From NCBI GenBank assembly GCA_030646915.1, contig JAUSKT010000014.1, positions 30,409-94,408 of the forward strand: a stretch of 64,000 bases of DNA. Direction: 5' to 3'. Of the stretch, positions 1 to 64,000 are shown one piece after another. The translations under genes and the position numbers were made by a program. The notes under the pieces are model-generated. The model worked only from the letters and a program-made list of their open reading frames with translations, was not told where the DNA came from and did not search any database. Source of the stretch: a bacterium. Lineage in GTDB: Bacteria > Patescibacteriota > Minisyncoccia > UBA6257 > 02-FULL-45-10c. Each line of letters starts with the position of its first letter. Position 1 is the first letter of the stretch.

Positions 1-4
1 AAAA

Positions 5-1183
5 ATGGCAATGGAAAAATATTTTATAGTTAATACCGGCAGCGCGTCTAAAAAATACGCTCTTTACGCCGGAAAGAAAAAATTGTTTTTTGCCCACTTA
101 GAAAAAGAGAAGGGAAATTTTGTTATGACCATTGTTGACCGCGCCAAAACAAAAAAAATGGCAATTTCCCGGCAGAATTTTATTCATAGCATTAAATATC
201 TTGTGCAATTGCTGATTTCCCAAAAAGTGATTGCCGATAAAAAGGAAATTATCGGAATCGGAATGCGCATAGTGGCTCCGGGGACTTATTTTCAAAAACA
301 TAGGCGCATAGACGAAAATTATTTTATTAAATTAAATAAAGAAAAATCCGAAGCCCCACTGCATCTTATTCCGATTATTGAAGAAATCAAGGCCATTCGC
401 AAAGTTTTTCCGGGAGCGCCTTTGATTGGAGTTTCAGACAGCGCGTTTCACTCGTCTCTTCCGGACCATTCCCGGCTTTATGCTTTGCCGACAGCGATTG
501 CCGGCAAGCTGGATATCCGCCGTTTCGGATTTCATGGAATTTCTCTGCAGTCTCTTCTTAAAAAAATAAAAATTCTTTTTGGGGAGGCGCCGGCACGGAT
601 TATTATTTGCCATTTGGGAAGTGGATCAAGCATTACGGCGATTAAGAATGGAAAAAGCCTGGATACTTCAATGGGCTTTACGCCGCTGGAAGGCCTTCCT
701 ATGGGGACCAGAGTCGGGGATATTGATGCCGGCGCTGTGATTTATTTGGCGCAAAAAAATAAATTGAATTTTAATCAATTGGAAAAATATCTTAATTCCA
801 GTTGCGGCTTTTTAGGTTTAAGCGGAAAAACCGGAGATGTCCGGGAACTGCTTGATTTGGAAAAGCGGAATAATAAAAAAGCGGCTCTGGCCTTGGAAAC
901 TTTTGTTTATAAAATTCAAAAATATATCGGAGCGTACATTGCCGCGCTTAACGGCTTGGATCTTTTGGTTTTTTCCGCCACTATCGGAGAAAGATCTTTT
1001 ATTATGCGTTCCCGGATTTGCCGAAATCTTGATCAGCTTGGAATTTTATTGGACGAGAAAAAGAATACTTGGGCCGTTAGCAGGGACGGGTTTATTAATA
1101 AAAAATCAGCGCGGGTTAAAATAGTCGTTCTAACCACCGATGAAATGGAAGAAATCGCTAATCAGACAATAAAAATATTATGA
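5..1183 (+). CDS. ackA: acetate kinase
   Basis: 392-aa ORF with ASKHA-type N-terminal phosphate loop ([14 protein letters not shown]) and internal GFHGIS / CHLGSGSS motifs typical of acetate/propionate kinases. Confidence 0.85.
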
Positions 1184-3537
1184 AACAAAAAAAGACATTT
1201 ATAGTAAGAGGAATGGATTGCGCTTCATGCGCTTTGACTATTGAAAGAGCATTGAAAGAAATGCCGGAATTGTCATCGACTAATGTCAATTACGCGACCG
1301 AAAAAGCGGTGGTTGAAAGCAGTGATATGATTGACGGAGAAAAAATAATCGCAAAAGTTAAAGATAAAACCGGTTATGAATTAGTGGAAGAGCAATCTTT
1401 GGCGCCTAGCCACGAGGGTCATCAAATGGGAGGTCCCGCCTCCGCTGAAGCTCCGGCGGGCGAGCATGACCACGCCAAAATGCTAAAGCAAGAAGAAATT
1501 AAAAAGCTCTGGAATAAATTTTTTATTGGAGCAGTTTTATCCGGCATTATTATATTTTTAAGTTTGCCAGATTATTTTCCGTTTATAGCCGATTTTTTGC
1601 CGAGGAGCGCGCGATTTTTCTTGCTGATGATTTTGGCAACGCCGGTAGAATTTTGGGTAGGCAAGCAGTTTTGGATCAGCAGTTGGGCATCAATTAAGCG
1701 CTGGAATGTAAGCATGGATACTTTGGTGGCGCTTGGAACCGGCGCGGCCTATTTTTCCGGCGTAGCAATAACTTTTTTGGAAGTTGCTAATATGCAGTCA
1801 CAAATAAAATTAGACGTGTATTTTGATGTGGCGGCGGTAGTTATCACTTTAGTGATTTTGGGGAAATATTTGGAAGCAAAAGCCAAGGGTTCCGCCTCGG
1901 AAGCCATAAAAAAACTTTTGAAATTGCAAGCAAAAACCGCCCATCTTTTACATGAAGGCAAGCACGAGATGGAAGTGCCGATTGAAGAAGTTAAAGCTGG
2001 AGATATTCTTATCGTGAAACCGGGAGAAAAAATTCCAGTGGACGGAATTATTATTGAAGGCGTGGCGACTTTGGATGAATCAATGGTTACTGGCGAATCC
2101 TTGCCGGTTGATAAGAAAGAGGGTGATGCGGTTATTGGGGCGACCATAAATAAAACTTCCAGCTTTAAAATGAAAGCGACAAAAGTCGGTAAAGATTCTT
2201 TCTTATCGCAAATAGTCGCTATGGTTGAGGCAGCTCAAGCTAGCCGCGCGCCAATTCAGAAACTGGCCGATCTAGTAGTCTCTTATTTTGTTCCGGCGGT
2301 ATTAATAATGGCAGCGGCTACTTTTGTTATTTGGCTTATTTTTGGAGAGTCCCAGGCGCTTTCTTTCGCGCTGGTGAATTCCATCGCGGTGCTGGTGGTG
2401 GCTTGTCCTTGCGCTATGGGTTTGGCGACTCCGACTTCCATTATGGTTGGCACTGGCAAGGCGGCCGAGCATGGGATCATTATCCGCGATGCCGAAGCGC
2501 TGGAATTGGCTGGTAAGGTGGATGCGGTGGTTTTAGATAAAACCGGCACTATTACAAAAGGAGAACCGTCCGTAACTGATGTAGTTGCATTTTTAGAGGA
2601 TGATAAAAATAAAGTTGTGCAATACGCCGCATCTTTGGAAAAATTATCTGAACATCCGATTGCGCAATCTGTTGTTGCTTATGCGGCAAGTTTAGGATCT
2701 CTTTCATCACATCCACTGGATAAAGCCGTGAAAGCTGCCGCGGAAAGGAAGCAACTTTACGCAGTGAAGAATTTTAGCGCTATTCCCGGGCAGGGTATTG
2801 AAGGAGATGTTGCAACAGACAAGGGCGATAAAAAACTTTTTTTTGGGAATGCGGCTTTGATGCAATCAAAAAAAATTGATATTTCAACTAAGCAGGAATT
2901 AATTGAAAAATTAGAAAATGACGGCAAAACTCTTTTGCTTCTTGCCGATAATCAAGTGCTTCTTGGAATCATTGCTGTGGCAGACACTATTAAACCAACT
3001 GCCAAAGAAGCTATCCAAAAATTGCGTTCCCTTGGCTTAGAGGTATGGCTGATTACCGGCGATAATGAGCGGACCGCGCGCGCGATCGCGCAAATTGTCG
3101 GCATTGATAAGGTAATGGCGCGAGTTTTGCCTCAGGATAAAGCAAATAAAATAAAAGAATTGCAGGCTCGCGGTAAAAAAGTGGCGATGGTTGGCGACGG
3201 GATTAATGACGCGCCAGCGCTTACACAGGCAGATGTCGGCATTGCCATTGGCACTGGAACGGACATTGCGATTGAATCCGCGGATATTACTTTGGTGGCG
3301 GGGGATCCGCTGGGAGTGGCTAATGCCATTATGATCAGCCGGAAAACTCTTACTAATATCAAGCAGAATTTGTTTTGGGCTTTTATTTATAACATTCTTT
3401 TGATTCCGGTGGCCGCGGGCATTTTTTGGCCTTTATGGGGAATTCTTTTAAATCCGATTTTAGCCGGCGCGGCAATGGCTTTTTCTTCTTTATCCGTGGT
3501 TTTAAATTCCTTACGATTAAAAAAAATTAAGTTGTAA
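1180..3537 (+). CDS. copA: copper-translocating P1B-type ATPase
   Basis: N-terminal HMA domain (GMDCASC), His-rich linker, CPC membrane motif ([12 protein letters not shown]), DKTGT phosphorylation site, GDGINDAP hinge; start overlaps ackA stop by 4 nt. Confidence 0.92.
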
Positions 3538-3570
3538 AAAAATTGGAAATATGTCAAAATAAATTCCATT

Positions 3571-4287
3571 ATGGATAATGCAAAATTTAGACAATATCAA
3601 ATTCATAAAGAAGAAAAATTGGCTGAATTAAAGGTATTACGTTGGAAAAAACTTGCGCGCAGATTAGGAATTTGGTCATTAGGATTTTTGTTTTTAGGCG
3701 GCGCCGGTTTTGGCATGGTTCGGCTCGCGACTGCCCCAAAATCGGAACTATTACTTGCATCCGCCGTGTCTGCCACGGACCAGTCTAAGGGGAATAAAGA
3801 ATCCCTGGTAGTTTTAGCGGAATATAGCGATTTTCAATGCCCGGCTTGTGCGACTTATTATCCAGTAGTGGAAAAAATAATTGAGGAATTTGGCGATAAA
3901 ATTCAATTTGTATACAGGCATTTTCCACTGCCTCAGCATCAACAGGCAAAATTAGCGGCTTACGCCGCGGAAGCTGCTGGCCGGCAGGGTAAGTTTTGGG
4001 AAATGCATGATTTAATCTTTGGCGGACAAAAAGATTGGGCGGGTAATAAAGATTCCCAAGAAATTTTTGAAAATTACGCGAAGGCGCTTAAATTAGATCT
4101 GGAAAAATTCAAGCAAGATTTGGATTCTGAAGAGATAAAGGAGAAAGTAAACAATGATTATAAGAGCGGCTTAAATAGTGGCGTTAATTCCACCCCGACT
4201 TTCTTTTTAAACGGAAAACAATTGCAGAACCCCAGAAGTTACGAAGAGTTCCAGAATATCATATTTAATGCAACCTCTAATTTTTAG
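3571..4287 (+). CDS. membrane-anchored DsbA-family thiol:disulfide oxidoreductase
   Basis: one N-terminal TM helix followed by thioredoxin fold with CPAC active site (FQCPACATYYP). Confidence 0.8.
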   Translation: MDNAKFRQYQIHKEEKLAELKVLRWKKLARRLGIWSLGFLFLGGAGFGMVRLATAPKSELLLASAVSATDQSKGNKESLVVLAEYSDFQCPACATYYPVVEKIIEEFGDKIQFVYRHFPLPQHQQAKLAAYAAEAAGRQGKFWEMHDLIFGGQKDWAGNKDSQEIFENYAKALKLDLEKFKQDLDSEEIKEKVNNDYKSGLNSGVNSTPTFFLNGKQLQNPRSYEEFQNIIFNATSNF

Positions 4288-4708
4288 GCGCATTGCGTAC
4301 GCGATGCTCGCTGCCAGTTTTATAGGATTTTTAGACGCGTCTTATCTTACCGCAGCCCATTATTTTAATTTTTCCCTTCCATGCTCCATTCTTAGTGGCT
4401 GCGATTTAGTTATCACTAGCGAGTATTCAAAGATATTGGGGATTCCGGTAGCGCTTTTAGGGGCGATCTATTATTCATTTATTTTTTTCGCTAGTATTGC
4501 GTATTTAGATGCTGGTAATTCATTCATTATTAAATTAGTCGCATACGCGACGATCTTAGGTTTTCTGGCTTCTCTTTGGTTTGTTTATGTTCAGCTCTTT
4601 ATACTCAATGCGCTTTGTCTGTATTGCATAATTTCCGCAATAACTTCGACGGCGTTATTTATATTAGGGATGAGATTTTTGGCCGAGAAGAGAATCACTG
4701 TGGTATAA
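4268..4708 (+). CDS. vitamin K epoxide reductase (VKOR) family protein
   Basis: polytopic membrane protein with loop cysteine pair (CSILSGC) and CLYC redox motif in last helix; overlaps the DsbA-like gene by 20 nt. Confidence 0.75.
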   Translation: MQPLIFRRIAYAMLAASFIGFLDASYLTAAHYFNFSLPCSILSGCDLVITSEYSKILGIPVALLGAIYYSFIFFASIAYLDAGNSFIIKLVAYATILGFLASLWFVYVQLFILNALCLYCIISAITSTALFILGMRFLAEKRITVV

Positions 4709-4744
4709 TTAAATTAAAGGTCAAAAATTAAGTAATTTATTTTC

Positions 4745-5128
4745 ATGGAAAATTTGAAGAAAATAGAATGGGTTTTGCGAATTGCCGTGGCTGGTGAATT
4801 TTTCGGGCATGGCATATTTGCTCTTCAGGGTAAAAAGGATTGGATTGGCTGGTTTGCGAATTTTGGCGTTTCTGACGTTGGCACAGCTACTACGTTTCTT
4901 TTTTGGGTTGGGGCGATGGATGTGCTTTTAGCAATTTTGGTTTTAGTAAAGCCGGTTCGTTTGGCGCTTTTATGGATGGTATTTTGGGGATTTTGGACCG
5001 CGCTTATTCGACCCTTGGTTGGAATGCCGATTTGGGATTTTGTGGAGCGCTGGGCAAACTGGGGCGCGCCGTTGTCATTACTATTATTAGTGGGCTGGCC
5101 AAAAAATTGGAAAGAGTGGTTTAAATAA
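4745..5128 (+). CDS. integral membrane protein (possibly DoxX-like)
   Basis: 127-aa ORF with 4 predicted hydrophobic helices, Trp/Gly rich; family assignment weak. Confidence 0.4.
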   Translation: MENLKKIEWVLRIAVAGEFFGHGIFALQGKKDWIGWFANFGVSDVGTATTFLFWVGAMDVLLAILVLVKPVRLALLWMVFWGFWTALIRPLVGMPIWDFVERWANWGAPLSLLLLVGWPKNWKEWFK

Positions 5129-5163
5129 AATTAAAAGTCGTAAATTTAATTTAAAAAATATTT

Positions 5164-5640
5164 ATGTCACAAATTGAAAAAGTAAGTTTATTTGCATTAA
5201 GGATTTCAATGGGCTGGCTGATGTTTTATGCCGGCATTACTAAAGTTTTAGATCCGTCATGGAGCGCTGCCGGTTATCTGGTAAATGCTAAAACTTTTGC
5301 CGGATTTTATCAGTGGCTGACCCAGCCGGGCATTTTGCCGGCAATTAATTTTGTAAATGAGTGGGGATTAACTTTGTTAGGAATTTCTTTATTGTTAGGC
5401 ATTGGGGTCAGGCTGTCTTCGGTTTTGGGCGCTTTATTAATGCTTCTTTATTATATTCCGATTTTAGATTTTCCTTACCCGAATCCGCATTCTTATATAG
5501 TAGATGAGCATATTATTTATATTTTCGTGCTGCTCTTTTTTGCCGCAGTTAAAGCCGGGCGGGCTTATGGTTTAGAGGAGTGGTGTTCTAATTTGCCGAT
5601 TTGTTCAAAATTCCCCAAGCTGCGGAATTGGCTTGGTTAA
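5164..5640 (+). CDS. DoxX family membrane protein
   Basis: 158 aa; N-terminal FALRISMGWLMFYAGITKV resembles the DoxX/DoxD signature; 4 TM helices. Confidence 0.7.
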   Translation: MSQIEKVSLFALRISMGWLMFYAGITKVLDPSWSAAGYLVNAKTFAGFYQWLTQPGILPAINFVNEWGLTLLGISLLLGIGVRLSSVLGALLMLLYYIPILDFPYPNPHSYIVDEHIIYIFVLLFFAAVKAGRAYGLEEWCSNLPICSKFPKLRNWLG

Positions 5641-5674
5641 ATTATAAAAATAATAAAAGATATAAATAAAATTT

Positions 5675-5824
5675 ATGATGCAAAATTTTTGGAACATGAT
5701 GGGGTATGGGGGATATAGTGGCGGTTGCGGCTTATTTGGCGGCACAGGCTTTATCACCATGCTTTTGGTATGGATTGTACTTGCGTTGGTCATTGCCATG
5801 CTTTGGAAAAATTTAAATAAGTAA
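5675..5824 (+). CDS. small Gly-rich membrane protein (49 aa, below ORF-track cutoff)
   Basis: hand-translated: MMQNFWNMMGYGGYSGGCGLFGGTGFITMLLVWIVLALVIAMLWKNLNK; one clear TM helix; same strand as neighbours; preferred over the antisense track ORF 5605..5799. Confidence 0.4.
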   Translation: MMQNFWNMMGYGGYSGGCGLFGGTGFITMLLVWIVLALVIAMLWKNLNK

Positions 5825-5826
5825 TT

Positions 5827-6588
5827 GTGTTTGAACTCAGAAATAAAGTTGCTTTAGTGACGGGTGCGCGGCGGGGCATGGGAAGATCCCATGCGCTTGC
5901 GCTTGCTAAACAAGGAGCAAAAGTCGCGGTTACTGATATTGATTTGGCTGAATGCCAGCAAGTGGTTGATGAAATAAAAGCCGGAGGCGGAGAGGCGATT
6001 TGTTTTAAATTGGATGTTTCTAAAGCGGTGGAGGTAAATCAAGTTTTTGACGAAGTAATTAAATATTTCGGCCGATTGGATATTTTAGTCAATAATGCCG
6101 GGATTTATTTTTCAAAGCCGGCGCTTGAACTTAGTGAAGAAGAATGGGATAAAACGATTGATATAAATTTAAAAGGAGAATTTCTTTGCGCCCAAAGAGC
6201 GGCAAAAGAAATGGCAAAAAATAAGTGGGGCCGGATTATTAATATCGCTTCCGTCGCTTCGGGCGGAGTTGGTATCGGCATTTCTGGCGGGGCGCATTAC
6301 ACTGCTTCCAAGGGCGGAATTATCGGAATGACAGAAACTTTGGCGGATGAGTGGGCGTCGATGGGGATAACTGTTAATGCTATCGGCCCGGGCGCTATTG
6401 ATACTCCAATGGTGGCAGCTTCACAAATACCAGAAGAAGCGATGAAAGCTATGCTAGCCAGCGTTCCGCTTAAAAGAATCGGCAAATCGGAAGAGGTTTC
6501 GGCTGCTGTGGTTTTTTTGGCTTCGGAAGAAGCGAGTTATGTCACTGGCGCCACGCTTTATGTTGACGGCGGCTGGCTTGCCGCTTAA
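5827..6588 (+). CDS. short-chain dehydrogenase/reductase (FabG-like)
   Basis: GTG start; TGARRGMG cofactor loop, NNAG, and YTASKGG (YxxxK) catalytic motif. Confidence 0.85.
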   Translation: MFELRNKVALVTGARRGMGRSHALALAKQGAKVAVTDIDLAECQQVVDEIKAGGGEAICFKLDVSKAVEVNQVFDEVIKYFGRLDILVNNAGIYFSKPALELSEEEWDKTIDINLKGEFLCAQRAAKEMAKNKWGRIINIASVASGGVGIGISGGAHYTASKGGIIGMTETLADEWASMGITVNAIGPGAIDTPMVAASQIPEEAMKAMLASVPLKRIGKSEEVSAAVVFLASEEASYVTGATLYVDGGWLAA

Positions 6589-6624
6589 GGCAGTTTATAA
6601 AGTGAATAATGGTAAAATAAAAGA

Positions 6625-7599
6625 ATGCACGATTCGATTAAAAATTTCCCTGAACAGTTCGAATATAGCCCGGTTATTGAGAATAGTAAAAAATTAAAAA
6701 GATTCAGCAAGTTTGTCCTAGTGGGGATGGGCGGATCGCATTTAGCGGGCGATCTTTTAAAGATTTGGAACCCCAAGTTAGAAGTTTTAATACACTCCAA
6801 TTATGGATTGCCGGAAAATTTGAAAAAGAATAAAAAAGATATTTTGATAATTTTGAGTTCTTATTCCGGAAATACTGAGGAAGTTTTAGACGCCTTTAGA
6901 TTGGCTTCAAGAAATAAATTAGAAATGGCAATTATCGCGTCGGGAGGAAAACTTTTAGAAGCGGCTAGAAAATATAAAAAACCCTACATTCAGCTTCCAA
7001 ATACTGGAATCCAGCCCCGCATGGCAACCGGTTTTGGATTTAGGGCATTGCTTAAGCTAATGGGCGAAAATAGAGGGCTTTCAGAATCTGCTCTTTTAGC
7101 TAAGTCTTTAAAATCTTTTGAGGCGGGACGGTACGGCAAGGCTTTGGCTAGGAAATTAAAAGGCCAGGTGCCGATTATTTATTCTTCTTATAAAAATTTT
7201 TCTATCGCAAAAAATTGGAAAATTAAATTCAATGAAACTGCCAAAATTCCCGCCTTCTGCAATTTTTTTCCGGAATTAAATCATAATGAAATGACAGGTT
7301 TTGATCTGAAAGATTCCACCCGGCCGCTTTCCCAGCGCTTTTATTTTTTATTTTTAAAAGATCCAGATGATTCCAAGCAAATGATAAAAAGGATGAATAT
7401 TACAGAAAGGCTTTACAGAGAGCGGGGATTGCCTACTGAAGTTGTGATTTTAAACGGAAAGAGTTCTTTGGCAAAGATTTTTTCTTCTTTGCTTTTAGCC
7501 GATTGGACTGCCTATTATCTTGCGGAAGAATATGGCGTAGATTCGGAGCAGGTTCCTATGGTAGAAGAATTTAAACGGCTTATAAAAAGCTTATTATAA
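6625..7599 (+). CDS. bifunctional phosphoglucose/phosphomannose isomerase (SIS domain)
   Basis: 324 aa; GMGGSHLAGD and SYSGNTEE SIS motifs; size and C-terminal region fit the PGI/PMI family. Confidence 0.75.
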   Translation: MHDSIKNFPEQFEYSPVIENSKKLKRFSKFVLVGMGGSHLAGDLLKIWNPKLEVLIHSNYGLPENLKKNKKDILIILSSYSGNTEEVLDAFRLASRNKLEMAIIASGGKLLEAARKYKKPYIQLPNTGIQPRMATGFGFRALLKLMGENRGLSESALLAKSLKSFEAGRYGKALARKLKGQVPIIYSSYKNFSIAKNWKIKFNETAKIPAFCNFFPELNHNEMTGFDLKDSTRPLSQRFYFLFLKDPDDSKQMIKRMNITERLYRERGLPTEVVILNGKSSLAKIFSSLLLADWTAYYLAEEYGVDSEQVPMVEEFKRLIKSLL

Positions 7600-7663
7600 G
7601 ACGATTGCTAATTTCTAAAAGCTATTTTAATCTATACATAAAGAACCTTGAAACAGGCAATTA

Positions 7664-8155
7664 ATGCCGGATCCGAACGATTGGCTGATAAAGCTTCCTT
7701 ATGATTTTTCTGATAAATCAAGAGATGAATGCGAGGCGGATGGCTGGGAAAGGATAGAAATTTATGACATACAGGTATTAAATGATAGAACTCTCTTAAA
7801 AGCGGCTATTGGGTCGCTTAATCCCAGGGATAGAGTCGCTCTTATTAAGAGATATAAAAATGATTTATTGGGTATTTTTGTTAATGTATGGGATGTCTTT
7901 GAACAAGGCGAGGTTTTCATCCAATGGTATAAAGACCCGGATACCCAAAATCCTTTTGGCGTAGCGATAAAAATTAACGGCAAGGGGTGGTTTGTTAAAG
8001 ATCCTGGAGATATTATAGATATTGATTTTGACGGGGAGCCGGTGCCGGGCAAAATAGCAGCTAAGATTAATGCGATGCGGTTTTCAATTATTCAAAGATC
8101 TAGTGGGATTTATAGAATTAAGAATTTTGTGGAAGTAGTCAGGGATGAAAGTTAG
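7664..8155 (+). CDS. hypothetical protein
   Basis: 163-aa ORF followed by a strong terminator; no family recognised. Confidence 0.5.
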   Translation: MPDPNDWLIKLPYDFSDKSRDECEADGWERIEIYDIQVLNDRTLLKAAIGSLNPRDRVALIKRYKNDLLGIFVNVWDVFEQGEVFIQWYKDPDTQNPFGVAIKINGKGWFVKDPGDIIDIDFDGEPVPGKIAAKINAMRFSIIQRSSGIYRIKNFVEVVRDES

Positions 8156-8181
8156 TCCTCCGCCAAGCGGAGGATTTTTTT
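8156..8181 (+). terminator. rho-independent terminator
   Basis: TCCTCCGC-CAA-GCGGAGGA stem-loop followed by T7; a TGgTATAAT extended -10 follows at 8183-8191. Confidence 0.8.
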
Positions 8182-8212
8182 ATGGTATAATATAAGTAAA
8201 TTAATTTATAAT

Positions 8213-9163
8213 ATGGAAACAAAAAAGAGTTCTCCGAAAGACGTTTTCTTGCATCTTTTATCAATAATCTCTTTATATATCAGCGCCGGCAGCTTGATTG
8301 CTTTGTGGTTTCAATATATTAACGTTTTGCTGCCGGATAAACTCGATTTTACTTCTTATTATTCTATTGCCGGATCAGTCCGCTGGGCGATGGCATCTTT
8401 AATGATAGTTTTTCCAGTTTATCTTTTGGTAAATTGGATGCTGAATCGGGATTATTCAGCAATGCCGGAAAAGCGCGAACTTAAGATTAGAAAGTGGCTG
8501 GTTCATTTCACTTTATTTTTAGCATCTTTGATTATTATTACTGACTTGGTAACGCTGGTTTATAATTTCTTAGGCGGAGATTTAACCGGAAGATTTTTAC
8601 TGAAAGTGGCGGCGATTCTTTTAGTGATTGGAACTATCTTTGGCTATTATCTCTGGGACTTGAGAAAACAATTCAGCAAGAGCCAGTTAAAAATTTTAAC
8701 TCTGGCAGTTTCCGCAGTGGTTTTAGGAAGCATAGTGGGCGGATTTTTTACCGCCGGTTCGCCCTTAAAAGCAAGATTATATAGGTTTGATGACCAGCGG
8801 ATCAGCGATTTGCAGGTTTTGCAAAACGAATTAATTAATTATTGGATTCAAAAAGACGCGTTGCCGGATTCTTTAGATAAATTAGCAAATAATATTACAG
8901 GATTTGCGCCTCCTAAAGATCCGGATTCTGGATCAAATTATTTATATAAAGTTTCAGGAAAGCTGATTTTTGAATTATGCGCTGACTTTAATCTGCCTTC
9001 GGCAAATAGCGTTTCTCGGACATTTAAAGCCGTGCCGGTTTATCCGTCTCCGGAAGGGCTGTATCAACAAAATTGGGATCATCCGGCCAGCCAGTATTGC
9101 TTCTCAAGGACTATTGATCCTGAATTATATAAATCTCAAAAGGCTTATTTAAAGCTAAGATAA
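8213..9163 (+). CDS. DUF5671-like membrane protein
   Basis: 316 aa; N-terminal SPKDVFLHLLSIISLYISAGSLIAL and 5-6 TM helices resemble DUF5671 proteins common in CPR genomes; soluble C-terminal domain. Confidence 0.55.
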   Translation: METKKSSPKDVFLHLLSIISLYISAGSLIALWFQYINVLLPDKLDFTSYYSIAGSVRWAMASLMIVFPVYLLVNWMLNRDYSAMPEKRELKIRKWLVHFTLFLASLIIITDLVTLVYNFLGGDLTGRFLLKVAAILLVIGTIFGYYLWDLRKQFSKSQLKILTLAVSAVVLGSIVGGFFTAGSPLKARLYRFDDQRISDLQVLQNELINYWIQKDALPDSLDKLANNITGFAPPKDPDSGSNYLYKVSGKLIFELCADFNLPSANSVSRTFKAVPVYPSPEGLYQQNWDHPASQYCFSRTIDPELYKSQKAYLKLR

Positions 9164-9175
9164 TTAATAAAAACA

Positions 9176-9844
9176 ATGAATGAGTTTTTAATATTAATTT
9201 TCCAATTAATCGTATTAATTTTTTCAGTGATGGTTCATGAAGTCTCCCATGGCTTGGTGGCTTATAAATTGGGGGATGATACGGCAAAAGTAATGGGGCG
9301 ATTGAATTTAAATCCTAAAAATCACTTGGATCCTTTCGGCTCTTTTTTACTTCCATTGACTCTGTTTTTGATTTCTAAAGGAAGTTTCGTGATCGGCTGG
9401 GCAAAACCAGTTCCTTATAATCCGAATAATTTGAAAAATCCGAAAATTGGCGCCGCTCTCATCGGCATTGCCGGTCCGGCTAGCAATTTAATGCTGGCGG
9501 TGATTTTTGGAATAGTTATCCGTTTATTGGCGCCTTTTTTGAATTTGCAGCCAGAAATTATGTCTGGCCAAATGACTTCCGGCCTGGGCTTTATTTTTCT
9601 TTTAAATATCATAGTTTTTGTGAATATTTTACTTGCAGTTTTTAATTTAGTTCCGATTCCGCCGCTGGACGGATCCAAATTATTATTCGCTCTGCTTCCC
9701 TACAGATACGCATCAGTACAGAAATTTTTAGAAGATTACGGAATGATGGTTTTACTATTCTTTATATTTTTCGGATTTAGCCTGATTTCGCCGCTAATTT
9801 ACGGGATCTATTCAGTTTTAGTAGGGCGGTGGGCTATTTTTTAG
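9176..9844 (+). CDS. site-2 protease (M50) family zinc metalloprotease
   Basis: HEVSHG (HExxH) in first TM helix and downstream LVPIPPLDGSKL motif. Confidence 0.8.
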   Translation: MNEFLILIFQLIVLIFSVMVHEVSHGLVAYKLGDDTAKVMGRLNLNPKNHLDPFGSFLLPLTLFLISKGSFVIGWAKPVPYNPNNLKNPKIGAALIGIAGPASNLMLAVIFGIVIRLLAPFLNLQPEIMSGQMTSGLGFIFLLNIIVFVNILLAVFNLVPIPPLDGSKLLFALLPYRYASVQKFLEDYGMMVLLFFIFFGFSLISPLIYGIYSVLVGRWAIF

Positions 9845-9863
9845 GTTTTCTCTGCTTAATTTT

Positions 9864-9889
9864 AATCGCTTGCCAAAAAGCGATTTTTT
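9864..9889 (+). terminator. rho-independent terminator
   Basis: AATCGCTT-GCCAAA-AAGCGATT stem-loop plus T-run. Confidence 0.65.
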
Positions 9890-9933
9890 GTTTATTCTGA
9901 TTTCAACTTTGAAAATTGAATAATGAATAAAGA

Positions 9934-11182
9934 ATGAAATCGCGAAATTTGCTTTTTGTCGTTTTATTTTTTGTAAGTTTAATAAATCTGCCCCTTAATG
10001 ACCTGGCTCAGTCTTCCTCCGCTGCCATTTCCGTCCAGAATCCTAATTCTCTGAAACAACAAGATATTTATGTTTTAAGCGAAATCCTACTTCTGATTGA
10101 AAAAAATTATTATAAAGAAGTAAATATGGGTGAATGCGTACAGAAAATTATGAAAGGCGGAGTCTCGCGCTGTACTGATAGATATAGTTTTTATTTAAAT
10201 ATTGATGAAGTTAAGCTAGAGAAAGAAGAGCATGCTGGGCATTTTTATGGAGTAGGCATGCGCATGGCTCAGAAAACTGAAAAGGGGGAACATTATATTG
10301 TTATCCTGTCAGTTTTAAAAAATACCCCAGCTGAAAAAGCCGGACTTAAATCCGGGGATTATGTTGTTGCAGTTTCTTCTGATGGTATTAAGGAACATGC
10401 AGTTGGCGTTGAAAATTTAAATATGAATGAGCTGCTCGGATTAATCAGGGGAGATAAAGATAAAAGCCCTATTTTTATTAGAATTTATAGAAAAAAGGAA
10501 AATCAATCTTTAGAATTTAATTTGATTAGGGAAGATATAAAAATAGAAATTGTTTCTTCAAAAATTTTAGAGCCTAAAGTCGGATATGTAAGAGTTTCTG
10601 ATTTTTTTGGAGATTTAAGGAAAGATTTTTTAAGCGCAGTTATTAATTTAAAATCTCAAGGCGCGGAAGTTTTAGTATTAGATCTTCGTGATAATCCGGG
10701 CGGATTTCTTAGTTTCGCAGTACATTTAAGCGAACTTTTCCGAACAAGCAATTTTGGTTATGTTGTATATACTGTTGGGCGCGATCAGGTAAAAGAGCCA
10801 GTTAATTTATGGTCTGACGGGGCTTACGGATTTCCAATGGATAGAGGAAGATTTAAAATTAGTAGTTTTGACCAATGAGGGCAGCGCCAGCGCTTCAGAA
10901 ATCGTCACTGCTTATCTTAAAAATTATGCCGGAGCTAAAGTTGTCGGCAAGAAAACTTATGGCAAGGGCGTGGTGCAAAATCTTACTCCTTTAAATAATG
11001 GGGGAGAATTGCATCTGACAATTTCCGAATATTTAGTTGGACCGAATTTTGTTAAAGTGGACGGAGTTGGAGTTTCTCCGGATTATGAAGTAAATGAATC
11101 AACTTCAGCGGTCAAAGAAGAAGACAGTTTGCAATTAAAAAAGGCAATTGAAGTAGCGGAAGAAATGTTAAAACAAAAATAA
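9934..11182 (+). pseudogene. S41 family C-terminal processing peptidase, interrupted by a +1 frame change near 10845-10852
   Basis: track ORFs 9934..10878 (signal peptide, PDZ-like region) and 10868..11182 (TNEGSASASEIV catalytic Ser, TYGKG Lys) are two halves of one S41 peptidase; reading frame 2 backwards from 10868 gives EDLKLVVLTNEGSASASE, the expected continuous motif. Confidence 0.8.
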
Positions 11183-11190
11183 AAACTTAA

Positions 11191-11228
11191 GGCGAGCATT
11201 GACACTCGTCTTTTTAATTTGTTATTAT
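11191..11228 (+). promoter_or_regulatory. terminator-like hairpin with embedded candidate rpsL promoter
   Basis: GGCGAG-cattgaca-CTCGTC plus T5; loop contains TTGACA (11199-11204), 18 nt upstream of TATTAT (11223-11228); ATG at 11239 implies a very short leader. Confidence 0.4.
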
Positions 11229-11238
11229 ATATTTTATC

Positions 11239-11655
11239 ATGCCAACGATCAGACAGCTTCTAAAGGGAAGCAGAAAAACTAAAGTTTCTAAATCTAAATC
11301 CCCGGCGCTTGGGCGGTATTTTAATTACATTCAGAATCGCCCGGTAAAATCCAATTCTCCGTTTAAGCGGGGAGTGTGCCTTAAGGTTTTTACCACTACT
11401 CCTAAAAAACCAAACTCTGCTTTGCGTAAAGTAGCCAGAGTCCGTTTAACTAATGGAATGGAAGTGACTGCTTATATTCCGGGAGAAGGCCATAATTTGC
11501 AGGAACACTCCGTTGTTGTAATTCGCGGAGGCCGGGTAAAAGATTTGCCTGGAGTGCGTTATCATATTGTAAGAGGAGTTTTAGATACTGGCGGAGTAGA
11601 TGCAAGAAGACAGAAAAGGTCAAAATATGGAGCAAAAAGACCAAAGGCGGCATAA
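11239..11655 (+). CDS. rpsL: 30S ribosomal protein S12
   Basis: PTIRQLLKG start, [16 protein letters not shown] motif, str-operon position. Confidence 0.97.
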
Positions 11656-11678
11656 TTAAAAGCAATATAATTTATGAG

Positions 11679-11782
11679 TCCCGTTAGAAAATTAATAAAT
11701 ATGTTTATATATAGCAATAATTTTATAGAGCAATATCGGAAGTCTTTAGTCGCAAAGACGTTTAATTTAATTTTCTAACGGG
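11679..11782 (+). repeat. start-codon palindromic element (MITE-like), copy 1, abutting rpsG ATG
   Basis: TCCCGTTAGAAAATTAA...TTAATTTTCTAACGGG terminal inverted repeat; flanked by ATGAG (11674-11678) and ATGAG (11783-11787); through-ORF 11674..11778. Confidence 0.85.
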
Positions 11783-12250
11783 ATGAGAAAAAAACGAAAT
11801 TATAAAAGAGACCACGAACCGGATTTAAATTATGGAAGCGTATTAATCGGCCGGTTTATTAATTATTTAATGGAAGACGGTAAAAAATTAGTTGCGGAGA
11901 AAGTGATGTATAAAGCTTTAGATGAAGTTAAAAAAGCAACCGGACAGGAGCCTTTGCAGGTTTTTGAAAAAGCAATGGAAAACGTGACGCCTATGGTGGA
12001 AGTTACTTCCAAAAGAGTTGGAGGCGCTAATTATCAAGTTCCCCGCGAAGTTCGGCAGGAAAGGAAATTTATGCTTGCTGCCCGCTGGATGATTGACGCA
12101 GCCAGGAAAAAAACCGGAAAACCAATGTCAGCCCGGCTTGCGGAAGAATTGGTGCTTGCCTCTAAAAATGAAGGTTCTGCGATTAAAAAGAAATTAGATA
12201 CTCATAGAATGGCAGAAGCTAACCGGGCATTTGCTCATTTTGCTAGATAA
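11783..12250 (+). CDS. rpsG: 30S ribosomal protein S7
   Basis: 155 aa with the S7 signature region (VEVTSKRVGGANYQVP), str-operon position. Confidence 0.95.
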   Translation: MRKKRNYKRDHEPDLNYGSVLIGRFINYLMEDGKKLVAEKVMYKALDEVKKATGQEPLQVFEKAMENVTPMVEVTSKRVGGANYQVPREVRQERKFMLAARWMIDAARKKTGKPMSARLAEELVLASKNEGSAIKKKLDTHRMAEANRAFAHFAR

Positions 12251-12256
12251 CCAGCT

Positions 12257-12664
12257 ATGAAAGAAAATACAGCGTCTCCTGAAAAAAAAGCAGAACAAAA
12301 ATCATCGAAACTTGTTCTTCAAAAAGTTTTCGAAAAATTTAGAAAAAGATCTGATGATCCTAAATATCCTTATAAAGAACAGCATAAATTAGCTGGGAAG
12401 CCTGAAACATCTCAAGAATTTATTGAAAGTAAAGAAGATAAAAAACACATTTCTCCTATCTGGGGAGTGTTGCTAACGACAGAGATGTTTTTAAAATCTG
12501 AAGAAGCCAAGCACATTTCAGAAATAGAAAAGAGAGAATTATTAAATAAAAAAAATGATTTATTAGAAGACCTAAAAAGAGCCAGGCAAAAAGAAAATAT
12601 TTCTGATGAATTATTAGCTAAGGTATCGGGTTTTATGGACGAAGTAGAAAGTTATCTTAAGTAA
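12257..12664 (+). CDS. hypothetical Lys/Glu-rich protein inserted between rpsG and fusA
   Basis: 135-aa ORF starting 6 nt after rpsG stop; no family recognised. Confidence 0.5.
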   Translation: MKENTASPEKKAEQKSSKLVLQKVFEKFRKRSDDPKYPYKEQHKLAGKPETSQEFIESKEDKKHISPIWGVLLTTEMFLKSEEAKHISEIEKRELLNKKNDLLEDLKRARQKENISDELLAKVSGFMDEVESYLK

Positions 12665-12684
12665 AAATCAATTTTAAATAAATT

Positions 12685-14787
12685 ATGCCAAGACAATATC
12701 CGATTGAAAAAACCAGAGATATCGGGATTATCGCCCATATCGACGCCGGGAAAACTACCGTTTCAGAACGGATTCTTTTTTATACAGGAGTTTCCCATAA
12801 AATCGGCGAGGTGCACGAAGGAGACACAGTAATGGATTGGATGGAGCAAGAGCGTGAACGGGGCATTACGATTACTTCTGCCGCTACCACTTGTTTTTGG
12901 ACGCCTACTTATCATCATGGCGATAAAAAATTTGAGCACCGGATTAATTTGATTGATACTCCGGGACATATTGATTTTACTGTTGAAGTAAAAAGATCGC
13001 TTCGGGTTTTGGACGGCGCAGTAGTGGTATTTGACGGAGTTTCCGGAGTGGAACCGCAGTCGGAAACTAACTGGCGTTATGCGGATGAATATAAAGTTCC
13101 AAGGCTTTGTTTTATTAATAAATTAGATAGGACTGGCGCAAGTTTTGAGGGAAGCTATAAATCTATTTTAGATAGGCTGACTTTAAATGCTATGCCAATT
13201 CAGCTTCCAATCGGATTGGAAAGCAATTTTGAAGGAATCGTGGATCTTTTAAAAATGAAAGCTTATCGGTTTGAAGGAGATAAGGGCGAAAAGATAATTG
13301 AGGGAGAAATTCCGGCATCAATGCTTGAAGAGGCAAAAAAACGGCGCCATGAATTAATTGAAAAAGTGATTGAACAAGACGATGAATTAATGGCGCGTTA
13401 TCTTGAAGGCAAAGAGCCGGATTTGGAATCTCTAAAAAAGACTTTGCGCAAAGCCACGATTGCGAATACTATAGTTCCGGTAGTTTGCGGTTCAGCATTA
13501 AAAAATAAAGGAGTTCAGCTGGTTTTGGACGCAGTAGTGGATTATCTTCCGTCTCCGGCGGATGTGCCTCCGGTAAAAGGAATTAATCCGAATAATGGCG
13601 AAGAAATAACCAGAGAGCCGAAAGATGACGGACCGATTGCAGCGCTGGCTTTTAAAATCGCTTCCGATCCGTTTGTGGGAAGTTTAACTTTCTTCAGAGT
13701 TTATTCCGGCACGGTAAAACGGGGCAGTTATATTTTAAATTCCACTAAAGGAGATAAGGAAAGAATCGGCCGGATGGTTCGGATGCACGCAAACCATCGG
13801 GAAGAAGTGGAAGAAGTTTATGCCGGAGATTTGGGCGCGATTGTCGGATTAAAAAATACCACTACCGGAGACAGCCTTTGTGATGAAGAAAATCCGATTA
13901 TTTTAGAAAAAATTATTTTTCCAGAACCGGTTATTTCTTTGCGTATTGATCCAAAAACCAAAGCCGACCAGGAAAAAATGGGTATTGCGCTTCGCCGTTT
14001 AGGAGAAGAAGACCCAACTTTTCGGGTTACTGGAGATGCGGAAACTGGGGAAACTATTATTTGGGGCATGGGCGAATTGCATTTGGAAATTATCGTTGAC
14101 CGGATGAAGCGGGAATTTGGCGTGCTTGTTAATACTGGCCGCCCGCAGGTTGCTTATAGGGAAACTATACGATCTGAAGCAGAAGCTGAAGGAAAATATA
14201 TCAAGCAATCCGGAGGCAAGGGACAATACGGCCATGTGCGATTGCGCGTTGAGCCGATGGAGCGCGGAAAAGGATTTGAATTTATTGATGACATTAAAGG
14301 AGGTTCGATTCCTAAAGAATTTATCAAACCAGTTGAAAAGGGCATTATTGAAGCTATGGCAAAAGGAGTTGTTGCCGGCTATGCATTAAATGATATGAGA
14401 GTTACTTTATATGATGGTTCTTACCACGAAGTTGATTCGTCTGAATCTGCTTTTAAAATTGCCGGTTCTATGGCTTTGCAGGAAGCAGCCAGGCGGGCTA
14501 AGCCGGTTTTACTTGAGCCGATTATGAAAGTCCAGACTTTGGTTCCATCGGAATTTATGGGAGATATTACCGGTGACATCAGTTCCAAGCGAGGAAAAAT
14601 TGAAGCAATGACAGATCGCGCAAATATTAAAGTAATTGATTCTCAGGTTCCGCTTTCAGAAATGTTCGGTTATGCAACAAAGCTTCGCTCTATGTCTCAA
14701 GGCCGCGGCAACTTTACTATGGAATTTGATCATTACGAAGAAACGCCGAATAATGTTGCAGAGCTTATAAAAGAAGGTAAAAAATAG
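12685..14787 (+). CDS. fusA: elongation factor G
   Basis: 700 aa; [18 protein letters not shown] GTPase motifs and full EF-G domain complement. Confidence 0.97.
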
Positions 14788-14962
14788 CTCGACTTTCGGT
14801 TTCCTCAAGAACGCTGCTTCGTCAGAAACAAAACTAATTCACTCATAGCATAAAAATTTCGCCCTAGTCATTCTTCCTGGGCACCTGAAATTTTTACTAC
14901 TCGCTCAAAGTTTTGTAATCTGCCTACGCAATGTTCTTTCAGAAAGAAAGTCTCGCTTGTTG
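14788..14962 (+). repeat. post-stop structured repeat, family C (large imperfect inverted repeat)
   Basis: starts directly after fusA TAG; left arm 14788-14836 is the imperfect reverse complement of 14909-14956; nested AAAAATTTC/GAAATTTTT stem; right arm resembles 29611-29685. Confidence 0.7.
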
Positions 14963-14988
14963 GATAAATTTTTACTATAACGCATTGC

Positions 14989-15160
14989 AGTACTACGCCT
15001 AGGTGTAGTACTGGACAAGTGAAGCTTTAAATATAAAAAACCCCCAGACTTTAGTCCGTGGATAGTTGGCATATCCCGCACTACACCTAGGTGTAGTGCG
15101 GGATAAGTGAAGCTTATGATATCAAAGAAACCGCGGCCGTAAGGCCGCGGAGTTTCACTT
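14989..15160. other. two tandem hairpin+AAGTGAAGCTT units followed by a GNRA-capped GC hairpin (candidate small RNA or protein-binding module)
   Basis: hairpin 14989-15012 and perfect 32-nt palindrome 15073-15104 share core ACTACRCCTAGGTGTAGT; each is followed by AAGTGAAGCTT (15017-15027, 15105-15115); CCGCGGCC-GTAA-GGCCGCGG at 15131-15150; AAGTGAA can pair with TTCACTT at 15154-15160. Confidence 0.5.
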
Positions 15161-15165
15161 AAATT

Positions 15166-15196
15166 AAAAAAACCGCTTTTCAGCGGTTTTGTTTTT
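15166..15196. terminator. bidirectional rho-independent terminator
   Basis: A7-ACCGC-TTTTCA-GCGGT-TTTGTTTTT; U-runs on both strands; overlaps the stop of the minus-strand CPBP-like gene. Confidence 0.75.
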
Positions 15197-15878
15197 CATA
15201 AGTGTAGTAGCCCGGGCCGACTCTCATATTGTGATGCCAGTCATTTGGCAAAGAATAGCTTACGGTTAATCCTAGAATTGCGTGTAATAATGCCAAAAGA
15301 TACACATTTCGCAATTGTTTATTAGGATTCAGAAAAAAATACGAGCAAAGAGTTCCGCCGAAAAAAGTTACTGGCATAAGCACTGGATTTGGCAAATGAG
15401 TAATTGCGAAAAGCAATCCGGTAATTAAAGCAGAAATAAATCTTTTATTAATAACACTGTTAATTTGATTTCCGAAATAACCATTTAGTATTATTTGCTG
15501 GAATAGCGCCCAAATAGAATAGCCCAGCAGATTTCCTGCAAAAAGAGCAAAATTTACTGGAAAATTATTTTGAATAAAAGAAAAAAAATTTGCCAGAAAG
15601 TCTGGATTATAAATTTCTGCGATTAAGGTAATAATTCTCCCAAAAAATACGGAAATGACTATTACTGGCAGGCGATCTATCACGGAATCTTTTGGCGACA
15701 AGCCCAGATTTTTCTTCAGAGTTTTCCAGGATGTTCCATTAGTCAGCCAAAGCCGACGTCCGACGTATAAAGACAGGGACAAGTAAAAAAATAATTTATA
15801 TGGCAGAATCCACATTGCCAAATTCACAATTAAGAATACTGCTATCAGTTCTATTGTTGTGGCGATTGGGCTAAGCAC
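15180..15878 (-). CDS. CPBP-family-like membrane protein (catalytic EE replaced by QQ)
   Basis: 232 aa polytopic; FAITH (FxxxH) and LLHAILG motifs present, but the EExxxR position reads QQIILNG. Confidence 0.5.
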   Translation of the reverse strand: MLSPIATTIELIAVFLIVNLAMWILPYKLFFYLSLSLYVGRRLWLTNGTSWKTLKKNLGLSPKDSVIDRLPVIVISVFFGRIITLIAEIYNPDFLANFFSFIQNNFPVNFALFAGNLLGYSIWALFQQIILNGYFGNQINSVINKRFISALITGLLFAITHLPNPVLMPVTFFGGTLCSYFFLNPNKQLRNVYLLALLHAILGLTVSYSLPNDWHHNMRVGPGYYTYEKQNR

Positions 15879-15974
15879 TTTCTGTATTTATTGTTGTATA
15901 GATCTAGGTCAAAATTAGCAATTTAAGACGGTTTTGTAAATCCCCGTACCTTATTTATGCACAATTTTAGCCCC

Positions 15975-16004
15975 TTGACAGATTTTATGGCTTTCGGCTA
16001 TAAT
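15975..16004 (+). promoter_or_regulatory. sigma70-type promoter for tuf
   Basis: TTGACA (15975-15980), 18-nt spacer, TATAAT (15999-16004); ~95-nt leader containing a CTGGCGGC...GCCGCTGG hairpin. Confidence 0.65.
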
Positions 16005-16102
16005 ATTTTGTATTACGCGTCGAGAGCAATTATATTAAAAATTATAAAAATTAAATTTAATTAACTGGCGGCATGGCTTAAAAGCCGCTGGGAAATAAGA
16101 CT

Positions 16103-17302
16103 ATGGCAGAAAAAGCCAAATTCGAACGAAAAAAGCCGCACGTAAACGTCGGCACAATCGGACACGTCGACCACGGTAAAACTACTTTAACCGCGGCTAT
16201 TACACACATCGCTTTTTTAAAAGGTTGGGCATCAAAAGAAGAGCGGGTAGATCAAATTGATAATGCTCCGGAAGAAAAAGCCCGCGGTATTACAATTGCT
16301 TTGCACCATTCAGAATATGAATCCGAAAAGCGCCACTATGCGCACGTGGATGCTCCAGGCCACGCAGATTACATTAAAAACATGATTACCGGCGCTGCCC
16401 AGATGGACGGCGCTATTATAGTAGTTTCCGCAGCAGACGGCCCAATGCCTCAAACTCGAGAGCATATTTTGCTTGCCCGCCAAGTCGGCGTGCCAGCTTT
16501 GGTTGTATTCTTGAATAAAGTGGATATGGTAGACGACCTAGAATTAGTTGATTTAGTTGAATCAGAAGTAAGGGAACTTTTAAAGAAATATGAATTTCCT
16601 GGTGATACTACGCCAGTTATCCGAGGTTCAGCCTTAAAAGCTTTGGAAACAAAATCAGCCGATTCTCCGGAAGCAAAGCCGATTTTAGATTTAATGAAAG
16701 CTTTAGATGAATTTATTCCGGACCCAGTTCGAGATACCAGCAAGCCTTTTCTTATGCCTATTGAGGATATTTTCTCAATTGAAGGCCGTGGCACAGTGGT
16801 TACTGGCAGAATAGAAAGAGGAATCGTTAAGATTAATGAAGAAATTGAAGTTGTCGGACTTACGCCAACTATGAAAACTGTTGTTACCGGCATTGAAATG
16901 TTTAATAAGCTTTTAGATGAAGGCCGAGCTGGCGATAATGTGGGTATCTTGCTTAGGGGTTTGAAAAAAGAAGACGTTCAAAGAGGTCAAGTTTTGACAA
17001 AGCCAGGCTCAGTTACTCCTCATACTGATTTTGAAACTGAAGTTTATGTGCTTAGTAAAGAAGAAGGCGGCCGCCACACCCCATTTTTCAAGGGTTATAA
17101 GCCTCAATTTTATATCCGAACTACTGATGTTACCGGTGAAGTAATTTTGCCGGAAGGTATGGAAATGGTAATGCCTGGCGACACTGTCAAGCTTACTGTT
17201 AAGTTAATTGCTCCTGTAGCTCTCGAAGAAAAACAGCGCTTTGCTATCCGCGAAGGAGGCAAAACGGTGGGAGCGGGAGTAGTTCTAAAGATTCAGAAAT
17301 AA
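16103..17302 (+). CDS. tuf: elongation factor Tu
   Basis: 399 aa; [19 protein letters not shown] motifs. Confidence 0.98.
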
Positions 17303-17329
17303 TAGAATCTTTATAGTTATCAGCCATTT

Positions 17330-17656
17330 ATGGCAAAAAAAGAAATTGAAAAAGAAAAATTGAGATTAAAGATAAAGGCCTACGATCATAAATTGATTGA
17401 TAATTCTTGCCGGCAAATTATTGATACGGCTAAGCGCCATGACGCAGAAGTTATTGGCCCGATTCCATTGCCAACAGAATTAAAAAAGTATACAGTCAAC
17501 CGGTCAACCTTTGTCCATAAAGATTCTAGAGAACAGTTTGAATTGCGGGTTCATAAGCGTTTAGTGGATATATTGAATCCTAATCAAAAGATCATAGAAT
17601 CTTTATCAAATCTTAATTTACCTGCAGGAGTTGATATCGAAATCAAAATGGTGTAA
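17330..17656 (+). CDS. rpsJ: 30S ribosomal protein S10
   Basis: 108 aa; [16 protein letters not shown] and the FELRVHKRL region typical of S10. Confidence 0.95.
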
Positions 17657-17697
17657 GATATCAATTACCATAAGGAGATAGCCAAATCATTATAAAA

Positions 17698-17728
17698 ATA
17701 ATTCGAGGCTACCTCGGATTATTTTTTT
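17698..17728 (+). terminator. intrinsic-terminator-like hairpin between rpsJ and rplC (possible attenuator)
   Basis: 11-bp stem ATAATTCGAGG-CTA-CCTCGGATTAT (one G-U pair) followed by T6. Confidence 0.55.
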
Positions 17729-17744
17729 AGAAAAATTATAAAAA

Positions 17745-18170
17745 ATGGAAAAAATACAAGCTAAAAAATTAAAAATGACTCAAATTTGGAAAGGCGACAA
17801 AGTCTTTCCTGTTTCTCCATTGCAATTGAAAGATGCTACTCAATTGGATTTATTCAAAGAAGGGGATCAAGTAAAAGTAACTGGAGTGACTAAGGGACAT
17901 GGCTTTCAAGGTGTGGTTAAGCGCTGGAGTTTTGCTGGCGGACCAAAAACCCATGGTCAGAAAAATCGTTATCGATCCCCTGGATCAATTGGCAGCACTG
18001 CTCCGCAAAGAGTTGTCCCGGGAAGAAAAATGGCTGGCCGAATGGGAGGAAATCAGAAGACCATTCGAAATTTAAAAGTAGTAGAGTTAGATAAAAATAC
18101 TGGAAAGCTTTTTGTGCGCGGTTCAGTTCCCGGCAATACAAATTCAAAAGTTTTAATAGCTAAATCTTGA
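17745..18170 (+). CDS. rplC: 50S ribosomal protein L3 (short form, 141 aa)
   Basis: KKLKMTQIW N-terminus, TKGHGFQGVVKRWSF and GSIGSTAPQRVVPGRKMAGRMG motifs; lacks about 60-70 residues of the central region found in typical ~210-aa L3. Confidence 0.88.
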   Translation: MEKIQAKKLKMTQIWKGDKVFPVSPLQLKDATQLDLFKEGDQVKVTGVTKGHGFQGVVKRWSFAGGPKTHGQKNRYRSPGSIGSTAPQRVVPGRKMAGRMGGNQKTIRNLKVVELDKNTGKLFVRGSVPGNTNSKVLIAKS

Positions 18171-18176
18171 TTTTTT

Positions 18177-18788
18177 ATGAACACGCTCAAAGTTTACAAT
18201 CAAGAAGGCAATGTTACTGGTGATTTATCCGCGCCGGCATTTTTGTCTTTGCCTTCAAATGTTGCTTTAATGCACCAAGTTTTTAAATCTATAGCGGCGA
18301 ATTTGCGCAAGCCAGTTGCTCATACTAAAAATAGAAGCGAGGTAAGCGGCGGCGGTATCAAACCTTGGAAACAAAAAGGAACTGGCCGAGCCAGACACGG
18401 TTCTATTCGTTCTCCGCTTTGGCGCCATGGCGGAGTTACTCACGGACCAAGAAATACAACTGATTTTTCCCAAAAAATTAATAAAAAAATGGCTAAAAAA
18501 GCTTTACAACTTGCTTTAGGAGAAAAGTTTAAAGCTGATCAGTTAATGGTAGTCAATGATCTTTTGCCGAAAGAAATGAAGACCAAATTTTTAGCTAGAA
18601 CAGTTAAAAATCTTATTGGCGATAAATCGGCGCTTTTAGTAGTTTCTCAGGAGGATAAAAATTTACTCCGGTCTTCTAAAAATCTTCCAAATGCAAAAAC
18701 AATTTTCGTTAAAGATTTGAATGTTTATGAAGTGTTAAATCATAAATATATTTTAATGGATAAAAAGGCTATGGAAAGTTTTAAATAA
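18177..18788 (+). CDS. rplD: 50S ribosomal protein L4
   Basis: 203 aa; KPWKQKGTGRARHGSIRSPLWRHGG motif; operon order. Confidence 0.93.
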   Translation: MNTLKVYNQEGNVTGDLSAPAFLSLPSNVALMHQVFKSIAANLRKPVAHTKNRSEVSGGGIKPWKQKGTGRARHGSIRSPLWRHGGVTHGPRNTTDFSQKINKKMAKKALQLALGEKFKADQLMVVNDLLPKEMKTKFLARTVKNLIGDKSALLVVSQEDKNLLRSSKNLPNAKTIFVKDLNVYEVLNHKYILMDKKAMESFK

Positions 18789-18794
18789 AATGGA

Positions 18795-18898
18795 TCCTGT
18801 TAGAAAATTAATAACTATGTTTAATCATATCCAAAATTTTATAGAGCAATATCAGAAGTCTTCAGTCGGCAAGATGTTTAATTTAATTTTCTAACGGG
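18795..18898 (+). repeat. start-codon palindromic element, copy 2, abutting rplW ATG
   Basis: TCCTGTTAGAAAATTAA...TTAATTTTCTAACGGG; flanked by ATGGA (18790-18794) and ATGGA (18899-18903); through-ORF 18790..18894. Confidence 0.85.
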
Positions 18899-19177
18899 AT
18901 GGACAAATTTTTAATAAAAAAACCTATTGTTACTGAAAAATCTACTGATCTTGGCGCTTTAAATAAGTATGTTTTTTTGGTTGACGAAAAAATTACTAAA
19001 TCGGAGGCCAAAAAAGTTTTAGAAAAAATTTATAATGTTCAGATACTAAGAACAAATGTTATTAATGTTAAAGGCAAGACCCGCCGATTAGGCAATAACG
19101 TTGGCATTAAGCCTGGATATAAAAAAATTATCGCGACTCTTGCAAAAGGCCAAAAATTAGATATATTACCGCAATAG
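18899..19177 (+). CDS. rplW: 50S ribosomal protein L23
   Basis: 92 aa; PIVTEKS start region and operon order. Confidence 0.9.
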   Translation: MDKFLIKKPIVTEKSTDLGALNKYVFLVDEKITKSEAKKVLEKIYNVQILRTNVINVKGKTRRLGNNVGIKPGYKKIIATLAKGQKLDILPQ

Positions 19178-19195
19178 TTAAATAAGCCAGTATTT

Positions 19196-20020
19196 ATGAA
19201 AAATTTTAGACCTACAACTCCATCAAGAAGGCATATGACCACTGTTGATTACAGTGTTTTAACCGATGTCAGACGCTATAAACCCTTAACTCATGGCATG
19301 GGCAAGCGAGGCGGAAGAAATAACCAGGGCCGGATTACTATGCGTCATCAGGGCGGAGGCAATAAAAGAGTCTATCGTTTAGTAGATTTTAAACAAAATA
19401 AAATAAATGTTCCTGGCCGAGTAGAGAGTATTGAATATGATCCTTATCGAAGCGCTTATATTGCTTTAGTAGTTTATAAAGACGGAGAACGGAGATATAT
19501 TTTAGCTCAAAAAGAATTAAAAGCAGGAGATGAAGTTTTAACTGCCCAACAGGCGCCGCTTAAACCAGGTAATCGTTTGATGTTAAAAAATATCCCAATC
19601 GGTTATTTAGTTTCTAATGTGGAATTACAAGCTGGCAGGGGCGGCCAATTAGCCAGATCAGCCGGTTCTTATTTAGAAGTTTTAGGACAAGAAGGGGGGC
19701 ATTGCGTTTTAAAACTCTCTTCCGGGGAAGTTAGGAAGGTTTCTTCTGATGGGTATGCCTCTATCGGCCAACTTTCTAATCAGGATTGGAATTTAGTTAC
19801 TATTGGCAAGGCTGGCCGTTCAAGATGGCTTGGAATCAGGCCAACTACCAGGGCCAAAGCTATGAATCCGGTAGATCATAAATACGGCGGCGGCGAAGGC
19901 AGTACTCAGCGTGGCACTAAGCGTCCAAAGGATATTTGGGGTAATATTACCGGCGGCAGGAAAACCAGGAATAAAAAGAGAAGGTCTACAAAATTAATTC
20001 TTTCTAGGCGGCCAAAATAA
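19196..20020 (+). CDS. rplB: 50S ribosomal protein L2
   Basis: 274 aa; [16 protein letters not shown] and [13 protein letters not shown] motifs. Confidence 0.96.
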
Positions 20021-20024
20021 TTTT

Positions 20025-20351
20025 ATGAGCAGAAGTTCTAAAAAGGGTCCTTACGTTGATCCAAAATTATTAAAGAAAATTTCTAAATTAAAACCGGGAG
20101 ATAAAACGGTTATTAAGACTTGGTCCCGAGCTTCGGAAATCGCTCCGGAAATGGTTGGTTTTGTTTTTGGCGTCCATAATGGAAAGAATTTTATTGAGGT
20201 TTTAATTAAAGAAGAAATGGTTGGCCATCGTCTCGGGGAATTTTCTTTAACTCGTAAATTTGTCCGCCATGGAGGTAAAATGCAGCGAGAGCTGGAAGCT
20301 TCTAAAGCTGCTGCTCCCGCCGCTTCGCCAGCACCGGGCGCTAAAAAGTAA
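20025..20351 (+). CDS. rpsS: 30S ribosomal protein S19 (with Ala/Pro-rich C-terminal tail)
   Basis: [11 protein letters not shown] start, [13 protein letters not shown] motif. Confidence 0.94.
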
Positions 20352-20368
20352 ATTTTATTAAAAATTTT

Positions 20369-20875
20369 ATGTCTCAAGTTACTGCAAAATTAAATTATCT
20401 ACATATCGCACCGAGGAAAGTTCGGTTAGTTACCAATGCCTTAAAAGGCCTTTCAGTTAATGAAGCAGAGGCTCAGCTTTTATTCAGGTCAAAGCGTTCT
20501 AGTGAATCTTTATTAAAACTTCTTCGTTCTGCGGTGGCTAATGCAAAAAATAATCATAAATTAAATGTGGATCGTCTAGTAATTAAGGATATCCGCGTAA
20601 ATCAGGGGCCAATGCTTAAAAGATTTATGCCGCGCGCAATGGGACGAGCTACTCCGATTCAAAAGAAAACAAGCCATATTTTTTTAGTTTTAGAAGAGCG
20701 TTCTAATTTTAAATCCTCAAGATTTAATATTGCAGTTTCTAAGAAGACTAAAGTGCCAAAAACAGAAAAAACTGTAGCAAAACCTAAATTAATTAAGACT
20801 GACACATCTGTTAAAAAAACTAAAGAAAAGGCCGGGTTTTTCCGAAAATTATTTTCTAGAAAGAGCGCAGTTTAA
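20369..20875 (+). CDS. rplV: 50S ribosomal protein L22 (C-terminally extended)
   Basis: LHIAPRKVRLV and RAMGRATPIQKKTSHI motifs; ~55-aa Lys-rich extension. Confidence 0.92.
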   Translation: MSQVTAKLNYLHIAPRKVRLVTNALKGLSVNEAEAQLLFRSKRSSESLLKLLRSAVANAKNNHKLNVDRLVIKDIRVNQGPMLKRFMPRAMGRATPIQKKTSHIFLVLEERSNFKSSRFNIAVSKKTKVPKTEKTVAKPKLIKTDTSVKKTKEKAGFFRKLFSRKSAV

Positions 20876-20888
20876 TCAATTAATTATT

Positions 20889-21551
20889 ATGGGTCACAAA
20901 ATTAATCCAAATTCATATAGGATTGGAATTAACAAAAACTGGACTTCCCGTTGGTTTGTTCGAAAGAATGTAAAAGATGTATTAGAAGAAGATATTGCTA
21001 TTCGAAAGATTATTCGTGAAAAAATCGGCACTGCCGGTTTAGATAAAATTGATATTGAGCGCAATACTTCTCAATGCAAAATTTTTATTAAAGCGGCTAA
21101 GCCGGGCTTGGTTATCGGCCGTGGCGGTCAGGGTATTGAAGATTTAACAAAAGCTATTGAAAAAGAATTATTAAAATTAGTTAAGCGGAGGAAAAGAGGA
21201 GTTCCGCCAACTATTAGCGTTAATGTTGAAGAATTGAAACGGACAGAAATTTCTGCTCCGGTATTAGCGCAGCAAATAGCTTGGGATTTAGAGAAGAGAA
21301 TGCCTTTTCGTAGAACTATGAAGAAATATTTAGAAGGAATGATGCAAAACAGGGATGTTCAAGGAGCAAAAATAAGGATGTCAGGACGTTTGGATGGCAA
21401 TGAAATCGCGCGCACCGAGTGGTTGGCGAAGGGGAGATTGCCTTTAACTACTTTACGTTCTAATATTGATTACGCTGATGCCACTGCTTTTTGCAGTTAT
21501 GGGGCAATAGGAATAAAAGTCTGGATTTATAAGGGAGAAGTGCAAGAATAA
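20889..21551 (+). CDS. rpsC: 30S ribosomal protein S3
   Basis: [13 protein letters not shown] start, KH domain GRGGQGIE. Confidence 0.96.
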
Positions 21552-21553
21552 TT

Positions 21554-21964
21554 ATGTTAATGCCTAAAAAAGTAAAACATAGGAAGTGGCAAAAAGGCCG
21601 TTCCTTAAATAGAAAGATGGAAACTCGCGGCACTACTTTGGCTTATGGTAATTTTGGTTTAAAAGCTGAAACTAGCGCTTGGATTAACGGCAGGCAGATT
21701 GAAGCAGCCCGAAGAGCAATAAGTAATTTTATTAAAAGAGAGGGAAAGGTGTGGATTAGGATTTTTCCGGATAAACCGATTACTGAAAGGCCCCCAGAAG
21801 TTACTATGGGTGGCGGCAAAGGAGATTTAAAGGAATTTGTAGTCCCAGTTTATCCAGGCAGGATTCTTTTTGAAATGGATGGAGTTGCTCCAGAAATAGC
21901 CAAAGAAGCTTTGCGATTAGCTGGATATAAATTGCCGGTTAAAACACGAGTAATTGTTAAATAA
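21554..21964 (+). CDS. rplP: 50S ribosomal protein L16
   Basis: [16 protein letters not shown] start, RMGGGKG-like TMGGGKGD motif. Confidence 0.96.
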
Positions 21965-21966
21965 TC

Positions 21967-22158
21967 ATGAAACGGGACATTTTACAAAATTTAAAAGAGA
22001 AATCCAAGGATGACCTTGAGAAAGAATTAATAAGCGTCAAAGATCGTTTGTGGCGGCTAAAAGTTGATTTAGAAAGCGGAAAGGTAAAGAATGTCAGTGA
22101 GATACGCAAATCCAGAAAGGCGATTGCCGTCATTAACACCTTATTAAAATCAAAATAA
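21967..22158 (+). CDS. rpmC: 50S ribosomal protein L29
   Basis: 63 aa helical protein in the conserved L16-L29-S17 position. Confidence 0.88.
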
Positions 22159-22168
22159 ATTTAAAATT

Positions 22169-22477
22169 ATGTTAGGGATATTTAATAAAAAAGATTCTAA
22201 TTCTGATCAAAAAAATATGTCGGAAGTTAAAGATCAGAAAAAATCCGGGAGTCGCAAGCTCCAGGGGGTTGTGGTTTCAGATAAAATGAAAAAAACAGTC
22301 GTAGTAGCAGTTACAAATTATAAATTACATCCAAAATATAAGAAATTTTTTACTTCTACCAATCGTTTTAAAGCTCATGATGAGAATAATACGTATCATG
22401 TCGGCGATAAAGTCATAATCCAAGAAACTCGGCCACTTAGTAAAGAAAAAAGGTGGATTGTAGTCGGCAAATTATAA
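22169..22477 (+). CDS. rpsQ: 30S ribosomal protein S17 (N-terminally extended)
   Basis: [16 protein letters not shown]...HPKYKK...HDENN...[14 protein letters not shown] pattern. Confidence 0.92.
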
Positions 22478-22484
22478 AAATTTT

Positions 22485-22853
22485 ATGATTCAAGAAAGAT
22501 CTATTTTAAAAGTTGCGGATAATAGCGGCGCTAAAATCGTCCGATGTTTTAGGGTGCTTGGCGGCAGTAGAAAGCGATATGCGGGAATCGGCGACATTAT
22601 TGTTGCTTCAGTCCAAATTGCTGAACCCCGAAAGCCGATCAAAAAGAAAGAAATAGTCAAAGCTTTAATAGTCCGTCAGCATAAGGCGCTTCGCAGAAAA
22701 GACGGTTCTTATATTCGTTTTGATGATAATGCCGTTGTAATTATTGATGAAAAGGGGGAGCCGAAAGGAACTCGTATTTTTGGACCGGTGCCGAGAGAAA
22801 TTAAAGAGTACGGATTTGAAACAATATTTTCAATGGCAGAAGAAATAGTTTAA
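22485..22853 (+). CDS. rplN: 50S ribosomal protein L14
   Basis: [17 protein letters not shown] start; 122 aa. Confidence 0.97.
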
Positions 22854-22862
22854 ATATATGAA

Positions 22863-22967
22863 TCCCGTTAGAAAATTAATAAATATGTATAAATATATAA
22901 ATAATTCAACCAAGCAATATAGAAAGTCTTTAGTCGGAAAGACGTTAGTTTTAATTTTCTAAACGGG
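22863..22967 (+). repeat. start-codon palindromic element, copy 3, abutting rplX ATG
   Basis: TCCCGTTAGAAAATTAA...TTAATTTTCTAAACGGG (one bulged A); flanked by ATGAA (22858-22862) and ATGAA (22968-22972); through-ORF 22858..22962. Confidence 0.85.
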
Positions 22968-23273
22968 ATGAATATTCATAAAGGTGATAATGTACAAATA
23001 ATGGCGGGTAAAGATCGCGGCAAGCGGGGCAAGGTTTTAGATATTGAAATGAAAAAATCTAAAATTTTGATACAAGGATTGAATTTATTTAAAAAACATA
23101 AAAAACCGACAAAGCAGGGAGAAAAAGGAGAAACTATTTCTGTATCCCGCTATTTGAGCGTATCTAGCGCATTGTTGGTTTGCAGTTCTTGCGATAAACC
23201 ATCTCGCATTGGATATAAAGATGAAGGCGGGAAAAAAGTCCGTTATTGCAAAAAATGCCAGGCAATAATTTAA
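22968..23273 (+). CDS. rplX: 50S ribosomal protein L24 (with CxxC...CxxC C-terminal module)
   Basis: KGDNVQIMAGKDRGKRGKV KOW motif; operon order. Confidence 0.92.
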   Translation: MNIHKGDNVQIMAGKDRGKRGKVLDIEMKKSKILIQGLNLFKKHKKPTKQGEKGETISVSRYLSVSSALLVCSSCDKPSRIGYKDEGGKKVRYCKKCQAII

Positions 23274-23278
23274 ATAAT

Positions 23279-23767
23279 ATGAAAGAAAATTCTTATAAAA
23301 ATTTAGAAAAATTAGTTGTTAATACCGGCCTTGGCCGCTTATCGAGCCAGCCTAATTTTGAAGATAAATTGCTTCCGGAATTAGTAAAGGAATTCAGCGT
23401 TATTGTCGGACAAAAGCCGGCAATTCGCGCCGCTAAAAAATCTATTGCCGGATTTAAACTTAGGATGGGAACGGTGGTTGGATTAAAAGCTACTTTAAGA
23501 AAAAAGCGCATGGAGCAATTTTTGAAAAAATTGATTAATGTTGTGTTGCCTCGCGTCCGGGATTTTCGCGGAGTTAAAAATACTGCTATCGATCAGAATG
23601 GAAATTTAAGCATAGGCTTAAAAGATCAATTAGTTTTTCCGGAAGTAAGCCCGGAAACTTCCAGAGTTAATTTCGGATTGGAAGTCACCTTGGTTCCAAA
23701 ATCCAAGAATAAAGAAAAAGCAGTCGAGTTATATAAAGAATTGGGGATACCCTTCAGTAAAAAATAA
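23279..23767 (+). CDS. rplE: 50S ribosomal protein L5
   Basis: start moved to the ATG at 23279 ([11 protein letters not shown]), 6 nt after rplX stop; VVNTGLG and [13 protein letters not shown] motifs. Confidence 0.92.
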
Positions 23768-23778
23768 ATTTATTAATT

Positions 23779-23964
23779 ATGGCAAAAGCATCAGTTGAGG
23801 CGAGAGCCCGTAAAAAACCAAAATATTCCAGCAGAAAAGTACTGCGTTGTTTTCGTTGTGGCCGAAAACGCGGTTATATCAGGGATTTTGGCCTATGTAG
23901 AATTTGTTTTAGAGAAATGGCTATTAAGGGCGAAATTCCCGGAGTTAAAAAGTCTAGCTGGTAG
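23779..23964 (+). CDS. rpsN: 30S ribosomal protein S14 type Z (zinc-binding)
   Basis: 61 aa; [20 protein letters not shown] zinc motif. Confidence 0.95.
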
Positions 23965-23985
23965 TTTTTAAGCTTATATAAAATT

Positions 23986-24366
23986 ATGTATTTCGATTTA
24001 TTAACAAAAATTAAAAATGCTCAGGCTGTGAAAAAAGAAAGCGTGAAGCTTCTATATAGTAATATGGATTTTGCAGTCGCTGAACTTCTTGTCAAACATA
24101 AATTTTTAGAAGCAGCCTCCAAAAAGGGCAGAATGCCTAAGAGAATTTTAGAGGTGAAGCTAAAGTATCAAGACGGCAAAGGAGTAATGCAGAATTTCCG
24201 CATTTTAAGCAAGCCTTCTAGAAAATTGTATATTGGATATAAAGATATCAGGCGAGTCCGGCAAGGATATGGCTTATTAGCCTTATCTACTCCAAAAGGT
24301 ATTTTGGACGGAAAATCAGCCAGACAGCAGAAATTAGGAGGCCAATTATTATTTGAGATATGGTAG
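23986..24366 (+). CDS. rpsH: 30S ribosomal protein S8
   Basis: 126 aa; LLTKIKNAQ start and C-terminal GGQLLFEIW. Confidence 0.94.
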   Translation: MYFDLLTKIKNAQAVKKESVKLLYSNMDFAVAELLVKHKFLEAASKKGRMPKRILEVKLKYQDGKGVMQNFRILSKPSRKLYIGYKDIRRVRQGYGLLALSTPKGILDGKSARQQKLGGQLLFEIW

Positions 24367-24399
24367 TTCGATAATTTTGCTATAAATTAAATTAAAATT

Positions 24400-24951
24400 A
24401 TGTCTAAAGTAGGTAAAAAACCAATTATTATTCCAGACGGAGTCAGTGTTAAAATGGAAGGAGGCTTTTTAGAAATTAAAGGAAAAGAAGGATCTCTTTC
24501 TTTGCCGATTTTGCCGCATACAAAAATTGAATTAAGCGATAAAGAGTTATCCGTAAAAATAGAAAATGACGAATTGCAGGCAAGGGCTAATTGGGGAACG
24601 ATGAGGGCTTTGGCGCAAAATGCGATTACAGGAGTAAACAGCGGGTTTTTAAAAGAATTAGAAATTCAAGGAGTGGGATATCGGGCGTCAATGGAGGGCA
24701 ATACTCTGGTATTGCACGTAGGTTTTTCTCATCCAGTTAAAATTTTAGTTCCGGATGGCATAAAGGTTTCAGTTGAGAAAAATTTTATAAAAATTTCCGG
24801 TTTTAACAAGAATTTAGTTGGCCAGGTGGCGGCAAAAATTAGAGATGTTAAAAAGCCAGAGCCATATCAAGGCAAGGGCATCCGTTATAAAGGCGAAGTG
24901 GTTCGGAGAAAGGCGGGCAAGAAAGTTGCCAGCGCTGCTGCCGCTGCTTAA
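24400..24951 (+). CDS. rplF: 50S ribosomal protein L6
   Basis: MSKVGKKPIIIPDGV start, EPYQGKGIRYKGE motif. Confidence 0.95.
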   Translation: MSKVGKKPIIIPDGVSVKMEGGFLEIKGKEGSLSLPILPHTKIELSDKELSVKIENDELQARANWGTMRALAQNAITGVNSGFLKELEIQGVGYRASMEGNTLVLHVGFSHPVKILVPDGIKVSVEKNFIKISGFNKNLVGQVAAKIRDVKKPEPYQGKGIRYKGEVVRRKAGKKVASAAAAA

Positions 24952-24974
24952 GTCATATAGTGTAATTTATGAAA

Positions 24975-25079
24975 TCCCGTTAGAAAATTAATAAATATGT
25001 TTAAATATAGCAATAATTTTATAAAGCAATATAGCAAGTCTTATGTCGGTAAGACGTTGAATTTAATTTTCTAAACGGG
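24975..25079 (+). repeat. start-codon palindromic element, copy 4, abutting rplR ATG
   Basis: same ends with a bulged A; flanked by ATGAAA (24969-24974) and ATGAAA (25080-25085); the 6-nt duplication puts the upstream ATG out of frame (ATG AAA TCC CGT TAG); internal hairpin carries compensatory GTCTTA/TAAGAC. Confidence 0.85.
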
Positions 25080-25436
25080 ATGAAAAATATTAAATTAAAA
25101 AATGTTAAAAGAGAAAGGAGAAAGAAAAGAAATCGGGCAAAAATTTTAGGCACAGCTGAAATGCCGAGATTTTCAGTTTTTAGAAGCAATCGTTATACCA
25201 GCGCGCAATTGATTGATGACTTATCAAGAAAAACTTTATTATCAGCCTCTACTAAAGAGTTGAAAGTATCTGGGAAGAATAAAACTGACCAAGCCCGTTT
25301 AGTAGGAGAAATGCTAGGAGAAAAAGCGCAAAAAGCCGGAATTAAAAAAGCTGTTTTTAACAAAGGATCATATCTATATCATGGCCGAGTGAAAGCTGTC
25401 GCAGATGGTGCAAGAGCCAAAGGTTTAGCATTATAA
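25080..25436 (+). CDS. rplR: 50S ribosomal protein L18
   Basis: 118 aa; PRFSVFRSNRYTSAQLIDD and YHGRVKAVADGAR motifs. Confidence 0.94.
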   Translation: MKNIKLKNVKRERRKKRNRAKILGTAEMPRFSVFRSNRYTSAQLIDDLSRKTLLSASTKELKVSGKNKTDQARLVGEMLGEKAQKAGIKKAVFNKGSYLYHGRVKAVADGARAKGLAL

Positions 25437-25447
25437 AAGCCAATATT

Positions 25448-25996
25448 ATGGAAAATAAACAAAATCAAAATACTAATTTTAAAAATCCGGCCGGCGGCCG
25501 CGGCCGTAATTTCAGGGGGCCGCGCAGAGATTCCAGGGGAGATTTTAAGCAAGATTCTTTTAAAGAAAAAGTTTTAGACTTGCGGAGAGTTACTCGCGTG
25601 GTAGCCGGCGGCAAGAGGTTTCGTTTTCGAGTCACCTTAGTCATTGGCGATGAAAAAGGATCTGTAGGAGTGGGGGTAGCTAAGGGTTTGGATGTTCAAT
25701 CGGCTATAGAAAAATCAAAGCGAGATGCCAGAAAGAATGTAATTAAAATTCCATTAAATAAACGTACTATTCCCCATGAAGTTCGGGCAAAGTTTAGCGC
25801 AGCCGATGTTTTAATTAAGCCTGCAGTTGAAGGCCATGGATTAAAGGCGGGGGGCGCAGTTCGGGTAGTTTTATCTTTGGCTGGCATCAAAGATGTAACT
25901 GCGAAATGTTTGGGCAGAACGCCAAATAAATTAACTAACGCAATGGCAACTATAAAAGCCTTGTCCCAGTTAAAAGTTAAAAGTGAAAAGTTATAA
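25448..25996 (+). CDS. rpsE: 30S ribosomal protein S5
   Basis: RVTRVVAGGKRFRFRVTLVIGD and GVGVAKG motifs; Gly/Arg-rich N-terminal extension. Confidence 0.95.
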   Translation: MENKQNQNTNFKNPAGGRGRNFRGPRRDSRGDFKQDSFKEKVLDLRRVTRVVAGGKRFRFRVTLVIGDEKGSVGVGVAKGLDVQSAIEKSKRDARKNVIKIPLNKRTIPHEVRAKFSAADVLIKPAVEGHGLKAGGAVRVVLSLAGIKDVTAKCLGRTPNKLTNAMATIKALSQLKVKSEKL

Positions 25997-26004
25997 AATT
26001 TATT

Positions 26005-26388
26005 ATGGAATTATTTAGAAATTCAAAACAAAATAATAAAAGAGTCCAGAGAGTTGGGCGCGGCGGAAAGCGGGGAACCACTTCCGGCAGGGGAACAAAG
26101 GGGCAAAAATCCCGATCCGGCCATAGAATTCGGCCGGCAGAAAGGGATTTATTAATCCGATTGCCAAAATTGCGCGGATACAGAAATAAATCGATTAAAG
26201 AAAAATCAGGGGTGTTAAATTTAAGCGATTTAGCAAATTCAAAAGATACGATTTTTAATAAGAAAAATCTCGGTTTGGTAAAGATTTTGGGAGGAGGAGA
26301 ATTAAAAAAGCCGATTACTATTGAGGGTTTGCCAGTTTCTAAAAGCGCAAAAATAAAAATAGAAAAGGCTGGCGGGACAGTTAAATAA
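26005..26388 (+). CDS. rplO: 50S ribosomal protein L15
   Basis: RVGRGGKRGTTSGRGTKGQKSRSG motif; directly follows rpsE with no rpmD. Confidence 0.93.
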   Translation: MELFRNSKQNNKRVQRVGRGGKRGTTSGRGTKGQKSRSGHRIRPAERDLLIRLPKLRGYRNKSIKEKSGVLNLSDLANSKDTIFNKKNLGLVKILGGGELKKPITIEGLPVSKSAKIKIEKAGGTVK

Positions 26389-26398
26389 AGGTGATGGA

Positions 26399-26502
26399 TC
26401 CCGTTAGAAAATTAATAAATATGTTTATATATAGCAATAATTTTATAGAGCAATATCAGAAGTCTTTAGTCGGAAAGACGTTTAATTTAATTTTCTAACG
26501 GG
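26399..26502 (+). repeat. start-codon palindromic element, copy 5, abutting secY ATG
   Basis: perfect 16-nt TIR; flanked by ATGGA (26394-26398) and ATGGA (26503-26507); upstream duplicate preceded by AAGGTG; through-ORF 26394..26498. Confidence 0.85.
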
Positions 26503-27765
26503 ATGGAGAAATTACTTATTTTATTAAAAACGCCGGAGTTAAGAAAAAAGATTTTAGTGGTAGCTAGCCTGCTTTTAGTTTTTAGAGTTTTTTCTGCCAT
26601 ACCAATTCCTGGCGTTGATGTAGACCGCTTAAGCGCTTTTTTATCTTCCAACCAATTGCTAGGATTTTTTAACATTTTTTCTGGAGGAGCCCTTTCCACG
26701 CTTTCTATCGTGATGTTGGGGGTGGGCCCTTATATTACCGCGACTATTATCATGCAGCTTCTTACGATGATCTTTCCCCACTTAAAAGAAATTTATTATG
26801 AGCAGGGTGAAGCCGGCCGGGCGAAATTTAACAGGCTTTCTCATTATCTTACGGTTCCGCTTGCCGGATTGCAGGGATATGGATTTTTAAATCTTTTAAT
26901 TTCTCAAAAAGTTTTATTGCCATTATCTCCATTTGATACCGTAAGAAATATTCTCTTAATTACCGCGGGGTCACTTTTTTTGGTTTGGCTTGGGGAATTA
27001 ATCACCGAGCAGAAAATCGGTAATGGAGTTTCTGTTTTGATTTTTGCCGGAATCGTCAGCCAATTACCTAGTACAATTCAAGGGCTGTTTTTAAGTTATG
27101 ATCCTAGCTTAGTGCCAACTTACGTAGCTTTTTTGGTTTTAAGCGTGATAGTAATCGCTGGAGTAGTTTTTATTAATGAAGGAGAGCGGAAAGTTCCTGT
27201 TTCTTATTCTAAGCGAGTTCGTGGTAATCGGGTTTATGGCGGAGTCTCCAGCTACCTACCTTTAAAAGTCAATCAAGCGGGAGTCATTCCAATTATTTTT
27301 GCTATTTCTCTTCTGCTCTTTCCCCAATTCTTAGCTCAGGTTTCTGCTGTATTTTCTCCGGATCTTTCTATACGCCTGACTGAGTTAGTATCCAAAGTTT
27401 TGGGTAATCCCAGCCTTTACAGCGCTTTATACTTTATATTAGTAGTAATTTTTACTTATTTTTATACTGCTGTTACTTTTGATCCTCAGGAAATTTCTAA
27501 AAACCTTCAGAGAAGCGGCGGTTTTATTCCCGGCATCCGTCCCGGCCAGCCCACTGGCGAATTTTTATCCAAAGTAATTAATAGGACAACTTTGTTTGGC
27601 GCATTATTTTTAGGCACATTAGCTGTTTTGCCAAATATAATGCAGATTTTGACCGGAGTTCAGCTTTTGGCCTTGGGAGGCACATCGCTTTTAATTGTTG
27701 TATCTGTGGCCTTAGAAATAATGAAACAACTTGATTCACAGCTTGTTTTGAGAGAGTACGAGTAG
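26503..27765 (+). CDS. secY: preprotein translocase subunit SecY
   Basis: 420 aa, 10 TM; GVGPYITATIIMQLL and GELITEQKIGNG motifs. Confidence 0.96.
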   Translation: MEKLLILLKTPELRKKILVVASLLLVFRVFSAIPIPGVDVDRLSAFLSSNQLLGFFNIFSGGALSTLSIVMLGVGPYITATIIMQLLTMIFPHLKEIYYEQGEAGRAKFNRLSHYLTVPLAGLQGYGFLNLLISQKVLLPLSPFDTVRNILLITAGSLFLVWLGELITEQKIGNGVSVLIFAGIVSQLPSTIQGLFLSYDPSLVPTYVAFLVLSVIVIAGVVFINEGERKVPVSYSKRVRGNRVYGGVSSYLPLKVNQAGVIPIIFAISLLLFPQFLAQVSAVFSPDLSIRLTELVSKVLGNPSLYSALYFILVVIFTYFYTAVTFDPQEISKNLQRSGGFIPGIRPGQPTGEFLSKVINRTTLFGALFLGTLAVLPNIMQILTGVQLLALGGTSLLIVVSVALEIMKQLDSQLVLREYE

Positions 27766-27958
27766 CCACTCAGCCATTTTTCCAAACCAGCCAATATATT
27801 TCTATGAGAACCGCGGTTCTCTTGTCCTAGCTACAAGAGCCCGCTACCCCTCGGCAGAAAAAATCCGACCAAATAGGTCGGATAACAAGCTTTTTCTGCC
27901 TCCGAAGTTTCTCTACGAAATATATTGGCTGTTTTTGTTTGATAAAAATAGCCTCGCT
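27766..27958 (+). repeat. post-stop structured repeat, family B, copy 1
   Basis: ~190 nt, near-identical to 29423-29610 except for a central hairpin; begins right after secY TAG; outer stem CAAACCAGCCAATATATTTC / GAAATATATTGGCTG; 16-nt palindrome GAGAACCGCGGTTCTC at 27806-27821. Confidence 0.8.
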
Positions 27959-27975
27959 TAATTAGAATTTAAATA

Positions 27976-27984
27976 TGCTATAAT
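27976..27984 (+). promoter_or_regulatory. extended -10 promoter element upstream of adk
   Basis: TGCTATAAT 13 nt before the adk ATG; no good -35. Confidence 0.4.
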
Positions 27985-27996
27985 TTAATTTAAATT

Positions 27997-28677
27997 ATGC
28001 GAAAAGCAATAATCATTTATGGCCCGCCTGGAGCCGGAAAAGGAACGCAGGCTAACTTATTAGCTGATGTTTCTGGAATGCTTCATTTTGATACTGGAAA
28101 ATATATTGAGCAAGTAGTTCATGATCCGGCAAATCAAAAAAACAAAATTATTCAGCGGGAAAAAATCAATTTTGACAGCGGCAAGCTTTGCACTCCGGCT
28201 TGGGTGCTTAAAATAACTGTTGATAAAATTAAAGAGTTGTCTAAGGCTGGATTTGGTTTGGTTTTCAGCGGTTCGCCAAGAACTGTTTTTGAAGCTTTTG
28301 GGGATGATGTTAATGAGGGAGTGATTAGTGTTTTAGAAAAGCTTTATGGAAAGAAAAAAGTTGTTCCGGTTTTACTTAGGGTGGCTCCAAAAACTTCAAT
28401 TTTAAGGAATAGCAGCCGCTTAGTTTGTTCTATCTGCGGAACAGCGGTGCTCGCCCATAATTGTTTGGGCGCTAGCTGTCCTTTGTGCGGCGCAAAGCTG
28501 CGCAGAAGGACTCTAGATAAGCCAGAAGTAATAAAAGTAAGATTAGCAGAATATCAAAATCGCACCGCGCCAATTTTAGCAGGTTTAAAAAAACGCGATT
28601 ACAAAATTAAAGAAGTTAATGGGGAACCGGCTCCTTATAAAGTATTTCAAGCTTTATTTAAAAAACTAAATGATTAA
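27997..28677 (+). CDS. adk: adenylate kinase (zinc-lid type)
   Basis: GPPGAGKGTQ P-loop; lid CSICG...CPLCG. Confidence 0.92.
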   Translation: MRKAIIIYGPPGAGKGTQANLLADVSGMLHFDTGKYIEQVVHDPANQKNKIIQREKINFDSGKLCTPAWVLKITVDKIKELSKAGFGLVFSGSPRTVFEAFGDDVNEGVISVLEKLYGKKKVVPVLLRVAPKTSILRNSSRLVCSICGTAVLAHNCLGASCPLCGAKLRRRTLDKPEVIKVRLAEYQNRTAPILAGLKKRDYKIKEVNGEPAPYKVFQALFKKLND

Positions 28678-29422
28678 AACGGAGGCGGAAATTAAATTAA
28701 TAAGAATTGCCGGTAAAATTCTTTCCAGCGTTGCAAAAAAAGTTAAAGAATCAGTAGCGCCGGGCGTTTCTTTGCTTGAATTAGACCAGCTTACAAAGAA
28801 GTTAATTAGGGATGCGGGCGCGGAACCTACTTTCCTTGGATATCAGCCTTATGGCGCAGAAAAGCCTTTTCCAGCCTCTATTTGCGCTTCTTTGAACGAG
28901 GTGGTGGTTCATGGGATTCCGACTGGTTATAAGCTGAAATCAGGGGATTTATTGAAGCTGGATTTTGGGGTTACTTATCAGGGATATATAGCTGATTCGG
29001 CTTTTACTATCGGGGTAGGAAAAATTACCAAGCAAGCTAAAGATTTAATAGAAGCTACTAGAAATGCTCTTTCGGTTGGTATTAGGGAATGCCGTTCTGG
29101 GAAGACTTTAGGCGATATTGGCTGGGCAATTAATAATTATGTTGTTAAGCATGGATTTAAGGTAGTAAAAGGATTATCAGGCCATGGAGTGGGAAAAGAA
29201 CTGCATGAGGATCCGCCAGTTTTTAATGAAGGCCAAAAAAATACTGGTTTAAAATTAAAGCCAGGGATGGTGCTTGCGCTTGAGCCGATGGTCAGCGCGG
29301 GCGATCCATATATCACCCAGCTTGAAGACGAAAGTTACGCAACTAGAGATAAAAGCTTAGCAGCTCATTTTGAACATACTGTTTTGATTACTGAAAAAGA
29401 ACCGGAAATATTGACTAGATAG
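28670..29422 (+). CDS. map: type I methionine aminopeptidase
   Basis: 250 aa; VVHGIP, LKLDFG, SGHGVG, LEPM and HFEHT metal-ligand regions. Confidence 0.94.
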   Translation: MIKTEAEIKLIRIAGKILSSVAKKVKESVAPGVSLLELDQLTKKLIRDAGAEPTFLGYQPYGAEKPFPASICASLNEVVVHGIPTGYKLKSGDLLKLDFGVTYQGYIADSAFTIGVGKITKQAKDLIEATRNALSVGIRECRSGKTLGDIGWAINNYVVKHGFKVVKGLSGHGVGKELHEDPPVFNEGQKNTGLKLKPGMVLALEPMVSAGDPYITQLEDESYATRDKSLAAHFEHTVLITEKEPEILTR

Positions 29423-29610
29423 CTCGCATATTTTTCCAAACCAGCCAGTATATTCCTACGAGAACCGCGGTTCTCTTGTTCTAGCTACAAGAGCCCGCTA
29501 CCCCTCGGCAGAAAAATCCTTCGACAAGCTCAGGAAACAAGCTTTTTCTGCCTGCGGAGTTTCTCTACGAAATATATCGGCTGTTTTGTTTGATAAAAAT
29601 ATTCTCGCTT
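29423..29610 (+). repeat. post-stop structured repeat, family B, copy 2
   Basis: begins right after map TAG; same modules as copy 1; followed (29611-29685) by a segment resembling the right arm of family C. Confidence 0.8.
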
Positions 29611-29778
29611 TTTTTGCTTTGCTTATGCAATGTTCTTAAATAAATGAAAGGTTCGCCTTGTTGTTTTTAGCAGTTGCCGCATGGCAGATAAGTATAGTTT
29701 GCTTTTATTGTTTGATTTATTTTAAAAATAGTTTTATTATATCCTTAAGTTCATTTATAGCAGGAAAAGAAGATAGAG

Positions 29779-30219
29779 ATGCAAAAGAAAAAAAGTTTTG
29801 GAAGGCGTTTTGGTGAAGCTCTTTGGAAGAAACTTACTAAAGGTTGCAAGCCGGGAAAATGGCTTTGCGACGAAGAAAAAATATTTCTTAAAGAAACATT
29901 AAAAGAATTTAAAATATCTACTGTAAAGAGAGATAAGATTATAAACCTTGATCGTTGCAGTTGTTTGACTCTAATCAATTCGCATAAACAAGTTGAAGAT
30001 ATTCTAAATTATTCGCCGAGAGAACTGGAAATAAAAGAGGAGAGGCGAATCAAAACAGCAAAGCTTAAAGCAGAAAAGCGCCGCAAAAAACTGATGGCCG
30101 AGATACGTCAAGTAAAGAAATTATTCAAATCAGCGAAAAACAAAGATCACGTTACTACTCTTAAAAAAATAATAAGACTAAACCGTTTTTTGATGAAAAA
30201 TTTGTCGTACTACGTTTAA
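29779..30219 (+). CDS. hypothetical Lys-rich protein
   Basis: 146-aa ORF followed by a terminator; no family recognised. Confidence 0.45.
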   Translation: MQKKKSFGRRFGEALWKKLTKGCKPGKWLCDEEKIFLKETLKEFKISTVKRDKIINLDRCSCLTLINSHKQVEDILNYSPRELEIKEERRIKTAKLKAEKRRKKLMAEIRQVKKLFKSAKNKDHVTTLKKIIRLNRFLMKNLSYYV

Positions 30220-30240
30220 CGCCTTAATTGGGCGTTTTTT
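30218..30240 (+). terminator. rho-independent terminator
   Basis: AACGCC-TTAATTG-GGCGTT stem-loop plus T-run. Confidence 0.7.
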
Positions 30241-30256
30241 GTTATAATAAATAGGT

Positions 30257-30319
30257 AACCCACGCCGTTGGCGGGGTGCTCAAATTTGTAGATAAATTTT
30301 CGTCGCTACAAATTGAGCT
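30257..30319 (+). other. two-hairpin conserved motif, copy 1 (upstream of the GT2 gene)
   Basis: GC hairpin CCCACGCC-GTT-GGCGGGG, then long stem GCTCAAATTTGTAG (30278-30291) / CTACAAATTGAGC (30306-30318) with an AAATTTTCGTCG-type loop. Confidence 0.6.
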
Positions 30320-30343
30320 AGAAAATTTATACAAATTTGGCAT

Positions 30344-31075
30344 ATGGCACGACCTTTTCTTTCCGTTATTATTCCAGCTTACAACGAAGCAAAGCGCTTG
30401 CCGCTTACGCTTATTGATATTGATAAGCATTTGGAAACCCAAGAATATTCGTATGAAATTTTAGTGGTTAATGACGGATCAACTGATGAGACTCCGGAAA
30501 TTGTTAAAAGATTCTTTCCAATGGTTGAAAATTTAAAGCTGATTGATAATAAGGAAAACCATGGCAAGGGAGCTGCTGTAAAACAGGGAATGCTTGCCGG
30601 AAAAGGAACTTGGAGGCTTTTTATGGATGCGGATAATTCAACTTCAATAGTGGAATTTAATAAAATGATCCCGTATTTTAAAGAGGGTTACGAAGTAGTT
30701 ATCGGTTCTAGGGATGTTAAGGGTTCAAGAATGCTCCCGTCTCAGCGTTTTTATAAAAGATGGCTGGGGAATTTTGGCAATTTGATTATTCAAGCGCTTT
30801 TATTGCCGGGTATCTGGGACACTCAATGTGGATTTAAATGTTTTTCCGATGAGGCCGCAGAAAAAATTTTTCGACGCACTAAAATTGACCGATGGGGTTT
30901 TGACGCAGAAGCCTTAGCGATAGGAAAGGCATTAAGTTATGAAATCAAGGAAATGCCGATTTTTTGGGTTAATGATACGCGAACTTATGTTTCTTTTTTG
31001 ACTTATTTGCAGGTTTTATGGGAAACTGCTAAAATACGCTGGTGGCTTTGGAGGAACAGCTATGGTCTAAAATAA
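30344..31075 (+). CDS. GT2 family glycosyltransferase (polyprenol-phosphate sugar transferase-like)
   Basis: SVIIPAYNEAKRL, VVNDGSTDET, FMDADNS (DxD) and QCGFKCF motifs. Confidence 0.85.
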   Translation: MARPFLSVIIPAYNEAKRLPLTLIDIDKHLETQEYSYEILVVNDGSTDETPEIVKRFFPMVENLKLIDNKENHGKGAAVKQGMLAGKGTWRLFMDADNSTSIVEFNKMIPYFKEGYEVVIGSRDVKGSRMLPSQRFYKRWLGNFGNLIIQALLLPGIWDTQCGFKCFSDEAAEKIFRRTKIDRWGFDAEALAIGKALSYEIKEMPIFWVNDTRTYVSFLTYLQVLWETAKIRWWLWRNSYGLK

Positions 31076-31080
31076 TTAAG

Positions 31081-31139
31081 TCCCGCCGATGGTGGGATGC
31101 TCATGTTTGTAGTAAAATTTTCTTCGCTACACATGAGCT
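31081..31139 (+). other. two-hairpin conserved motif, copy 2 (upstream of greA)
   Basis: TCCCGCC-GAT-GGTGGGA, then GCTCATGTTTGTAG (31099-31112) / CTACACATGAGC (31127-31138); stem differs from copy 1 by paired substitutions. Confidence 0.6.
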
Positions 31140-31156
31140 CAAAAATTTAAACAAAC

Positions 31157-31618
31157 ATGGCAGATAAACAATATCTTACAAAAGAACGGCTAGAAGAGTT
31201 AAAAGTAGAATTAGCTGATCTTAAAACCCGGCGCCGTATTGAAATTGGCGAAAGGTTAAAAAGAGCCAAAGAACTTGGTGATCTTTCGGAAAACTCTGAA
31301 TATTTTGAGGCTCGCGAAGAGCAAGCGCAAGTAGAAACTCGGATTGGCGAATTGGAAGATATGATTAAAAGCGCGGAAATTATTACAAAAAATTACTCGG
31401 TTACATCCGTTTCTATCGGATCCACGGTGGAAGTTGAAAAAGCCGGAAAAAAAATGAAGTTTACTATAGTCGGTTCCAATGAAGCGAAGCCGGAATCCGG
31501 TTTTATTTCCAATGAATCTCCGCTCGGCAGCGTTTTTCTCGGCAAAAAGCCAGGCGAGAAAGTTTTGGTGACTACTCCAAGCGGCAAGGCGGAATATTCA
31601 ATTCTTTCTATAAGTTAA
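31157..31618 (+). CDS. greA: transcription elongation factor GreA
   Basis: 153 aa; GDLSENSEYFEAREEQ coiled-coil tip motif and C-terminal FKBP-like domain. Confidence 0.93.
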   Translation: MADKQYLTKERLEELKVELADLKTRRRIEIGERLKRAKELGDLSENSEYFEAREEQAQVETRIGELEDMIKSAEIITKNYSVTSVSIGSTVEVEKAGKKMKFTIVGSNEAKPESGFISNESPLGSVFLGKKPGEKVLVTTPSGKAEYSILSIS

Positions 31619-31635
31619 AGCTAAGCTAGTTATTT

Positions 31636-33021
31636 ATGATTGAGGATATTATCCAGGAACGTTTAAAAAAGCGGGATAATCTTATAAAAGCCGGATACGA
31701 AATTTATCCAAGCCGGATCAATCGCAGCTCGGGGATTGGGCGGGTTTTAAGCTGGTTTTTTATTTATTCTTTATTGCGTAAAAAAGTTTCGGTTGCAGGC
31801 AGGGTAATGGGAATGCGGGCGCAAGGGGGAGTAATGTTTTTGGATTTGATGGACGAGAGTGGCAGGCTTCAGGCGGTTTTAAATAAAAAATTTACAAAAG
31901 AGTTTTCTTTATTAAAAGATAATTTAGACATAGGCGATTTTGTTATTGCAAAGGGCAGATTATTTACTACTAAAAAAGGGGAAAAAAGCATAGAAACGAA
32001 AGAATTATTAGTTGCTGTTAAAAGCCTCCGGCCATTGCCTTCAGAATGGTATGGATTAAAAGATGTTGAAGAACGATTCAGAAAGCGATATCTGGATTTA
32101 ATTCTAAGCAAAGAAGTTAAAGAAAAAATTATAACCCGCTCTAAAATTGTCCAAAATTTAAGAGGTATTTTAGAAAAAGAAGGGTTTTTAGAAGTAGAAA
32201 CTCCAATGCTTCAGCCAATTGCTGGCGGAGCAACGGCCAGGCCATTTAAAACTCATCACAATGCCCTGGACACGGATTTTTATTTGCGAATCGCGCCGGA
32301 ACTTTATTTAAAAAGATTGCTAGTGGGAGGCTTGGAAAAAATATTTGAAATTGGCAGGAATTTCCGGAACGAGGGGATGGATCGGGACCATAATCCGGAA
32401 TTTACTATGTTGGAGCTTTATTGGGCTTATCAGGATTATGAAGGCTTAATGGAGGGGGTTAAAAAATGGCTTTTAGATTTAACTTCAAGTTTAGATTTGG
32501 ATTCAGTAACTCATAATGGCCATAAAATTAATTTAAAATCAGATTGGCAAACTATTACTTATGAAGAAGCGATTAAAAAATATAGCGGTAAGAATTTAAA
32601 GGATTTGAATATTGAGGAAATTGATGAAACTTTTAAAAAAGATGTCCGGCCAAATTTGATCCAACCAACTTTTGTTATCCGATATCCCAAAGCTATTTCT
32701 CCATTGGCAAAGTCATGTAAGGATGATAAAAATTTTACTGAAAGGTTCCAATTAGTCATTGCCGGCACTGAATTAGTTAATGGTTTTTCCGAGCTTAATG
32801 ACCCAGCTGACCAAAGAGAGCGGATGGAGGAGCAGGAGAAGCGTTTTCGGGCCGGAGATCAGGAAGCTTCCAGGTTGGATGAAGATTTTTTAGAAGCCTT
32901 AGAATATGGCATGCCGCCAGCTGCGGGCTTGGGCATTGGCATTGACCGTTTGACTGCGCTTCTGACTAATACTCATTCTGTAAAGGAAATAATTATTTTC
33001 CCGACATTGCGCCCAAAGTAA
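31636..33021 (+). CDS. lysS: lysine--tRNA ligase (class II)
   Basis: 461 aa; FLEVETPMLQ, FRNEGMDRDHNPEFTMLE and GLGIGIDRL class II motifs. Confidence 0.94.
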   Translation: MIEDIIQERLKKRDNLIKAGYEIYPSRINRSSGIGRVLSWFFIYSLLRKKVSVAGRVMGMRAQGGVMFLDLMDESGRLQAVLNKKFTKEFSLLKDNLDIGDFVIAKGRLFTTKKGEKSIETKELLVAVKSLRPLPSEWYGLKDVEERFRKRYLDLILSKEVKEKIITRSKIVQNLRGILEKEGFLEVETPMLQPIAGGATARPFKTHHNALDTDFYLRIAPELYLKRLLVGGLEKIFEIGRNFRNEGMDRDHNPEFTMLELYWAYQDYEGLMEGVKKWLLDLTSSLDLDSVTHNGHKINLKSDWQTITYEEAIKKYSGKNLKDLNIEEIDETFKKDVRPNLIQPTFVIRYPKAISPLAKSCKDDKNFTERFQLVIAGTELVNGFSELNDPADQRERMEEQEKRFRAGDQEASRLDEDFLEALEYGMPPAAGLGIGIDRLTALLTNTHSVKEIIIFPTLRPK

Positions 33022-33137
33022 AAGTCGCCCTGAAATGGAGTTTTTCGCCAATAAATTTCCTAATTATAGCGAGTTATACTTGTTTGTCGTACGGTAACTC
33101 TCGGAGGCGATTAAAGCTGGTTCTCGCGAATGGGGAG

Positions 33138-33165
33138 TTGACAGAATTCATAAATTTTATATACT
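33138..33165 (+). promoter_or_regulatory. sigma70-type promoter
   Basis: TTGACA (33138-33143), 16-nt spacer, TATACT (33160-33165); would drive a ~150-nt structured leader ahead of the ORF at 33326. Confidence 0.55.
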
Positions 33166-33325
33166 TAAATTATCCAAGAAAGGAAAGGGCAAAGGCTTTT
33201 GGGTCTGTCGACTCTATCCCTAAGGATCGAAACTTCGAATTATATTCGGGGCATCGATCTTTGAGATAAAAAATCGACTGATCTGGAAGCCTTTTCCTTT
33301 TTCTGAAATTTAAAATCGAAGCAAC

Positions 33326-33637
33326 ATGACGAAAGAAGAATATCGTCCGCGAGAGCACAATCTTCGCCCGCGCATGCTTTTGGAAATTAAAAAAGATGTT
33401 ACGCTTTTGTTATTTTATACGGGTCAGGATATGCCTACGCAAATTAAACTCAAGAAGGGAATCCGAGTTACCCTACAGAGCGTTGAGTTGAATCTTTGCG
33501 CAACTATTCGGGGATTAGCGATTGGCCCTTCAGTCAGAATAGACACGAAGCAAAGCGTTGATATAGAAGATAGATTTTTAAATAAAGTAGTGACAGCCCC
33601 CGCTCAACATCTCAGAGTCCACCCTCAAGAGTTGTAA
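33326..33637 (+). CDS. hypothetical protein (103 aa)
   Basis: ORF between a candidate promoter/leader and a strong terminator; slightly more GC-rich than neighbours; no family recognised. Confidence 0.45.
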   Translation: MTKEEYRPREHNLRPRMLLEIKKDVTLLLFYTGQDMPTQIKLKKGIRVTLQSVELNLCATIRGLAIGPSVRIDTKQSVDIEDRFLNKVVTAPAQHLRVHPQEL

Positions 33638-33638
33638 T

Positions 33639-33662
33639 CTCCGGTTAATCCGGAGTTTTTTT
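33639..33662 (+). terminator. rho-independent terminator
   Basis: CTCCGG-TTAAT-CCGGAG plus T7. Confidence 0.8.
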
Positions 33663-33693
33663 ATATCTTAAACTGAGATATAATTATATAAAT

Positions 33694-34941
33694 ATGTTAG
33701 ATGTAAGTATTATCCGCAAAGATTCGGATTTAGTTAAAAAAGGATTAAAAGCAAAGAATGCTGATGCCGGCTTGGTAGACCGTTTTTTAGAGTTAGATGA
33801 AAAGTGGAGGGGATTAAATAAACAATTTGACGATTTAAGGGCAGAGCAGAAAAAACTTGGCAAGGAAGGAAAAGAAAAAGCAATACAGTTAAAATCAGAA
33901 TTAAAAAAAATTGAAGCTGACCTTCTTGTACTGGATAAAATGCGCGAGGAGATTTTAGGCCAAATGCCGAATTTACCCTTGCCGTCCGTTATTGTAGGTA
34001 AAGATGAAAAAGAAAACAAAACTATAAGAGAAGTCGGCGAGAAGTCCGGATTAAAAAATCCTAAAGATTATTTAACTTTGGCGCAGGAATTGGATTTAAT
34101 AGATACAGAACGGGCTTCCATGGTTTCCGGCAGCCGTTTTGGCTATCTGAAAGGCTCTGCCGCTCTTTTAGAATTTGCCCTAGTGGATCTGGCGATGAGA
34201 ACTTTATTAAAAGAGGGTTTTACTCCGGTTATTCCGCCAGTTTTGATTAATGAAAAATCTATGCGCGCTATGGGTTATTTAGAGAGGGGCAAAGATGAAA
34301 TTTATTATTTGCCGTCAGATAATCTTTATTTAGTGGGCACTTCAGAGCAATCAATCGGGCCGATGCACATGGATGAAGTTTTTAAGGAAGAGAATTTGCC
34401 AAAACGATATGTTTCATTTTCAAGCTGTTTCCGGCGGGAAGCCGGTTCTTATGGAAAAGACACCAAAGGAATTTTGCGAGTTCATCAATTTGATAAGGTG
34501 GAAATGTTCAGCTTGGTAAAATCGGAAGATTCCGAAAAAGAGCACATTTTTTTGCTTTCTTTGGAAGAAAAATTAATGCAGGCTTTAGAATTGCCATATC
34601 GGGTACTAGATATTTGTTCCGGAGATTTAGGCGATCCGGCAGCGGCAAAATATGACATTGAGGCCTGGATGCCAGGCCAAAATTCCGGAAAAGGGGAATA
34701 TAGGGAAACTCATTCAACTTCCAATACTACTGATTTTCAGTCCCGGCGTTTGAATATTAAATATAAAAATTCCAATGGGAAATTGGAATTTGTGCATATG
34801 CTCAATGGCACTGCATTTGCCATGGGCCGGATGATTATCGCTATTTTAGAGAATTATCAAACAGAAAAGGGAACTATTAAAGTTCCCCCAGTATTGCAAA
34901 ATTATCTTGAAATTCAGGAAATTATAAAAAGCGGTATTTAA
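33694..34941 (+). CDS. serS: serine--tRNA ligase
   Basis: 415 aa; N-terminal coiled coil, FRREAGSYGKDTKGILRVHQF and TSNTTDFQSRRL motifs. Confidence 0.95.
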   Translation: MLDVSIIRKDSDLVKKGLKAKNADAGLVDRFLELDEKWRGLNKQFDDLRAEQKKLGKEGKEKAIQLKSELKKIEADLLVLDKMREEILGQMPNLPLPSVIVGKDEKENKTIREVGEKSGLKNPKDYLTLAQELDLIDTERASMVSGSRFGYLKGSAALLEFALVDLAMRTLLKEGFTPVIPPVLINEKSMRAMGYLERGKDEIYYLPSDNLYLVGTSEQSIGPMHMDEVFKEENLPKRYVSFSSCFRREAGSYGKDTKGILRVHQFDKVEMFSLVKSEDSEKEHIFLLSLEEKLMQALELPYRVLDICSGDLGDPAAAKYDIEAWMPGQNSGKGEYRETHSTSNTTDFQSRRLNIKYKNSNGKLEFVHMLNGTAFAMGRMIIAILENYQTEKGTIKVPPVLQNYLEIQEIIKSGI

Positions 34942-35431
34942 TCAGAGCCCCGATCAATCCAAGAGAGTTATATGCTATGTGAAGGAAAATTGCGGATTCC
35001 AGCGATTTAGTTTCTACGACTGCCCAGCCGGCAACCATCCCCATAAATAAGGCGTCTAATGGAAATCCGTGCCCGCCCGAATCAAGCACTGCCCAATAAT
35101 AGGTAGGAAGTAGAATAACCACCCAAGTTATAAGATTTTTAGTGTTTAAATTTGGGAAAAAAAAGATTAGTAATCTTACTGGTCCGCGATAAAAGAATTC
35201 TTGGGTTAGGGGAGCTAATATCAAAAATTGGTATACCAACTCCTTTATGGGAGTATTTTTAAGCGTATCTTCCATTGCTTGAATTTCTGCTTTATTTTGC
35301 AGGCCGAAAATCTTACTTAATACATCAATAGGAATAGCGATTAAAATAAGCAATAAACTGGCGGCAATTACAGGAGGCATTGCAGTAAGATGAGTTTTCA
35401 ATTCTTCCCACCGCATCTTTAAATTATTCAT
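34922..35431 (-). CDS. CPBP family intramembrane protease-like protein
   Basis: 169 aa; QEFFYRG (EExxxR-like) and FLHIAYNSLG (HxxxN) motifs; overlaps serS 3' end by 20 nt. Confidence 0.55.
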   Translation of the reverse strand: MNNLKMRWEELKTHLTAMPPVIAASLLLILIAIPIDVLSKIFGLQNKAEIQAMEDTLKNTPIKELVYQFLILAPLTQEFFYRGPVRLLIFFFPNLNTKNLITWVVILLPTYYWAVLDSGGHGFPLDALFMGMVAGWAVVETKSLESAIFLHIAYNSLGLIGALIKYRFL

Positions 35432-35511
35432 GTCAAATCTCCCATATTTTTGTTAGAATAATATCAAGAATCTATTATTAAAATAATACTTTAAGGCGCA
35501 ATTGTCAAAGC

Positions 35512-36621
35512 ATGCGGAACTTTAAAACTTGGGTGGAAATCAGTAAAAAAGCCGTTGAGCATAATTATAAAACCTTCCGGTCTATTTTGGCTACCAGAAC
35601 CCAGCTTTGGTCAGTGGTTAAATCTAATGCTTACGGGCATGGTTTAACTGCTTTTAGCCAACTAGCCAGTCAATTAGGGGTGGATGGCTTTTGCGTTGAC
35701 AGCGTAGCTGAAGGGATAAAATTAAGGTCAGTTGGCATTAAAAAACCGATTTTAGTTTTAGGCCCTACTTTTGCGCCGTTTTTAAAATTAGCTGCTGATA
35801 ATAGTTTAATAATAACTATCTCTAATTGGGATTTATTGAAAAATTTGGCTAAAGCTAAAATTAGGCCAGCTATTCATTTAAAAGTAGACAGCGGGATGCA
35901 TCGGCAAGGATTTTATAATAGCGAATTAGCCGAAGTGGCAAGATTTATTAAGGAAAATAAAATTGATTTAATTGGCGTTTATACCCATTTTGCTTCGGCA
36001 AAAGATTTGAATTATCCGACTTATACGGAAAATCAGTTTGAGGAATTTCAAAAATCTATAAAAATTTTAGGAAAATTTGGTTTTACTAAATTAAAAAAAC
36101 ACGCATCGGCAACCGGAGGCGTTTTAGTTAATCCTAAATATCATTTGGATATGGTAAGGATTGGCATCGGGTTATACGGCCTTTGGCCATCAAAAGAATT
36201 TATGATGCAAAAAAGCGGATTAAAATTAAAACCGGCGCTTTCTTGGCATACGGTCATTAGCGAGGTTAAAAATTTAAAAGCTGGTGATTTTGTCGGCTAT
36301 GATTTAGTGGAAAGAGTAAGTAAGTCTACCAGGATGGCAATTCTGCCAATCGGCTATTGGCACGGCTTCCCTCGTTCTTTATCTGGCATTGGAGAAGTCT
36401 TAATTAATGGCAAAAAAGCCAAGGTTTTGGGCCGGGTTTCGATGGATCTGGTAGTTATTGATGCCGATAATATCCATTGCAAAGTAGGCGATAAGGCGAC
36501 GATTATTGGAAGGCAAAAGGGGGAAGAATTGGCAGCCTTTGACGTCGCTCAAAAAATGAACACCATCCATTATGAATTAATTACCAGAATTAATCCGCTG
36601 ATAGAAAGAATAGTTACTTAA
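35512..36621 (+). CDS. alr: alanine racemase
   Basis: 369 aa; VVKSNAYGHG PLP-lysine motif. Confidence 0.92.
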   Translation: MRNFKTWVEISKKAVEHNYKTFRSILATRTQLWSVVKSNAYGHGLTAFSQLASQLGVDGFCVDSVAEGIKLRSVGIKKPILVLGPTFAPFLKLAADNSLIITISNWDLLKNLAKAKIRPAIHLKVDSGMHRQGFYNSELAEVARFIKENKIDLIGVYTHFASAKDLNYPTYTENQFEEFQKSIKILGKFGFTKLKKHASATGGVLVNPKYHLDMVRIGIGLYGLWPSKEFMMQKSGLKLKPALSWHTVISEVKNLKAGDFVGYDLVERVSKSTRMAILPIGYWHGFPRSLSGIGEVLINGKKAKVLGRVSMDLVVIDADNIHCKVGDKATIIGRQKGEELAAFDVAQKMNTIHYELITRINPLIERIVT

Positions 36622-36639
36622 TCGACTGATGATTAGCGT

Positions 36640-37419
36640 ATGCGGGGATATTTAGAACAAAATCAATTTTATAAGAGACAGAGAAATTTTAGGATTAAAA
36701 TCTACTTATATTTTTTGGCGATTTTTTTAGTTTTAATTGGAATTTTTTATATTATATTTTTCTCACCAATTTTTAAAGTAAGGGGATTTAAGATTTCCGG
36801 CCAGAACCGGCTTTCCAATGATTCGGTTTTAAAAATTTTAGAGCCACTGGTTTTAAATAGCTGGTTACTGGATTTTTTGGGAAAAGAGAATCTTTTAACT
36901 TGGAGCAGGCAAGATTTGAATTTATCCGGCACTTCTGTATTGTCGGCTAAAATTCACAGGGATTGGATTCGGCAGGTAGTTTTAATTGATATTAAAGAGA
37001 GAATTCCATTGGGGATTTGGTGTGGCAAGACCGAAAGTTGCTATTGGTTGGATGAAGATGGAATTGCTTTTGAAGAGGCTCCGGAAACAGAAGGATCATT
37101 AATTTTAATTGTTTATGACAATAGCGCCAAATCTGCTGCTTTGGGGGAAAAAGTTGTTGAAGAAAGATTTTCTAAAAATCTCACGGATATTTTAAAGGCA
37201 ATTTCAAAGATGTCCATACCAGTTAAAAAAAGTACTTTTGATAAAACTTTACAAGAATTACATATAGCAACTTATGAGGGGCCGGATCTGTTTTTCAGTA
37301 TCCGTTTTAATCCAGAATTAAATCTTGCCTCTCTCCGTTCTTTAAAAGAAAAAGGAACCCTTGGGGGCATGCAATATATTGATTTAAGGATAGAAAATAA
37401 AATCTTCTACAAATTATAA
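36640..37419 (+). CDS. FtsQ-like cell division protein (POTRA domain)
   Basis: single N-terminal TM helix followed by FKVRGFKISGQNRLSNDSV POTRA-type start. Confidence 0.65.
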   Translation: MRGYLEQNQFYKRQRNFRIKIYLYFLAIFLVLIGIFYIIFFSPIFKVRGFKISGQNRLSNDSVLKILEPLVLNSWLLDFLGKENLLTWSRQDLNLSGTSVLSAKIHRDWIRQVVLIDIKERIPLGIWCGKTESCYWLDEDGIAFEEAPETEGSLILIVYDNSAKSAALGEKVVEERFSKNLTDILKAISKMSIPVKKSTFDKTLQELHIATYEGPDLFFSIRFNPELNLASLRSLKEKGTLGGMQYIDLRIENKIFYKL

Positions 37420-39240
37420 TTTGTATAAAAAGATAGAAGTCCCGGCTTTATCAGCTGGATTGTAAGGATTTTCAAGCCATAAATATTCATTGGCCGGATT
37501 TCGGTAAAAATCCGGAGCAGTTTTTGCAAGCGCTCCTTGAAGCGTATTTATGGAAATTGCCAGCCATTGAATTTTGTCGTCTTTTGGGCTGCCCTTAGCT
37601 GATTCCCAAGAAATAAATTGCTTTCCAAGATAATATTCCGGATCGCCTCCGCCAAAATAATCAACAGCTATTTTTTCATCAGGGTTCAGGTTTATTTGCG
37701 CCCAAGCCTTGAGCCTTTTAAGGTCCTGCCCCCAATCAAAATTTGAATCAGTTATATATTGGTAGCCGCCAGTTTTGCCGCCCGCCAGCTGATTAAAATA
37801 GGATAAAAAGTAAGGGGCAGTCAGGAAGGCATCTATAATTATTAAGATTATAGCCAGGCTTAGTATAAAAGTTTTTAACCAGAAATTAAAAATTCCATGG
37901 AAAAAATTAGCAGTTTGCTCCCCAAAATTAGTAGTAATAGCCAGCGGTTGGATTGCCAGCCATTTTTTAATGCTACCGGCAGAGAGGATATAAATTAGCG
38001 GCAGGGTTGGCAGAAGATGCCTTATCCCGATATTTAAAGGGCTAGTTACGCTTGCAAGCCAATAAATTAAAATAAAAATCATCAAAGAAAACTCGGTAAA
38101 ATGAATAGTTAAATATTCAATAAATTTTTGGTAAGTTATTTTTGAGCCGTATGTTAAAACCGCAATTATCCTCCAAGTGCCGGCAACCCCGCCTAGGAAA
38201 ATTAAAAATAAGGTCGGCAAACCCTCTTTCATTAAGTAGCCAAGTGGAAAATAATACCACCAGCCATGTGAAGAAAGTTCCCCGAGAAAAAAGGCATTAT
38301 TTCCTCCAGCAGATCTTTGCATAACCATTAATATTCCAAGCAGATATTGCGCGAACGGGCGCGAAATTGGAGTCTTGGACATTTGAATATTCAAGTCTGC
38401 AAGCGGCCGAGAATTAAAATTTTGCAATATAAATTCCGTATCAGTAAGCTGTTTGGAAGCTGGATAATGCAATGTAGCAATAAAATATAGCGGATAGACT
38501 ACGGTTATATATCCAATGATTATTATCAATAGGGTATTTAAGAGATATTTATAAAAAGGGACGCCATCTTTTAATAAAAAATAAATAAAAGCTATTAATA
38601 AGAAATAAGGAATTAATAAGACTGCGGAAAATTTGATGGCTTGGGCTAATCCAAAAGCAATTGATGCATAAATAAGATTTTGCCTATTTGGCACTTGCAG
38701 ATATTTTATAAAATAATAAATTGCTATTAAAACTCCGAGAGTTTCGCCAACATCAGTGGTGACATAATGGCCGTGAGCCAATGTCAGCGGCGAAAAAGCG
38801 AACAAAAATGCCGGAAGCAAGGCCCACCATCGGCCGATTAATTTTTTTGACCAAAAATAGATAAAAAATATTGCAAGCAGGGTAATTAGAATCGGACCGA
38901 GCCTTGCCAAAAAAATTATTTTATCGGCATCGTTTCCCTGTTTATATAGAAAATCATTGCCGGCCCACCATTGCTCATTTATGCCTGCCCAATATTCTTT
39001 GTTGGTGTCAAAATTGAGATTTTGGAACAAAAGTGGAAATCCGGCTAGCATTTTTATTAGCGGCGGATGTTCCGGATTAAAGCGGTAATCGAGGTTTTGC
39101 AAGTAATTATATCCAGCCACAATATGGGCAGTTTCATCAAAAATCGCCGAATCGCTTCCTGCTGCGCTGATCATGAAAATGGCAGACGCAGCAATCATTA
39201 AAAAAACAATTAAATTAGGCAAAGAATACAATTTTTGCAT
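37414..39240 (-). CDS. GT-C (GT39/ArnT-like) dolichyl/polyprenyl-phosphate-mannose protein mannosyltransferase
   Basis: 608 aa; DETAHIVAGY, PPLIKMLAG loop motifs, >10 TM helices, soluble C-terminal domain. Confidence 0.75.
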   Translation of the reverse strand: MQKLYSLPNLIVFLMIAASAIFMISAAGSDSAIFDETAHIVAGYNYLQNLDYRFNPEHPPLIKMLAGFPLLFQNLNFDTNKEYWAGINEQWWAGNDFLYKQGNDADKIIFLARLGPILITLLAIFFIYFWSKKLIGRWWALLPAFLFAFSPLTLAHGHYVTTDVGETLGVLIAIYYFIKYLQVPNRQNLIYASIAFGLAQAIKFSAVLLIPYFLLIAFIYFLLKDGVPFYKYLLNTLLIIIIGYITVVYPLYFIATLHYPASKQLTDTEFILQNFNSRPLADLNIQMSKTPISRPFAQYLLGILMVMQRSAGGNNAFFLGELSSHGWWYYFPLGYLMKEGLPTLFLIFLGGVAGTWRIIAVLTYGSKITYQKFIEYLTIHFTEFSLMIFILIYWLASVTSPLNIGIRHLLPTLPLIYILSAGSIKKWLAIQPLAITTNFGEQTANFFHGIFNFWLKTFILSLAIILIIIDAFLTAPYFLSYFNQLAGGKTGGYQYITDSNFDWGQDLKRLKAWAQINLNPDEKIAVDYFGGGDPEYYLGKQFISWESAKGSPKDDKIQWLAISINTLQGALAKTAPDFYRNPANEYLWLENPYNPADKAGTSIFLYKL

Positions 39241-39272
39241 ATACTAATTATTATAAACCAATAAATAAATTA

Positions 39273-39623
39273 ATGTTATTTAAATTTCCTAAAGACGATA
39301 AGAATTTTTCCTGGACCAGCCATTCTAAGACTAAAATGCTCCAGTACCGGATTTCCGAGCAGAAGATAAAAACGGTTTTGAAAAATCCCAGCCGGAAAGA
39401 AGAAGGGGTTGCTCCAAAAACTGCCGCAGTAATGATGCGCCATGATACGCCTAAAAGAAAAGAAGAAATTTGGGCGATGTACCAGGAATTAAGTCAAAAG
39501 TTAAAAGGCGAAAGCAGAAAGTTAAGGGTTATTTCTGTTTGGCGGTATCCGGGGGTAAGCCCGATAGGCAAGGCAATTCCAATTCCACAAGATATATTAG
39601 ATGAATTGACAAATATGATATAG
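39273..39623 (+). CDS. hypothetical protein (possibly DUF4258-like)
   Basis: 116-aa ORF; weak resemblance only. Confidence 0.4.
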   Translation: MLFKFPKDDKNFSWTSHSKTKMLQYRISEQKIKTVLKNPSRKEEGVAPKTAAVMMRHDTPKRKEEIWAMYQELSQKLKGESRKLRVISVWRYPGVSPIGKAIPIPQDILDELTNMI

Positions 39624-39681
39624 TATGGTACTCTATATTTAGAATCAAGAGGAGTTAAATTTCGGTTTAAGGAGGAAGTTT

Positions 39682-39900
39682 ATGGATCCCGTGAAAGACG
39701 TCGTTAATGACCCCCTGGAGCTTTTCGTCCGGGGAGTCCAGGCCATTGCTGAGCTCACGAACTTGATTGTGAGGGTGGAGCGGAACGCAAAGCATCAGGA
39801 GGGCTACCACGAGATCGAGGTGCTTTCTGCCAGCGGCAAGTCGCTCAAGCAGTTCACCTTCATCGAAATGGAGGACGGGAATCTTCAGCTCATTCCCTAA
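39682..39900 (+). CDS. GC-rich 72-aa hypothetical protein in a self-contained cassette
   Basis: strong AAGGAGGA SD 6 nt upstream, G/C-ending codons unlike all neighbours, followed by a terminator; the antisense ORF 39667..39924 is considered a shadow. Confidence 0.55.
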   Translation: MDPVKDVVNDPLELFVRGVQAIAELTNLIVRVERNAKHQEGYHEIEVLSASGKSLKQFTFIEMEDGNLQLIP

Positions 39901-39918
39901 TCCGAGAGGATGCCATAC

Positions 39919-39946
39919 AAGCAACCCGCAAGGGTTGCTTTTTTTA
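39919..39946 (+). terminator. rho-independent terminator
   Basis: GCAACCC-GCAA-GGGTTGC plus T7. Confidence 0.85.
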
Positions 39947-39963
39947 TGTTAAATTCATAAATA

Positions 39964-40503
39964 ATGAAAATTTTGCCGAAAAAATATTTTGAATCCCCAA
40001 ATACGCCTAAACTTGCCCGAGATTTATTGGGCAAATTTTTAGTTAGAAAATATCGAGGAAAAGTAAAAGCCTATTTAATTACAGAAGTTGAAGCTTATGA
40101 TGGATTTAAGGATAAAGCTTCGCATGCCCATAGAGGCAAGACAGAAAGGAATAAAGTGATGTTCGGGCAGCCGGGGTATTGGTATGTTTATCTTACTTAC
40201 GGAATGCACTGGATGCTGAATATTGTGACGGGTCCAAAAGATTACCCGGCAGCTATTTTAATTAGGGGATTAGAAGGAATTTACGGACCAGCTAGAATCA
40301 CTAAAGCTTTAAAAATTGATAAGAAATTTAATGGAAAGTTGGCTGATAAAAAATCGGGTCTTTGGATAGAGAATCGTCAGCCCAACCCCGCATTTGCGGG
40401 ATGGCCAAGAATAAAAAAAGGGCCACGCATAGGAGTTGCTTATGCCGGCCCGATTTGGAGCAAGAAAAAATTAAGATTTTTCATAGAAAAAGCTGATTTA
40501 TAG
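39964..40503 (+). CDS. mpg: DNA-3-methyladenine glycosylase (AAG/MPG family)
   Basis: 179 aa; LARDLLGKFLV, ITEVEAYDG, ASHAHRGKTERN and YLTYGMHWMLN motifs. Confidence 0.9.
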   Translation: MKILPKKYFESPNTPKLARDLLGKFLVRKYRGKVKAYLITEVEAYDGFKDKASHAHRGKTERNKVMFGQPGYWYVYLTYGMHWMLNIVTGPKDYPAAILIRGLEGIYGPARITKALKIDKKFNGKLADKKSGLWIENRQPNPAFAGWPRIKKGPRIGVAYAGPIWSKKKLRFFIEKADL

Positions 40504-41022
40504 CCGAACCCTGCTTTTCTTTCTTGCCACATTTGAATTTGAATATCTTGGATTATTGGTAATTTCTTTTCTAATAGGCAGAAAATTAGGAAGTTGGACT
40601 TTTTGATTTCTGGATTTTAGTTCGATTTCTAAAATAACAAGGCTGGCGATTCTTTTTGGGGCTGTGAAAAAATCTAATTCAAATTCTTGGTTTTTCCAGA
40701 TAAAAACAATTCTCTTTTTCAAAATTGTTTCTCGTTTAGGATCCGATTTTTTTAAAAATTTGAGATACTTCTTTTTTGATATCCGCCACTCATTTTCTAA
40801 TTTTGCAATTAAGTTATCAGTGGGCAGTTTAATAGTTAAAGAATATCTTGAACGCTTGTCGATTTCCTGAGTTAGTCTGATCCGGCGAGTGCCTTTTTTC
40901 TTTTTGCCCCTCAAATATGTTTGGGTAATGTGAAGGATGCGATATTTTAAAGATTTAAGCAGATCTTTTTCAGAAAAACTTTTGCGCACCAAAAATCGCC
41001 TTTCAATTTCTAATTTTTCCAT
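40498..41022 (-). CDS. CYTH domain protein (triphosphate tunnel metalloenzyme)
   Basis: N-terminal LEIERRFLV (ExExK-type) signature; 174 aa. Confidence 0.75.
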   Translation of the reverse strand: MEKLEIERRFLVRKSFSEKDLLKSLKYRILHITQTYLRGKKKKGTRRIRLTQEIDKRSRYSLTIKLPTDNLIAKLENEWRISKKKYLKFLKKSDPKRETILKKRIVFIWKNQEFELDFFTAPKRIASLVILEIELKSRNQKVQLPNFLPIRKEITNNPRYSNSNVARKKSRVRL

Positions 41023-41241
41023 TTATTTCAAAGTTCAATTTAATACATGAAGTATAGTGATAAAAATCAAAAAATCAATACATGGGTTGAAAAAATCTTA
41101 TTTTTTGATAAAATTAATCGGATGAAGTTATCAATCGGCATGGAGCGAACACAACCAGACATATAAGAGGGGATGCTGGCGCTAAAGCGATTCCGTTCGT
41201 GTTGAAAATAAAAATTCCGGAAAGGGTATATCATTTATAGT

Positions 41242-41883
41242 ATGTTTGATGGTTATGTTATTTTTTTAGTCGTCCTTGCGATAGGAGTTTTTCTAATTGA
41301 AAGAAATACTCCCTATTTTAAAGGAAAAATTGGAGAAAGATTTGTTTCTAAGAAATTAAAGAGGTTGGATAAGAATTATTACAAAGTTCTTGATGATTTA
41401 TTACTTCCTTCTGATGGGAAGATAGTAGATACTGCTCAAATAGACCATATAGTTGTTTCTAACTATGGAATTTTTGTTATTGAAACAAAAGATTGGTATG
41501 GCCAAGTATATGGAAGCGTTGATAAAGAATTTTGGTCTGTGTATGTAAGGGGTTATCCAAAAAAACTCTATAATCCACTATTTCAAAATGAAACCCATAA
41601 AAGGGCAGTAGAAGCATTGATTAAGCCAGTTTATCCAAATATTCCGATTAAATCATTTGTTGCCCTACCTGATGCCATAAAAGAAATAAAGGTTTATGGA
41701 GCAGAGAATTCTGTAGGATATGCAGGGGAAATAATAAATAAGATTAAAACCTTTAATACGGAAGTCATTTCCGGTATTGATAGGGATAAAATTGTTGAGA
41801 TAATAAGAGGGGCTAATATTACTGGATGGAAGGCTCGTAGATTGCACAACAAAGAAGTTCAAGCAATAAAAAATCGGCATTAA
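41242..41883 (+). CDS. NERD domain protein with N-terminal TM helix
   Basis: GKIGERFVSKKLKRL...QIDHIVVSNYGIFVIETKDW matches the NERD nuclease-related domain pattern. Confidence 0.75.
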   Translation: MFDGYVIFLVVLAIGVFLIERNTPYFKGKIGERFVSKKLKRLDKNYYKVLDDLLLPSDGKIVDTAQIDHIVVSNYGIFVIETKDWYGQVYGSVDKEFWSVYVRGYPKKLYNPLFQNETHKRAVEALIKPVYPNIPIKSFVALPDAIKEIKVYGAENSVGYAGEIINKIKTFNTEVISGIDRDKIVEIIRGANITGWKARRLHNKEVQAIKNRH

Positions 41884-41928
41884 AGCCGAATTTTTATTCA
41901 TAAATTTATTTTCTATCATTTTTCCATA

Positions 41929-42387
41929 CTATTTTTCTAAATTAAATGCCACCTCCCAAAATTTGATTTTCGAAGATGGCATTAGTCCATATTCATTATC
42001 TTTATCTTCCCCAGTCTTTAAAACAAGTAAAAGCCAGTACAAAATATCAAGATAATATGCCATTACCTGCCATGATTCAAAAGTTCCGAGAATTATAAAC
42101 AAAATTTGGGCGAGCACAAAAAATCCGGATAAGCCAATATCATGAAGTCTTCTAATATGTAGAGAAAGAGCAATCGCAAAAAAGGGAATTAAAAGAACTA
42201 TAAGTCCGTAAGTCCATATAATTGTATACTTCTCAAATTGATCCTCCTCAATTGGCGCTAACCCAAAATATAAAAATCCTAACGCCAATAGCAATAAATA
42301 AGATAAAAAGAAAGTTTTTCTACTTATTCGTCCCCTAAATAGATTTAGTATTTTTTTCATAAATTTATTTTTAAAACGATAAAGCAA
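41929..42387 (-). CDS. DUF805 family membrane protein
   Basis: RGRISRKTFFLSYLL start and HIRRLHDIGLSGF motif. Confidence 0.75.
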   Translation of the reverse strand: MLYRFKNKFMKKILNLFRGRISRKTFFLSYLLLLALGFLYFGLAPIEEDQFEKYTIIWTYGLIVLLIPFFAIALSLHIRRLHDIGLSGFFVLAQILFIILGTFESWQVMAYYLDILYWLLLVLKTGEDKDNEYGLMPSSKIKFWEVAFNLEK

Positions 42388-42685
42388 TTCCTCCTAAAAA
42401 TCCTGTAGTTACACGATTAAAATTATTAGATGAATAAAAATCAGTATAATACGATAATAAGGCATCTAATAAAAGAGGGGATATAAATATTAACCGGTAT
42501 GAATAACTTAATTGCATATTATTTCTTAATAAGAAAATAAATAGTATTGCACCAATTATTAGACCGGTGCATCTCCAGCATAAAATAAAATAAAGGTCAC
42601 CAATGTGCGGAGCTCTCTCTTTGCGTTTATTACAAAGCGGAGTATTACCTAATAATAACCGGTATTTTTTAATAATTTTCTTCAT
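42371..42685 (-). CDS. DUF2085-like membrane protein (start revised)
   Basis: start moved to MKKIIKKY (42685), because the upstream part of track ORF 42371..42772 overlaps a better small ORF in another frame; CNKR...CWRCTG cysteine pattern. Confidence 0.55.
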   Translation of the reverse strand: MKKIIKKYRLLLGNTPLCNKRKERAPHIGDLYFILCWRCTGLIIGAILFIFLLRNNMQLSYSYRLIFISPLLLDALLSYYTDFYSSNNFNRVTTGFLGGIALSF

Positions 42686-42818
42686 AGTATTCATTACTAT
42701 TATCGTCCTCATATTTTTCTTCATCTTGATTATCGCCCTCATTACCGTGCCCATCATTACTATTGGCCGCAATACAACAACAAATTATTAATATGATAAC
42801 CCAAAGAGGAATAAACAT
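42669..42818 (-). CDS. small TM-CCC peptide with acidic tail (49 aa)
   Basis: hand-translated MFIPLWVIILIICCCIAANSNDGHGNEGDNQDEEKYEDDNSNEYYEENY; paralogous N-terminus to 42835..42894. Confidence 0.45.
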   Translation of the reverse strand: MFIPLWVIILIICCCIAANSNDGHGNEGDNQDEEKYEDDNSNEYYEENY

Positions 42819-42834
42819 ATTGATAAATATATTT

Positions 42835-42894
42835 CTAGTTTGATGCTAAACAGCAACAGACTACTAATATTATTATCCATAAAGGAATAAACAT
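42835..42894 (-). CDS. small TM-CCC peptide (19 aa)
   Basis: hand-translated MFIPLWIIILVVCCCLASN; the first ~55 nt closely resemble the paralog downstream. Confidence 0.35.
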   Translation of the reverse strand: MFIPLWIIILVVCCCLASN

Positions 42895-42913
42895 ATTTGA
42901 AAAATTTTATATA

Positions 42914-43291
42914 CTAAAACAACCAACTAAATAATTTTGTAACCCAACTCTTTTTTTCTACATTTATATCTGTTTTGCTGGTAGTTTTTATACTTTCCGT
43001 TTTCTTTAAAGTATTACTAGGCGTTTTATATTCTGGAGCGGGGGATACATAACCAGAGCCACCATCTACCCCTCTTGTGCTTTTAATTGGCTCAAGTGGT
43101 TGTGGCAATGTTTTTGCTCTATGGCAATGATATTCTCCATAACTTAAGCCCCAAGAAGAGCAATTAGTTCGACAAGTGTGGCAACCAGAGGAATCAGTTC
43201 TGCCCGGATGAGCAAAAGCGGAAAATGGCACTAACAAAGATAGCGCAAAGATTACCATTGTTATCCTAATAGTTATATTCTTTTTTACCAT
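42914..43291 (-). CDS. YHYH domain secreted protein
   Basis: signal peptide, then HPGRTDSSGCHTC...GEYHCH, matching the YHYH-domain pattern. Confidence 0.65.
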   Translation of the reverse strand: MVKKNITIRITMVIFALSLLVPFSAFAHPGRTDSSGCHTCRTNCSSWGLSYGEYHCHRAKTLPQPLEPIKSTRGVDGGSGYVSPAPEYKTPSNTLKKTESIKTTSKTDINVEKKSWVTKLFSWLF

Positions 43292-43521
43292 TTATAAGGA
43301 TTTGAGTAACCTTTTTTGCCGGTGTAGGGATTGTAATTTCCTTTTGTTGAATAATTATCTATCTTGGTTTTATTTGGGCTAGTACGATAAGATGGCATAA
43401 CATACCTTCCGCTACTTGGCTTGTAGTATCCTTTAACGCTTACAGCACGAGCCTCGACGACGTTTAAAAGTCCTACTCCCATCATCACTAATGTTAACGA
43501 TATTACTAATAATTTTTTCAT
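43285..43521 (-). CDS. small secreted Tyr/Pro/Lys-rich protein
   Basis: 78 aa with signal peptide; overlaps the downstream YHYH gene by 7 nt. Confidence 0.5.
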   Translation of the reverse strand: MKKLLVISLTLVMMGVGLLNVVEARAVSVKGYYKPSSGRYVMPSYRTSPNKTKIDNYSTKGNYNPYTGKKGYSNPYKW

Positions 43522-43598
43522 AAATAATTTAATTTAATTTTCTTAAATAGACCTTTTAATTTTTTATAAATTTATTTTTCTATCTTTAACTTTTTCTT

Positions 43599-45356
43599 TT
43601 ATTGACTAACACACTTATTATAATATTCTGTTTTTTTATTCTTAGCATTTGTTAGTGCGCTCTGTTTGTCGCTTTCTTTATCGCTTCTAGCTTTTGCTTT
43701 CAGGGCTTCATATCTTGCTATGTAAATATTTGCATTTGATTGAGCTGAAGAAATTTGTAATTGCTTCTGACTTTCATAGATTGCAATCTGACTATCATTT
43801 GAATGACGAGCTACCTCCACCATTCCAGACGAACTATCTTGTGCATACCGAGCGGAACCAGAACGGATAAGAGAAGTTTGCACGCTTTGTGCGTATCTTT
43901 CCGCTGAGTCTCTTAGTTGAGAGATGAGACTGTCATATTGGCTGGAGATTCTGGAGGTATCATCATTCAAACTTCGTCTAATACTTTCAATTTGTTGGTC
44001 AATTTGTGAAAGCACTCTTTGAACATCTGAATCATTAGCATCAGATTGATTAATGCCCCTAACAAGATTGTTATAGTATTGTTCACTCTCAGCAAGACAA
44101 GTGCTCCGTTTTACAGTTTCTTGTTTTACCTGTTTTTCTTTTTGTGATTCAACCTCTATATTCCGTCCCGCCATAAGATCGGAAATAAGATTTTTTGCAA
44201 TATTTATCGGAATAGCAAGTTTAATAGTTTCTCCAAGAATCACTCCCTCAATCTGCTTACTACTATAAATTGCAGTATTAATACCCACCACCTGACCATA
44301 ACGATTTACTAGCGGCCCGCCACTATTTCCGGGATGTAGTTCTGCAGAGGTTTCAAAATAAACTCCACTGCCATCAATTAAACGTCTTGAAATGGTTCCT
44401 TCTTTGAAACTAACATCTCCTTCGATTCCGAATGGAAATCCAAACGCAAATACCTCATCTCCCTGTTCAATTGCATCAGAATCTCCTAACTCTGCAAATT
44501 TAAAATTAGAATCACCATTATTTATTTTTAATACAGCTAAATCAATATTTTCATCTCTCCCCGTAACAGAAGCAGAAAATGTTCTTCCGTCCGATAATTT
44601 AATTACTGCGGCTGAAACTCTAGCTACGACGTGAGCATTAGTTAAAATAGTTCCGTCTACGCTTAAAATCATTCCGCTTCCGGAACCATTTTTTGTTTCT
44701 ATATAAACCGTTGCCGGTTTAAGATTAGTAATAATCTCCTTATTGGTTAATTTTTTAGAAGTTTTATTAATAGCCGCAACCGCTTTTTGAAGAGATTGTT
44801 TATTTTCAGATTGTGAGTGTTTTAATTCAGCTATTTCCTGTTTAAGTTCTGTGATTTCCTTATTTAATTCAGAAATCTGTTCTTGTGCTTTTTCTTGGCC
44901 TCTTTTACTAACCTCAATTGCTAATACAATTGCTTCTTTTGCTTCTTCAGGGACTTTAGCCAAAACAGCAGATAAAATTTCTTGCTGTTTTGGAGCATTA
45001 TCAGTAATTAAAGTTAATAATTCTTCCGCCTTCTTTTCATCCTTAATCTCTTTAGATTTTTCTGCTGCTAAAATAACTTTACTTTCATAGTTAGCAAGTG
45101 CTCCCTTAATCGCATCGGGATTTGTTTCCGCAACAACTTCTATTTCAGCCAAACGCTCATCGGCATACTCTAACGCTTTCTTAACTTTATTTTCAGGATT
45201 GAATGTAAAAAATAAAACAATTTTTTCAGAAGTTGTATCGAAGATATAAAAAAAGTTACCCGGCTTTAATCCCGGATCAGTTGCGGCAAAAGTGAGCGCT
45301 GGCGTAGTTAATATAGCGACTAATACAAAAGAAATTATAATTGATTGTAATTTCAT
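43599..45356 (-). CDS. secreted trypsin-like (S1C/HtrA-like) serine protease with coiled-coil N- and C-terminal regions, no PDZ
   Basis: TNAHVV (His), DLAVLKI (Asp), GNSGGPLVN (Ser); start moved to MKLQSIII (45356), because the first track ATG lies inside the -10 box. Confidence 0.8.
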   Translation of the reverse strand: MKLQSIIISFVLVAILTTPALTFAATDPGLKPGNFFYIFDTTSEKIVLFFTFNPENKVKKALEYADERLAEIEVVAETNPDAIKGALANYESKVILAAEKSKEIKDEKKAEELLTLITDNAPKQQEILSAVLAKVPEEAKEAIVLAIEVSKRGQEKAQEQISELNKEITELKQEIAELKHSQSENKQSLQKAVAAINKTSKKLTNKEIITNLKPATVYIETKNGSGSGMILSVDGTILTNAHVVARVSAAVIKLSDGRTFSASVTGRDENIDLAVLKINNGDSNFKFAELGDSDAIEQGDEVFAFGFPFGIEGDVSFKEGTISRRLIDGSGVYFETSAELHPGNSGGPLVNRYGQVVGINTAIYSSKQIEGVILGETIKLAIPINIAKNLISDLMAGRNIEVESQKEKQVKQETVKRSTCLAESEQYYNNLVRGINQSDANDSDVQRVLSQIDQQIESIRRSLNDDTSRISSQYDSLISQLRDSAERYAQSVQTSLIRSGSARYAQDSSSGMVEVARHSNDSQIAIYESQKQLQISSAQSNANIYIARYEALKAKARSDKESDKQSALTNAKNKKTEYYNKCVSQ

Positions 45357-45367
45357 AATTAGTTTAT

Positions 45368-45396
45368 AATATAGCATATTTTATAGGGTCTGTCAA
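45368..45396 (-). promoter_or_regulatory. sigma70-type promoter for the protease gene
   Basis: minus strand TTGACA (45396-45391), 17-nt spacer, TATATT (45373-45368). Confidence 0.65.
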
Positions 45397-45646
45397 GCTT
45401 AATCTTTTTTAACATAAAACCCGCCACTAGGAGCCTTGCGGCTTATACGGGTTTCCCCATATAACGCAGGACGCGCCCTAATGACGGGTTTGATGCGTCC
45501 TGCTTTGTGCCATGCCCTATATTATAGAGTTTAGGCAATTCAGTTGTTATTTAACAGATTAACATTATTGGCCTTAAATTGGAAGATTTAGCTTGAAAAA
45601 TGGGGTTAAATGAGGTAAAATTAATTATATTTAAATAGATATTAAT

Positions 45647-46930
45647 ATGAAAAATGAAGATTTAGAACGAATTTATAAATCATTTATTGACGATCAACGA
45701 CCATTTGAATTTTTTAAGGGAGTTGCTGAATATTTAGATTATATATTTGGAGTTCCTTCGCTAAGGGTAATTTTTACCAAACAATTAGAAAAAAGGAATG
45801 CTGAATACGAACAAGGGCAGAAGCTCGAAAAACTAGCAATAACCGAAATACGAAATGCAAAACATAAAATTGAAAAAATTTTCAAAAAAAGAAAGGTAGA
45901 TACTAAAACGTTAAAACGTTTTGAAACCCATTCACCACTTGACGATTATAATTTTGGCATTATGCAAGAATGGGAAGACTATAATAGTGGAAAATTAAAA
46001 GTGATTCGTGGCGGGCATTTCAGGTGCAACCGACTTTCCGATGATATTAATGACCTCGTTGGCGACATGGCGTCCAATTTATATAGTCTTGGATATAAAA
46101 AAGATTTAAAGGAATTTCTTGTTTCTGACGAAGAGTATAAGAAATACTACCGAAGAATAGCCCCACCAAATACCATTTCTAGAACTAGCAATCCTCACGG
46201 GAATTTTATATTTTCACAAACATTACCAGCACGATGGGAAATTGAACATTTAATTGAAACAGAGCGATATACTGAACCGTGGGGTGCTTTTGAAAAGCTA
46301 TATCAATTTTGGCGAGCTCATAAAAATATAAGAGAAAATAACATCAATGCGTCGTTGGAAGAAATGAAAAAAGTTAAGGATAGCCAGTATCTTATAGAAA
46401 TAGATAAAGTAGATGTCCGATTTATGCAGATTGATTTTCAAAATTTACTTGGCGATCAATCAAGTTGGTACAAATACAGTATTTCTACATGGAAACCCAA
46501 TCACCTTAAAGTTGATCAAATTAAATCAGCGACTAAAACGGTTCATAATATTTTGATGTGCGTTTCTGAGGAAGTGGTTATTTCTGGAGAAAAGTTAATT
46601 AAGGGTTCAATAAAAATGGATTTTGATTCTCAAAATGGCGTAATACGCTGTGGAGAGATTAAACCATACTCGTTTCATAGAGGTTTAAAAGGAAATAAGC
46701 CATTGCTGCAATTATTTAGAAAATTATGGGACGAAAGACGACACATTCTTAAAGGAAGAGAACGAAAGAAAGGTGAGTCCTTCCCACTAGAAGCATTGGC
46801 AAGCCAAATTAATGTGGAATCCGTCACGGTTCCTGATAAATTAAAGAGTATTAGTAGAATGCTAAAGACAAGAAAGTTCCCCGCGAGGATAGAAAGAAAA
46901 AATGGCGCACTATTAATCGTTGAAGAATAA
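45647..46930 (+). CDS. hypothetical protein (427 aa)
   Basis: long ORF with its own terminator; no family recognised. Confidence 0.5.
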   Translation: MKNEDLERIYKSFIDDQRPFEFFKGVAEYLDYIFGVPSLRVIFTKQLEKRNAEYEQGQKLEKLAITEIRNAKHKIEKIFKKRKVDTKTLKRFETHSPLDDYNFGIMQEWEDYNSGKLKVIRGGHFRCNRLSDDINDLVGDMASNLYSLGYKKDLKEFLVSDEEYKKYYRRIAPPNTISRTSNPHGNFIFSQTLPARWEIEHLIETERYTEPWGAFEKLYQFWRAHKNIRENNINASLEEMKKVKDSQYLIEIDKVDVRFMQIDFQNLLGDQSSWYKYSISTWKPNHLKVDQIKSATKTVHNILMCVSEEVVISGEKLIKGSIKMDFDSQNGVIRCGEIKPYSFHRGLKGNKPLLQLFRKLWDERRHILKGRERKKGESFPLEALASQINVESVTVPDKLKSISRMLKTRKFPARIERKNGALLIVEE

Positions 46931-46962
46931 TGGTTAGGTGGTAAAAAGAGAGTAATAAATTG

Positions 46963-46993
46963 CACCCGCAACTTGCGGGTGTGTTTATTTTTT
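46963..46993 (+). terminator. rho-independent terminator
   Basis: CACCCGC-AACTT-GCGGGTG followed by TGTTTATTTTTT. Confidence 0.75.
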
Positions 46994-47050
46994 GGGGCAA
47001 TTTTTTTGCACCCCAATTTTGGAGTGAGTGGTGTGTGAAAATTAAGATAT

Positions 47051-47320
47051 ATGGAAATAAAAAAAGACTCAGATAGATATTTCAGAAGCAGTTCATTCCC
47101 CTTAGCCGTATTCTTATTTGCTAGGGGTGAGCAAATTGCTGGAATTAATCATACTGACAATCCAAATAAAAAGGAATTTGCTTTTGTTCATACGGATCGT
47201 TTGAACGAATTGTGTGAGATTTATAAATTTGGAAAAGATGAAGACGTAGAATTATTAGTCCCAATTCGTTTGGTTGAGCAAGCCCGTCGCCAATTATTAG
47301 ACCGTCTTAATGACGCTTGA
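47051..47320 (+). CDS. DUF5659-like small protein
   Basis: 89 aa; FPLAVFLFARGEQIAGI...KEFAFVHTDRLNEL pattern resembles DUF5659. Confidence 0.55.
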   Translation: MEIKKDSDRYFRSSSFPLAVFLFARGEQIAGINHTDNPNKKEFAFVHTDRLNELCEIYKFGKDEDVELLVPIRLVEQARRQLLDRLNDA

Positions 47321-47523
47321 TTTTGATTATGCGAGATAGACAAACAAAACTCAAAGTAATCTATAAGCCGCCGGAGGAGGTGACACCGGAGATGGAGCGT
47401 TCGGTAGCGCGGGCGTATGAAGTAATATTTGAGGCGGTGATGCGGAATCGCCAAGCCAAAGCAATTAAAATGTCGGAAATAAAAATGAATTATGAAAATG
47501 AATATACAAAATTATCTAAGTAA
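47317..47523 (+). CDS. hypothetical protein (68 aa)
   Basis: ORF overlapping neighbours at both ends (operon-like). Confidence 0.4.
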   Translation: MILIMRDRQTKLKVIYKPPEEVTPEMERSVARAYEVIFEAVMRNRQAKAIKMSEIKMNYENEYTKLSK

Positions 47524-49132
47524 AATTAAAGAGGTCTTCCAAAAAAATAATATAGCTTTTAATGAATCGGGCGGCGATTTAGTGATTCAATGTCCTTTTT
47601 GTAAATATGAATTAGCCACCTTATCCATTAAAGAGTCCGGATGCGAGTGTTTTAATTGCGCGAAACAGGCGGGAATTGATGAATTATTTGGAAAGCTTGG
47701 TTTAGATATTAAATCAATAAAAATCAATGAAGAACAAAAAGAAAAATCAAAAAAGAATGTACAAATTAAAAGCGAAGGCAAATCAAGGTTTGTTGCTTCT
47801 GAAATCTTGCCGGATGGGCGAATAATTGAAATGGTTTATAAGCCGGAATATCGTATAACCCAATTCGCAGTTTTTAATGGAGGTGAAATTGAATATCTTG
47901 ATAAGATTGAATTGCCCCACGAAATCTTTTTACCTTACCCGGCAACTAATCATTTAATTTCAAAAAAAGTAATCAAATTTCCTTCAGAAGCTGAAGAATA
48001 TGGGGATGACAAAGCATTGGTACAAAACATTCAAAAATTCATTCATAGATATTTAGATATTAGCCCCTTCTTTGAAAAGATAGCTGCTTACTACGTAGTT
48101 TTTACTTGGATATACGACCAATTCAATGAATTGGCCTATTTAAGGGCCCTAGGCGACTATGGGAGTGGTAAATCGAGGCTTTTACAGGTAGTTGGCTCTT
48201 TATGTTATAAACCGATGTTTGTTGGCGGCGCGACAACTACATCGCCAATTTTTAGGATAATTGACGGATTTAAAGGGACACTAATTCTGGATGAAGCAGA
48301 TTATCGTTTTAGCGATACAACGGTAGAAATAATTAAGATTTTAAATAGCGGTTATCAAAAAGGAAGCCCAATTCTTCGTTCAGAGGGAAAGGGAACTTAT
48401 GAAGTAAAATCGTATGATGTATTTTGCCCAAAAATCATTGGTACCCGTAAGCATTTTTATGATTCCGCGTTAGAAAGCCGTTTCTTGATAGAGGAGATGG
48501 AGAAAAAAGAATTAAGGGAAGATATTCCGATAAATTTGCCGGATTCTTTTGAGGAAGAAACTAAAAATTTAAGAAATCAATTATTAATGTGGCGGTTTAG
48601 AAATATTGGGAAAACTAAACTAAAGCCCGAAGATATTGATAGAACCCTAGAACCACGGTTGAATCAGATTATTATGCCGCTTCTTAGTATCATTAACGAT
48701 CCTCAAGCCAAAATTGAATTAAAAGAATTTGTAAAGGAATATAATGATCAACTGATCACTGATAGGGGAATGAGTTTGGAATCAGAGATATTAGAAGCGT
48801 TATTTAATTGTTTTTATGCCGGTTATTCTGAGCCAACTATAAAACAAATTTCTGATACTTATAATGCCGGGCTAGACCAAAAAGAGAAACTAAATCCGCG
48901 AAAGATTGGCGGAATCTTGAATAAGCAATTGAAACTAAAATCTAGAAGAACAAGAGATGGCTACATAATTTCTGAATCAGAAAATAAAGCAAGATTATTA
49001 CCCCTAAAAAGGAAGTTTGGAATTTTAGAAGAAAAGGTCGTTTCGGTGAACAATGTGAATGTTGTGAATGTCCCAGAGGAACAAAAAGAAGAGATAATTG
49101 GTAAAGAAATTGATACTTCTAATCTATTTTAG
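47492..49132 (+). CDS. zinc-finger / P-loop NTPase (primase-associated replication ATPase-like)
   Basis: N-terminal CPFC...CFNC zinc finger; Walker A GDYGSGKS; Walker B LILDEADY. Confidence 0.6.
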   Translation: MKMNIQNYLSKIKEVFQKNNIAFNESGGDLVIQCPFCKYELATLSIKESGCECFNCAKQAGIDELFGKLGLDIKSIKINEEQKEKSKKNVQIKSEGKSRFVASEILPDGRIIEMVYKPEYRITQFAVFNGGEIEYLDKIELPHEIFLPYPATNHLISKKVIKFPSEAEEYGDDKALVQNIQKFIHRYLDISPFFEKIAAYYVVFTWIYDQFNELAYLRALGDYGSGKSRLLQVVGSLCYKPMFVGGATTTSPIFRIIDGFKGTLILDEADYRFSDTTVEIIKILNSGYQKGSPILRSEGKGTYEVKSYDVFCPKIIGTRKHFYDSALESRFLIEEMEKKELREDIPINLPDSFEEETKNLRNQLLMWRFRNIGKTKLKPEDIDRTLEPRLNQIIMPLLSIINDPQAKIELKEFVKEYNDQLITDRGMSLESEILEALFNCFYAGYSEPTIKQISDTYNAGLDQKEKLNPRKIGGILNKQLKLKSRRTRDGYIISESENKARLLPLKRKFGILEEKVVSVNNVNVVNVPEEQKEEIIGKEIDTSNLF

Positions 49133-49180
49133 GGTTAAATTGTGATATTCAATAACATTCATTATGTTCACAATGTTCAC
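49046..49180. promoter_or_regulatory. inverted sets of 9-bp iterons (candidate origin or operator)
   Basis: GTGAACAAT GTGAATGTT GTGAATGTC at 49046-49072; reverse-complement set AACATTCAT TATGTTCAC AATGTTCAC at 49154-49180. Confidence 0.55.
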
Positions 49181-49202
49181 CTATACCCTATAAGCAAAGC
49201 TT

Positions 49203-49577
49203 ATGAAATGCGAATATATAAAACAAAATAATAGCCGGTGCGGCGCTAATGCGATGACTGATAGCAAATTCTGTTTTAGCCATGATCCTGACATGGAAGT
49301 AGAAAAAAGCATCGCTGTTTTAAAAGGCGGCTATGCAACTAAAAGAGACGGCGAATTATTACCACCAGTCAAATTACAGTCAATTAACGATATTACTAGT
49401 CTTATTGAAGATACAATAAATCGTATTCGAACCGAGCCGATGACCCATCACCAAGCTAATTCCATTGGTTATCTCAGCGGCGTACTTTTAAAAGCCCTAG
49501 AAACCGGAGAACTTAAGGAAAAATTGGAATTAATCAACGGTCTTATCTTGGAACGTAAATCACAAAAGAAGAAATAA
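49203..49577 (+). CDS. hypothetical protein (124 aa)
   Basis: ORF in the element operon; N-terminal C...C...C.H cluster. Confidence 0.45.
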   Translation: MKCEYIKQNNSRCGANAMTDSKFCFSHDPDMEVEKSIAVLKGGYATKRDGELLPPVKLQSINDITSLIEDTINRIRTEPMTHHQANSIGYLSGVLLKALETGELKEKLELINGLILERKSQKKK

Positions 49578-49578
49578 T

Positions 49579-50277
49579 ATGAATAATTTAAACATCATAA
49601 AATTAGCCCCAACTTTATCTGCTAGGGAACGGGCGAAAATATTAATTACTGATTATCACAAGGTATTATCCGGAGAAAAAGCTGTTATTAGCGAACCCGA
49701 AAAACAAGCATTGTTACGATTTGAAGATAGAAATGTCTGGAAAGAATATTTGCGGTATATAGAATTTTATAAATGGGTGAATGTTTTATGGAAAAATGAA
49801 ATTAAAAATAGTGGGGTACAAATATTGGCTTTGTCTTTATATCTCAGTAGTTTTCAGAGATTTTTAGCTACTGGCACTGATGAGCACTTTTATAGGGATG
49901 GAGAGGTTAAAACCATGGTTGGTTTGGTGAAAGACCATATTAAAAACCTATTAGAATATCATCAGGCCTTGCAAGAACTGGAAGTAGAAATTGACTTAGT
50001 GCCAATGCTTAATAAGAAAGCTCATTTGGAAATAAAAAAAGCTTGGGAATTAATCGAATCATGGATTACTAAATACAATAACTTTTTTGATTTTATCCAA
50101 AAATTATTAGCTGATGAAAATGTGGAACATGAAGGATATGAATATTGTAAATCCATCCTCAAAGATAAAGAGCAATTTTTAATCATTAAACCCCCGCTGG
50201 ATAAAGCGGTCGTAAACCAACTGGTTCAGGATATGAAGGAATTAGTGGAAAGTGAGTTAGAAATTGTAGAAAAATAA
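49579..50277 (+). CDS. hypothetical protein (232 aa)
   Basis: ORF starting 2 nt after the previous stop. Confidence 0.45.
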   Translation: MNNLNIIKLAPTLSARERAKILITDYHKVLSGEKAVISEPEKQALLRFEDRNVWKEYLRYIEFYKWVNVLWKNEIKNSGVQILALSLYLSSFQRFLATGTDEHFYRDGEVKTMVGLVKDHIKNLLEYHQALQELEVEIDLVPMLNKKAHLEIKKAWELIESWITKYNNFFDFIQKLLADENVEHEGYEYCKSILKDKEQFLIIKPPLDKAVVNQLVQDMKELVESELEIVEK

Positions 50278-50314
50278 AAAATTGAGCAATTTGACATGTA
50301 AGCTATTGTAAAGT

Positions 50315-50782
50315 ATGATTAAAGTAATGAAAAAGATTAATTATAAATTACTCAGTGAACTATTTGTTCAAAAAGCTGTTAGAAAATACCTAAAAAAAGA
50401 GGACTTTGGTAAAGATTTAACAAATACTGAATTAAAAGAACACGGGGTTGATATAAAAGTAAAACATAAAGATTGCGGATGGTATTATTTAGTTGAATGT
50501 AAGGGCGATCCCAGTGCCAATGTAAAATCTATGGGTGGTTCAAGGAGTAGTTCATTAAATTCGGCTTTGGGACAAATAATTTCAAGAATGCATACGCATA
50601 GGAAATCGCTATATGGGGGATATAATTATGGCGTAGCCTTTCCCAAATCATTTGAAAAAATCGCATTAAATAAAATACCATTTTATGTTTGTAATAGATT
50701 AAGATTGAGTATTTTTATTGTTGATAATAATGGCGGCGTTGAAAAATACGACCATAGAAAATTGAGAAAAATTCAAAAATGA
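50315..50782 (+). CDS. PD-(D/E)xK-like nuclease-fold protein
   Basis: HGVDIKV...YYLVECKGD fits a D...ExK core; assignment by motif only; possible alternative start at 50327. Confidence 0.4.
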   Translation: MIKVMKKINYKLLSELFVQKAVRKYLKKEDFGKDLTNTELKEHGVDIKVKHKDCGWYYLVECKGDPSANVKSMGGSRSSSLNSALGQIISRMHTHRKSLYGGYNYGVAFPKSFEKIALNKIPFYVCNRLRLSIFIVDNNGGVEKYDHRKLRKIQK

Positions 50783-50964
50783 GAAAAATTAATCAAAAGG
50801 AATTTTATTTAGCACAAGAGCTGGCAGATAGCTTGCGAGTAAACGTGATGACGATTTATCGCTGGATTAAGGCCGGGAAATTAAAGGCGTATAAGATTGG
50901 AAAGGAGTTTAGGATTGATAAAAAAGAATTTAACCAGTTTTTAAATAAAGTTAAAACAAAATAA
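50779..50964 (+). CDS. excisionase-family helix-turn-helix DNA-binding protein
   Basis: 61 aa; LRVNVMTIYRWIKAGKLKAYKIGKEFRI matches the excisionase/MerR-type HTH; overlaps both neighbours. Confidence 0.75.
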   Translation: MRKINQKEFYLAQELADSLRVNVMTIYRWIKAGKLKAYKIGKEFRIDKKEFNQFLNKVKTK

Positions 50965-52607
50965 TGACTACCGAAATTAAAAAACCAATCAAGCTTATTG
51001 CTATCTACGCTCGCGTTTCTACTTCTCATCAAGAAGAACAGCAGACGATCAAGACACAAATCTCTGCCATTAAAGATTTTGCGAAGCAAAATGGATATAC
51101 GATTGTTCAGGAATATATGGATGACGGCTGGAGCGGTGATATGCTGGCAAGACCACAATTAGACCAGCTTCGGCAAGACGCAAAGAAAAAAATATGGGAT
51201 GGCATATTAATGTATGATCCAGACCGACTAGCACGGCGTTATTCTTATCAGGAATTAGTGATGGATGAGCTAAGGGAAGCGGGGATAGAAGTGTTATTTG
51301 TTACTACTCCAGCGCCAAAAACCGGCGAGGAAAAGATTCTTCACGGTGTTAAGGGACTATTTGCTGAATATGAGCGGGCAAAGATTTCTGAGCGTTTTCG
51401 GCTTGGCAAGTTAAGAAATATTAAAGAAGGACATTTGATTAATAGCGAAGCGCCGTATGGATATACCAAAATTAAAAAAACTGAAAAACAACCGGGATAT
51501 TATGTAATTAATCCGCAAGAAGCAGAAGTAGTTAAAAAGATTTTTACTTGGATTGCCAATGAGCGTTTAACTATTCGAAGGGTTGCAAAGAGATTACAAG
51601 AGTTAAGCATGAGACCACGAAAGAGTAAGCGCGACGTATGGAGTACGAGTACCTTATCCCATCTTTGTATTAATAAGACTTATATCGGAGAGGCATATTA
51701 TTACAAATCAATTGCAATAGTGCCAGAAAACCCGTTAAAAACGGAGAAATATCGGAAAATGAAAAAAACAAGCCGGAGAGCTAGACCCCAAGAGGATTGG
51801 ATAAAGATTCCCGCCCCGGTCATTCTTGATAGGGATTTATTCATGCGTGTCCAGCAACAACTTAAAGAAAATTTTGCGTTGTCAGATAGGAATAAAAAAA
51901 ACGATTATCTACTTTCTGGCAAGATACGATGTGTTTGTGGAAATACCAGAGCGGGGGAAGGCCCTCAACATGGGAAACATTTATATTATCGTTGCACTAA
52001 TAAGGTGAGCAGTTTTCCGTTGCCACCGAGTTGCGCAGAAAAAGGAATCAATGCGAAAATCGCTGATAGATTGGTGTGGGAAGAATTAGCAAAGCTCATG
52101 ACCTCCCCCAAATTAATGCTAAAATACACCAAACAATGGGTGGATAGCAGGCGAAAGAAACAATATAGCTCCATCAGTGATTTAGAAAGTTTAGAGAAAA
52201 AAGTTATTAAGCTTAAAGACGAAGAAGATCGCTACAATAAAGCTTATGGCGCGGGGCTTATTTCAATAGAAAAATTGAAGGAGTATTCAACATCTGTAAG
52301 AGAAAATATATCTTTACTGGAAAGCCAAGTAATCAAGACAAAAACAGAAAGGGAGCAGGCAAATACTTTTTTACCAACTTTTCAGGAAATAAAAGAATTT
52401 GCCAAAGAAGCAGGAGAAGCTCTTCAAGACTTGAATTTTGAGGAAAAACGAGCGATTATTAGGGGCACTATCGAAAAAGTCGTTGGAACACAGCAAGAAT
52501 TACAAATTAAGGGGCAAATAGCCATAAATAATATAAATTATGTCGGGTTACAGACTATCAATGGGCATAGTCGGCCTCCCAAACGTAGGAAAATCCACGC
52601 TTTTTAA
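50964..52607 (+). CDS. large serine recombinase
   Basis: N-terminal resolvase domain (IAIYARVSTSHQ with catalytic Ser), recombinase domain, zinc ribbon (CVCG...YYRC), C-terminal coiled coil. Confidence 0.9.
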   Translation: MTTEIKKPIKLIAIYARVSTSHQEEQQTIKTQISAIKDFAKQNGYTIVQEYMDDGWSGDMLARPQLDQLRQDAKKKIWDGILMYDPDRLARRYSYQELVMDELREAGIEVLFVTTPAPKTGEEKILHGVKGLFAEYERAKISERFRLGKLRNIKEGHLINSEAPYGYTKIKKTEKQPGYYVINPQEAEVVKKIFTWIANERLTIRRVAKRLQELSMRPRKSKRDVWSTSTLSHLCINKTYIGEAYYYKSIAIVPENPLKTEKYRKMKKTSRRARPQEDWIKIPAPVILDRDLFMRVQQQLKENFALSDRNKKNDYLLSGKIRCVCGNTRAGEGPQHGKHLYYRCTNKVSSFPLPPSCAEKGINAKIADRLVWEELAKLMTSPKLMLKYTKQWVDSRRKKQYSSISDLESLEKKVIKLKDEEDRYNKAYGAGLISIEKLKEYSTSVRENISLLESQVIKTKTEREQANTFLPTFQEIKEFAKEAGEALQDLNFEEKRAIIRGTIEKVVGTQQELQIKGQIAINNINYVGLQTINGHSRPPKRRKIHAF

Positions 52608-53559
52608 GGCTTTGACTAAGAATGATATTTTAATTGCTAATTATCCGTTTGCCACGATTGATCCGAATGTCGGCATAGTTCAGGTTCCAGATGAACGTTT
52701 GGATAAGCTTTCAGAAATGAGCAAATCTAAAAAGAAAATTCCGGCGATAGTGGAATTTTATGATATTGCAGGGCTAGTGAAAGGCGCTAATAAGGGGGAG
52801 GGATTAGGGAATCAATTTTTAAATCATATTAAAGAAACACAAGCTATTGTGGAGGTTTTGCGGTGTTTTCCGTCCAGTGAAATTATCCACGTGGAAAATT
52901 CCGTGGATCCTATCCGAGATTTGGAAATTTTAAATACTGAACTTGCTTTAAAAGATCTGGAGACTTTAGAAAAGAATTTTAAAAAAGTGGATGGGGAAGC
53001 GCACGCAGGAAATAAAGAAGCAAAAAAAGATTTGGAATTTTTACAGTCCGCAAAATCTGCCCTAGAAAGGGGTGAGCTTTTATCAAGTACAAATCATTCT
53101 ACTATTCGCGCGAATAAGCGAATAAGAGAATTGAATTTAATAACTGCCAAACCTCAGATTTATTTGTTAAATGGAAGCGAGGAAGATGTGTCGCATAATT
53201 TAGTTGAGAAGATAAAATCGCTTGGTGCCGATTATGTTGTTATGAATTTGGCTGGAGACGCAGACCTGTCGCCATTAATCAGAAAATCCTATCAGATTTT
53301 AAATTTAATCAGTTTTTTTACCACTGGCGAGGATGAGACTCGAGCCTGGACTATTGAAAATGGGGCTAAAGCTCCGGAAGCTGCTGGCGCGATTCATAGT
53401 GATTTTGAGAAGAAGTTTATTAGAGCGGAAGTGGTAAATTGGCAGAAGCTTTTAGAATGCGAAGGATGGTCCAAGGCAAAACAAAAAGGCGCAATGCGCC
53501 TTGAGGGTAAAGATTATGTAGCGCAGGACGGGGATGTAATGGAGATAAGGCATGGATAA
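52540..53559 (+). CDS. ychF: redox-regulated ATPase YchF
   Basis: GIVGLPNVGKSTLF P-loop, GEGLGNQFL, C-terminal TGS-like domain; may instead start at the ATG at 52561 (MGIVGLPN). Confidence 0.92.
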   Translation: MSGYRLSMGIVGLPNVGKSTLFKALTKNDILIANYPFATIDPNVGIVQVPDERLDKLSEMSKSKKKIPAIVEFYDIAGLVKGANKGEGLGNQFLNHIKETQAIVEVLRCFPSSEIIHVENSVDPIRDLEILNTELALKDLETLEKNFKKVDGEAHAGNKEAKKDLEFLQSAKSALERGELLSSTNHSTIRANKRIRELNLITAKPQIYLLNGSEEDVSHNLVEKIKSLGADYVVMNLAGDADLSPLIRKSYQILNLISFFTTGEDETRAWTIENGAKAPEAAGAIHSDFEKKFIRAEVVNWQKLLECEGWSKAKQKGAMRLEGKDYVAQDGDVMEIRHG

Positions 53560-53563
53560 AAAT

Positions 53564-53586
53564 TCCGCTCTTAACGAGCGGATTTT
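53564..53586. terminator. bidirectional rho-independent terminator
   Basis: TCCGCTC-TTAAC-GAGCGGA with T-runs on both strands. Confidence 0.75.
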
Positions 53587-53747
53587 AATTTAAATTTTTT
53601 TAATGTTTTAAGTACTAGTTCGATTTCCTTGCGTTCTCCTTTATGTTCTTTGGGATTTGGACATTCTCCCGTGGGGAAACTTTTAAATCCTCTAACGCGA
53701 TCGCCACTGGCTAATGTTTCTCCCGGCCCGTCAAAATGCATGCACAT
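53571..53747 (-). CDS. 58-aa ORF translationally coupled to the DUF2384-like gene
   Basis: hand-translated MCMHFDGPGETLASGDRVRGFKSFPTGECPNPKEHKGERKEIELVLKTLKKFKLKSAR; ATG follows the upstream TAA after a single intervening nucleotide. Confidence 0.35.
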   Translation of the reverse strand: MCMHFDGPGETLASGDRVRGFKSFPTGECPNPKEHKGERKEIELVLKTLKKFKLKSAR

Positions 53748-53748
53748 A

Positions 53749-54141
53749 TTAGGTAGCCCCGCCGCCCGTAAGAGATCTAGCTAGTTCCAGAAGTTTTTGG
53801 ATTTTGGGATCGTCTGGATTCCAATCGGTCCTATATAAAAGTTCTCCGGGTTTTTTGTTATCAAGTTGAGTGCGCGGCCGGCGAAACCATTGACGAATTC
53901 CTTCTGGATTGTAAGATCCTTTTAGTTCTTTAATTACAGATTGCAAGAATCGCAAACGCTTAGTTTCTATCTCAGTCCATGGCAATTGATTTTTAAGAAG
54001 ATTATTGCGCGGTTTCATTCTAAATATATGCCAAAATAGTCTATCGGGATGTACACTAGTTAATCCAAGCAGTAGAGGGTAGCCCAGTGTATCAGCAAGA
54101 CTAACAAGTTCATACTTATTCAGAGGTTTTTCTTTCGGCAT
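53749..54141 (-). CDS. DUF2384 (Xre/MbcA/ParS-type antitoxin toxin-binding domain)-like protein
   Basis: C-terminal IRQWFRRPRTQLDNKKPGELL...LLELARSLTGG resembles the DUF2384 pattern. Confidence 0.5.
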   Translation of the reverse strand: MPKEKPLNKYELVSLADTLGYPLLLGLTSVHPDRLFWHIFRMKPRNNLLKNQLPWTEIETKRLRFLQSVIKELKGSYNPEGIRQWFRRPRTQLDNKKPGELLYRTDWNPDDPKIQKLLELARSLTGGGAT

Positions 54142-54260
54142 TACTTATTTTAAAAAGAGCTTTACCTTAATATAGTATAAAATTTTTTAAATATCAACAT
54201 TGGCGATGAGTAGGGATTTATCAATATGCACGGCTTATAAATTTGCGATATAATTTAAGG

Positions 54261-54653
54261 ATGGAATTAGGCAAGCCAAAATTCGAACACTCTGCTTTAG
54301 AGAAGGAAATACAGAGGCTATCACAAGAAATAAAAGACCATAAAGGGTCTGGGGGTCAGATGCCAGAAAAAGATTTAGTTAAGTCTTTGCTCCAATCCAG
54401 AATTCAGCCTTCAATAATGGAGCCGGCAGCAAAGAATCCGGCGCCAGTTTCTGATATTTTGCCGGAATATCTTCAGAAAGAATCCCCGGAAATCCAGTTA
54501 AAAGTGGAAGAGCTGGTTGACATGGCTTTTCACAAAGGGATTGAAGCTTCTGTGAAAGAGGCAAAAAAATACGGTCCTTTTATTTTGGATGCGCTCCATG
54601 ATTCTTTGACATCAAAAATTTATGATGAACTTAAGTCCAGAAAATTGCTTTAA
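54261..54653 (+). CDS. hypothetical protein
   Basis: start moved to the ATG at 54261 (preceded by TATAAT and AAGG); 130 aa. Confidence 0.45.
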   Translation: MELGKPKFEHSALEKEIQRLSQEIKDHKGSGGQMPEKDLVKSLLQSRIQPSIMEPAAKNPAPVSDILPEYLQKESPEIQLKVEELVDMAFHKGIEASVKEAKKYGPFILDALHDSLTSKIYDELKSRKLL

Positions 54654-54656
54654 CGT

Positions 54657-56987
54657 ATGATTGATATTTTAACCACTGTTTATATTATTTTAGGAATAGG
54701 ATTAGCTGTATCAGTGGCATTTTTTATTGTTAAAAAGCTGCGCCATAAATATTTTTTAGAGACCTTAAAACTCAGAGTTTTGGTAGTCCGATTACCTCAA
54801 AAATTTGAAAAAGACGGCAAAGAAGATCCGTTAAAAGAAATTGGCTTAACCGGCCAGCTTTTAAGCGAACTTGCCAATTTAAAAATTCCTTTTTCTTTGG
54901 AATCTGCGGTGCACAATGTCGGCGAAGAAATTCATTTTTATGTAGGCGTTCCAAAAGATAATATCCAGTTTGCTTCGCGGCAAATCCAGGGATTTTGGAA
55001 TGACGCTTCGGTTCAGGAAGTGGAAGATTATAATATTTTTAATCATCAGGGGGTTAGCGAGGGAGTTTTTTTGAAACAAAAAGAACTTTATGCGCTCCCG
55101 CTTAGAAGCTATGAAGAAGCCGGGCTGGACACTTTTTTGCCGATTATCAGCAATCTTTCCAAAATTAATGAAGTGGGAGAGGGAGCGGCAATCCAGATTT
55201 TAGTAAAGCCGGCGCCAAAATCTTTTAAAAAAGCCGCAACTAGTTTTATTTACCAATTGAAAAAAGGAGGAAAATTGGAGGATGTGCTTCATGCAAGTAA
55301 GATGATCGGTTTTGATGATATAAAGCAGGCTTTAAAAGGAAGAGATCCCAATGAATCCAAAACTGTAAAACCGGTAATGGATGAAGAAACCATAAAAGCT
55401 TTAGAGAAAAAAATGGCAAAACCGATTTTTTCCGTCAATATCCGTTTACTGGTTTCTTCGCCTAGCCAGTCCCGCTCTGATGAACTGCTTAATGCTTTAG
55501 CAGGTTCTTTTGACCAGTTCCAGGCGCCGCTCCGAAATGGCATTAGGATAATGAAGCCCAAAAATCAAAAAGAGTTATTATTTAAATTTATTTTCCGGCA
55601 ATTTGACGATAAAGAACGGATGGTGCTTGGCACGGATGAGTTGGTGAGTTTATTCCATTTCCCGACTTCTGCCACAGAGACACCGCGCATTAAATGGATT
55701 AAATCTAAAGAAGCCTCGCCTCCGGCGATTATGCCTAAAGAAGGCACTTTAGTAGGCGAGAGTAATTTTCGCGGGGAGCGCCGATCGGTTTTTATTGCTG
55801 ACGAAGACCGCCGCCGCCATGTTTATGTTGTTGGCCAGACCGGAACCGGAAAATCTAATTTAATGATTAATATGGCGTTGGATGATATCCAAAAAGGCAA
55901 AGGAGTCGCAGTGATTGATCCGCACGGCGATTTAATTGAGTCGGTTTTGGCTTTAATTCCAAAATCCAGAATGCAAGATGTAATTGTTTTCGACCCGGGA
56001 GATTTACAAAGGCCTTTGGGGCTGAATATGTTGGAATATGATTTTTCTCATCCGGAAGAAAAAACTTTTATCGTTAATGAAATGCAGGGGATTTTTAACA
56101 AACTTTTTTCTCAGGAAACCATGGGGCCGATGTTTGAACAATATATGAGAAATGCCCTTCTTCTCTTGATGGAAGACGCGCCGAATGAACCGGCGACTTT
56201 GATGGATGTGCCAAGGATTTTTACTGATTCAGAATATCGGGAGAAAAAATTAGCCCGCTGCAAAAATCCGGCAGTAAAAGATTATTGGGAAAGGGAAGCG
56301 GTAATGGTGGGCGGAGAAGCATCGCTGCAGAATATGACTCCTTATATCACTTCAAAGTTCAATAATTTTATTGCCAATGATTATGTTCGGCCGATTATTA
56401 GCCAGTCCAAATCAGCTTTTCGTTTTAGGGAAGTGATGGATAGCGGCAAGATTTTATTGGTTAATTTATCCAAGGGCCGGATCGGGGATATTAATGCCGG
56501 TCTTTTGGGAATGGTGATGGTTGGAAAATTATTGATGGCGGCATTATCAAGGGTGGATTTACCGCAGGAAGAAAGAAAAGACTTTAATCTTTATGTTGAT
56601 GAATTCCAAAATTTCACCACAGATTCCATTTCAGTGATTTTATCTGAGGCGAGGAAATATCGCTTGAATTTGGTTATTGCCCATCAATTTATCGCCCAAC
56701 TTCAAGATAAAACCAGAGATGCGGTTTTTGGCAACGTCGGATCAATGATAGTTTTCCGAGTTGGGGCAAAAGACGCGGAAGAATTGGTAAAACAATTTGA
56801 ACCGGTATTTACTAAAAATGATTTGATTAATATTGATAATTTTAATGCTTACGCCAAATTATTAATTAATGGCGAAACTTCCAAGCCATTCAATATCCAG
56901 ACTTTGCCTTCGCCAAAGGGGGATTTGCGATCGCGCGATATATTAAAAGAATTATCCAGAAGTAAGTATGGATTGGAAAGAGGTTGA
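54657..56987 (+). CDS. membrane-anchored TraD/VirD4-like (type IV coupling protein / DUF87-type) ATPase
   Basis: N-terminal TM helix; Walker A VGQTGTGKS; Walker B LYVDEFQNF; 776 aa. Confidence 0.6.
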   Translation: MIDILTTVYIILGIGLAVSVAFFIVKKLRHKYFLETLKLRVLVVRLPQKFEKDGKEDPLKEIGLTGQLLSELANLKIPFSLESAVHNVGEEIHFYVGVPKDNIQFASRQIQGFWNDASVQEVEDYNIFNHQGVSEGVFLKQKELYALPLRSYEEAGLDTFLPIISNLSKINEVGEGAAIQILVKPAPKSFKKAATSFIYQLKKGGKLEDVLHASKMIGFDDIKQALKGRDPNESKTVKPVMDEETIKALEKKMAKPIFSVNIRLLVSSPSQSRSDELLNALAGSFDQFQAPLRNGIRIMKPKNQKELLFKFIFRQFDDKERMVLGTDELVSLFHFPTSATETPRIKWIKSKEASPPAIMPKEGTLVGESNFRGERRSVFIADEDRRRHVYVVGQTGTGKSNLMINMALDDIQKGKGVAVIDPHGDLIESVLALIPKSRMQDVIVFDPGDLQRPLGLNMLEYDFSHPEEKTFIVNEMQGIFNKLFSQETMGPMFEQYMRNALLLLMEDAPNEPATLMDVPRIFTDSEYREKKLARCKNPAVKDYWEREAVMVGGEASLQNMTPYITSKFNNFIANDYVRPIISQSKSAFRFREVMDSGKILLVNLSKGRIGDINAGLLGMVMVGKLLMAALSRVDLPQEERKDFNLYVDEFQNFTTDSISVILSEARKYRLNLVIAHQFIAQLQDKTRDAVFGNVGSMIVFRVGAKDAEELVKQFEPVFTKNDLINIDNFNAYAKLLINGETSKPFNIQTLPSPKGDLRSRDILKELSRSKYGLERG

Positions 56988-56999
56988 AAATAAAAACCT

Positions 57000-58487
57000 A
57001 TGATTTTAATAAAAAGCGTTCAAATTATTGATGGCAGCGGCAAACCGGCATTTCGGGGAGATATTTTAATAAAAGATGACCGAATATCAGCGGTCAGTAA
57101 TTTTATAGGCAAAAAAGCGGATACAATAATTGACGGGCTCGGGCTAACGGCAGTACCGGGATTTATTGATGTAAATACTGATTCTGACCACTATTTAAGC
57201 TTATTTTCCAATCCTTTACAGAAGGATTTTTTACTTCAAGGAGTGACGACTATTATTGGCGGGCAATGTGGAGCGTCCTTAGCGCCTTTGCTTTATGGCT
57301 CTTTGCGGGCAATTAGGAAATGGGGAGATGTCAGCCAAATGAATATTGATTGGAATACCATAAGAGAACTAAAAGAAGTTTTAAAAAGATTAAAATTAGG
57401 CGTTAATTTTGGAACTTTAGTTGGTTACGTCACCATTCGAAGAGATCTAGTCGGCAGCGAGATAAGGGATTTAACCCAGCCAGAAATAGAAATTTTCCAG
57501 CACAGTTTATTTAAAGCTTTGGATGACGGAGCGCTGGGTCTTTCCACTGGACTTGGATATTCCCATTCCCGCAATATATCTTATTCAGAAATTAAAAAGA
57601 TTTTAACAGTTTTTTCTAAAAAACCTGGAGTTTACACGACTCATTTGCGTGATGAACAGGACAATTTGATTGAGTCAGTGAGAGAGACAATACAAATGGC
57701 GCAAGAAAGCGGTTTACCGACCATAATCAGCCATTTCCGCCCTATTTTAGGCTTTGAAAGCAAGTTCCAAGAAGCTTTAAAAATTATCGAAGAAAGCCTG
57801 GATAAAGGGAATATTTATTTTGATGTTAATCCATTTGATATGAGCGTTTTGCCTATTTATACTTTATTGCCAGTTTGGGCTCAAGAAGGAGGATTTGAAG
57901 GCATGTTGAAAATTCTTGGCGATGAATTATACCGACCCAGAATTATTTCGGAAATTTCTAAATCTGATTGGGTTTTGGATAATTTGGTTATTGCCGAGGC
58001 CCAGGGTTATTCCAATATTATTGATAAAACTTTGAAAGAATTTTCAGACAATAGGGATTTAAATATCATTGAAGGACTTTTATTATTAATGGAAATTACA
58101 AGAATGCACGCCAGATTTTTTTATAAAAATATCAATCAGCGGGTTCTGGAAGAAGTTTTGTCGCATCCCCGCGCGCTTATTGGTTCAAATAGCGCCAGCT
58201 TAAAAGACCAGCCGTCTGTTTTGAGGCCCAAAAGAGCAACGGAAACCTTCGGTAGATTTTTGGAAATTATGGAACAAAAAAAGGCGCCCATAGAAGACTC
58301 AATTAAAAGGATTACTTCTGTTCCGGCAAAGATATTTAATATCTCCAAGAGGGGATTATTGCAGGAAGGCTGGTTTGCGGATGTAGTTTTATTAAAGGAT
58401 AAAAATATTGCAGAGGTTATTGTTAATGGCCGATTGGCAGTCAGTAATGGAAAGGTGTCTGAAATTGGTTTCGGTTCGCCATTATAA
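57000..58487 (+). CDS. amidohydrolase-fold protein (D-aminoacylase-like) with a degenerate metal site
   Basis: N-terminal IIDGSG...PGFIDVNTDSD, where the canonical family has PGFIDxHxH. Confidence 0.6.
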   Translation: MILIKSVQIIDGSGKPAFRGDILIKDDRISAVSNFIGKKADTIIDGLGLTAVPGFIDVNTDSDHYLSLFSNPLQKDFLLQGVTTIIGGQCGASLAPLLYGSLRAIRKWGDVSQMNIDWNTIRELKEVLKRLKLGVNFGTLVGYVTIRRDLVGSEIRDLTQPEIEIFQHSLFKALDDGALGLSTGLGYSHSRNISYSEIKKILTVFSKKPGVYTTHLRDEQDNLIESVRETIQMAQESGLPTIISHFRPILGFESKFQEALKIIEESLDKGNIYFDVNPFDMSVLPIYTLLPVWAQEGGFEGMLKILGDELYRPRIISEISKSDWVLDNLVIAEAQGYSNIIDKTLKEFSDNRDLNIIEGLLLLMEITRMHARFFYKNINQRVLEEVLSHPRALIGSNSASLKDQPSVLRPKRATETFGRFLEIMEQKKAPIEDSIKRITSVPAKIFNISKRGLLQEGWFADVVLLKDKNIAEVIVNGRLAVSNGKVSEIGFGSPL

Positions 58488-58509
58488 AATTTCCTTTTAA
58501 AAACGATTT

Positions 58510-59619
58510 ATGAAATTTCTGAAATTTTTTAAAAATGGCCATTCGCCGGATTATGTAGTCATTTTCAGCACCATATTTTTGGTAATTTTTGGATTAGTAA
58601 TGTTAATGAGCGCTTCTTCAAATTTAGGGAAAGTAAAGTTTGGGGATAGCTATTTTTATTTAAAGCATCAATTAATTTCCGGATTAATTTTTGGAATTTT
58701 GGGATTTTGGCTGACCTCTAGATTTTATTATCGATATTATCAAAATTTTGCCGTAGTTTTTTTAATGATTTCGATTATTTTATTGTTATTAGTTTTTACT
58801 CCCTTGGGAATGACTTCTGGCGGAGCGACTCGTTGGCTGCACCTTGGCCCATTTACCTTTCAACCATCAGAGCTTTTAAAAATATTTTTTATTATTTATC
58901 TTGCGTCCTGGCTGGGGAGCAAATCTTATCGTCAACATGATTTTTTTGGAGGATTTCTGCCATTTTTGATTATTTTAAGCTTAATTGGATCGCTTTTGCT
59001 TTTACAGCCATCTACCAGCACTGCGGTGATTTTAACGGTTACCGCGCTCATTATTTATTTTACCAGCGGAGCAAAAATTTCTTATATTTTTAGCGCGATT
59101 ATTTTGGGTTTGATAGGATTTTTAATAATTTCTTACTCAACGCCATATCGTTGGGAACGAATCATGAGTTTTATTAATCCAAGTTCAAATATCCAAACCT
59201 CTTCTTATCAAATTAATCAAGCTTTGATCGCTATCGGTTCCGGCGGACTTTGGGGGGTTGGCTATGGCCAATCAACCACTAAACTGCGTTATCTGCCCCA
59301 GCCGATTGATGATTCTATTTTTGCAGTTATCGCGGAAGAACTTGGATTTATCGGCTCTATTTTTGTTATTTTTGTTTTTATCTCTTTAATTATCAGAATT
59401 TTTTTGCTGTCTAGAAAAACATCGGATGAATTCGGAAAATTATTATTAGTAGGCTTTGGTTCTTTAATTGCATTGCAGGCATTTATGCATATTGGCGCTA
59501 TTTCTGGCTTGATTCCTTTAACTGGAGTGCCTCTGCCCTATATAAGTTATGGGGGCACGGCGTTAGCAATTTTTATGACTATTTCCGGTATAATAGTTAA
59601 TATATCGAAATATACTTAA
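58510..59619 (+). CDS. ftsW: SEDS family peptidoglycan glycosyltransferase (FtsW/RodA)
   Basis: 369 aa, 10 TM; QPSELLK and LPYISYGGT motifs; adjacent to murG. Confidence 0.88.
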   Translation: MKFLKFFKNGHSPDYVVIFSTIFLVIFGLVMLMSASSNLGKVKFGDSYFYLKHQLISGLIFGILGFWLTSRFYYRYYQNFAVVFLMISIILLLLVFTPLGMTSGGATRWLHLGPFTFQPSELLKIFFIIYLASWLGSKSYRQHDFFGGFLPFLIILSLIGSLLLLQPSTSTAVILTVTALIIYFTSGAKISYIFSAIILGLIGFLIISYSTPYRWERIMSFINPSSNIQTSSYQINQALIAIGSGGLWGVGYGQSTTKLRYLPQPIDDSIFAVIAEELGFIGSIFVIFVFISLIIRIFLLSRKTSDEFGKLLLVGFGSLIALQAFMHIGAISGLIPLTGVPLPYISYGGTALAIFMTISGIIVNISKYT

Positions 59620-59644
59620 TTAAAGTTATCAGTTAGCAATTAAA

Positions 59645-60799
59645 ATGCATAAATTACGAGTATTATTAACTGGCGGCGGAACGGGGGGGCATATTTTCCC
59701 ATTAATTGCGGTAGCGGAAGAATTGCAATCGCAAGCTCAGGAATTCGGATTAGATCTTGATTTGCGTTATTTTGGCGGCGATTATGAGTATGCCCAAAAT
59801 TTAACGGATCAAAATATAAAATTTGTTCCGATTATTTCTTCAAAATTACGGCGTTACTGGTCCTTTCTGAATTTAATTGATTTTATTAAATTCCCCTTCA
59901 GCCTTTTGCAGATTTCCTGGAAAATTTTTTGGTTTATGCCAGATGTTGTTTTTTCCAAGGGTGGCCCCGGAGCTTTGGCGGTAGTTTTGGTAAGCCGGCT
60001 TTATTTTATCCCAGTAGTTATCCATGAATCAGACAGCATTCCAGGACTAACAAATAAAATTTCAGGATTTTTTGCAAAAAAGACATTTTTGGCTTTTTCT
60101 TCAGCCGAACCTTATCTGGGCAAAAGCAATGCAGAAATTGTCGGCAATCCGGTTCGAAAATCTTTAATGGCAGAATTGAATTTTTTAGAACAATACGGAG
60201 AAGATGCGGCAAATCAGGCGAAAAAGAGCCTTGGATTAAATTTAACAGAACCAGTAATTTTATTTTTAGGAGGATCTCAGGGCGCAAGGCGAATTAATGA
60301 TTTTATATTGGAGAATTTAGAGATTTTAATCAGGGATTTTCAGATTCTCCATCAAGTTGGGGAGAGGAACTACGATGTTTATAAAAAAGAGTTTGAGTTT
60401 TTAACTAAAGATTGGAGCGATATCGAGAAAAATCGCTATCAATTTAAGGCTTTTTTCGATAAAGATTTAGCAGAAGCATTATTGGCTTCAGGGGCAGTAG
60501 TTGCTCGAGCTGGTTCTGGTACAATTTTTGAATTGGCGGCTTTTGGAAAGCCGGCAATTTTAATACCGCTCTTAGAGTCAGCTAACGGCCATCAAAAAAA
60601 GAATGCGTATTTATATTCGGAAACTGGAGCTGCATTAGTTATACAAGAAGAAAATCTTTTAGGAAATTTGCTAGTTACAGAACTAAAGACTGTAGTGCAG
60701 AATAAAGATTTGCTTAAAAAAATGAGCGATTCGGCTAGAAGTTTTTATAAGCCAGATTCGGCAAAAATTATTGCCAAGCACTTATTATCCTATGTTTAA
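59645..60799 (+). CDS. murG: undecaprenyldiphospho-muramoylpentapeptide beta-N-acetylglucosaminyltransferase
   Basis: GGGTGGHIFP N-terminal motif, RAGSGTIFE and HQKKNA C-terminal motifs. Confidence 0.92.
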   Translation: MHKLRVLLTGGGTGGHIFPLIAVAEELQSQAQEFGLDLDLRYFGGDYEYAQNLTDQNIKFVPIISSKLRRYWSFLNLIDFIKFPFSLLQISWKIFWFMPDVVFSKGGPGALAVVLVSRLYFIPVVIHESDSIPGLTNKISGFFAKKTFLAFSSAEPYLGKSNAEIVGNPVRKSLMAELNFLEQYGEDAANQAKKSLGLNLTEPVILFLGGSQGARRINDFILENLEILIRDFQILHQVGERNYDVYKKEFEFLTKDWSDIEKNRYQFKAFFDKDLAEALLASGAVVARAGSGTIFELAAFGKPAILIPLLESANGHQKKNAYLYSETGAALVIQEENLLGNLLVTELKTVVQNKDLLKKMSDSARSFYKPDSAKIIAKHLLSYV

Positions 60800-62216
60800 T
60801 TTTTTTAGAAAAAATAAAGTTCGCGTAAGAATAGCGCCGTCTCCGACTGGTTATTTGCATATTGGCACGGCGAGGACTGCGCTTTTTAATCTGCTTTTTG
60901 CAAAAAAAATGGGGGGAAAATTTATCTTAAGAATTGAAGATACGGACTTGGAGCGTTCAGAAAAAAGATTTGAGGAAGATATTATTCAAAGCTTGAAATG
61001 GCTTGGATTAGATTGGGACGAAGGTCCTTATCGGCAATCTGAAAGGCTGGATATATACGAAAAGTATCTTATTAAGCTCTTAAAAGATAAAAAAGCTTAC
61101 TATTGCAAATGCCGTAAAGAGGATTTGGAAAAGGAGAGGGAATTACAGACAAAACTAGGGGAGCCATTAAAATATAGCGGTAAATGCGCGGATCAAAATA
61201 TATCCCCAGATCAAGCCAGCCTTATAAGATTTAAAATTAATGCCGCTCAAGTAGTCTTTAAAGATTTAATTAGGGGTGAAATTAATTTTGATTCTGCTTT
61301 AATCGGCGATATTGCTATTGCTAAAAATTTACGCACCCCCTTATACAATTTTGCGGTAGTGATTGATGATTATGAAATGAAAATTTCACATGTAATCCGG
61401 GGCGAAGATCATATTGCAAATACGCCTAAACAAATATTATTGCAGCAAGCTTTAGGTTTTCCGGAGCCAAAATATGCCCATTTGCCGTTAATTTTGGATC
61501 CGGACAGAAGTAAGATGTCTAAGCGTTTTTCCGCCACTTCAATCCAAGAATATAGGGAACAAGGTTATTTGCCGGAAGCTTTAGTAAATTTTATGGCGCT
61601 TTTGGGGTGGCATCCGTCAGATGATAAAGAAAAGATGGATATTGATGAAATTACAATTAAATTTGAAATAGACAGAATTCAAAAGGGCGGCGCAGTCTTC
61701 GATGTTAAAAAACTCGATTGGCTTAACAGTGAATATTTAAGAGGGGAAGATAATGCGATCCTATTAAAATCGATTAAAGAATTATACGGAAAAGAGCTGG
61801 GTGGATTGAATGATGAAGTTTTATTTAAGATGCTAACCGTGGGGAAAGCTCGAATATCAAAGCTTAGAGATTTTTTAGATCTAAAAGCTTCTTTTGATTT
61901 ATTAGAATATTCTTTGGATCTTTTAATATGGAAAGATACCGATAAAAAAATTATTTTAGAAAATTTAAAAAAATCAAGGGAAATTTTAAGGACTGTTTTA
62001 AATACTAAATTTAATAAGGAAGATTTAGAAAAAGAACTAATGCCAATGGCTGATACTCGGGGCAGGGGAGCAGTCCTTTGGCCGTTGCGGGCGGCTTTAT
62101 CCGGTAAAGATAAATCTCCTGGGCCATTTGAGCTTATGGATGTTTTAGGAAAAGATGAAACTTTAAAGAGAATTGAGTTGGCTATTCAAAAACTGGAATT
62201 TGGCGGAAAGAATTAG
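60792..62216 (+). CDS. gltX: glutamate--tRNA ligase
   Basis: start set at MFNFF (ATGTTTAA overlap with murG stop); PSPTGYLHIGTART (HIGH) and KMSKR motifs. Confidence 0.94.
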   Translation: MFNFFRKNKVRVRIAPSPTGYLHIGTARTALFNLLFAKKMGGKFILRIEDTDLERSEKRFEEDIIQSLKWLGLDWDEGPYRQSERLDIYEKYLIKLLKDKKAYYCKCRKEDLEKERELQTKLGEPLKYSGKCADQNISPDQASLIRFKINAAQVVFKDLIRGEINFDSALIGDIAIAKNLRTPLYNFAVVIDDYEMKISHVIRGEDHIANTPKQILLQQALGFPEPKYAHLPLILDPDRSKMSKRFSATSIQEYREQGYLPEALVNFMALLGWHPSDDKEKMDIDEITIKFEIDRIQKGGAVFDVKKLDWLNSEYLRGEDNAILLKSIKELYGKELGGLNDEVLFKMLTVGKARISKLRDFLDLKASFDLLEYSLDLLIWKDTDKKIILENLKKSREILRTVLNTKFNKEDLEKELMPMADTRGRGAVLWPLRAALSGKDKSPGPFELMDVLGKDETLKRIELAIQKLEFGGKN

Positions 62217-62221
62217 GAATT

Positions 62222-63481
62222 ATGAGTTTAAAATTAAAAATTTTTCTTTTATTTACCAGTATTTCTTACTCTTTATTCATTATTCCCGCATTAGGCGCAA
62301 ATACTCCGGAAGATTTAAAATCAGCCATTGAAGCGAAAAATAAGGCCTTGCAGGATATAAACCAGCAAATTCAGCAAACTCAGAAAGATTTGGATGCGGC
62401 GCAGGGGCAGGGCAAGACTCTTCAGAATCAAATCAAGCAGATTGATTATCAGCTTAATCAGGTAAATTTAGGCATACGTTCCAGCGAGCTGACCATTGAT
62501 AAGCTTAATTTGGAAATTAATTCTTTACAGGGCGGAATTAAGGAAACAAGCGCCAGCATTAAAACTCAGAAATCCGGCATCGCCGTTATTTTGGATGAAA
62601 TTAATAAAAAAGACAATGAAACTATTCTTGTTACTTTATTAAAAAATAAAAATCTTTCTGATAGCTGGTCAGAATTACAAAATTTAAATACTTTAAATGT
62701 CGGATTATCTGTTGGAGTTGATAAGTATCAGGAATTAAGCAATAAATTAACCGGTAATTTGAATTCAACGGCTCAAAAACGAAAGGGCATTGTATCGGAA
62801 AATCAAAATTTAAAAACTAAAAAATCTCTGGCGGTAAGCGAGAAAAATGACCGGCAAACTTTGTTATCGCAGACTAAAAATCAGGAAAAACTTTATCAGA
62901 ATTTAATTACTGATTTAGAAAAACAGCAAAATTCTATTTCTGATGAAATTGACAAGATTGAAGATCAGCTGCGTTCCACTTTTGACCCGACTTTATTGCC
63001 GATAAAAAGGCCAGGAGTTTTTTCTTGGCCGATTAAATTGGCAAAAGACGGGGGGACTGCTTATATTACTCAGCGTTTCGGGGAAAAATCTTATTTATAC
63101 AAGGGAAAGCCGCATAATGGTTTAGATATAGGTTCTCCCATAGGAACGCCGGTATTTGCGGCGGCGGATGGAAAAGTTATTGCCGTTGATAATAATGACA
63201 AAAGCTCTTGGGCAAAATATCAGTATGGGAAGTATATTCTCATACAGCATGATAATAATCTTGTTACGCTTTACGGCCATCTTTCTGTTCAGGCTGTTCA
63301 AAAAAATTCAATAGTTAAGCGCGGAGATTTAATCGGATATGAAGGTAGAACCGGTTATGCAACCGGCCCGCATCTGCATTTTGGCGTTTATTGGGCTCCA
63401 AGCGTGCTAATGAAATCATTGCCGCCGGCAGCCGGATTGGTTCCGATAGGAGTAGTTATAAATCCGGAAGATTACCTATAA
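62222..63481 (+). CDS. M23 family peptidoglycan endopeptidase with N-terminal coiled coil (EnvC-like)
   Basis: HNGLDIG, AAADGKV and GPHLHF motifs. Confidence 0.88.
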   Translation: MSLKLKIFLLFTSISYSLFIIPALGANTPEDLKSAIEAKNKALQDINQQIQQTQKDLDAAQGQGKTLQNQIKQIDYQLNQVNLGIRSSELTIDKLNLEINSLQGGIKETSASIKTQKSGIAVILDEINKKDNETILVTLLKNKNLSDSWSELQNLNTLNVGLSVGVDKYQELSNKLTGNLNSTAQKRKGIVSENQNLKTKKSLAVSEKNDRQTLLSQTKNQEKLYQNLITDLEKQQNSISDEIDKIEDQLRSTFDPTLLPIKRPGVFSWPIKLAKDGGTAYITQRFGEKSYLYKGKPHNGLDIGSPIGTPVFAAADGKVIAVDNNDKSSWAKYQYGKYILIQHDNNLVTLYGHLSVQAVQKNSIVKRGDLIGYEGRTGYATGPHLHFGVYWAPSVLMKSLPPAAGLVPIGVVINPEDYL

Positions 63482-63507
63482 TGGTATAATTATTAATATA
63501 GGTTCTT

Positions 63508-63762
63508 ATGAAGACTTTTTTAGACTTATTTAACCTGTTTATTAATACTTCCAAGCAATTGGCCGCTTATGTGCCGCAATCCGGAGAAGATGTAATCCGG
63601 ATGTTTCAGCAGGTAGGTTTAGTCGCGACAAATCTAAATTTATGGATAGGCGAGAATGTTGGAGTTAATTTACAATCAATGCTTGCGGTTCTAGGAAGAT
63701 TGATAGGGATTTGGTTTACTTTCTTATTTGAAGCAGTAAAAAATATAGTTAATCGGTTATAA
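63508..63762 (+). CDS. hypothetical protein (84 aa)
   Basis: ORF only; C-terminal hydrophobic helix. Confidence 0.4.
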   Translation: MKTFLDLFNLFINTSKQLAAYVPQSGEDVIRMFQQVGLVATNLNLWIGENVGVNLQSMLAVLGRLIGIWFTFLFEAVKNIVNRL

Positions 63763-63845
63763 ATTATAAAATTTTTAAGTGTTTTTATAAAAGTTATCCA
63801 CAAATGTTGGGTTGTTTTATTGTGCGACACATAATATACTATATA

Positions 63846-64000
63846 TTATGGGAAAATTACCCGGTGACTATATTGCGGGATTTGTAGATGGCGAAGGCTG
63901 TTTTGCTTTAAAATTTAGACGCGATGTCAGGCATGACAGAAAAAATAAACCAATATATTTTTATTGGGATATTGAGTTTGCTATAATGCTTAAGGGCGAC
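63846..64000 (+). CDS. LAGLIDADG family homing endonuclease-like protein (5' part, truncated by window end)
   Basis: hand-translated MGKLPGDYIAGFVDGEGCFALKFRRD...; GFVDGEGCF is the LAGLIDADG motif. Confidence 0.7.

Follow-up and report, generated by a model that had tools for sequence, protein, structure and literature searches.

Among described systems, the bacterial MITEs, especially the Correia/NEMIS elements of Neisseria, come closest in form to the element reported here. They are likewise ~100-150 bp long, with long terminal inverted repeats and a short target duplication, and likewise occur in many copies without a transposase of their own, are co-transcribed and form a hairpin in the mRNA. 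Correia elements duplicate TA, are intergenic in either orientation and act via promoters, IHF sites and RNase III. In the present element, by contrast, the duplication is ATGRA, the sites are start codons, the orientation is always sense, and a conserved frame reads through. Identity with Correia/NEMIS was ruled out by the ATGRA rather than TA duplication and by arms unrelated to the Neisseria 26-bp inverted repeat. The Rickettsia palindromic elements (RPEs) are mobile and are tolerated in essential genes through in-frame translation (PMC10969869). They resemble our element in being palindromic and mobile, but are inserted inside ORFs and become part of the protein; an RPE-type insert was ruled out here, as the element's frame is closed by a stop in the 3' arm, ahead of the host ATG or at it, and the host protein does not change. 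The phrase 'start codon' is absent from a 2024 review of prokaryotic MITEs (PMC10969869), and we found no description, for any transposon, of a start-codon-duplicating element with a relay frame. Termination-reinitiation coupling at ATGA or short-gap junctions is a known mode (PMC6728339; PMC10666635), which collapses at a gap of ~20 nt (PMC10666635).

A search of the window, the whole 64-kb stretch of DNA that was analysed, with the arm CCCGTTAGAAAATTAA (≤2 mismatches) gave 10 matches, which form five inverted pairs; the mean in shuffled sequence was 0.16. A covariance model of the element family found only five copies in the 64 kb, with E values of ~1e-15 to 1e-17, and the next match had E = 0.78. 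Both searches recovered the five copies of 104-105 nt listed in the initial annotation, and the covariance model added no sixth to those within the str/S10/spc/secY cluster. All are on the + strand: copy 1 (11679-11782, 104 nt) before rpsG, copy 2 (18795-18898, 104 nt) before rplW, copy 3 (22863-22967, 105 nt) before rplX, copy 4 (24975-25079, 105 nt) before rplR and copy 5 (26399-26502, 104 nt) before secY. Their alignment agrees with the earlier description in the sense orientation of all five relative to transcription, in the CCT instead of CCC of the copy 2 5' arm, which gives a G-U pair in RNA, and in the extra A in the 3' arm of copies 3 and 4 (CTAAACGGG), which is bulged in copy 3. Copies 1 and 5 are 98% identical.

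The terminal inverted repeat had been given as 16 nt. This length stands, and becomes 17 bp if the repeat is taken to include the first T and, at the other end, the A of the downstream ATG, so that the ends form a perfect repeat, TCCCGTTAGAAAATTAA...TTAATTTTCTAACGGG(A); in copy 1 the 5' arm is at 11679-11695 and the 3' arm at 11767-11782, extended by the A of the ATG at 11783 (+ strand). Perfect arms of 16-17 bp are present in the five window copies and in 51 relatives, which measure 95-107 nt in the main family and up to ~135 nt in variant subfamilies. The copies have folding z-scores of -2.6 to -4.9, and in the arm-arm helix the A of the true AUG is base-paired, together with the bases that directly precede it. 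This helix is conserved: the few changes seen in the arms come with compensating ones, and complementarity stays perfect in subfamilies whose inner arms differ. Conservation of the arms among the 45 genome loci is partly built in, because these were chosen by exact inner-arm sequence. A GUCG motif is found at a fixed distance from the 3' arm in 42 of 51 elements, and in every copy that carries it (~42/51) GTCG lies on the 3' side with respect to the gene. It belongs to a hairpin that is also conserved, with 39 distinct stems and a mean stem of 4.9 bp; shuffles gave 2.7, and none of 500 simulated means was as high as that observed. In the window the hairpins are at 11742-11759, 18858-18875, 22926-22943, 25038-25055 and 26462-26479 (copies 1 to 5, + strand), and the stem of copy 4 carries a compensatory T-A to A-T change relative to copy 1. 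Nothing in Rfam 15, including its ribosomal-protein leaders, introns and ribozymes, matched at gathering threshold; the best sub-threshold matches, to unrelated families, scored 19 bits against thresholds of 45-48.

Each window copy has the same ATGNN(N) on both sides, as had been noted from the sequence: ATGAG/ATGAG, ATGGA/ATGGA, ATGAA/ATGAA, ATGAAA/ATGAAA and ATGGA/ATGGA for copies 1 to 5. The upstream ATGAG of copy 1 (11674-11678, + strand) is the original rpsG start codon, which now starts an upstream frame; in relatives rpsG begins ATGAGAAAAAAG, without the insert. The other upstream duplicates, also on the + strand, are ATGGA at 18790-18794 (1 nt past the rplD stop), ATGAA at 22858-22862 (4 nt past the rplN stop), the 6-nt ATGAAA at 24969-24974 (17 nt past the rplF stop) and ATGGA at 26394-26398 (5 nt past the rplO stop). 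Excision of the element and one repeat leaves stop-to-start gaps of 18, 1, 4, 17 and 5 nt, the ordinary 1-18 nt junctions that had been described. Elsewhere, in ~24 CPR genomes, an exact 5-nt flank match is present in 35 of 51 elements (29 ATGAA, 4 ATGGA and 2 ATGAG); most of the others are near matches, and the non-AA duplications AG/AG, GA/GA and CA/CA also match across the element. The downstream starts are ~78% ATGAA and ~92% ATGRR, as against a background at 97 gene starts of 16% and 40%, and beyond this ATGRR preference no further upstream target motif is conserved. Insertion is at ATG-R-A and duplicates 5 bp of the target; the flanks can be parsed equally well as a 4-bp TGRA duplication, in which case the final A of the element completes the ATG. 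After insertion the original start codon and its initiation context remain upstream, an identical start codon is regenerated downstream, and host proteins at filled sites have the same N-termini as those of relatives. The insertions are mostly at tight junctions, with 36 of 51 elements ≤18 nt from the stop of an upstream same-strand ORF and 9 of them at an ATGA overlap.

When 185,579 species genomes were scanned for the exact pattern, 45 loci were obtained, 42 of them from Patescibacteria MAGs; three of the 45 lack the CCCG tips and were rejected as chance matches. The same element is found in ~24 genomes of the ultra-small CPR bacteria and in some phage contigs, there including phage structural modules. 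The ATG that it occupies nearly always belongs to a real gene; in almost every case a long ORF assignable to a Pfam family starts right at the element. The flanking duplication, start-codon site and orientation bias proposed as tests for copies outside the window are seen across the 51 elements, copies within one genome being non-independent observations. Ribosomal-protein genes account for ~18 of the 51 sites. The hosts include L24 (rplX) four times, in four genomes, L18, L36, L29, L15 and TIM twice each, and GyrA, TopA, PolA, SecY, PheS, ClpP, SSB, TrmD, Def, MAP and others.

The element is mobile. Empty orthologous sites, which the initial annotation had proposed to look for, are present in relatives at all five junctions. 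In the closest relatives, whose SecY proteins are 93%, 84% and 83% identical, the junctions rplD-rplW, rplN-rplX, rplF-rplR and rplO-secY are short and ordinary (the 93% relative covers rplO-secY only); for rpsL-rpsG, the empty state is seen in more distant relatives. In a set of 80 more distant ribosomal clusters, just 2 have variant copies. In a Harrisonbacteria genome rpsE-rplO is filled and rplO-secY empty, the reverse of the window; the other Harrisonbacteria copy (L013) is 88% identical to window copies 1 and 5, and the rpsE-rplO copy ~76%. Terminal inverted repeats, a duplication that tracks each site, small size without a transposase, and filled and empty sites together support the assignment of the five window sequences to a non-autonomous, MITE-like transposon family of CPR/Patescibacteria, and the matching flanks elsewhere and the empty sites favour the same reading in the initial annotation. 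As was also stated there, no transposase lies beside any of the five copies, nor was one found in the ribosomal cluster or elsewhere in the window, whose single recombinase, of the large serine type, is encoded at 50964-52607 within a separate low-GC block. An autonomous element or transposase with these ends was not found in ~1.4 Mb of CPR DNA, arm pairs 200-5000 nt apart bounding a single element were not found among the loci examined, and no transposase was found beside the phage-contig copies.

The element also has a conserved reading frame. Between genomes the interiors are only 50-70% identical, yet the frame from the upstream ATG is stop-free across the interior in 43 of 52 elements, as against 5 of 52 for each other frame and 17% in shuffles. 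When an ATG is present 5 nt upstream, this frame (+1) is open in 36 of 39 elements; without an upstream ATG it is open in 2 of 8. The 36 open uORFs end between -16 and +16 of the true start, all but one between -16 and +1, with the stop at -7/-8, +1 or -15/-16 relative to the true ATG. Interior lengths span all three classes modulo 3, and still the uORF stop is ≤16 nt from the start. Beyond the residues encoded by the arms the peptide shows no conservation, and the frame in which the hairpin is read varies; the only internal frame of the elements has 31-42 codons and no conserved product. An internal ATG in frame +1 is conserved as well: one lies ≤24 nt from the 5' arm in 34 of 51 elements, as against 8 for frame +2 and none for frame 0. 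In the window, uORF 1 (11674-11778, + strand) consists of 34 codons (MSPVRKLINMFIYSNNFIEQYRKSLVAKTFNLIF) and TAA, and ends 4 nt before the rpsG ATG at 11783. uORFs 2 (18790-18894), 3 (22858-22962) and 5 (26394-26498), all on the + strand and again of 34 codons plus TAA, end 4, 5 and 4 nt before the ATGs of rplW (18899), rplX (22968) and secY (26503), respectively. Copy 4 has a 6-nt duplication, with which its upstream ATG is no longer in frame with the element, and the frame therefore ends as a mini-ORF, MKSR* (24969-24983, + strand), at a TAG within the 5' arm. The conserved in-frame ATG, 13 nt past this TAG, opens an internal ORF (24997-25074, + strand) that ends with TAA 5 nt before the rplR ATG at 25080 and that we propose as a candidate second leg of the relay outlined below. 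The conserved frame, the internal ATG, the GUCG hairpin and the spread over CPR genomes and phage contigs are features beyond the earlier description.

We favour, with moderate confidence, a non-autonomous transposon that would preserve the translational coupling of operons through a relay uORF; an open upstream frame whose stop lies within a few nucleotides of the next start is what such a relay predicts and what is seen. Judging from sequence, the element's short frame probably passes ribosomes to the real gene. The element would be retained in the mRNA, and ribosomes that start or restart at the upstream ATG would read ATG-NNT-CCC-GTT-AGA-AAA-TTA (M-x-P-V-R-K-L...) and continue in a frame kept stop-free through an otherwise fast-evolving interior. 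Their passage would melt the long helix that sequesters the A of the true AUG and the preceding bases. Termination would occur at the 3'-arm stop, either a UAA 4-5 nt or 12-13 nt before the AUG or a UGA overlapping it (AUGA), and would be followed by re-initiation on the host gene. Ribosomes in either other frame would stop at a UAG or UAA in the 5' arm and could start again, as in copy 4, from the in-frame internal AUG that is conserved a short way downstream. Because coupling collapses at a gap of ~20 nt, it should fail across a bare 104-nt insert; insertion before essential genes would be survivable because the relay preserves a tight stop-start arrangement. The stable helix, which begins 6 nt past the upstream AUG, counts against the relay, as it should hinder initiation there. 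Nor does the relay seem indispensable, because some copies (three in Sungiibacteriota, L025, L035, L041) lack both the upstream ATG and an open frame and yet sit on functional-looking genes, and some variant subfamilies have stops within the frame.

These exceptions, with copies lacking an upstream ATG or open frame before intact essential genes, would also fit a purely selfish MITE in which the frame and internal ATG are transposase-gene leftovers and the downstream ATG is used directly. The parent gene's first and last codons would have been retained after internal deletion, and the internal ATG inside the left arm and the right-arm stop do resemble the ends of a compact transposase gene. 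We regard this as unlikely, because a relic would decay equally in all frames, yet frame +1 alone is open in the divergent interiors; termination keeps its short distance from the start despite interior lengths that vary modulo 3, and where the upstream ATG is lost the frame is lost as well. The openness of the frame could in part be a relic of a parental transposase frame. A further rival is a control device recruited by the host and kept for its benefit, in which the helix would gate the start codon, the hairpin would bind a regulatory protein and the gene would be translated only while the upstream cistron or uORF is. The pairing of the AUG's A and the bases before it, the share of ribosomal-protein genes among the sites, the location of all 5 window copies in the ribosomal cluster, and a hairpin with an invariant loop motif that lacks an explanation in the transposon model would suit such a device. 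Its patchy distribution, with the closest relatives and most of the 80 ribosomal clusters lacking the element, the different genes that carry it in different genomes, its presence in phage structural modules and the recent origin of copies within a genome (up to 98% identical) make this quite improbable.

The element might instead be skipped or removed at the RNA level. Ribosomes that have reached the upstream AUG or stop could shunt or hop across the base of the helix and land on the downstream AUG, which is identical, RNase III could cut the 17-bp helix and leave a near-leaderless mRNA, or the element could be spliced out between its direct repeats. The stable helix does bring identical take-off and landing sequences together, and in the Sungiibacteriota copies an upstream stop lies 0-6 nt before the helix without a uORF. 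The conserved open frame, internal ATG and 3'-arm stops, however, are features for which skipping has no need; none of the Rfam intron and ribozyme families matches, and 104 nt is too small for any self-splicing intron known to us, which counts against splicing. We consider skipping very improbable. We hold it to be extremely improbable that the element is an ancestral leader, controlling ribosomal-protein operons in cis, or a conserved gene for a small protein. The location of all five window copies in the str/S10/spc cluster and the copies on rplX in four genomes are in favour of this, but the empty junctions in relatives with SecY identities of 83-93% already contradict it, and copies also precede gyrA, topA, polA, tpiA, clpP, ssb and others. 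The flanking duplication moreover tracks each gene, neither the peptide nor the frame in which the hairpin is read is conserved, and no Rfam leader matches.

A further possibility, which we hold to be rather unlikely, is that an unseen autonomous form is an obligate start-codon parasite, which captures the host start codon and hands the ribosomes back. If so, the autonomous form would have no promoter or ribosome-binding site of its own; translation would run from the host start codon through the left arm (M-x-P-V-R-K-L) into a transposase frame, with handback at the right arm, and propagation would require sense-oriented residence on an expressed start codon. Tolerance alone would explain the near-exclusive start-codon location less well than such a requirement. 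The 104-nt copies would in that case have arisen by deletion and retained the relay, and the element would be the first transposon to form part of the translational relay of operons.

Several further families and systems bear comparison with the element. IS1380/piggyBac-type ends, which we take to combine a 4-5 bp duplication with CC(C) followed by TAGA-like bases, provided a lead (presumably CCCTAGAAAGATA for piggyBac and CCTAGATTCTACG for ISEcp1, compared with (T)CCCGTTAGAAAAT in this element). Unlike in those elements, the target here is ATGRA and not TTAA or AT-rich; no IS1380-like transposase was found beside any copy, and the resemblance may be due to chance. IS200/IS605-derived palindromic elements (PATE) make no target duplication, insert 3' of a fixed tetra- or pentanucleotide and have a separate subterminal hairpin at each end; they were ruled out by the variable duplication on both sides and by the pairing of the two ends with each other. 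Integron attC sites are imperfect palindromes of ~60-140 nt, with core GTTRRRY and inverse core RYYYAAC, 3' of cassette ORFs. The element's arms contain GTTAGAA and TTCTAAC, and some copies have an extra-helical base, but an attC site was ruled out by the order GTTAGAA ... TTCTAAC on both strands and the position 5' of ORFs, and the element differs further in having a flanking duplication and no integrase. The bypass and shunt systems, T4 gene 60, the byp elements of yeast mitochondria and the CaMV 35S leader, likewise have a message interrupted by an insert, with take-off and landing sequences that match each other and a stem-loop at take-off, and byp elements are also mobile. Bypass requires no open frame in the gap, whereas in the element the frame of the gap is conserved and the site is an initiation codon rather than an internal codon. 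The likeness to termination-reinitiation is in the uORF stop, which lies ≤16 nt from the next start or overlaps it, 9 elements copying the ATGA overlap; unlike in ordinary coupling, the intermediate cistron has no conserved product and is supplied by a mobile element.

A search of the window for the arm sequence CCCGTTAGAAAATTAA, with up to two mismatches allowed, returned 10 matches (mean in shuffled sequence, 0.16), and these form five inverted pairs. The pairs delimit five palindromic elements, at 11679-11782, 18795-18898, 22863-22967, 24975-25079 and 26399-26502 (copies 1 to 5), all oriented as the genes that follow them, and the downstream ATGs are the starts of rpsG, rplW, rplX, rplR and secY, respectively. 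On alignment, copies 1, 2 and 5 are 104 nt long, while copies 3 and 4 reach 105 nt with an additional A in the 3' arm; copy 2 has CCT in the 5' arm. The flanks of copies 1 to 5 pair as ATGAG/ATGAG, ATGGA/ATGGA, ATGAA/ATGAA, ATGAAA/ATGAAA and ATGGA/ATGGA, and the upstream ATG copies stand 18, 1, 4, 17 and 5 nt past the stops of rpsL, rplD, rplN, rplF and rplO. Pairwise identity ranges from 76% to 98%, the latter between copies 1 and 5, and a covariance model of the element family matched only these five copies in the 64-kb window. The five start-codon elements described in the initial annotation, with their positions, lengths, orientation and duplicated flanks, are confirmed.

The closest relatives have SecY proteins 93%, 84% and 83% identical to that of the window. 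In them the rplD-rplW, rplN-rplX, rplF-rplR and rplO-secY junctions are short and ordinary (the 93% relative informs the rplO-secY junction only), and their genes open with the same bases that are found 3' of the window's element, as shown by ...TATATGAAAAATATTAAATTAAAAAAT at rplR in the comparison locus L130. In 14 more distant relatives, whose rpsG also begins ATGAGAAAAAAG, there is no insert between rpsL and rpsG. The window's SecY exactly matches a protein of an NCBI MAG, and the relatives that come next after this match are labelled Candidatus Harrisonbacteria; for L24 and for the first ORF of the window, no identical protein is on record. One of four further Harrisonbacteria/Paceibacter clusters carries a copy, at rpsE-rplO (sharing ~76% identity with the window copies), and has an empty rplO-secY junction; in the window the two states are swapped, with rplO-secY filled and rpsE-rplO empty. 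Another copy of this lineage, in L013, shares 88% identity with copies 1 and 5, yet the corresponding SecY pair is only ~80% identical. Variant copies occur in only 2 of 80 related ribosomal clusters (~800 kb). Since the orthologous junctions are empty in relatives, the element is an insertion, and its reading as an ancestral leader is ruled out. The empty junctions, together with flank duplications in other genomes, support and extend the earlier interpretation as a MITE, a non-autonomous transposon with terminal inverted repeats. As for regulatory signals, a terminator was rejected, none of the five window elements having a predicted terminator-like site. A promoter was rejected as well, the AT-rich interior having only weak 9/12 matches and the region-wide count of 44 being no higher than in shuffles (mean 39.9).

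The association with start codons holds in other genomes, nearly all of the 51 elements analysed being placed right at the ATG that opens a long ORF. Ribosomal targets are L24 (four genomes), L18, L36, L29, L15, L4 and S7; others include TIM, GyrA, TopA, PolA, SecY, PheS, ClpP, SSB, TrmD, Def and MAP. The 5-nt flanks are identical in 35/51, and most of the others are off by one base or one indel. The orientation bias is likewise general: the GTCG motif is gene-proximal in every copy that has it (~42/51), and model scores are higher on the sense than on the antisense strand throughout. A same-strand upstream ORF stops within 18 nt in 36 of the 51 elements, with an ATGA overlap in nine of these. 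The target is ATG-R-A. ATGAA is found at ~78% of the starts downstream of an element versus 16% of 97 ordinary gene starts, and ATGRR at ~92% versus 40%; base counts of the flanks show no further conserved position and no evident Shine-Dalgarno motif. The window contains 527 ATGRR sites, 43 of them fully intergenic and ~30 at gene starts, and all five insertions are at gene starts. Tolerance alone predicts many intergenic copies, and therefore another factor must contribute, the candidates being targeting, element-level selection and protection from deletion. This question of target choice, in which gene-start ATGRA is used far more than intergenic ATGRA, of which there are about as many, is testable.

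Each copy folds as a long hairpin whose stem is made of the two arms (folding z-scores of -2.6 to -4.9) and includes a pair between the element's first T and the A of the downstream AUG. The rare arm substitutions are compensated, as in two double changes in L006; in L004 the T-A tip pair is replaced by C-G, making the start codon GTG. A second stem-loop, with a G[TC]C[GA] loop, lies 16-19 nt ahead of the 3' arm in 42/51 elements. It occurs with 39 distinct stem sequences and a mean contiguous stem of 4.9 bp versus 2.7 in shuffles, a value reached by none of 500 simulated means. Two parses of the boundaries fit the data equally, a 5-bp ATGRA duplication with a 104-nt element, or a 4-bp TGRA duplication with a 105-nt element that supplies the A of the ATG as its final base. 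Members of a C-G-tipped subfamily, CCCCGTTAG...CTAACGGGG (L077 7323-7440 and 9266-9380, L003 3519-3637, and copies in L026 and L004), offer hints in favour of the 4-bp parse, with the tip base pair belonging to the element, because L004 combines C...G tips with an upstream ATGAA and a downstream GTGAA, and because the L077 9266 and L026 copies have TAAA/TAAA flanks. Those of L077 9266 adjoin a stop codon; in the remaining C-G-tipped copies the flanks match partially.

A finding that goes beyond the initial annotation is a reading frame conserved through the element. Where the duplication is 5 nt, the upstream ATG opens the frame ATG-NNT-CCC-GTT-AGA-AAA-TTA, or M-x-P-V-R-K-L. The variable interior is free of stops in this frame in 43/52 elements, compared with 5/52 for each other frame and 17% in shuffles, and both other frames run into TAG or TAA within the 5' arm. 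The frame is open in 36 of 39 elements with the ATG 5 nt upstream versus two of eight that have lost it. It ends at one of three stops within or adjoining the 3' arm: the TAA of CTAACGGG, 4-5 nt ahead of the gene ATG, the TGA of an ATGA that overlaps it, or the TAA of TTAATT, 12-13 nt ahead. The interior can therefore vary in length across all three modulo-3 classes with the arrangement intact. An internal ATG 2, 5 or 8 nt past the 5' arm is in this same frame (+1) in 34/51 elements, in frame +2 in eight and in frame 0 in none. Where the duplication is 6 nt (copy 4 and two other elements), the upstream ATG yields only MKSR or MQSR before a stop; in copy 4 an internal ATG follows 13 nt beyond the MKSR stop, and its frame ends 5 nt before rplR. 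Only the arm-encoded residues of the peptide are conserved, and the frame in which the hairpin is read differs among elements; selection therefore acts on the openness of the frame rather than on its product.

Experiments in E. coli and Haloferax show that hardly any termination-reinitiation coupling is left at a gap of ~20 nt (PMC10666635), so a structured insert of 104 nt would by itself be expected to break the coupling of the essential gene downstream. Coupled translation is expected at the short-gap and ATGA junctions where most of the elements reside. On comparative evidence, the most likely mode of action, and a plausible one, would be a relay through the conserved frame that keeps the downstream gene coupled: ribosomes would re-start on the retained original ATG, translate through the element, melting the helix, terminate within a few nt of the regenerated ATG and re-start there. 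Two observations argue against such a relay being essential. The helix starts only 6 nt past the upstream AUG and so would be expected to impede initiation at that codon, and the upstream frame is absent from L025, L035, L041 and three copies of one Sungiibacteriota MAG. The latter (L003 5613-5729; L006 4154-4270 and 7499-7615) sit on gene ATGs with neither an upstream ATGNN copy nor an open frame, and the upstream gene stops 0-6 nt ahead of the helix. The relay model leaves these copies unexplained; ribosomes might conceivably shunt across the base of the helix.

Scanning 185,579 species, each represented by one genome, for the exact pattern returned 45 loci, 42 of which have the full element including the CCCG tips, which lay outside the search pattern. 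All 42 are in Patescibacteria (CPR) MAGs, representing ~24 genomes labelled Harrisonbacteria, Liptonbacteria, Sungiibacteriota, Brennerbacteria, Paceibacter and Saccharibacteria. A loose search of IMG/VR for the tips found same-tipped elements in four phage contigs (L131-L134) with genes for Mu F-like and SU10 adaptors; in one, the element is on the start of an adaptor-protein gene, flanked by ATGAA/ATGAA. The 3' arm in L133 provides GGAGG 9 nt ahead of the ATG, and the L134 element is immediately upstream of a Shine-Dalgarno site, not on an ATG. Variant subfamilies have in common only the outer 9-10 nt, TCCCGTTAGA...TCTAACGGGA. Their inner arms differ, the two arms being complementary within each element nonetheless. 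Among them are longer ones of ~133 nt (L077 1923-2055, 4674-4806 and 4980-5112; L033 1151-1286; L041 3672-3806; L040 1759-1890; L011 2857-2993); most of these have ATGAA or ATGGA flanks, and the upstream frame is open in some and not in others. Further palindromic families in Harrisonbacteria ribosomal clusters (L138 2620-2890; L136 6759-6877; L013 2706-2824; L024 6599-6717) share the TCCC...GGGA tips of the start-codon elements, which suggests a superfamily defined by its tips. One is present as two tandem units, TCCCTCACCCTTAAAGGAC...GTCCTTTAAGGGTGAGGGA, right at the ATG of rplB, and its interior opens with sequence copied from the 5' end of rplB; the rplX-rplE spacer contains another, TCCCGCACATAAATTTA.... 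Unrelated repeat-rich or palindromic inserts of 85-150 nt occur at rplN-rplX, rplF-rplR and rplO-secY in other CPR genomes (L056, L086/L087, L102, L103, L111), and small repeats in general seem to land at these junctions.

Elsewhere in the window, the interval from rpsE to rplO (25996-26005) lacks a gene for L30 (rpmD), which fits a CPR genome, absence of L30 being a trait of this group. A 135-aa ORF without a Pfam family separates rpsG and fusA (12257-12664, +), and fusA and tuf have between them, on the opposite strand, a gene for an Rce1-like membrane protein (15180-15878, -), adjoined by two bidirectional terminator-like hairpins (15131-15190). A low-GC block at ~41000-53000 (GC 0.32-0.35, GC skew locally reversed) contains a NERD nuclease (41242-41883), a large serine recombinase (50964-52607) and several ORFs without a Pfam family; at its edge is a match to the LOOT RNA motif (RF03000; 45432-45537, -; 61.6 bits, gathering threshold 46.4). 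The block is probably a mobile element that has integrated, or what remains of a prophage, and has no relation to the start-codon elements. Just past the 3' end of the window, a Logan assembly of the same organism has a LAGLIDADG homing-endonuclease ORF (L135 11208-11672).

CPR genomes are ~1 Mb in size with almost no spare DNA, and to our knowledge little is known about their mobile elements. The present reading, if true, would show a transposon route into a compact genome through the start codons of essential genes, five in one ribosomal operon region, in which target duplication would restore the start codon and a built-in relay frame would preserve the ribosome hand-over. The element would then be a natural compact translational coupling cassette, as well as a marker of horizontal exchange between CPR lineages and their phages. 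For annotation, such inserts yield spurious ORFs of 30-40 codons and long apparent leaders at core genes.

Pfam analysis of the window ORFs found, as transposase candidates, only the large serine recombinase of the unrelated low-GC block, in keeping with the earlier observation that no transposase adjoins the five copies. Structural genes adjoin the phage copies, with no transposase among them, and a search of all the loci examined for an autonomous partner, as orphan arms or arm pairs 200-5000 nt apart, found none bounding a single element. The initial annotation had matched the element to no described repeat family, and the further searches agree: Rfam gave nothing relevant at gathering or permissive thresholds, and the literature, within partial coverage, held no description of these arm sequences, CPR MITEs, start-codon duplication or MITE-borne coupling or reinitiation, nor of a transposon located on start codons or equipped with a coupling frame. 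The phrase "start codon" is absent from a 2024 review of prokaryotic MITEs (PMC10969869). The element matches neither the Correia element nor the Rickettsia palindromic element (RPE), and its geometry rejects an IS200/IS605-derived palindromic element, an integron attC site and an intron. Its anatomy is unusual and well supported, and apart from the cognate transposase, which was not found, it has the structure that defines a MITE. The 4-5 bp duplication and CCC..TAGA-like tips recall the ends of IS1380/piggyBac, a likeness that may offer a lead.

Follow-up and report, generated by a model that had tools for sequence, protein, structure and literature searches.

A MITE-like element at gene start codons in Patescibacteria with a putative translational relay to the host gene

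The window, that is, the whole stretch of 64,000 nucleotides that was analysed, carries five copies of a short repeated element of about 103 nt each (n = 5), all on the + strand and each at the junction of two neighboring genes. These junctions are S12|S7 (copy 1, 11680-11782), L4|L23 (copy 2, 18796-18898), L14|L24 (copy 3, 22864-22967), L6|L18 (copy 4, 24976-25079) and L15|SecY (copy 5, 26400-26502), and the genes were confirmed by Pfam. By its L18 sequence, the window has its closest named relatives among Candidatus Harrisonbacteria. Every copy is found between a duplicated ATGRR and the true ATG of the downstream gene (S7, L23, L24, L18 and SecY, respectively). The duplicated 5-mers are ATGAG, ATGGA, ATGAA, ATGAA(A) and ATGGA for copies 1-5, and in each copy both sides match. 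In the window copies the duplicated AUG lies 1-18 nt downstream of the stop codon that ends the upstream gene. The ends of the element are the 16-nt arm CCCGTTAGAAAATTAA and its reverse complement. The window holds 10 matches to this pair of arms where 2.5 are expected by chance, and a count of 10 was reached by none of 100 shuffles.

Copy 4, to which the stretch 24975-25079 of the original prediction corresponds, lies in front of rplR, the gene of ribosomal protein L18 (25080-25436, + strand as all features given here). The left target-site duplication ATGAAA at 24969-24974 is an upstream duplicate of the rplR start and reads MKSR-stop; the upstream ATG is out of frame because the duplicate is 6 nt long. 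It is followed by the left terminal inverted repeat, T plus CCCGTTAGAAAATTAA, at 24975-24991, which is the 5′ strand of the closing stem. A mini-ORF runs from an internal ATG at 24997 to a TAA at 25072-25074 (24997-25074) and encodes MFKYSNNFIKQYSKSYVGKTLNLIF. It has 25 codons and its stop is placed 5 nt upstream of the rplR ATG. Within this mini-ORF we find the internal hairpin GTCTTAT-GTCG-GTAAGAC at 25038-25055 with a covarying stem and a GUCG loop motif. The right terminal inverted repeat TTAATTTTCTAAACGGG at 25063-25079 forms the 3′ strand of the closing stem. This arm has one extra A compared with copies 1, 2 and 5 and carries stop codons in all three frames. The rplR ATG is directly 3′ of the element, whose end probably contributes the A of this codon.

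Including its duplication, copy 1 spans 11674-11782 with the duplicated ATGAG at 11674-11678, a T at 11679, the arms at 11680-11695 and 11767-11782, an internal ATG at 11701, the hairpin at 11742-11759, a stop at 11776-11778 and the rpsG ATG at 11783. Copy 2 (18790-18898) has the duplicated ATGGA at 18790-18794, arms at 18796-18811 and 18883-18898, the internal ATG at 18817, the hairpin at 18858-18875 with one G.U pair, the stop at 18892-18894 and the rplW ATG at 18899. Its left arm is a CCTG variant which introduces a U.G pair. For copy 3 (22858-22967) the respective positions are 22858-22862 for ATGAA, 22864-22879 and 22951-22967 for the arms (the latter with the extra A), 22885 for the internal ATG, 22926-22943 for the hairpin, 22960-22962 for the stop and 22968 for the rplX ATG. 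Finally, copy 5 (26394-26502) consists of ATGGA at 26394-26398, arms at 26400-26415 and 26487-26502, an internal ATG at 26421, the hairpin at 26462-26479 and a stop at 26496-26498, and is followed by the secY ATG at 26503.

We searched for further copies of the element. A scan of one genome per species with both arms as the pattern yielded 45 loci, nearly all of which are from Patescibacteria/CPR MAGs (Paceibacteria, Liptonbacteria, Sungiibacteria, Harrisonbacteria, Brennerbacteria and others). A metagenome scan in which only the right arm and the ATG were required gave at least 120 stretches. The collection thus comprises at least 138 distinct copies from CPR genomes and metagenomes; as these were found via exact arm patterns, the apparent conservation of the required arm is inflated. 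The interiors are highly diverged with a median pairwise identity of 0.51. Among 150 arm pairs in the fetched DNA the element is 44-108 nt long with a tight peak at 100-103 nt, and the core arms of 13-17 bp read CCCGTTAGAAAAT / ATTTTCTAACGGG. Several element-bearing contigs are found per MAG. The copies are single units apart from one tandem pair (L006), and in nearly every case the ATG of a real ORF begins 0 nt after the element. The same arms are found in a hairpin-less subfamily, which is also located at start codons, in both orientations. One copy is placed within the anticodon loop of a tRNA-Lys-like gene, close to the canonical site of introns. No copies were detected in viral contigs or in records of phages and plasmids, which gave only chance AT-rich matches. 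No Rfam family matched the element at its gathering score. With an E-value limit of 10 we only obtained matches at chance level, none of them to a ribozyme or intron family, and the sole family spanning the element at this loose limit was MIR812 (E = 5.5, 19.3 bits vs. a gathering score of 80). In the literature on CPR/Patescibacteria which we searched and in a 2024 review on MITEs neither this family nor start-codon MITEs in CPR are described.

The flanks of the element point to insertion. When only the right arm was required, the upstream ATG was present in 90 of 118 copies and lost in 28, and among the 82 copies whose duplicate is 5 nt long, the 5-mers of the two sides are identical in 79; the duplicate is ATGAA in 67 copies, ATGGA in 8 and ATGAG in 6 (all counts among the matches listed). 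A few copies have duplicates of 4 or 6 nt. Most of the copies without an upstream ATG look like copies with a decayed duplicate (ACGAAT, CTGAAT, ATCAAT and similar). In relatives with 67-76% L18 identity and the same L18 start sequence we found empty, tight junctions. All four junctions that are present in the relative L166 are empty (L4|L23, L14|L24, L6|L18 and L15|SecY), and the L6|L18 junction is also empty in L168, L169 and L171. In L166 the gap between L6 and L18 is 6 nt, and a single ATGAAAAATATTAAATTAAAAAAT is found at the L18 start, the same sequence that follows the element in the window. No arm was detected within the 20-kb ribosomal protein region of L166, L168 and L169. A closer relative (L170, 96% L18 identity) is uninformative, its contig being only 874 nt long with L18 truncated and joined to unrelated DNA.

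The element is framed by a 17-bp terminal inverted repeat, T-CCCGTTAGAAAATTAA ... TTAATTTTCTAA(A)CGGG-A. Of 128 copies, 119 have T...A as the terminal base pair of the element and 3 have C...G, and in the latter the downstream start codon is GTG. The simplest reading of this correspondence would be a 17-bp inverted repeat and a 4-bp TGRR duplication, with the last base of the element completing the regenerated start codon; alternatively, the duplication may be the 5-bp ATGRR. The host ATG directly follows the element because the target duplication contains the start codon. With its inverted repeats, its target duplication and the empty sites in relatives the element is a MITE in anatomy. In 1.08 Mb of fetched loci we found no autonomous partner or transposase and no pair of arms that are 140-6000 bp apart. 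Two other classes of sites were considered on reading the sequence. The arms hold a core-like GTTAGAA and an inverse-core-like TTCTAAC as in integron attC sites, but their order is reversed, and an attC site is also ruled out by the location at start codons inside essential operons and by the target duplications. Ends of the IS200/IS605 type are ruled out by the inverted repeats and the target duplication.

A reading frame crosses the element. From the duplicated ATG this frame reads CCC GTT AGA AAA TTA and then enters the interior. In the genome-derived set the interior is free of stops in this frame in 80% of the copies, compared with 9-11% for the other sense frames and 14% for shuffles. 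In order not to count related copies repeatedly, they were collapsed into clusters at 70% interior identity; single linkage at 65% chained 105 of 127 elements into a single cluster and was dropped for 70-80%. The frame reads through in 33 of 42 clusters, and the other five frames are open in only 4-16 of the 42. For hairpin-bearing copies the frame is open in 79-87%, and 66 of 76 copies with the hairpin motif read through. Over all copies, 88 of 127 read through and 39 stop early, with early stops in 29 of the 51 copies that lack the hairpin motif, including the L023/L049 subfamily. Stops in all frames of the right arm ensure that this reading frame always ends beside the host ATG: the distance from the frame stop to the host ATG is -4 (ATGA overlap) in 24 copies, +4 in 46, +5 in 7 and +12/13 in 11. 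ATGs after the left arm are in this frame in 81 cases vs. 17 and 16 in the other frames and are mostly found at nucleotide 22 or 25. A promoter-like TTAATA-18-AATAAT inside the elements occurs at background frequency (46 found vs. 44 expected).

The open frame bears on the idea that the element is removed at the level of RNA or decoding, either by intron-like excision or by a ribosome that hops from the duplicated ATGAA to the true one. Programmed bypass, as in T4 gene 60 or the mitochondrial byps, uses matching take-off and landing codons around an untranslated gap. Here the helix of the arms would bring such matching sequences together, and the copy in the tRNA-Lys-like anticodon loop lies where an intron might be expected. 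An untranslated gap, however, would not keep its frame open or place stops by the host ATG. In addition, many copies have lost the upstream ATG and no ribozyme or intron family of Rfam was matched. We thus regard a removal of this kind as most improbable. Programmed translational bypass in particular is rejected: matching ATGRR sequences are present, but the frame of the gap is open with stops beside the landing site.

The arms deserve a separate consideration, as the original prediction had proposed that they pair as a perfect 16-bp duplex with the duplicated ATG and the true ATG at its base. The arms are able to pair in all five copies, both ATGs are at the base of the helix, and the fold predicted for copy 4 has the A and the U of the true AUG paired as well. 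Only copies 1 and 5 have a perfect duplex of this length. Copies 3 and 4 form a helix of 12 bp, a one-nucleotide bulge and 4 bp plus two flanking A-U pairs, because the right arm TTAATTTTCTAAACGGG contains the extra A (within the run A25073-25075 in copy 4); in copy 4, these flanking pairs involve the A and the U of the rplR start codon. The U.G pair in the closing stem of copy 2, where the left arm has CCTG opposite CGGG, was correctly foreseen. Compared with shuffles, copy 4 folds with a z-score of -4.6 on the + strand and -7.0 on the - strand. Both strands thus fold far better than shuffles, and the thermodynamics of a single copy cannot show that the structure acts in RNA.

In a larger set of copies, the substitutions in the closing stem do not favor pairing. 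When only the right arm was required, the 13-nt core of the left arm was 94-100% conserved per position with a median of about 98% (among the matches listed), and the inner three arm positions vary freely. Substitutions in the core comprise 11 wobble-keeping transitions at 8 sites, 5 pair-breaking transitions at 5 sites and 12 transversions. The closing stem is conserved as sequence, and there is no covariation evidence for a role in RNA. The behavior of the arms is that of the terminal inverted repeats of transposons, and most likely their sequence is kept because an enzyme that moves the element reads them.

These observations also weigh on the suggestion that RNase III cuts the arm helix and thereby segments the ribosomal protein polycistron or leaves a very short leader. 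The arms form a duplex of 13-18 bp with the host AUG at its base, and there is a precedent in the Correia MITEs of Neisseria, which are of similar size and whose inverted-repeat hairpin is bound or cleaved by RNase III, with cuts known to occur in both arms (PMC2649163, PMC10969869). The helix is, however, short and rich in A-U pairs; in copies 3 and 4 it contains a bulge, in many members it comprises just about 13 bp, and its arms show sequence conservation without covariation. Moreover, the frame is kept open from before or just inside the left arm to a stop inside the right arm; cleavage in both arms would cut off the start of the mini-ORF from its stop and from the host ATG. The five insertions are also recent and lineage-specific and do not belong to a conserved operon architecture. 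We therefore consider segmentation by RNase III improbable, and cleavage by this enzyme is unlikely to be the main function of the element.

The internal hairpin behaves differently from the closing stem. In the window, the stems are exactly as the original prediction had described them: GTCTTT-AGTCGG-AAAGAC in copies 3 and 5, the loop AGTCGC in copy 1, GTCTTA-TGTCGG-TAAGAC with a T-A to A-T swap in copy 4, and GTCTT...AAGAT with a G.T pair in copy 2. For the whole collection we required that a GYCR motif located 16-19 nt from the right arm be enclosed by a stem in which 5 or more of the 7 pairs are Watson-Crick. By this measure 66 of 138 copies have the hairpin; shuffles have it in 4.2 copies on average and in 10 at most. 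Across 58 distinct stems, pairing of the two strands within a copy reaches 6.03 of 7 positions, whereas a 5′ strand combined with 3′ strands taken from other copies reaches 3.57 of 7. Plain MAFFT alignments place the hairpin out of register because the loop lengths vary, and we therefore used a motif-anchored script and a covariance model. The model was built from seven copies of equal loop geometry, and 61 distinct hairpin-bearing copies were aligned to it. In this alignment 88.3% of the cells are paired compared with 60.0% in shuffles, and double-sided changes are found in all seven pairs (106 cells vs. 27 in shuffles). The covariation score is 0.644 vs. 0.212 for shuffles and was reached by none of 500 shuffles. 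If the 3′ partner is slid by 1-3 columns, at most 54% of the cells are paired and the score is at most 0.175. We note that an alignment fitted to a model flatters the structure; the model-free script analysis agrees. The strong covariation of the internal hairpin in these 61 copies supports selection for structure, as had been argued from the five window copies, and not for the peptide; for the closing stem the same argument fails, since covariation is absent there.

The hairpin is further tied to one strand. Mismatches in the stem are G.U in 18 cases and A.C in 4 (p = 0.004), and the sense strand folds better than the antisense strand (-5.17 vs. -4.26 kcal/mol, p = 0.008). With respect to the downstream gene, 63 hairpin copies are in sense and none in antisense orientation. 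Single-stranded DNA tolerates G.T pairs as well, and the sense-strand specificity is thus no proof of an action in RNA.

Relative to the open frame, the loop motif GYCR occurs in each of the three reading frames (25, 25 and 16 copies), so that it is the nucleic acid and not the peptide that is constrained. This speaks against a functional small protein encoded by the mini-ORF whose conservation would be reflected in the nucleotide sequence. Such a protein would be in line with the open frame in most copies and with the recurrent ends, MNPVRKL at the N-terminus and LIF at the C-terminus. But these ends are merely the translated arms, the interior peptide is not conserved, and the C-terminus switches with the length of the element (...LIF, ...FNFLTG and others). 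As the mini-ORF peptides had no match in NCBIfam either, a functional small protein appears hardly credible to us.

Could the hairpin act in transcription? In a translation-sensitive attenuator, transcription would end or pause at the hairpin with its T-rich right arm as long as the hairpin is not melted by ribosomes on the mini-ORF. In line with this, the hairpin is inside the mini-ORF and is followed by TTTTAATTTTCT within 4-9 nt. The stems are, however, short with a high AT content, and the T run is interrupted and set off from the stem by a spacer. None of the five window hairpins was called in a terminator scan, and in the consensus scan the hairpins are not terminator-like. Five such sites in essential ribosomal protein operons would also be costly. 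An attenuator is in our view very unlikely.

More serious is the proposal that arms and hairpin are signals in DNA only. Both would serve transposition, with the hairpin as a site where single-stranded DNA is bound or nicked; the RNA structure would be incidental and the open frame would reflect selection against polarity. The sequence-invariant arms resemble transposase sites, the target duplication and the empty sites in relatives are as expected, and a conserved loop on a variable stem is typical of hairpins which are recognized by proteins. Transposons that move as single-stranded DNA have a strict strand and orientation bias. The bias of the hairpin fits such transposons, and G.T pairs are also tolerated in single-stranded DNA. 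On the other hand, the hairpin copies are 63:0 in sense orientation and keep the frame open (66/76), which ties the hairpin to the translated strand. The subfamily without the hairpin keeps the arms and the start-codon sites in both orientations; the hairpin is thus not needed for insertion as such. Furthermore, a candidate enzyme was not found in the 1.08 Mb of fetched loci. An explanation by DNA signals alone is therefore possible but doubtful.

We rather suggest, with moderate confidence, that the family is a non-autonomous MITE-like element of CPR/Patescibacteria with a translational relay to the host gene. Here we infer from the sequences that the element is transcribed, that the mini-ORF is used and coupled to the host gene, and that the hairpin has a role in this process. 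The relay could proceed in these steps. The element would be transcribed together with the operon. In the transcript, the arms would pair, and with the A and U of the host AUG drawn into the helix the start would be sequestered, while the AU-rich loop would expose the in-frame internal AUG just after the left arm. The hairpin with its stem of 5-8 bp and its loop ending in GUCG would form 16-19 nt upstream of the right arm. Ribosomes could enter either at the duplicated AUG, often right after terminating on the gene upstream, or at the internal one. The mini-ORF, about 25-34 codons long, would then take them across the hairpin and the right arm, both of which they would melt. Termination would follow at -4 (AUGA overlap), +4/5 or +12 nt relative to the host AUG, and the host gene could finally be started by reinitiation or on the newly unfolded start site.

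Such a relay would explain how an insertion at the start codon of essential, tightly packed genes can be tolerated, and it would account for the start-codon position, the strict orientation, the open frame, the stops in the right arm and the tight length. A Shine-Dalgarno-like motif is found in only 8 of 74 ORFs of the window. With such motifs being rare, a start codon buried in a helix should be costly or hard to use unless the helix is opened. The alternative raised by the original prediction, namely that the elements gate initiation, is near to the relay which we favor on this evidence. We note, however, that about a fifth of the copies have lost the upstream ATG and about a third stop early, so the relay is not universal. 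Also, the relay by itself does not explain the conservation of the hairpin with the GUCG loop. Our best guess is that the hairpin would act within the relay as an RNA element or would be bound by a factor. It might aid the relay, for instance if it refolds behind a ribosome that terminates; other possible roles would be the binding of a factor or a single-stranded DNA signal for the mobilizing enzyme.

The proposed relay would in essence be ordinary translational coupling by RNA unfolding and/or termination-reinitiation, which is delivered here by a mobile element. In known cases of coupling (rpmI-rplT, MS2 coat-lysis, NTGA overlaps) a short upstream ORF ends near or overlaps a start codon that is sequestered in a structure (PMC12548453). 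In contrast to these coupled pairs, the whole device with start, ORF, stop and sequestering helix would be portable and would arrive with the element.

The most similar arrangement known to us from the literature searched is that of the MIRUs, apparently mobile intercistronic repeats of 40-100 bp which insert at start codons in polycistronic operons (PMC12548453, citing Supply et al. 1997; PMC3184786). Their ORFs overlap the adjacent genes of the polycistron (PMC3184786), and coupling between the internal ORF and the gene downstream occurs at -4 nt, an arrangement held to keep the cost of the insertion minimal (PMC12548453, a 2025 review). Like the MIRUs, the CPR element is located at the start codon with a gap of 0 nt and has an internal ORF that ends -4, +4/5 or +12 nt from it. 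MIRUs are mycobacterial and best known as tandem direct repeats (VNTRs) with imperfect inverted ends. The CPR element, in contrast, occurs as single units and has a strict inverted repeat of 13-17 bp, the ATGRR duplication and the covarying GUCG hairpin. It is set apart from the MIRUs by description and host phylum.

The Correia elements (CREE/NEMIS) have 26-bp repeats and a TA duplication, and they can create promoters. They are MITEs of Neisseria of about 100-150 bp which are co-transcribed and whose repeat hairpin affects expression and is bound or cut by RNase III (PMC2649163, PMC10969869). The CPR element differs from them in its ATGRR/TGRR duplication, its shorter repeats of 13-17 bp, the targeting of start codons and the frame that is open across the element. 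Another comparison is offered by the Rickettsia palindromic elements (RPE), which are likewise small palindromic mobile repeats in reduced genomes, contain ORFs and tolerate translation. RPEs are inserted in frame within protein-coding genes, whose products then include them. The CPR element, in contrast, is a separate cistron in front of the gene because its right arm has a stop in each frame. Its logic thus seems MIRU-like and its anatomy is that of a MITE; relative to the literature searched the family itself appears to be new.

A more far-reaching view can be offered only tentatively. The copies could belong to a CPR-wide and probably still active superfamily that homes to start codons and insulates itself translationally by the mini-ORF relay. 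The last base of the element would complete the start codon, the GUCG hairpin would be an RNA signal for reinitiation or for the binding of a factor, and the arms could enclose cargo such as a tRNA gene. Some copies might have been co-opted to tune the stoichiometry of ribosomal protein operons in genomes that make nearly no use of Shine-Dalgarno sequences.

In summary, the element shows how selfish DNA can colonize the most essential and tightly packed operons of very small genomes. It lands on a start codon, rebuilds this start and would bring along its own device for the passage of ribosomes. For CPR MAGs there are practical consequences of these elements: ribosomal protein operons show unexplained gaps of about 110 nt, small ORFs are predicted spuriously, and starts may be mis-called. 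The conserved arms are an easily searched marker, and the hairpin points to a partner, be it RNA or protein. If the relay works as we suggest, the element would be a natural and portable cassette for translational coupling.

The element, a mobile element of about 103 nt which inserts at gene start codons, has a terminal base pair that co-varies. This pair is T...A in 119 of 128 copies and C...G in three of the 128, and in the latter the gene that follows starts with GTG. The observation concerns the flanks of the element copies at the loci L004, L143, L122 and L100, which like all L-numbered loci lie outside the window. The element itself probably contributes the initial base of the restored start codon; the repeat would thus be 17 bp long and the target-site duplication would comprise the four base pairs TGRR.

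No duplication is visible in a class of copies at L046, L068, L093, L133, L163, L165 and L139, in which the left flank reads (A)CTTGT instead of ATGRR-T. With the exception of the copy at L139, all copies of this class are directly followed by the ATG of an open reading frame of at least 70 codons. Copies of a subfamily without the internal GTCG hairpin may point with or against the gene downstream (L023, L049, L067, L090, L111 and L144 versus L074 and L100), and in the more frequent of the two orientations the upstream frame runs into a stop after nine codons. A tandem pair of copies is present at L006 (566-666 and 672-770), separated by the 5-nt spacer ATAAT.

The copy at L139, a metagenome contig, is situated on the minus strand at about 3106-3213 (flanks 3040-3260). 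Its interior is an intact tRNA-Pro(UGG), and the entire copy lies within the anticodon loop of a gene resembling tRNA-Lys(CUU). With ARAGORN the outer tRNA is called only once the element has been deleted, leaving a residual 8-nt 'intron' GTATGAAG. Either the arms, that is, the terminal inverted repeats, are able to carry cargo, or the element has broken up a tRNA or acts intron-like in one.

The closest relative of the L18 protein encoded 3' of copy 4 (96% identity) is found on L170, a metagenome contig of 874 nt. There L18 is cut off at about residue 28 and is followed by opposite-strand DNA to which it is unrelated. The junction may reflect a break in the assembly, or else the DNA may have been rearranged at the element site or close to it.

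The window also contains a second repeat unrelated to the element (27776-27935 and 29430-29587; two blocks with 95% and 89% identity), which sits shortly downstream of secY and of the second gene after it and contains the palindrome GAGAACCGCGGTTCTC. The sole Rfam match in the window is a LOOT RNA (RF03000) at 45432-45537 on the minus strand, whose 61.6 bits exceed the gathering score. Between a 700-aa open reading frame ending at 14787 and a 399-aa one starting at 16103, presumably EF-G and EF-Tu, lies a pair of 47-nt direct repeats (14992-15038 and 15080-15126; 83% identity), and 3' of it come two strong hairpins that resemble bidirectional terminators (15131-15150 and 15169-15190).

A Shine-Dalgarno-like 4-mer at positions -20 to -4 precedes only eight of the 74 open reading frames of at least 90 aa in the window. 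The organism appears to make little use of Shine-Dalgarno sequences.

Follow-up and report, generated by a model that had tools for sequence, protein, structure and literature searches.

The window analysed here, a stretch of 64,000 nt of bacterial DNA, holds five copies of a short element, all on the + strand, 105-106 nt in length and 80-98% mutually identical. The genes directly after copies 1-5, as assigned with Pfam, are rpsG, rplW, rplX, rplR and secY, respectively. In the following list ATG1 is the ATG upstream from the element and the real start is that of the gene downstream from it.

11679-11783, + strand: copy 1, before rpsG; ATG1 at 11674, micro-ORF 11674-11778, real start at 11783
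18795-18899, + strand: copy 2, before rplW; ATG1 at 18790, micro-ORF 18790-18894, real start at 18899
22863-22968, + strand: copy 3, before rplX; ATG1 at 22858, micro-ORF 22858-22962, real start at 22968
24975-25080, + strand: copy 4, before rplR; 5-bp duplication TGAAA, ATG1 at 24969 out of register, real start at 25080
26399-26503, + strand: copy 5, 105 nt, T...A, inserted behind the first base of the secY start codon

For copy 5 and its flanks we distinguished the following parts.

26395-26398, + strand: left target-site duplication TGGA, which with A26394 makes the upstream ATG (ATG1)
26399-26415, + strand: left terminal inverted repeat TCCCGTTAGAAAATTAA, open solely in the ATG1 frame (PVRKL)
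26394-26498, + strand: micro-ORF, the proposed relay ORF, 34 codons plus TAA; peptide MDPVRKLINMFIYSNNFIEQYQKSLVGKTFNLIF
26421-26423, + strand: internal ATG, codon 10, in frame with ATG1; possible second ribosome entry point
26462-26479, + strand: internal hairpin GTCTTT-AGTCGG-AAAGAC, with a conserved GTCG loop and a fixed spacing from the right repeat
26487-26503, + strand: right terminal inverted repeat TTAATTTTCTAACGGGA, with TAA in two frames and, for the third, an overlapping TGA at ATGA-type sites
26504-26507, + strand: right duplication TGGA, which with the terminal A26503 makes the secY ATG

The last base of copy 5 (26503) is the A of the functional secY ATG at 26503-26505, which is the start that the NCBI annotation gives for SecY (420 aa). 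In the left repeat, the two frames other than that of ATG1 are closed by TAG and TAA. The original prediction was that in four of the five copies ATG1 opens an ORF of 34 codons crossing the whole element, and both the 34-aa translations and the TAA positions that it gave hold for the ORFs at 11674-11778, 18790-18894, 22858-22962 and 26394-26498. In these copies (1, 2, 3 and 5) the TAA is 4-5 nt 5' of the real ATG. Copy 4, predicted to be an exception, was confirmed as such: its upstream ATG reads ATG AAA TCC CGT TAG (MKSR*), and its internal ATG at 24997 opens an ORF of 25 codons that ends at the TAA at 25072-25074. Since the five copies are close relatives, the window taken alone cannot show that these ORFs exceed chance.

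Identity, spread and placement of the element

Further copies were obtained from public genomes and metagenomes, by scanning with the two repeat cores alone as the pattern (45 and 99 DNA stretches), and by iterated nhmmer searches, whose 157 hits corresponded to 122 distinct copies. Decayed copies are under-sampled in this collection, because the copy search demanded exact repeat cores. The named records with a pattern match were nearly all Patescibacteria (Paceibacteria, Lipton-, Harrison-, Sungii- and Brennerbacteria, and MAGs labelled Saccharibacteria). Three pattern matches lay outside this group (Dadabacteria, Pelagibacteraceae and Metamycoplasmataceae); they were found on one strand only and gave no nhmmer copy, and we treated them as chance matches. 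The viral contigs scanned with the repeat pattern gave 0 matches.

The element is a non-autonomous DNA transposon (MITE) and is widespread in the ultra-small Patescibacteria (CPR bacteria). It meets the MITE criterion of size, being 105-106 nt long with no transposase gene and with the 34-codon ORF as its sole ORF, and the criterion of the ends, which are 17-nt terminal inverted repeats (TCCCGTTAGAAAATTAA / TTAATTTTCTAACGGGA). The target-site duplication is TGRA, 4 bp in length. We considered here the copies from other genomes that are in the common 6-nt register (the 82-copy set): both flanks are identical in 79 of the 82, and the duplicated 4-mers are TGAA in 67 cases, TGGA in 10 and TGAG in 4. 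Duplications of 3 bp or 5 bp are rare, copy 4 of the window being a 5-bp case.

The base before CCCG is complementary to the base after CGGG, with T..A in 104 copies and C..G in 7. Because these terminal bases pair, it is the last base of the element itself that provides the A of the second ATG, and the duplication consists of the next 4 bp. The insertion point is behind the A of the start codon, in the form A/TGRA (the slash marking the insertion point), and the last base of the element (A, rarely G) rebuilds the start codon of the gene; the gene downstream starts with GTG in three of the C..G copies. The original prediction spoke of a duplicated ATG. A second ATG is indeed rebuilt, but it is not a simple duplicate, as the 4 bp TGRA are duplicated and the A comes from the element.

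Mobility is visible at orthologous junctions, whose occupancy differs between genomes: 9 of 17 are occupied for rplX, 5 of 11 for rplD and 3 of 12 for secY, and the empty sites have one ATGAA and the same protein N-terminus. In a Harrisonbacteria relative, whose SecY is 81% identical, the secY junction is empty and the rplO junction is occupied, which is the reverse of the window. No autonomous partner, that is, an IS or transposase with matching repeats, was found in the approximately 0.94 Mb of retrieved loci (these are not whole genomes), and solo or distant repeat ends bounding an autonomous IS, sought in all the retrieved loci, turned out to be just more diverged small elements.

As regards placement, 103 of the 122 copies directly precede a gene of at least 40 codons, and the upstream ATG is kept in 89 of these 103. 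The downstream genes encode ribosomal proteins (L24 in seven cases, L4, L15 and L29 in three each, S7, L18, L23 and S13), SecY (three cases), triosephosphate isomerase, peptide deformylase, MiaA, HrcA, an ATP synthase subunit and Mur ligases. These are housekeeping genes, whose expression is obligatory. About 7% of the 438 ATGRR sites of the window (ATG followed by AA, GA or AG) are start codons, yet five insertions out of five are there (P about 2e-6). Moreover, TG is followed by AA, GA or AG at 81 of the 82 duplicated sites versus 38% of native starts, so that there is a target preference beyond mere start-codon status. Whether the restriction to start codons is due to targeting or to survivorship is not resolved; as a speculative possibility, the transposase might target start codons in their own right, with survivorship insufficient by itself to account for the placement.

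Despite the symmetry of the repeats, the interior has a single orientation relative to the gene, 71:0 among the copies that could be scored by the position of GTCG; for the copy before rpsN, the gene was located on the forward side by tblastn. The single orientation noted in the original prediction is thus a property of this family, but not of a sister subfamily with identical repeats, which occurs in both orientations (6:2). The commoner orientation of that subfamily (6 of 8 copies) stops at codon 10, and these copies would depend on a late internal ATGATG.

The reading frame through the element

Frame retention over many copies had been set in advance as a check on the original prediction, and the outcome favoured it. 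In the 82-copy set, the interior is free of stops in the ATG1 frame in 74 copies (90%), versus 5 and 13 copies (6% and 16%) for the other two sense frames, 23, 16 and 17 copies (20-28%) for the antisense frames, and 15% of the shuffles. Kinship between copies was controlled by single-linkage clustering of the interiors at 65-80% identity: depending on the threshold, the clusters that are mostly open ranged from 19 of 21 to 64 of 68, with a binomial p from 3.5e-9 to 9e-31 against a null of 0.28. That the MITE is kept translatable by selection is, in our opinion, close to certain.

Of the 89 copies having the upstream ATG, 73 have an ORF from it that spans the whole element. Precisely, this ORF stops at a TAA at position -7/-8 relative to the real start in 43 copies (at -9 in one of these), at a second TAA at -15/-16 in 9 copies, and at a TGA overlapping the start codon as ATGA (+1) in 20 copies; hence 72 of the 89 stop at one of these points, and the one left extends 16 nt into the gene. 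The three possible stops come from the right repeat together with the target duplication, and each of them either overlaps the real start or is at most 16 nt away from it. As element lengths vary by single bases (indels), the frame at the right end is not conserved, and nor is the length of 34 codons. The fixed TAA and the 34 codons of the original prediction are therefore valid for the four copies of the window, but not among the wider copies, in which three stops are found and the length varies. The conserved property is an open putative ORF whose end is next to the real start.

Such a constraint has to be compared with the case in which the insert is skipped, either by a ribosome hop from the first to the second ATGRA, of the kind known from T4 gene 60 and from mitochondrial 'byp', or by excision of the stem-loop from the RNA. 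The identical flanks, which bracket a stable stem-loop, would be suitable for this. However, skipping or excision imposes no constraint on stops inside the element, whereas the constraint is strong and frame-specific, and the common register lacks a stop codon after the take-off site. We attach next to no weight to this explanation.

In 78 of 103 copies (76%) CCCG is followed, at 15, 18, 21 or 24 nt, by a frame-0 ATG, and out-of-frame ATGs are rare there. What had been described for copy 4 proved to be general, as each of the eight copies with an out-of-register upstream ATG (8/8) has an ORF that begins at an internal ATG and extends to the right end. Considering ORFs from either ATG1 or the internal ATG, a relay ORF is found in 92 of 103 copies. 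Neither type of through-ORF is present in the other 11 copies, with the genes downstream intact; the relay is therefore not an absolute requirement, unless other starts serve in these copies.

The open frame is conserved, and so is the N-terminus M-x-PVRKL, as would be expected if the micro-ORF were a functional small protein carried by the element. In fact, this N-terminus is a mere in-frame reading of the repeat, and the rest of the sequence does not behave as a coding sequence under selection for its product. The mean column entropy at codon positions 1, 2 and 3 is 1.56, 1.57 and 1.69, and the differences between related copies at the same positions are 188, 203 and 217, without codon periodicity; single-base codon differences, which the original prediction had suggested to compare, are synonymous in 83 cases and non-synonymous in 248, with no synonymous excess. 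The lack of periodicity and the 83:248 ratio indicate selection on translatability and not on the peptide. In addition, the C-terminus switches among three frames and the sister families encode unrelated peptides; an exact look-up of the four window peptides in a collection of 15 billion proteins found none of them. We rejected the functional peptide on the substitution pattern, and its chances appear very slim.

The sister families present in the same loci share with the element solely the outermost (T)CCCGTTAGA...TCTAACGGG(A), while inner repeats and interiors differ; they are mostly about 118 nt long. Nine of their copies are at ATGRR starts in the common register, and seven of these nine have frame-0 through-ORFs of 39-59 codons, versus 0.84 expected (p=1.9e-6), with frames 1 and 2 open in 0 of 9. 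A nested pair 5' of an rplW gene has an ORF of 49 codons going from an internal ATG to an ATGA overlap.

RNA structure, translation context and the proposed relay

As RNA, each window copy folds into a terminal stem of 17-18 bp (-25 to -31 kcal/mol) that encloses a small hairpin. The pairs of the stem include the A and the U of the real start codon. The upstream ATG is just 3 nt from this stable stem, a proximity that should hinder de novo initiation at that ATG.

An SD-like 4-mer is present upstream from 2 of the 68 native genes of the window, where the upstream sequence is 78% A+T, and an SD-like motif is present at 9 of 92 insertion sites elsewhere. With 2 native genes in 68, the AAGGTG at 26386-26391, which the original prediction had taken as the initiation context, is probably not a Shine-Dalgarno sequence. 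In 48 of 81 sites the upstream gene either ends at most 10 nt from ATG1 or overlaps it (the latter in 19 of the 48, 18 of them as ATGA). At such tight operon junctions, native initiation is expected to occur by translational coupling. Reinitiation is reported to drop steeply with distance and to be nearly gone at about 20 nt (PMC10666635), and all three stops of the element are inside this limit.

We propose a relay, which we consider likely although not established, in which the element is translated through and translation is then handed over to the rebuilt start of the interrupted gene. Ribosomes destined for the gene start would begin the micro-ORF at the original ATG, or at the internal ATG, and many of them may arrive by reinitiation from the upstream cistron, in operons without Shine-Dalgarno sites. 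While translating, they would open the 17-18-bp terminal stem in which the real start codon is buried; on terminating next to the rebuilt start, they would pass translation on. Two kinds of hand-over, which these data cannot separate, are possible: the same ribosome could reinitiate, or the start could become unmasked and be taken by a new one. With such a hand-over the insertion would be cheap, even before ribosomal-protein genes and secY.

The comparative test on the 103 gene-adjacent copies supports this interpretation at the level of sequence. It is at this level that the anatomy of the element, its mobility and the selection for an open frame without peptide conservation are established, whereas it is an inference that the micro-ORF is translated and that the downstream gene depends on it, there being no transcript, ribosome-profiling or peptide evidence.

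The statistics of selection against stops are also compatible with a MITE that is only tolerated. In this case the real start would be initiated independently, without any hand-over, and the frame would be open only since premature termination is harmful, for example via Rho-dependent polarity or mRNA decay in an essential operon. The 11 of 103 copies without a through-ORF, whose genes look intact, fit with this, and the start-adjacent stops could be a by-product of the repeat sequence. On the other hand, an independent start has to be made at a real AUG buried in a stem of -25 to -31 kcal/mol, in genomes without SD sites to recruit ribosomes to it; the presence of stops at most 16 nt from the start in all three frames is also against it, and the conserved in-frame internal ATG would be left without a role. 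We consider this explanation unlikely, but with a chance that should not be neglected.

The relay, in turn, leaves one conserved feature without a role, as it does not explain the GTCG hairpin. The motif GTC[GA] is found in 83 of 103 copies versus 21% of shuffles, and in 66 copies it lies 16-18 nt from the right repeat, evenly over all three codon phases. The arms of the hairpin covary: in an anchor-based comparison of the true arm pairs with arms taken from different copies, stems of at least 6 bp were formed by 56% of the former versus 15% of the latter, and stem length is greater on the sense strand (p=0.0036). With 76 copies aligned by MAFFT, RNAalifold gave the terminal stem only, because the inner hairpin was out of register in the alignment. 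Folded without alignment, the last 42 nt of the interior were not more stable than shuffles (mean z -0.1); therefore, the hairpin is defined by its position, its loop motif and its covariation rather than by its stability. The hairpins of the element were not called as terminators in a terminator scan, and the weak promoter-like matches inside the copies in a promoter scan were at chance level.

The covariation of the arms, the preference of the stems for the sense strand, the constant spacing of the loop motif from the right end in all three codon phases and the long terminal stem could all be taken as signs of an RNA-level cis element, in which stem and GUCG hairpin would act in processing, in stability or as a binding site for a protein, with the ORF being of secondary importance. 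Such an element would leave unexplained why stops are absent from one specific frame, why the internal ATG is in frame and why the insertions are placed at the start codon. The hairpin is also missing in the sister families that keep the through-ORF, and there is no match to an Rfam family (a scan of positions 11000-30000 at E<=1 gave no match covering any copy). It is very unlikely, in our judgement, that the element is primarily of this kind.

The hairpin might have a different function if the element were not simply a self-neutralising parasite but a mobile regulatory module. The GUCG hairpin would re-form at the mRNA exit of the ribosome terminating at the right end, and a protein, or the ribosome itself, would bind it and so tune reinitiation; in this way Patescibacteria might have spread one common control point over ribosomal-protein genes, secY and other core genes. 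We put this forward as a speculation, with little probability of being correct.

If the proposed relay is correct, a selfish element would survive in genomes of about 1 Mb with hardly any spare DNA by bringing its own repair of the translation defect. Comparative evidence alone points to selection on translation through an insert that is otherwise non-coding-like, and the implication is that ribosome hand-over between adjacent ORFs matters in organisms without Shine-Dalgarno sites that cannot yet be grown or manipulated. For practical purposes, paired ATGs about 109 nt apart are a hazard for annotation, and occupied versus empty junctions are possible strain markers for Patescibacteria.

Comparison with known systems

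MIRUs are direct repeats of 46-101 bp, often in tandem, of GC-rich actinobacteria, and have no terminal inverted repeats. They are the closest precedent: the principle is the same, and the element is a different kind of object. According to PMC12548453, MIRUs are, as the element, short, repeated, apparently mobile and sited at start codons inside operons. In the same source, which summarises Supply et al. 1997, their coupling at start codons is considered to minimise the cost of insertion. The element also shares with them the criterion of an internal ORF stopping at the start codon of the downstream gene (72 of 89 copies). Unlike MIRUs, its copies are single, bounded by 17-nt inverted repeats and by a 4-bp duplication, and found in AT-rich Patescibacteria without SD sites; there is no sequence relationship between the two. 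The three-frame stops, the in-frame internal ATG and the first base of the start codon supplied by the element are further additions with respect to MIRUs.

Classical MITEs (Correia/NEMIS, ERIC, BOX, RUP and SPRITE) are like the element in being small, with inverted repeats, a duplication and many copies, and in being co-transcribed with neighbour genes as stem-loops. The 2024 review of prokaryotic MITEs lists promoters, terminators, RNase sites, small RNAs and in-frame fusions, and has nothing on start codons or translational coupling (PMC10969869); Patescibacteria and start codons are likewise absent from a large MITE survey (PMC11602168). With respect to the 2024 review, insertion at the start codon with an ORF that would provide coupling is a new role for a MITE. 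Rickettsia palindromic elements (RPEs) are palindromic, mobile and frame-compatible in compact genomes as well (PMC10969869), but they insert in frame within a coding sequence and join the host protein, whereas the element has a separate micro-ORF. The element is not read within the protein as RPEs are, since stops in all three frames lie between the micro-ORF and the gene. In bypass elements (T4 gene 60, byp) the take-off and landing sites match, a stop comes directly behind the take-off site and the gap has no coding constraint, whereas the gap of the element is strongly constrained against stops.

As proposed for the element, in leader-ORF coupling and in synthetic bicistronic designs a short upstream ORF serves solely to deliver ribosomes or to unfold structure, and its stop adjoins or overlaps the next start (PMC12548453). 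The distance criterion for translational coupling, with the stop overlapping the start or within about 20 nt of it (the rule of PMC10666635), is satisfied by the element. Leader ORFs are, however, fixed to their genes or engineered, whereas the element is a mobile cassette that installs itself. If coupling takes place as proposed, it would be a natural and portable translational-coupling cassette working in all three frames, which may serve the design of synthetic operons.

Sister families sharing the outermost ends

Ten sister elements, about 118 nt in length, were tabulated in loci retrieved from public genomes and metagenomes (L-prefixed coordinates).

Sister elements of the main start-codon element
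L008:4026-4142
L011:3648-3767
L032:2795-2910
L033:6724-6842
L041:3681-3798
L056:9147-9264
L075:8739-8856
L080:2590-2707
L089:1890-2059
L124:7274-7395

Only the outermost ends, (T)CCCGTTAGA...TCTAACGGG(A), were common to these families and the main element, the inner repeats and the interiors being distinct. All of the tabulated elements except that of L008 (9/10) were located at an ATGRR start codon in the common 6-nt register, and seven of these nine carried a through-ORF, crossing the whole element. On the basis of sequence alone, the sharing of the outermost ends by elements with divergent inner repeats and interiors points to a superfamily, including the main element, whose members would be mobilised via the terminal 9-10 bp.

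Variant ends, a nested copy and an internal hairpin

Other variants have C...G ends; some of these form short hairpins that are GC-rich and 63-79 nt long.

Variants with C...G ends
L047:10016-10123
L078:5103-5181
L095:3522-3584
L101, about 1480
L065, about 509

Their flanks are approximately ...(T)AAA|C...G|TAAA(TG), which suggests, from the flanks only and without gene context, that these variants were inserted at a stop-start junction and not within the start codon.

One element was found within another upstream of an rplW gene (L020:2564-2730). An unbroken 49-codon ORF there still opens at an internal ATG and closes at a TGA overlapping the ATGA of rplW.

Within the main element, a conserved GTCG loop caps a hairpin (26462-26479 in the copy before secY, and the equivalent positions in the remaining copies) that lies at a fixed spacing of 16-18 nt from the right terminal inverted repeat. 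This hairpin shows nucleotide-level conservation in each of the three codon phases, and covariation in its stems.

Other features of the window

The source genome appears to lack Shine-Dalgarno sites: the A+T content upstream of the gene starts in the window was 78%, and an SD-like 4-mer was present upstream of only 2 of the 68 native genes. No tRNA genes were found in the 64 kb. A 135-aa ORF between rpsG and fusA (12257-12664), unusual for this conserved junction, had no Pfam match.

Between fusA and tuf (15131-15190), a pair of strong hairpins of GC-rich sequence, CCGCGGCC..GGCCGCGG and AAAACCGC..GCGGTTTT, reads as terminators on both strands. Near them we observed a 47-nt direct repeat (14992-15038 vs 15080-15126, 83% identical) and a sub-threshold Rfam match to MicX.

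The window also contains two copies of a second MITE-like repeat, unrelated to the main element.

Copies of the second MITE-like repeat
27784-27935, directly 3′ of the secY stop codon
about 29430-29587, directly 3′ of map

Its 27-nt inverted repeats (AAACCAGCCAATATATTTCTATGAGAA and the reverse complement) are 85% complementary, and the identity between the copies is 89-95%.
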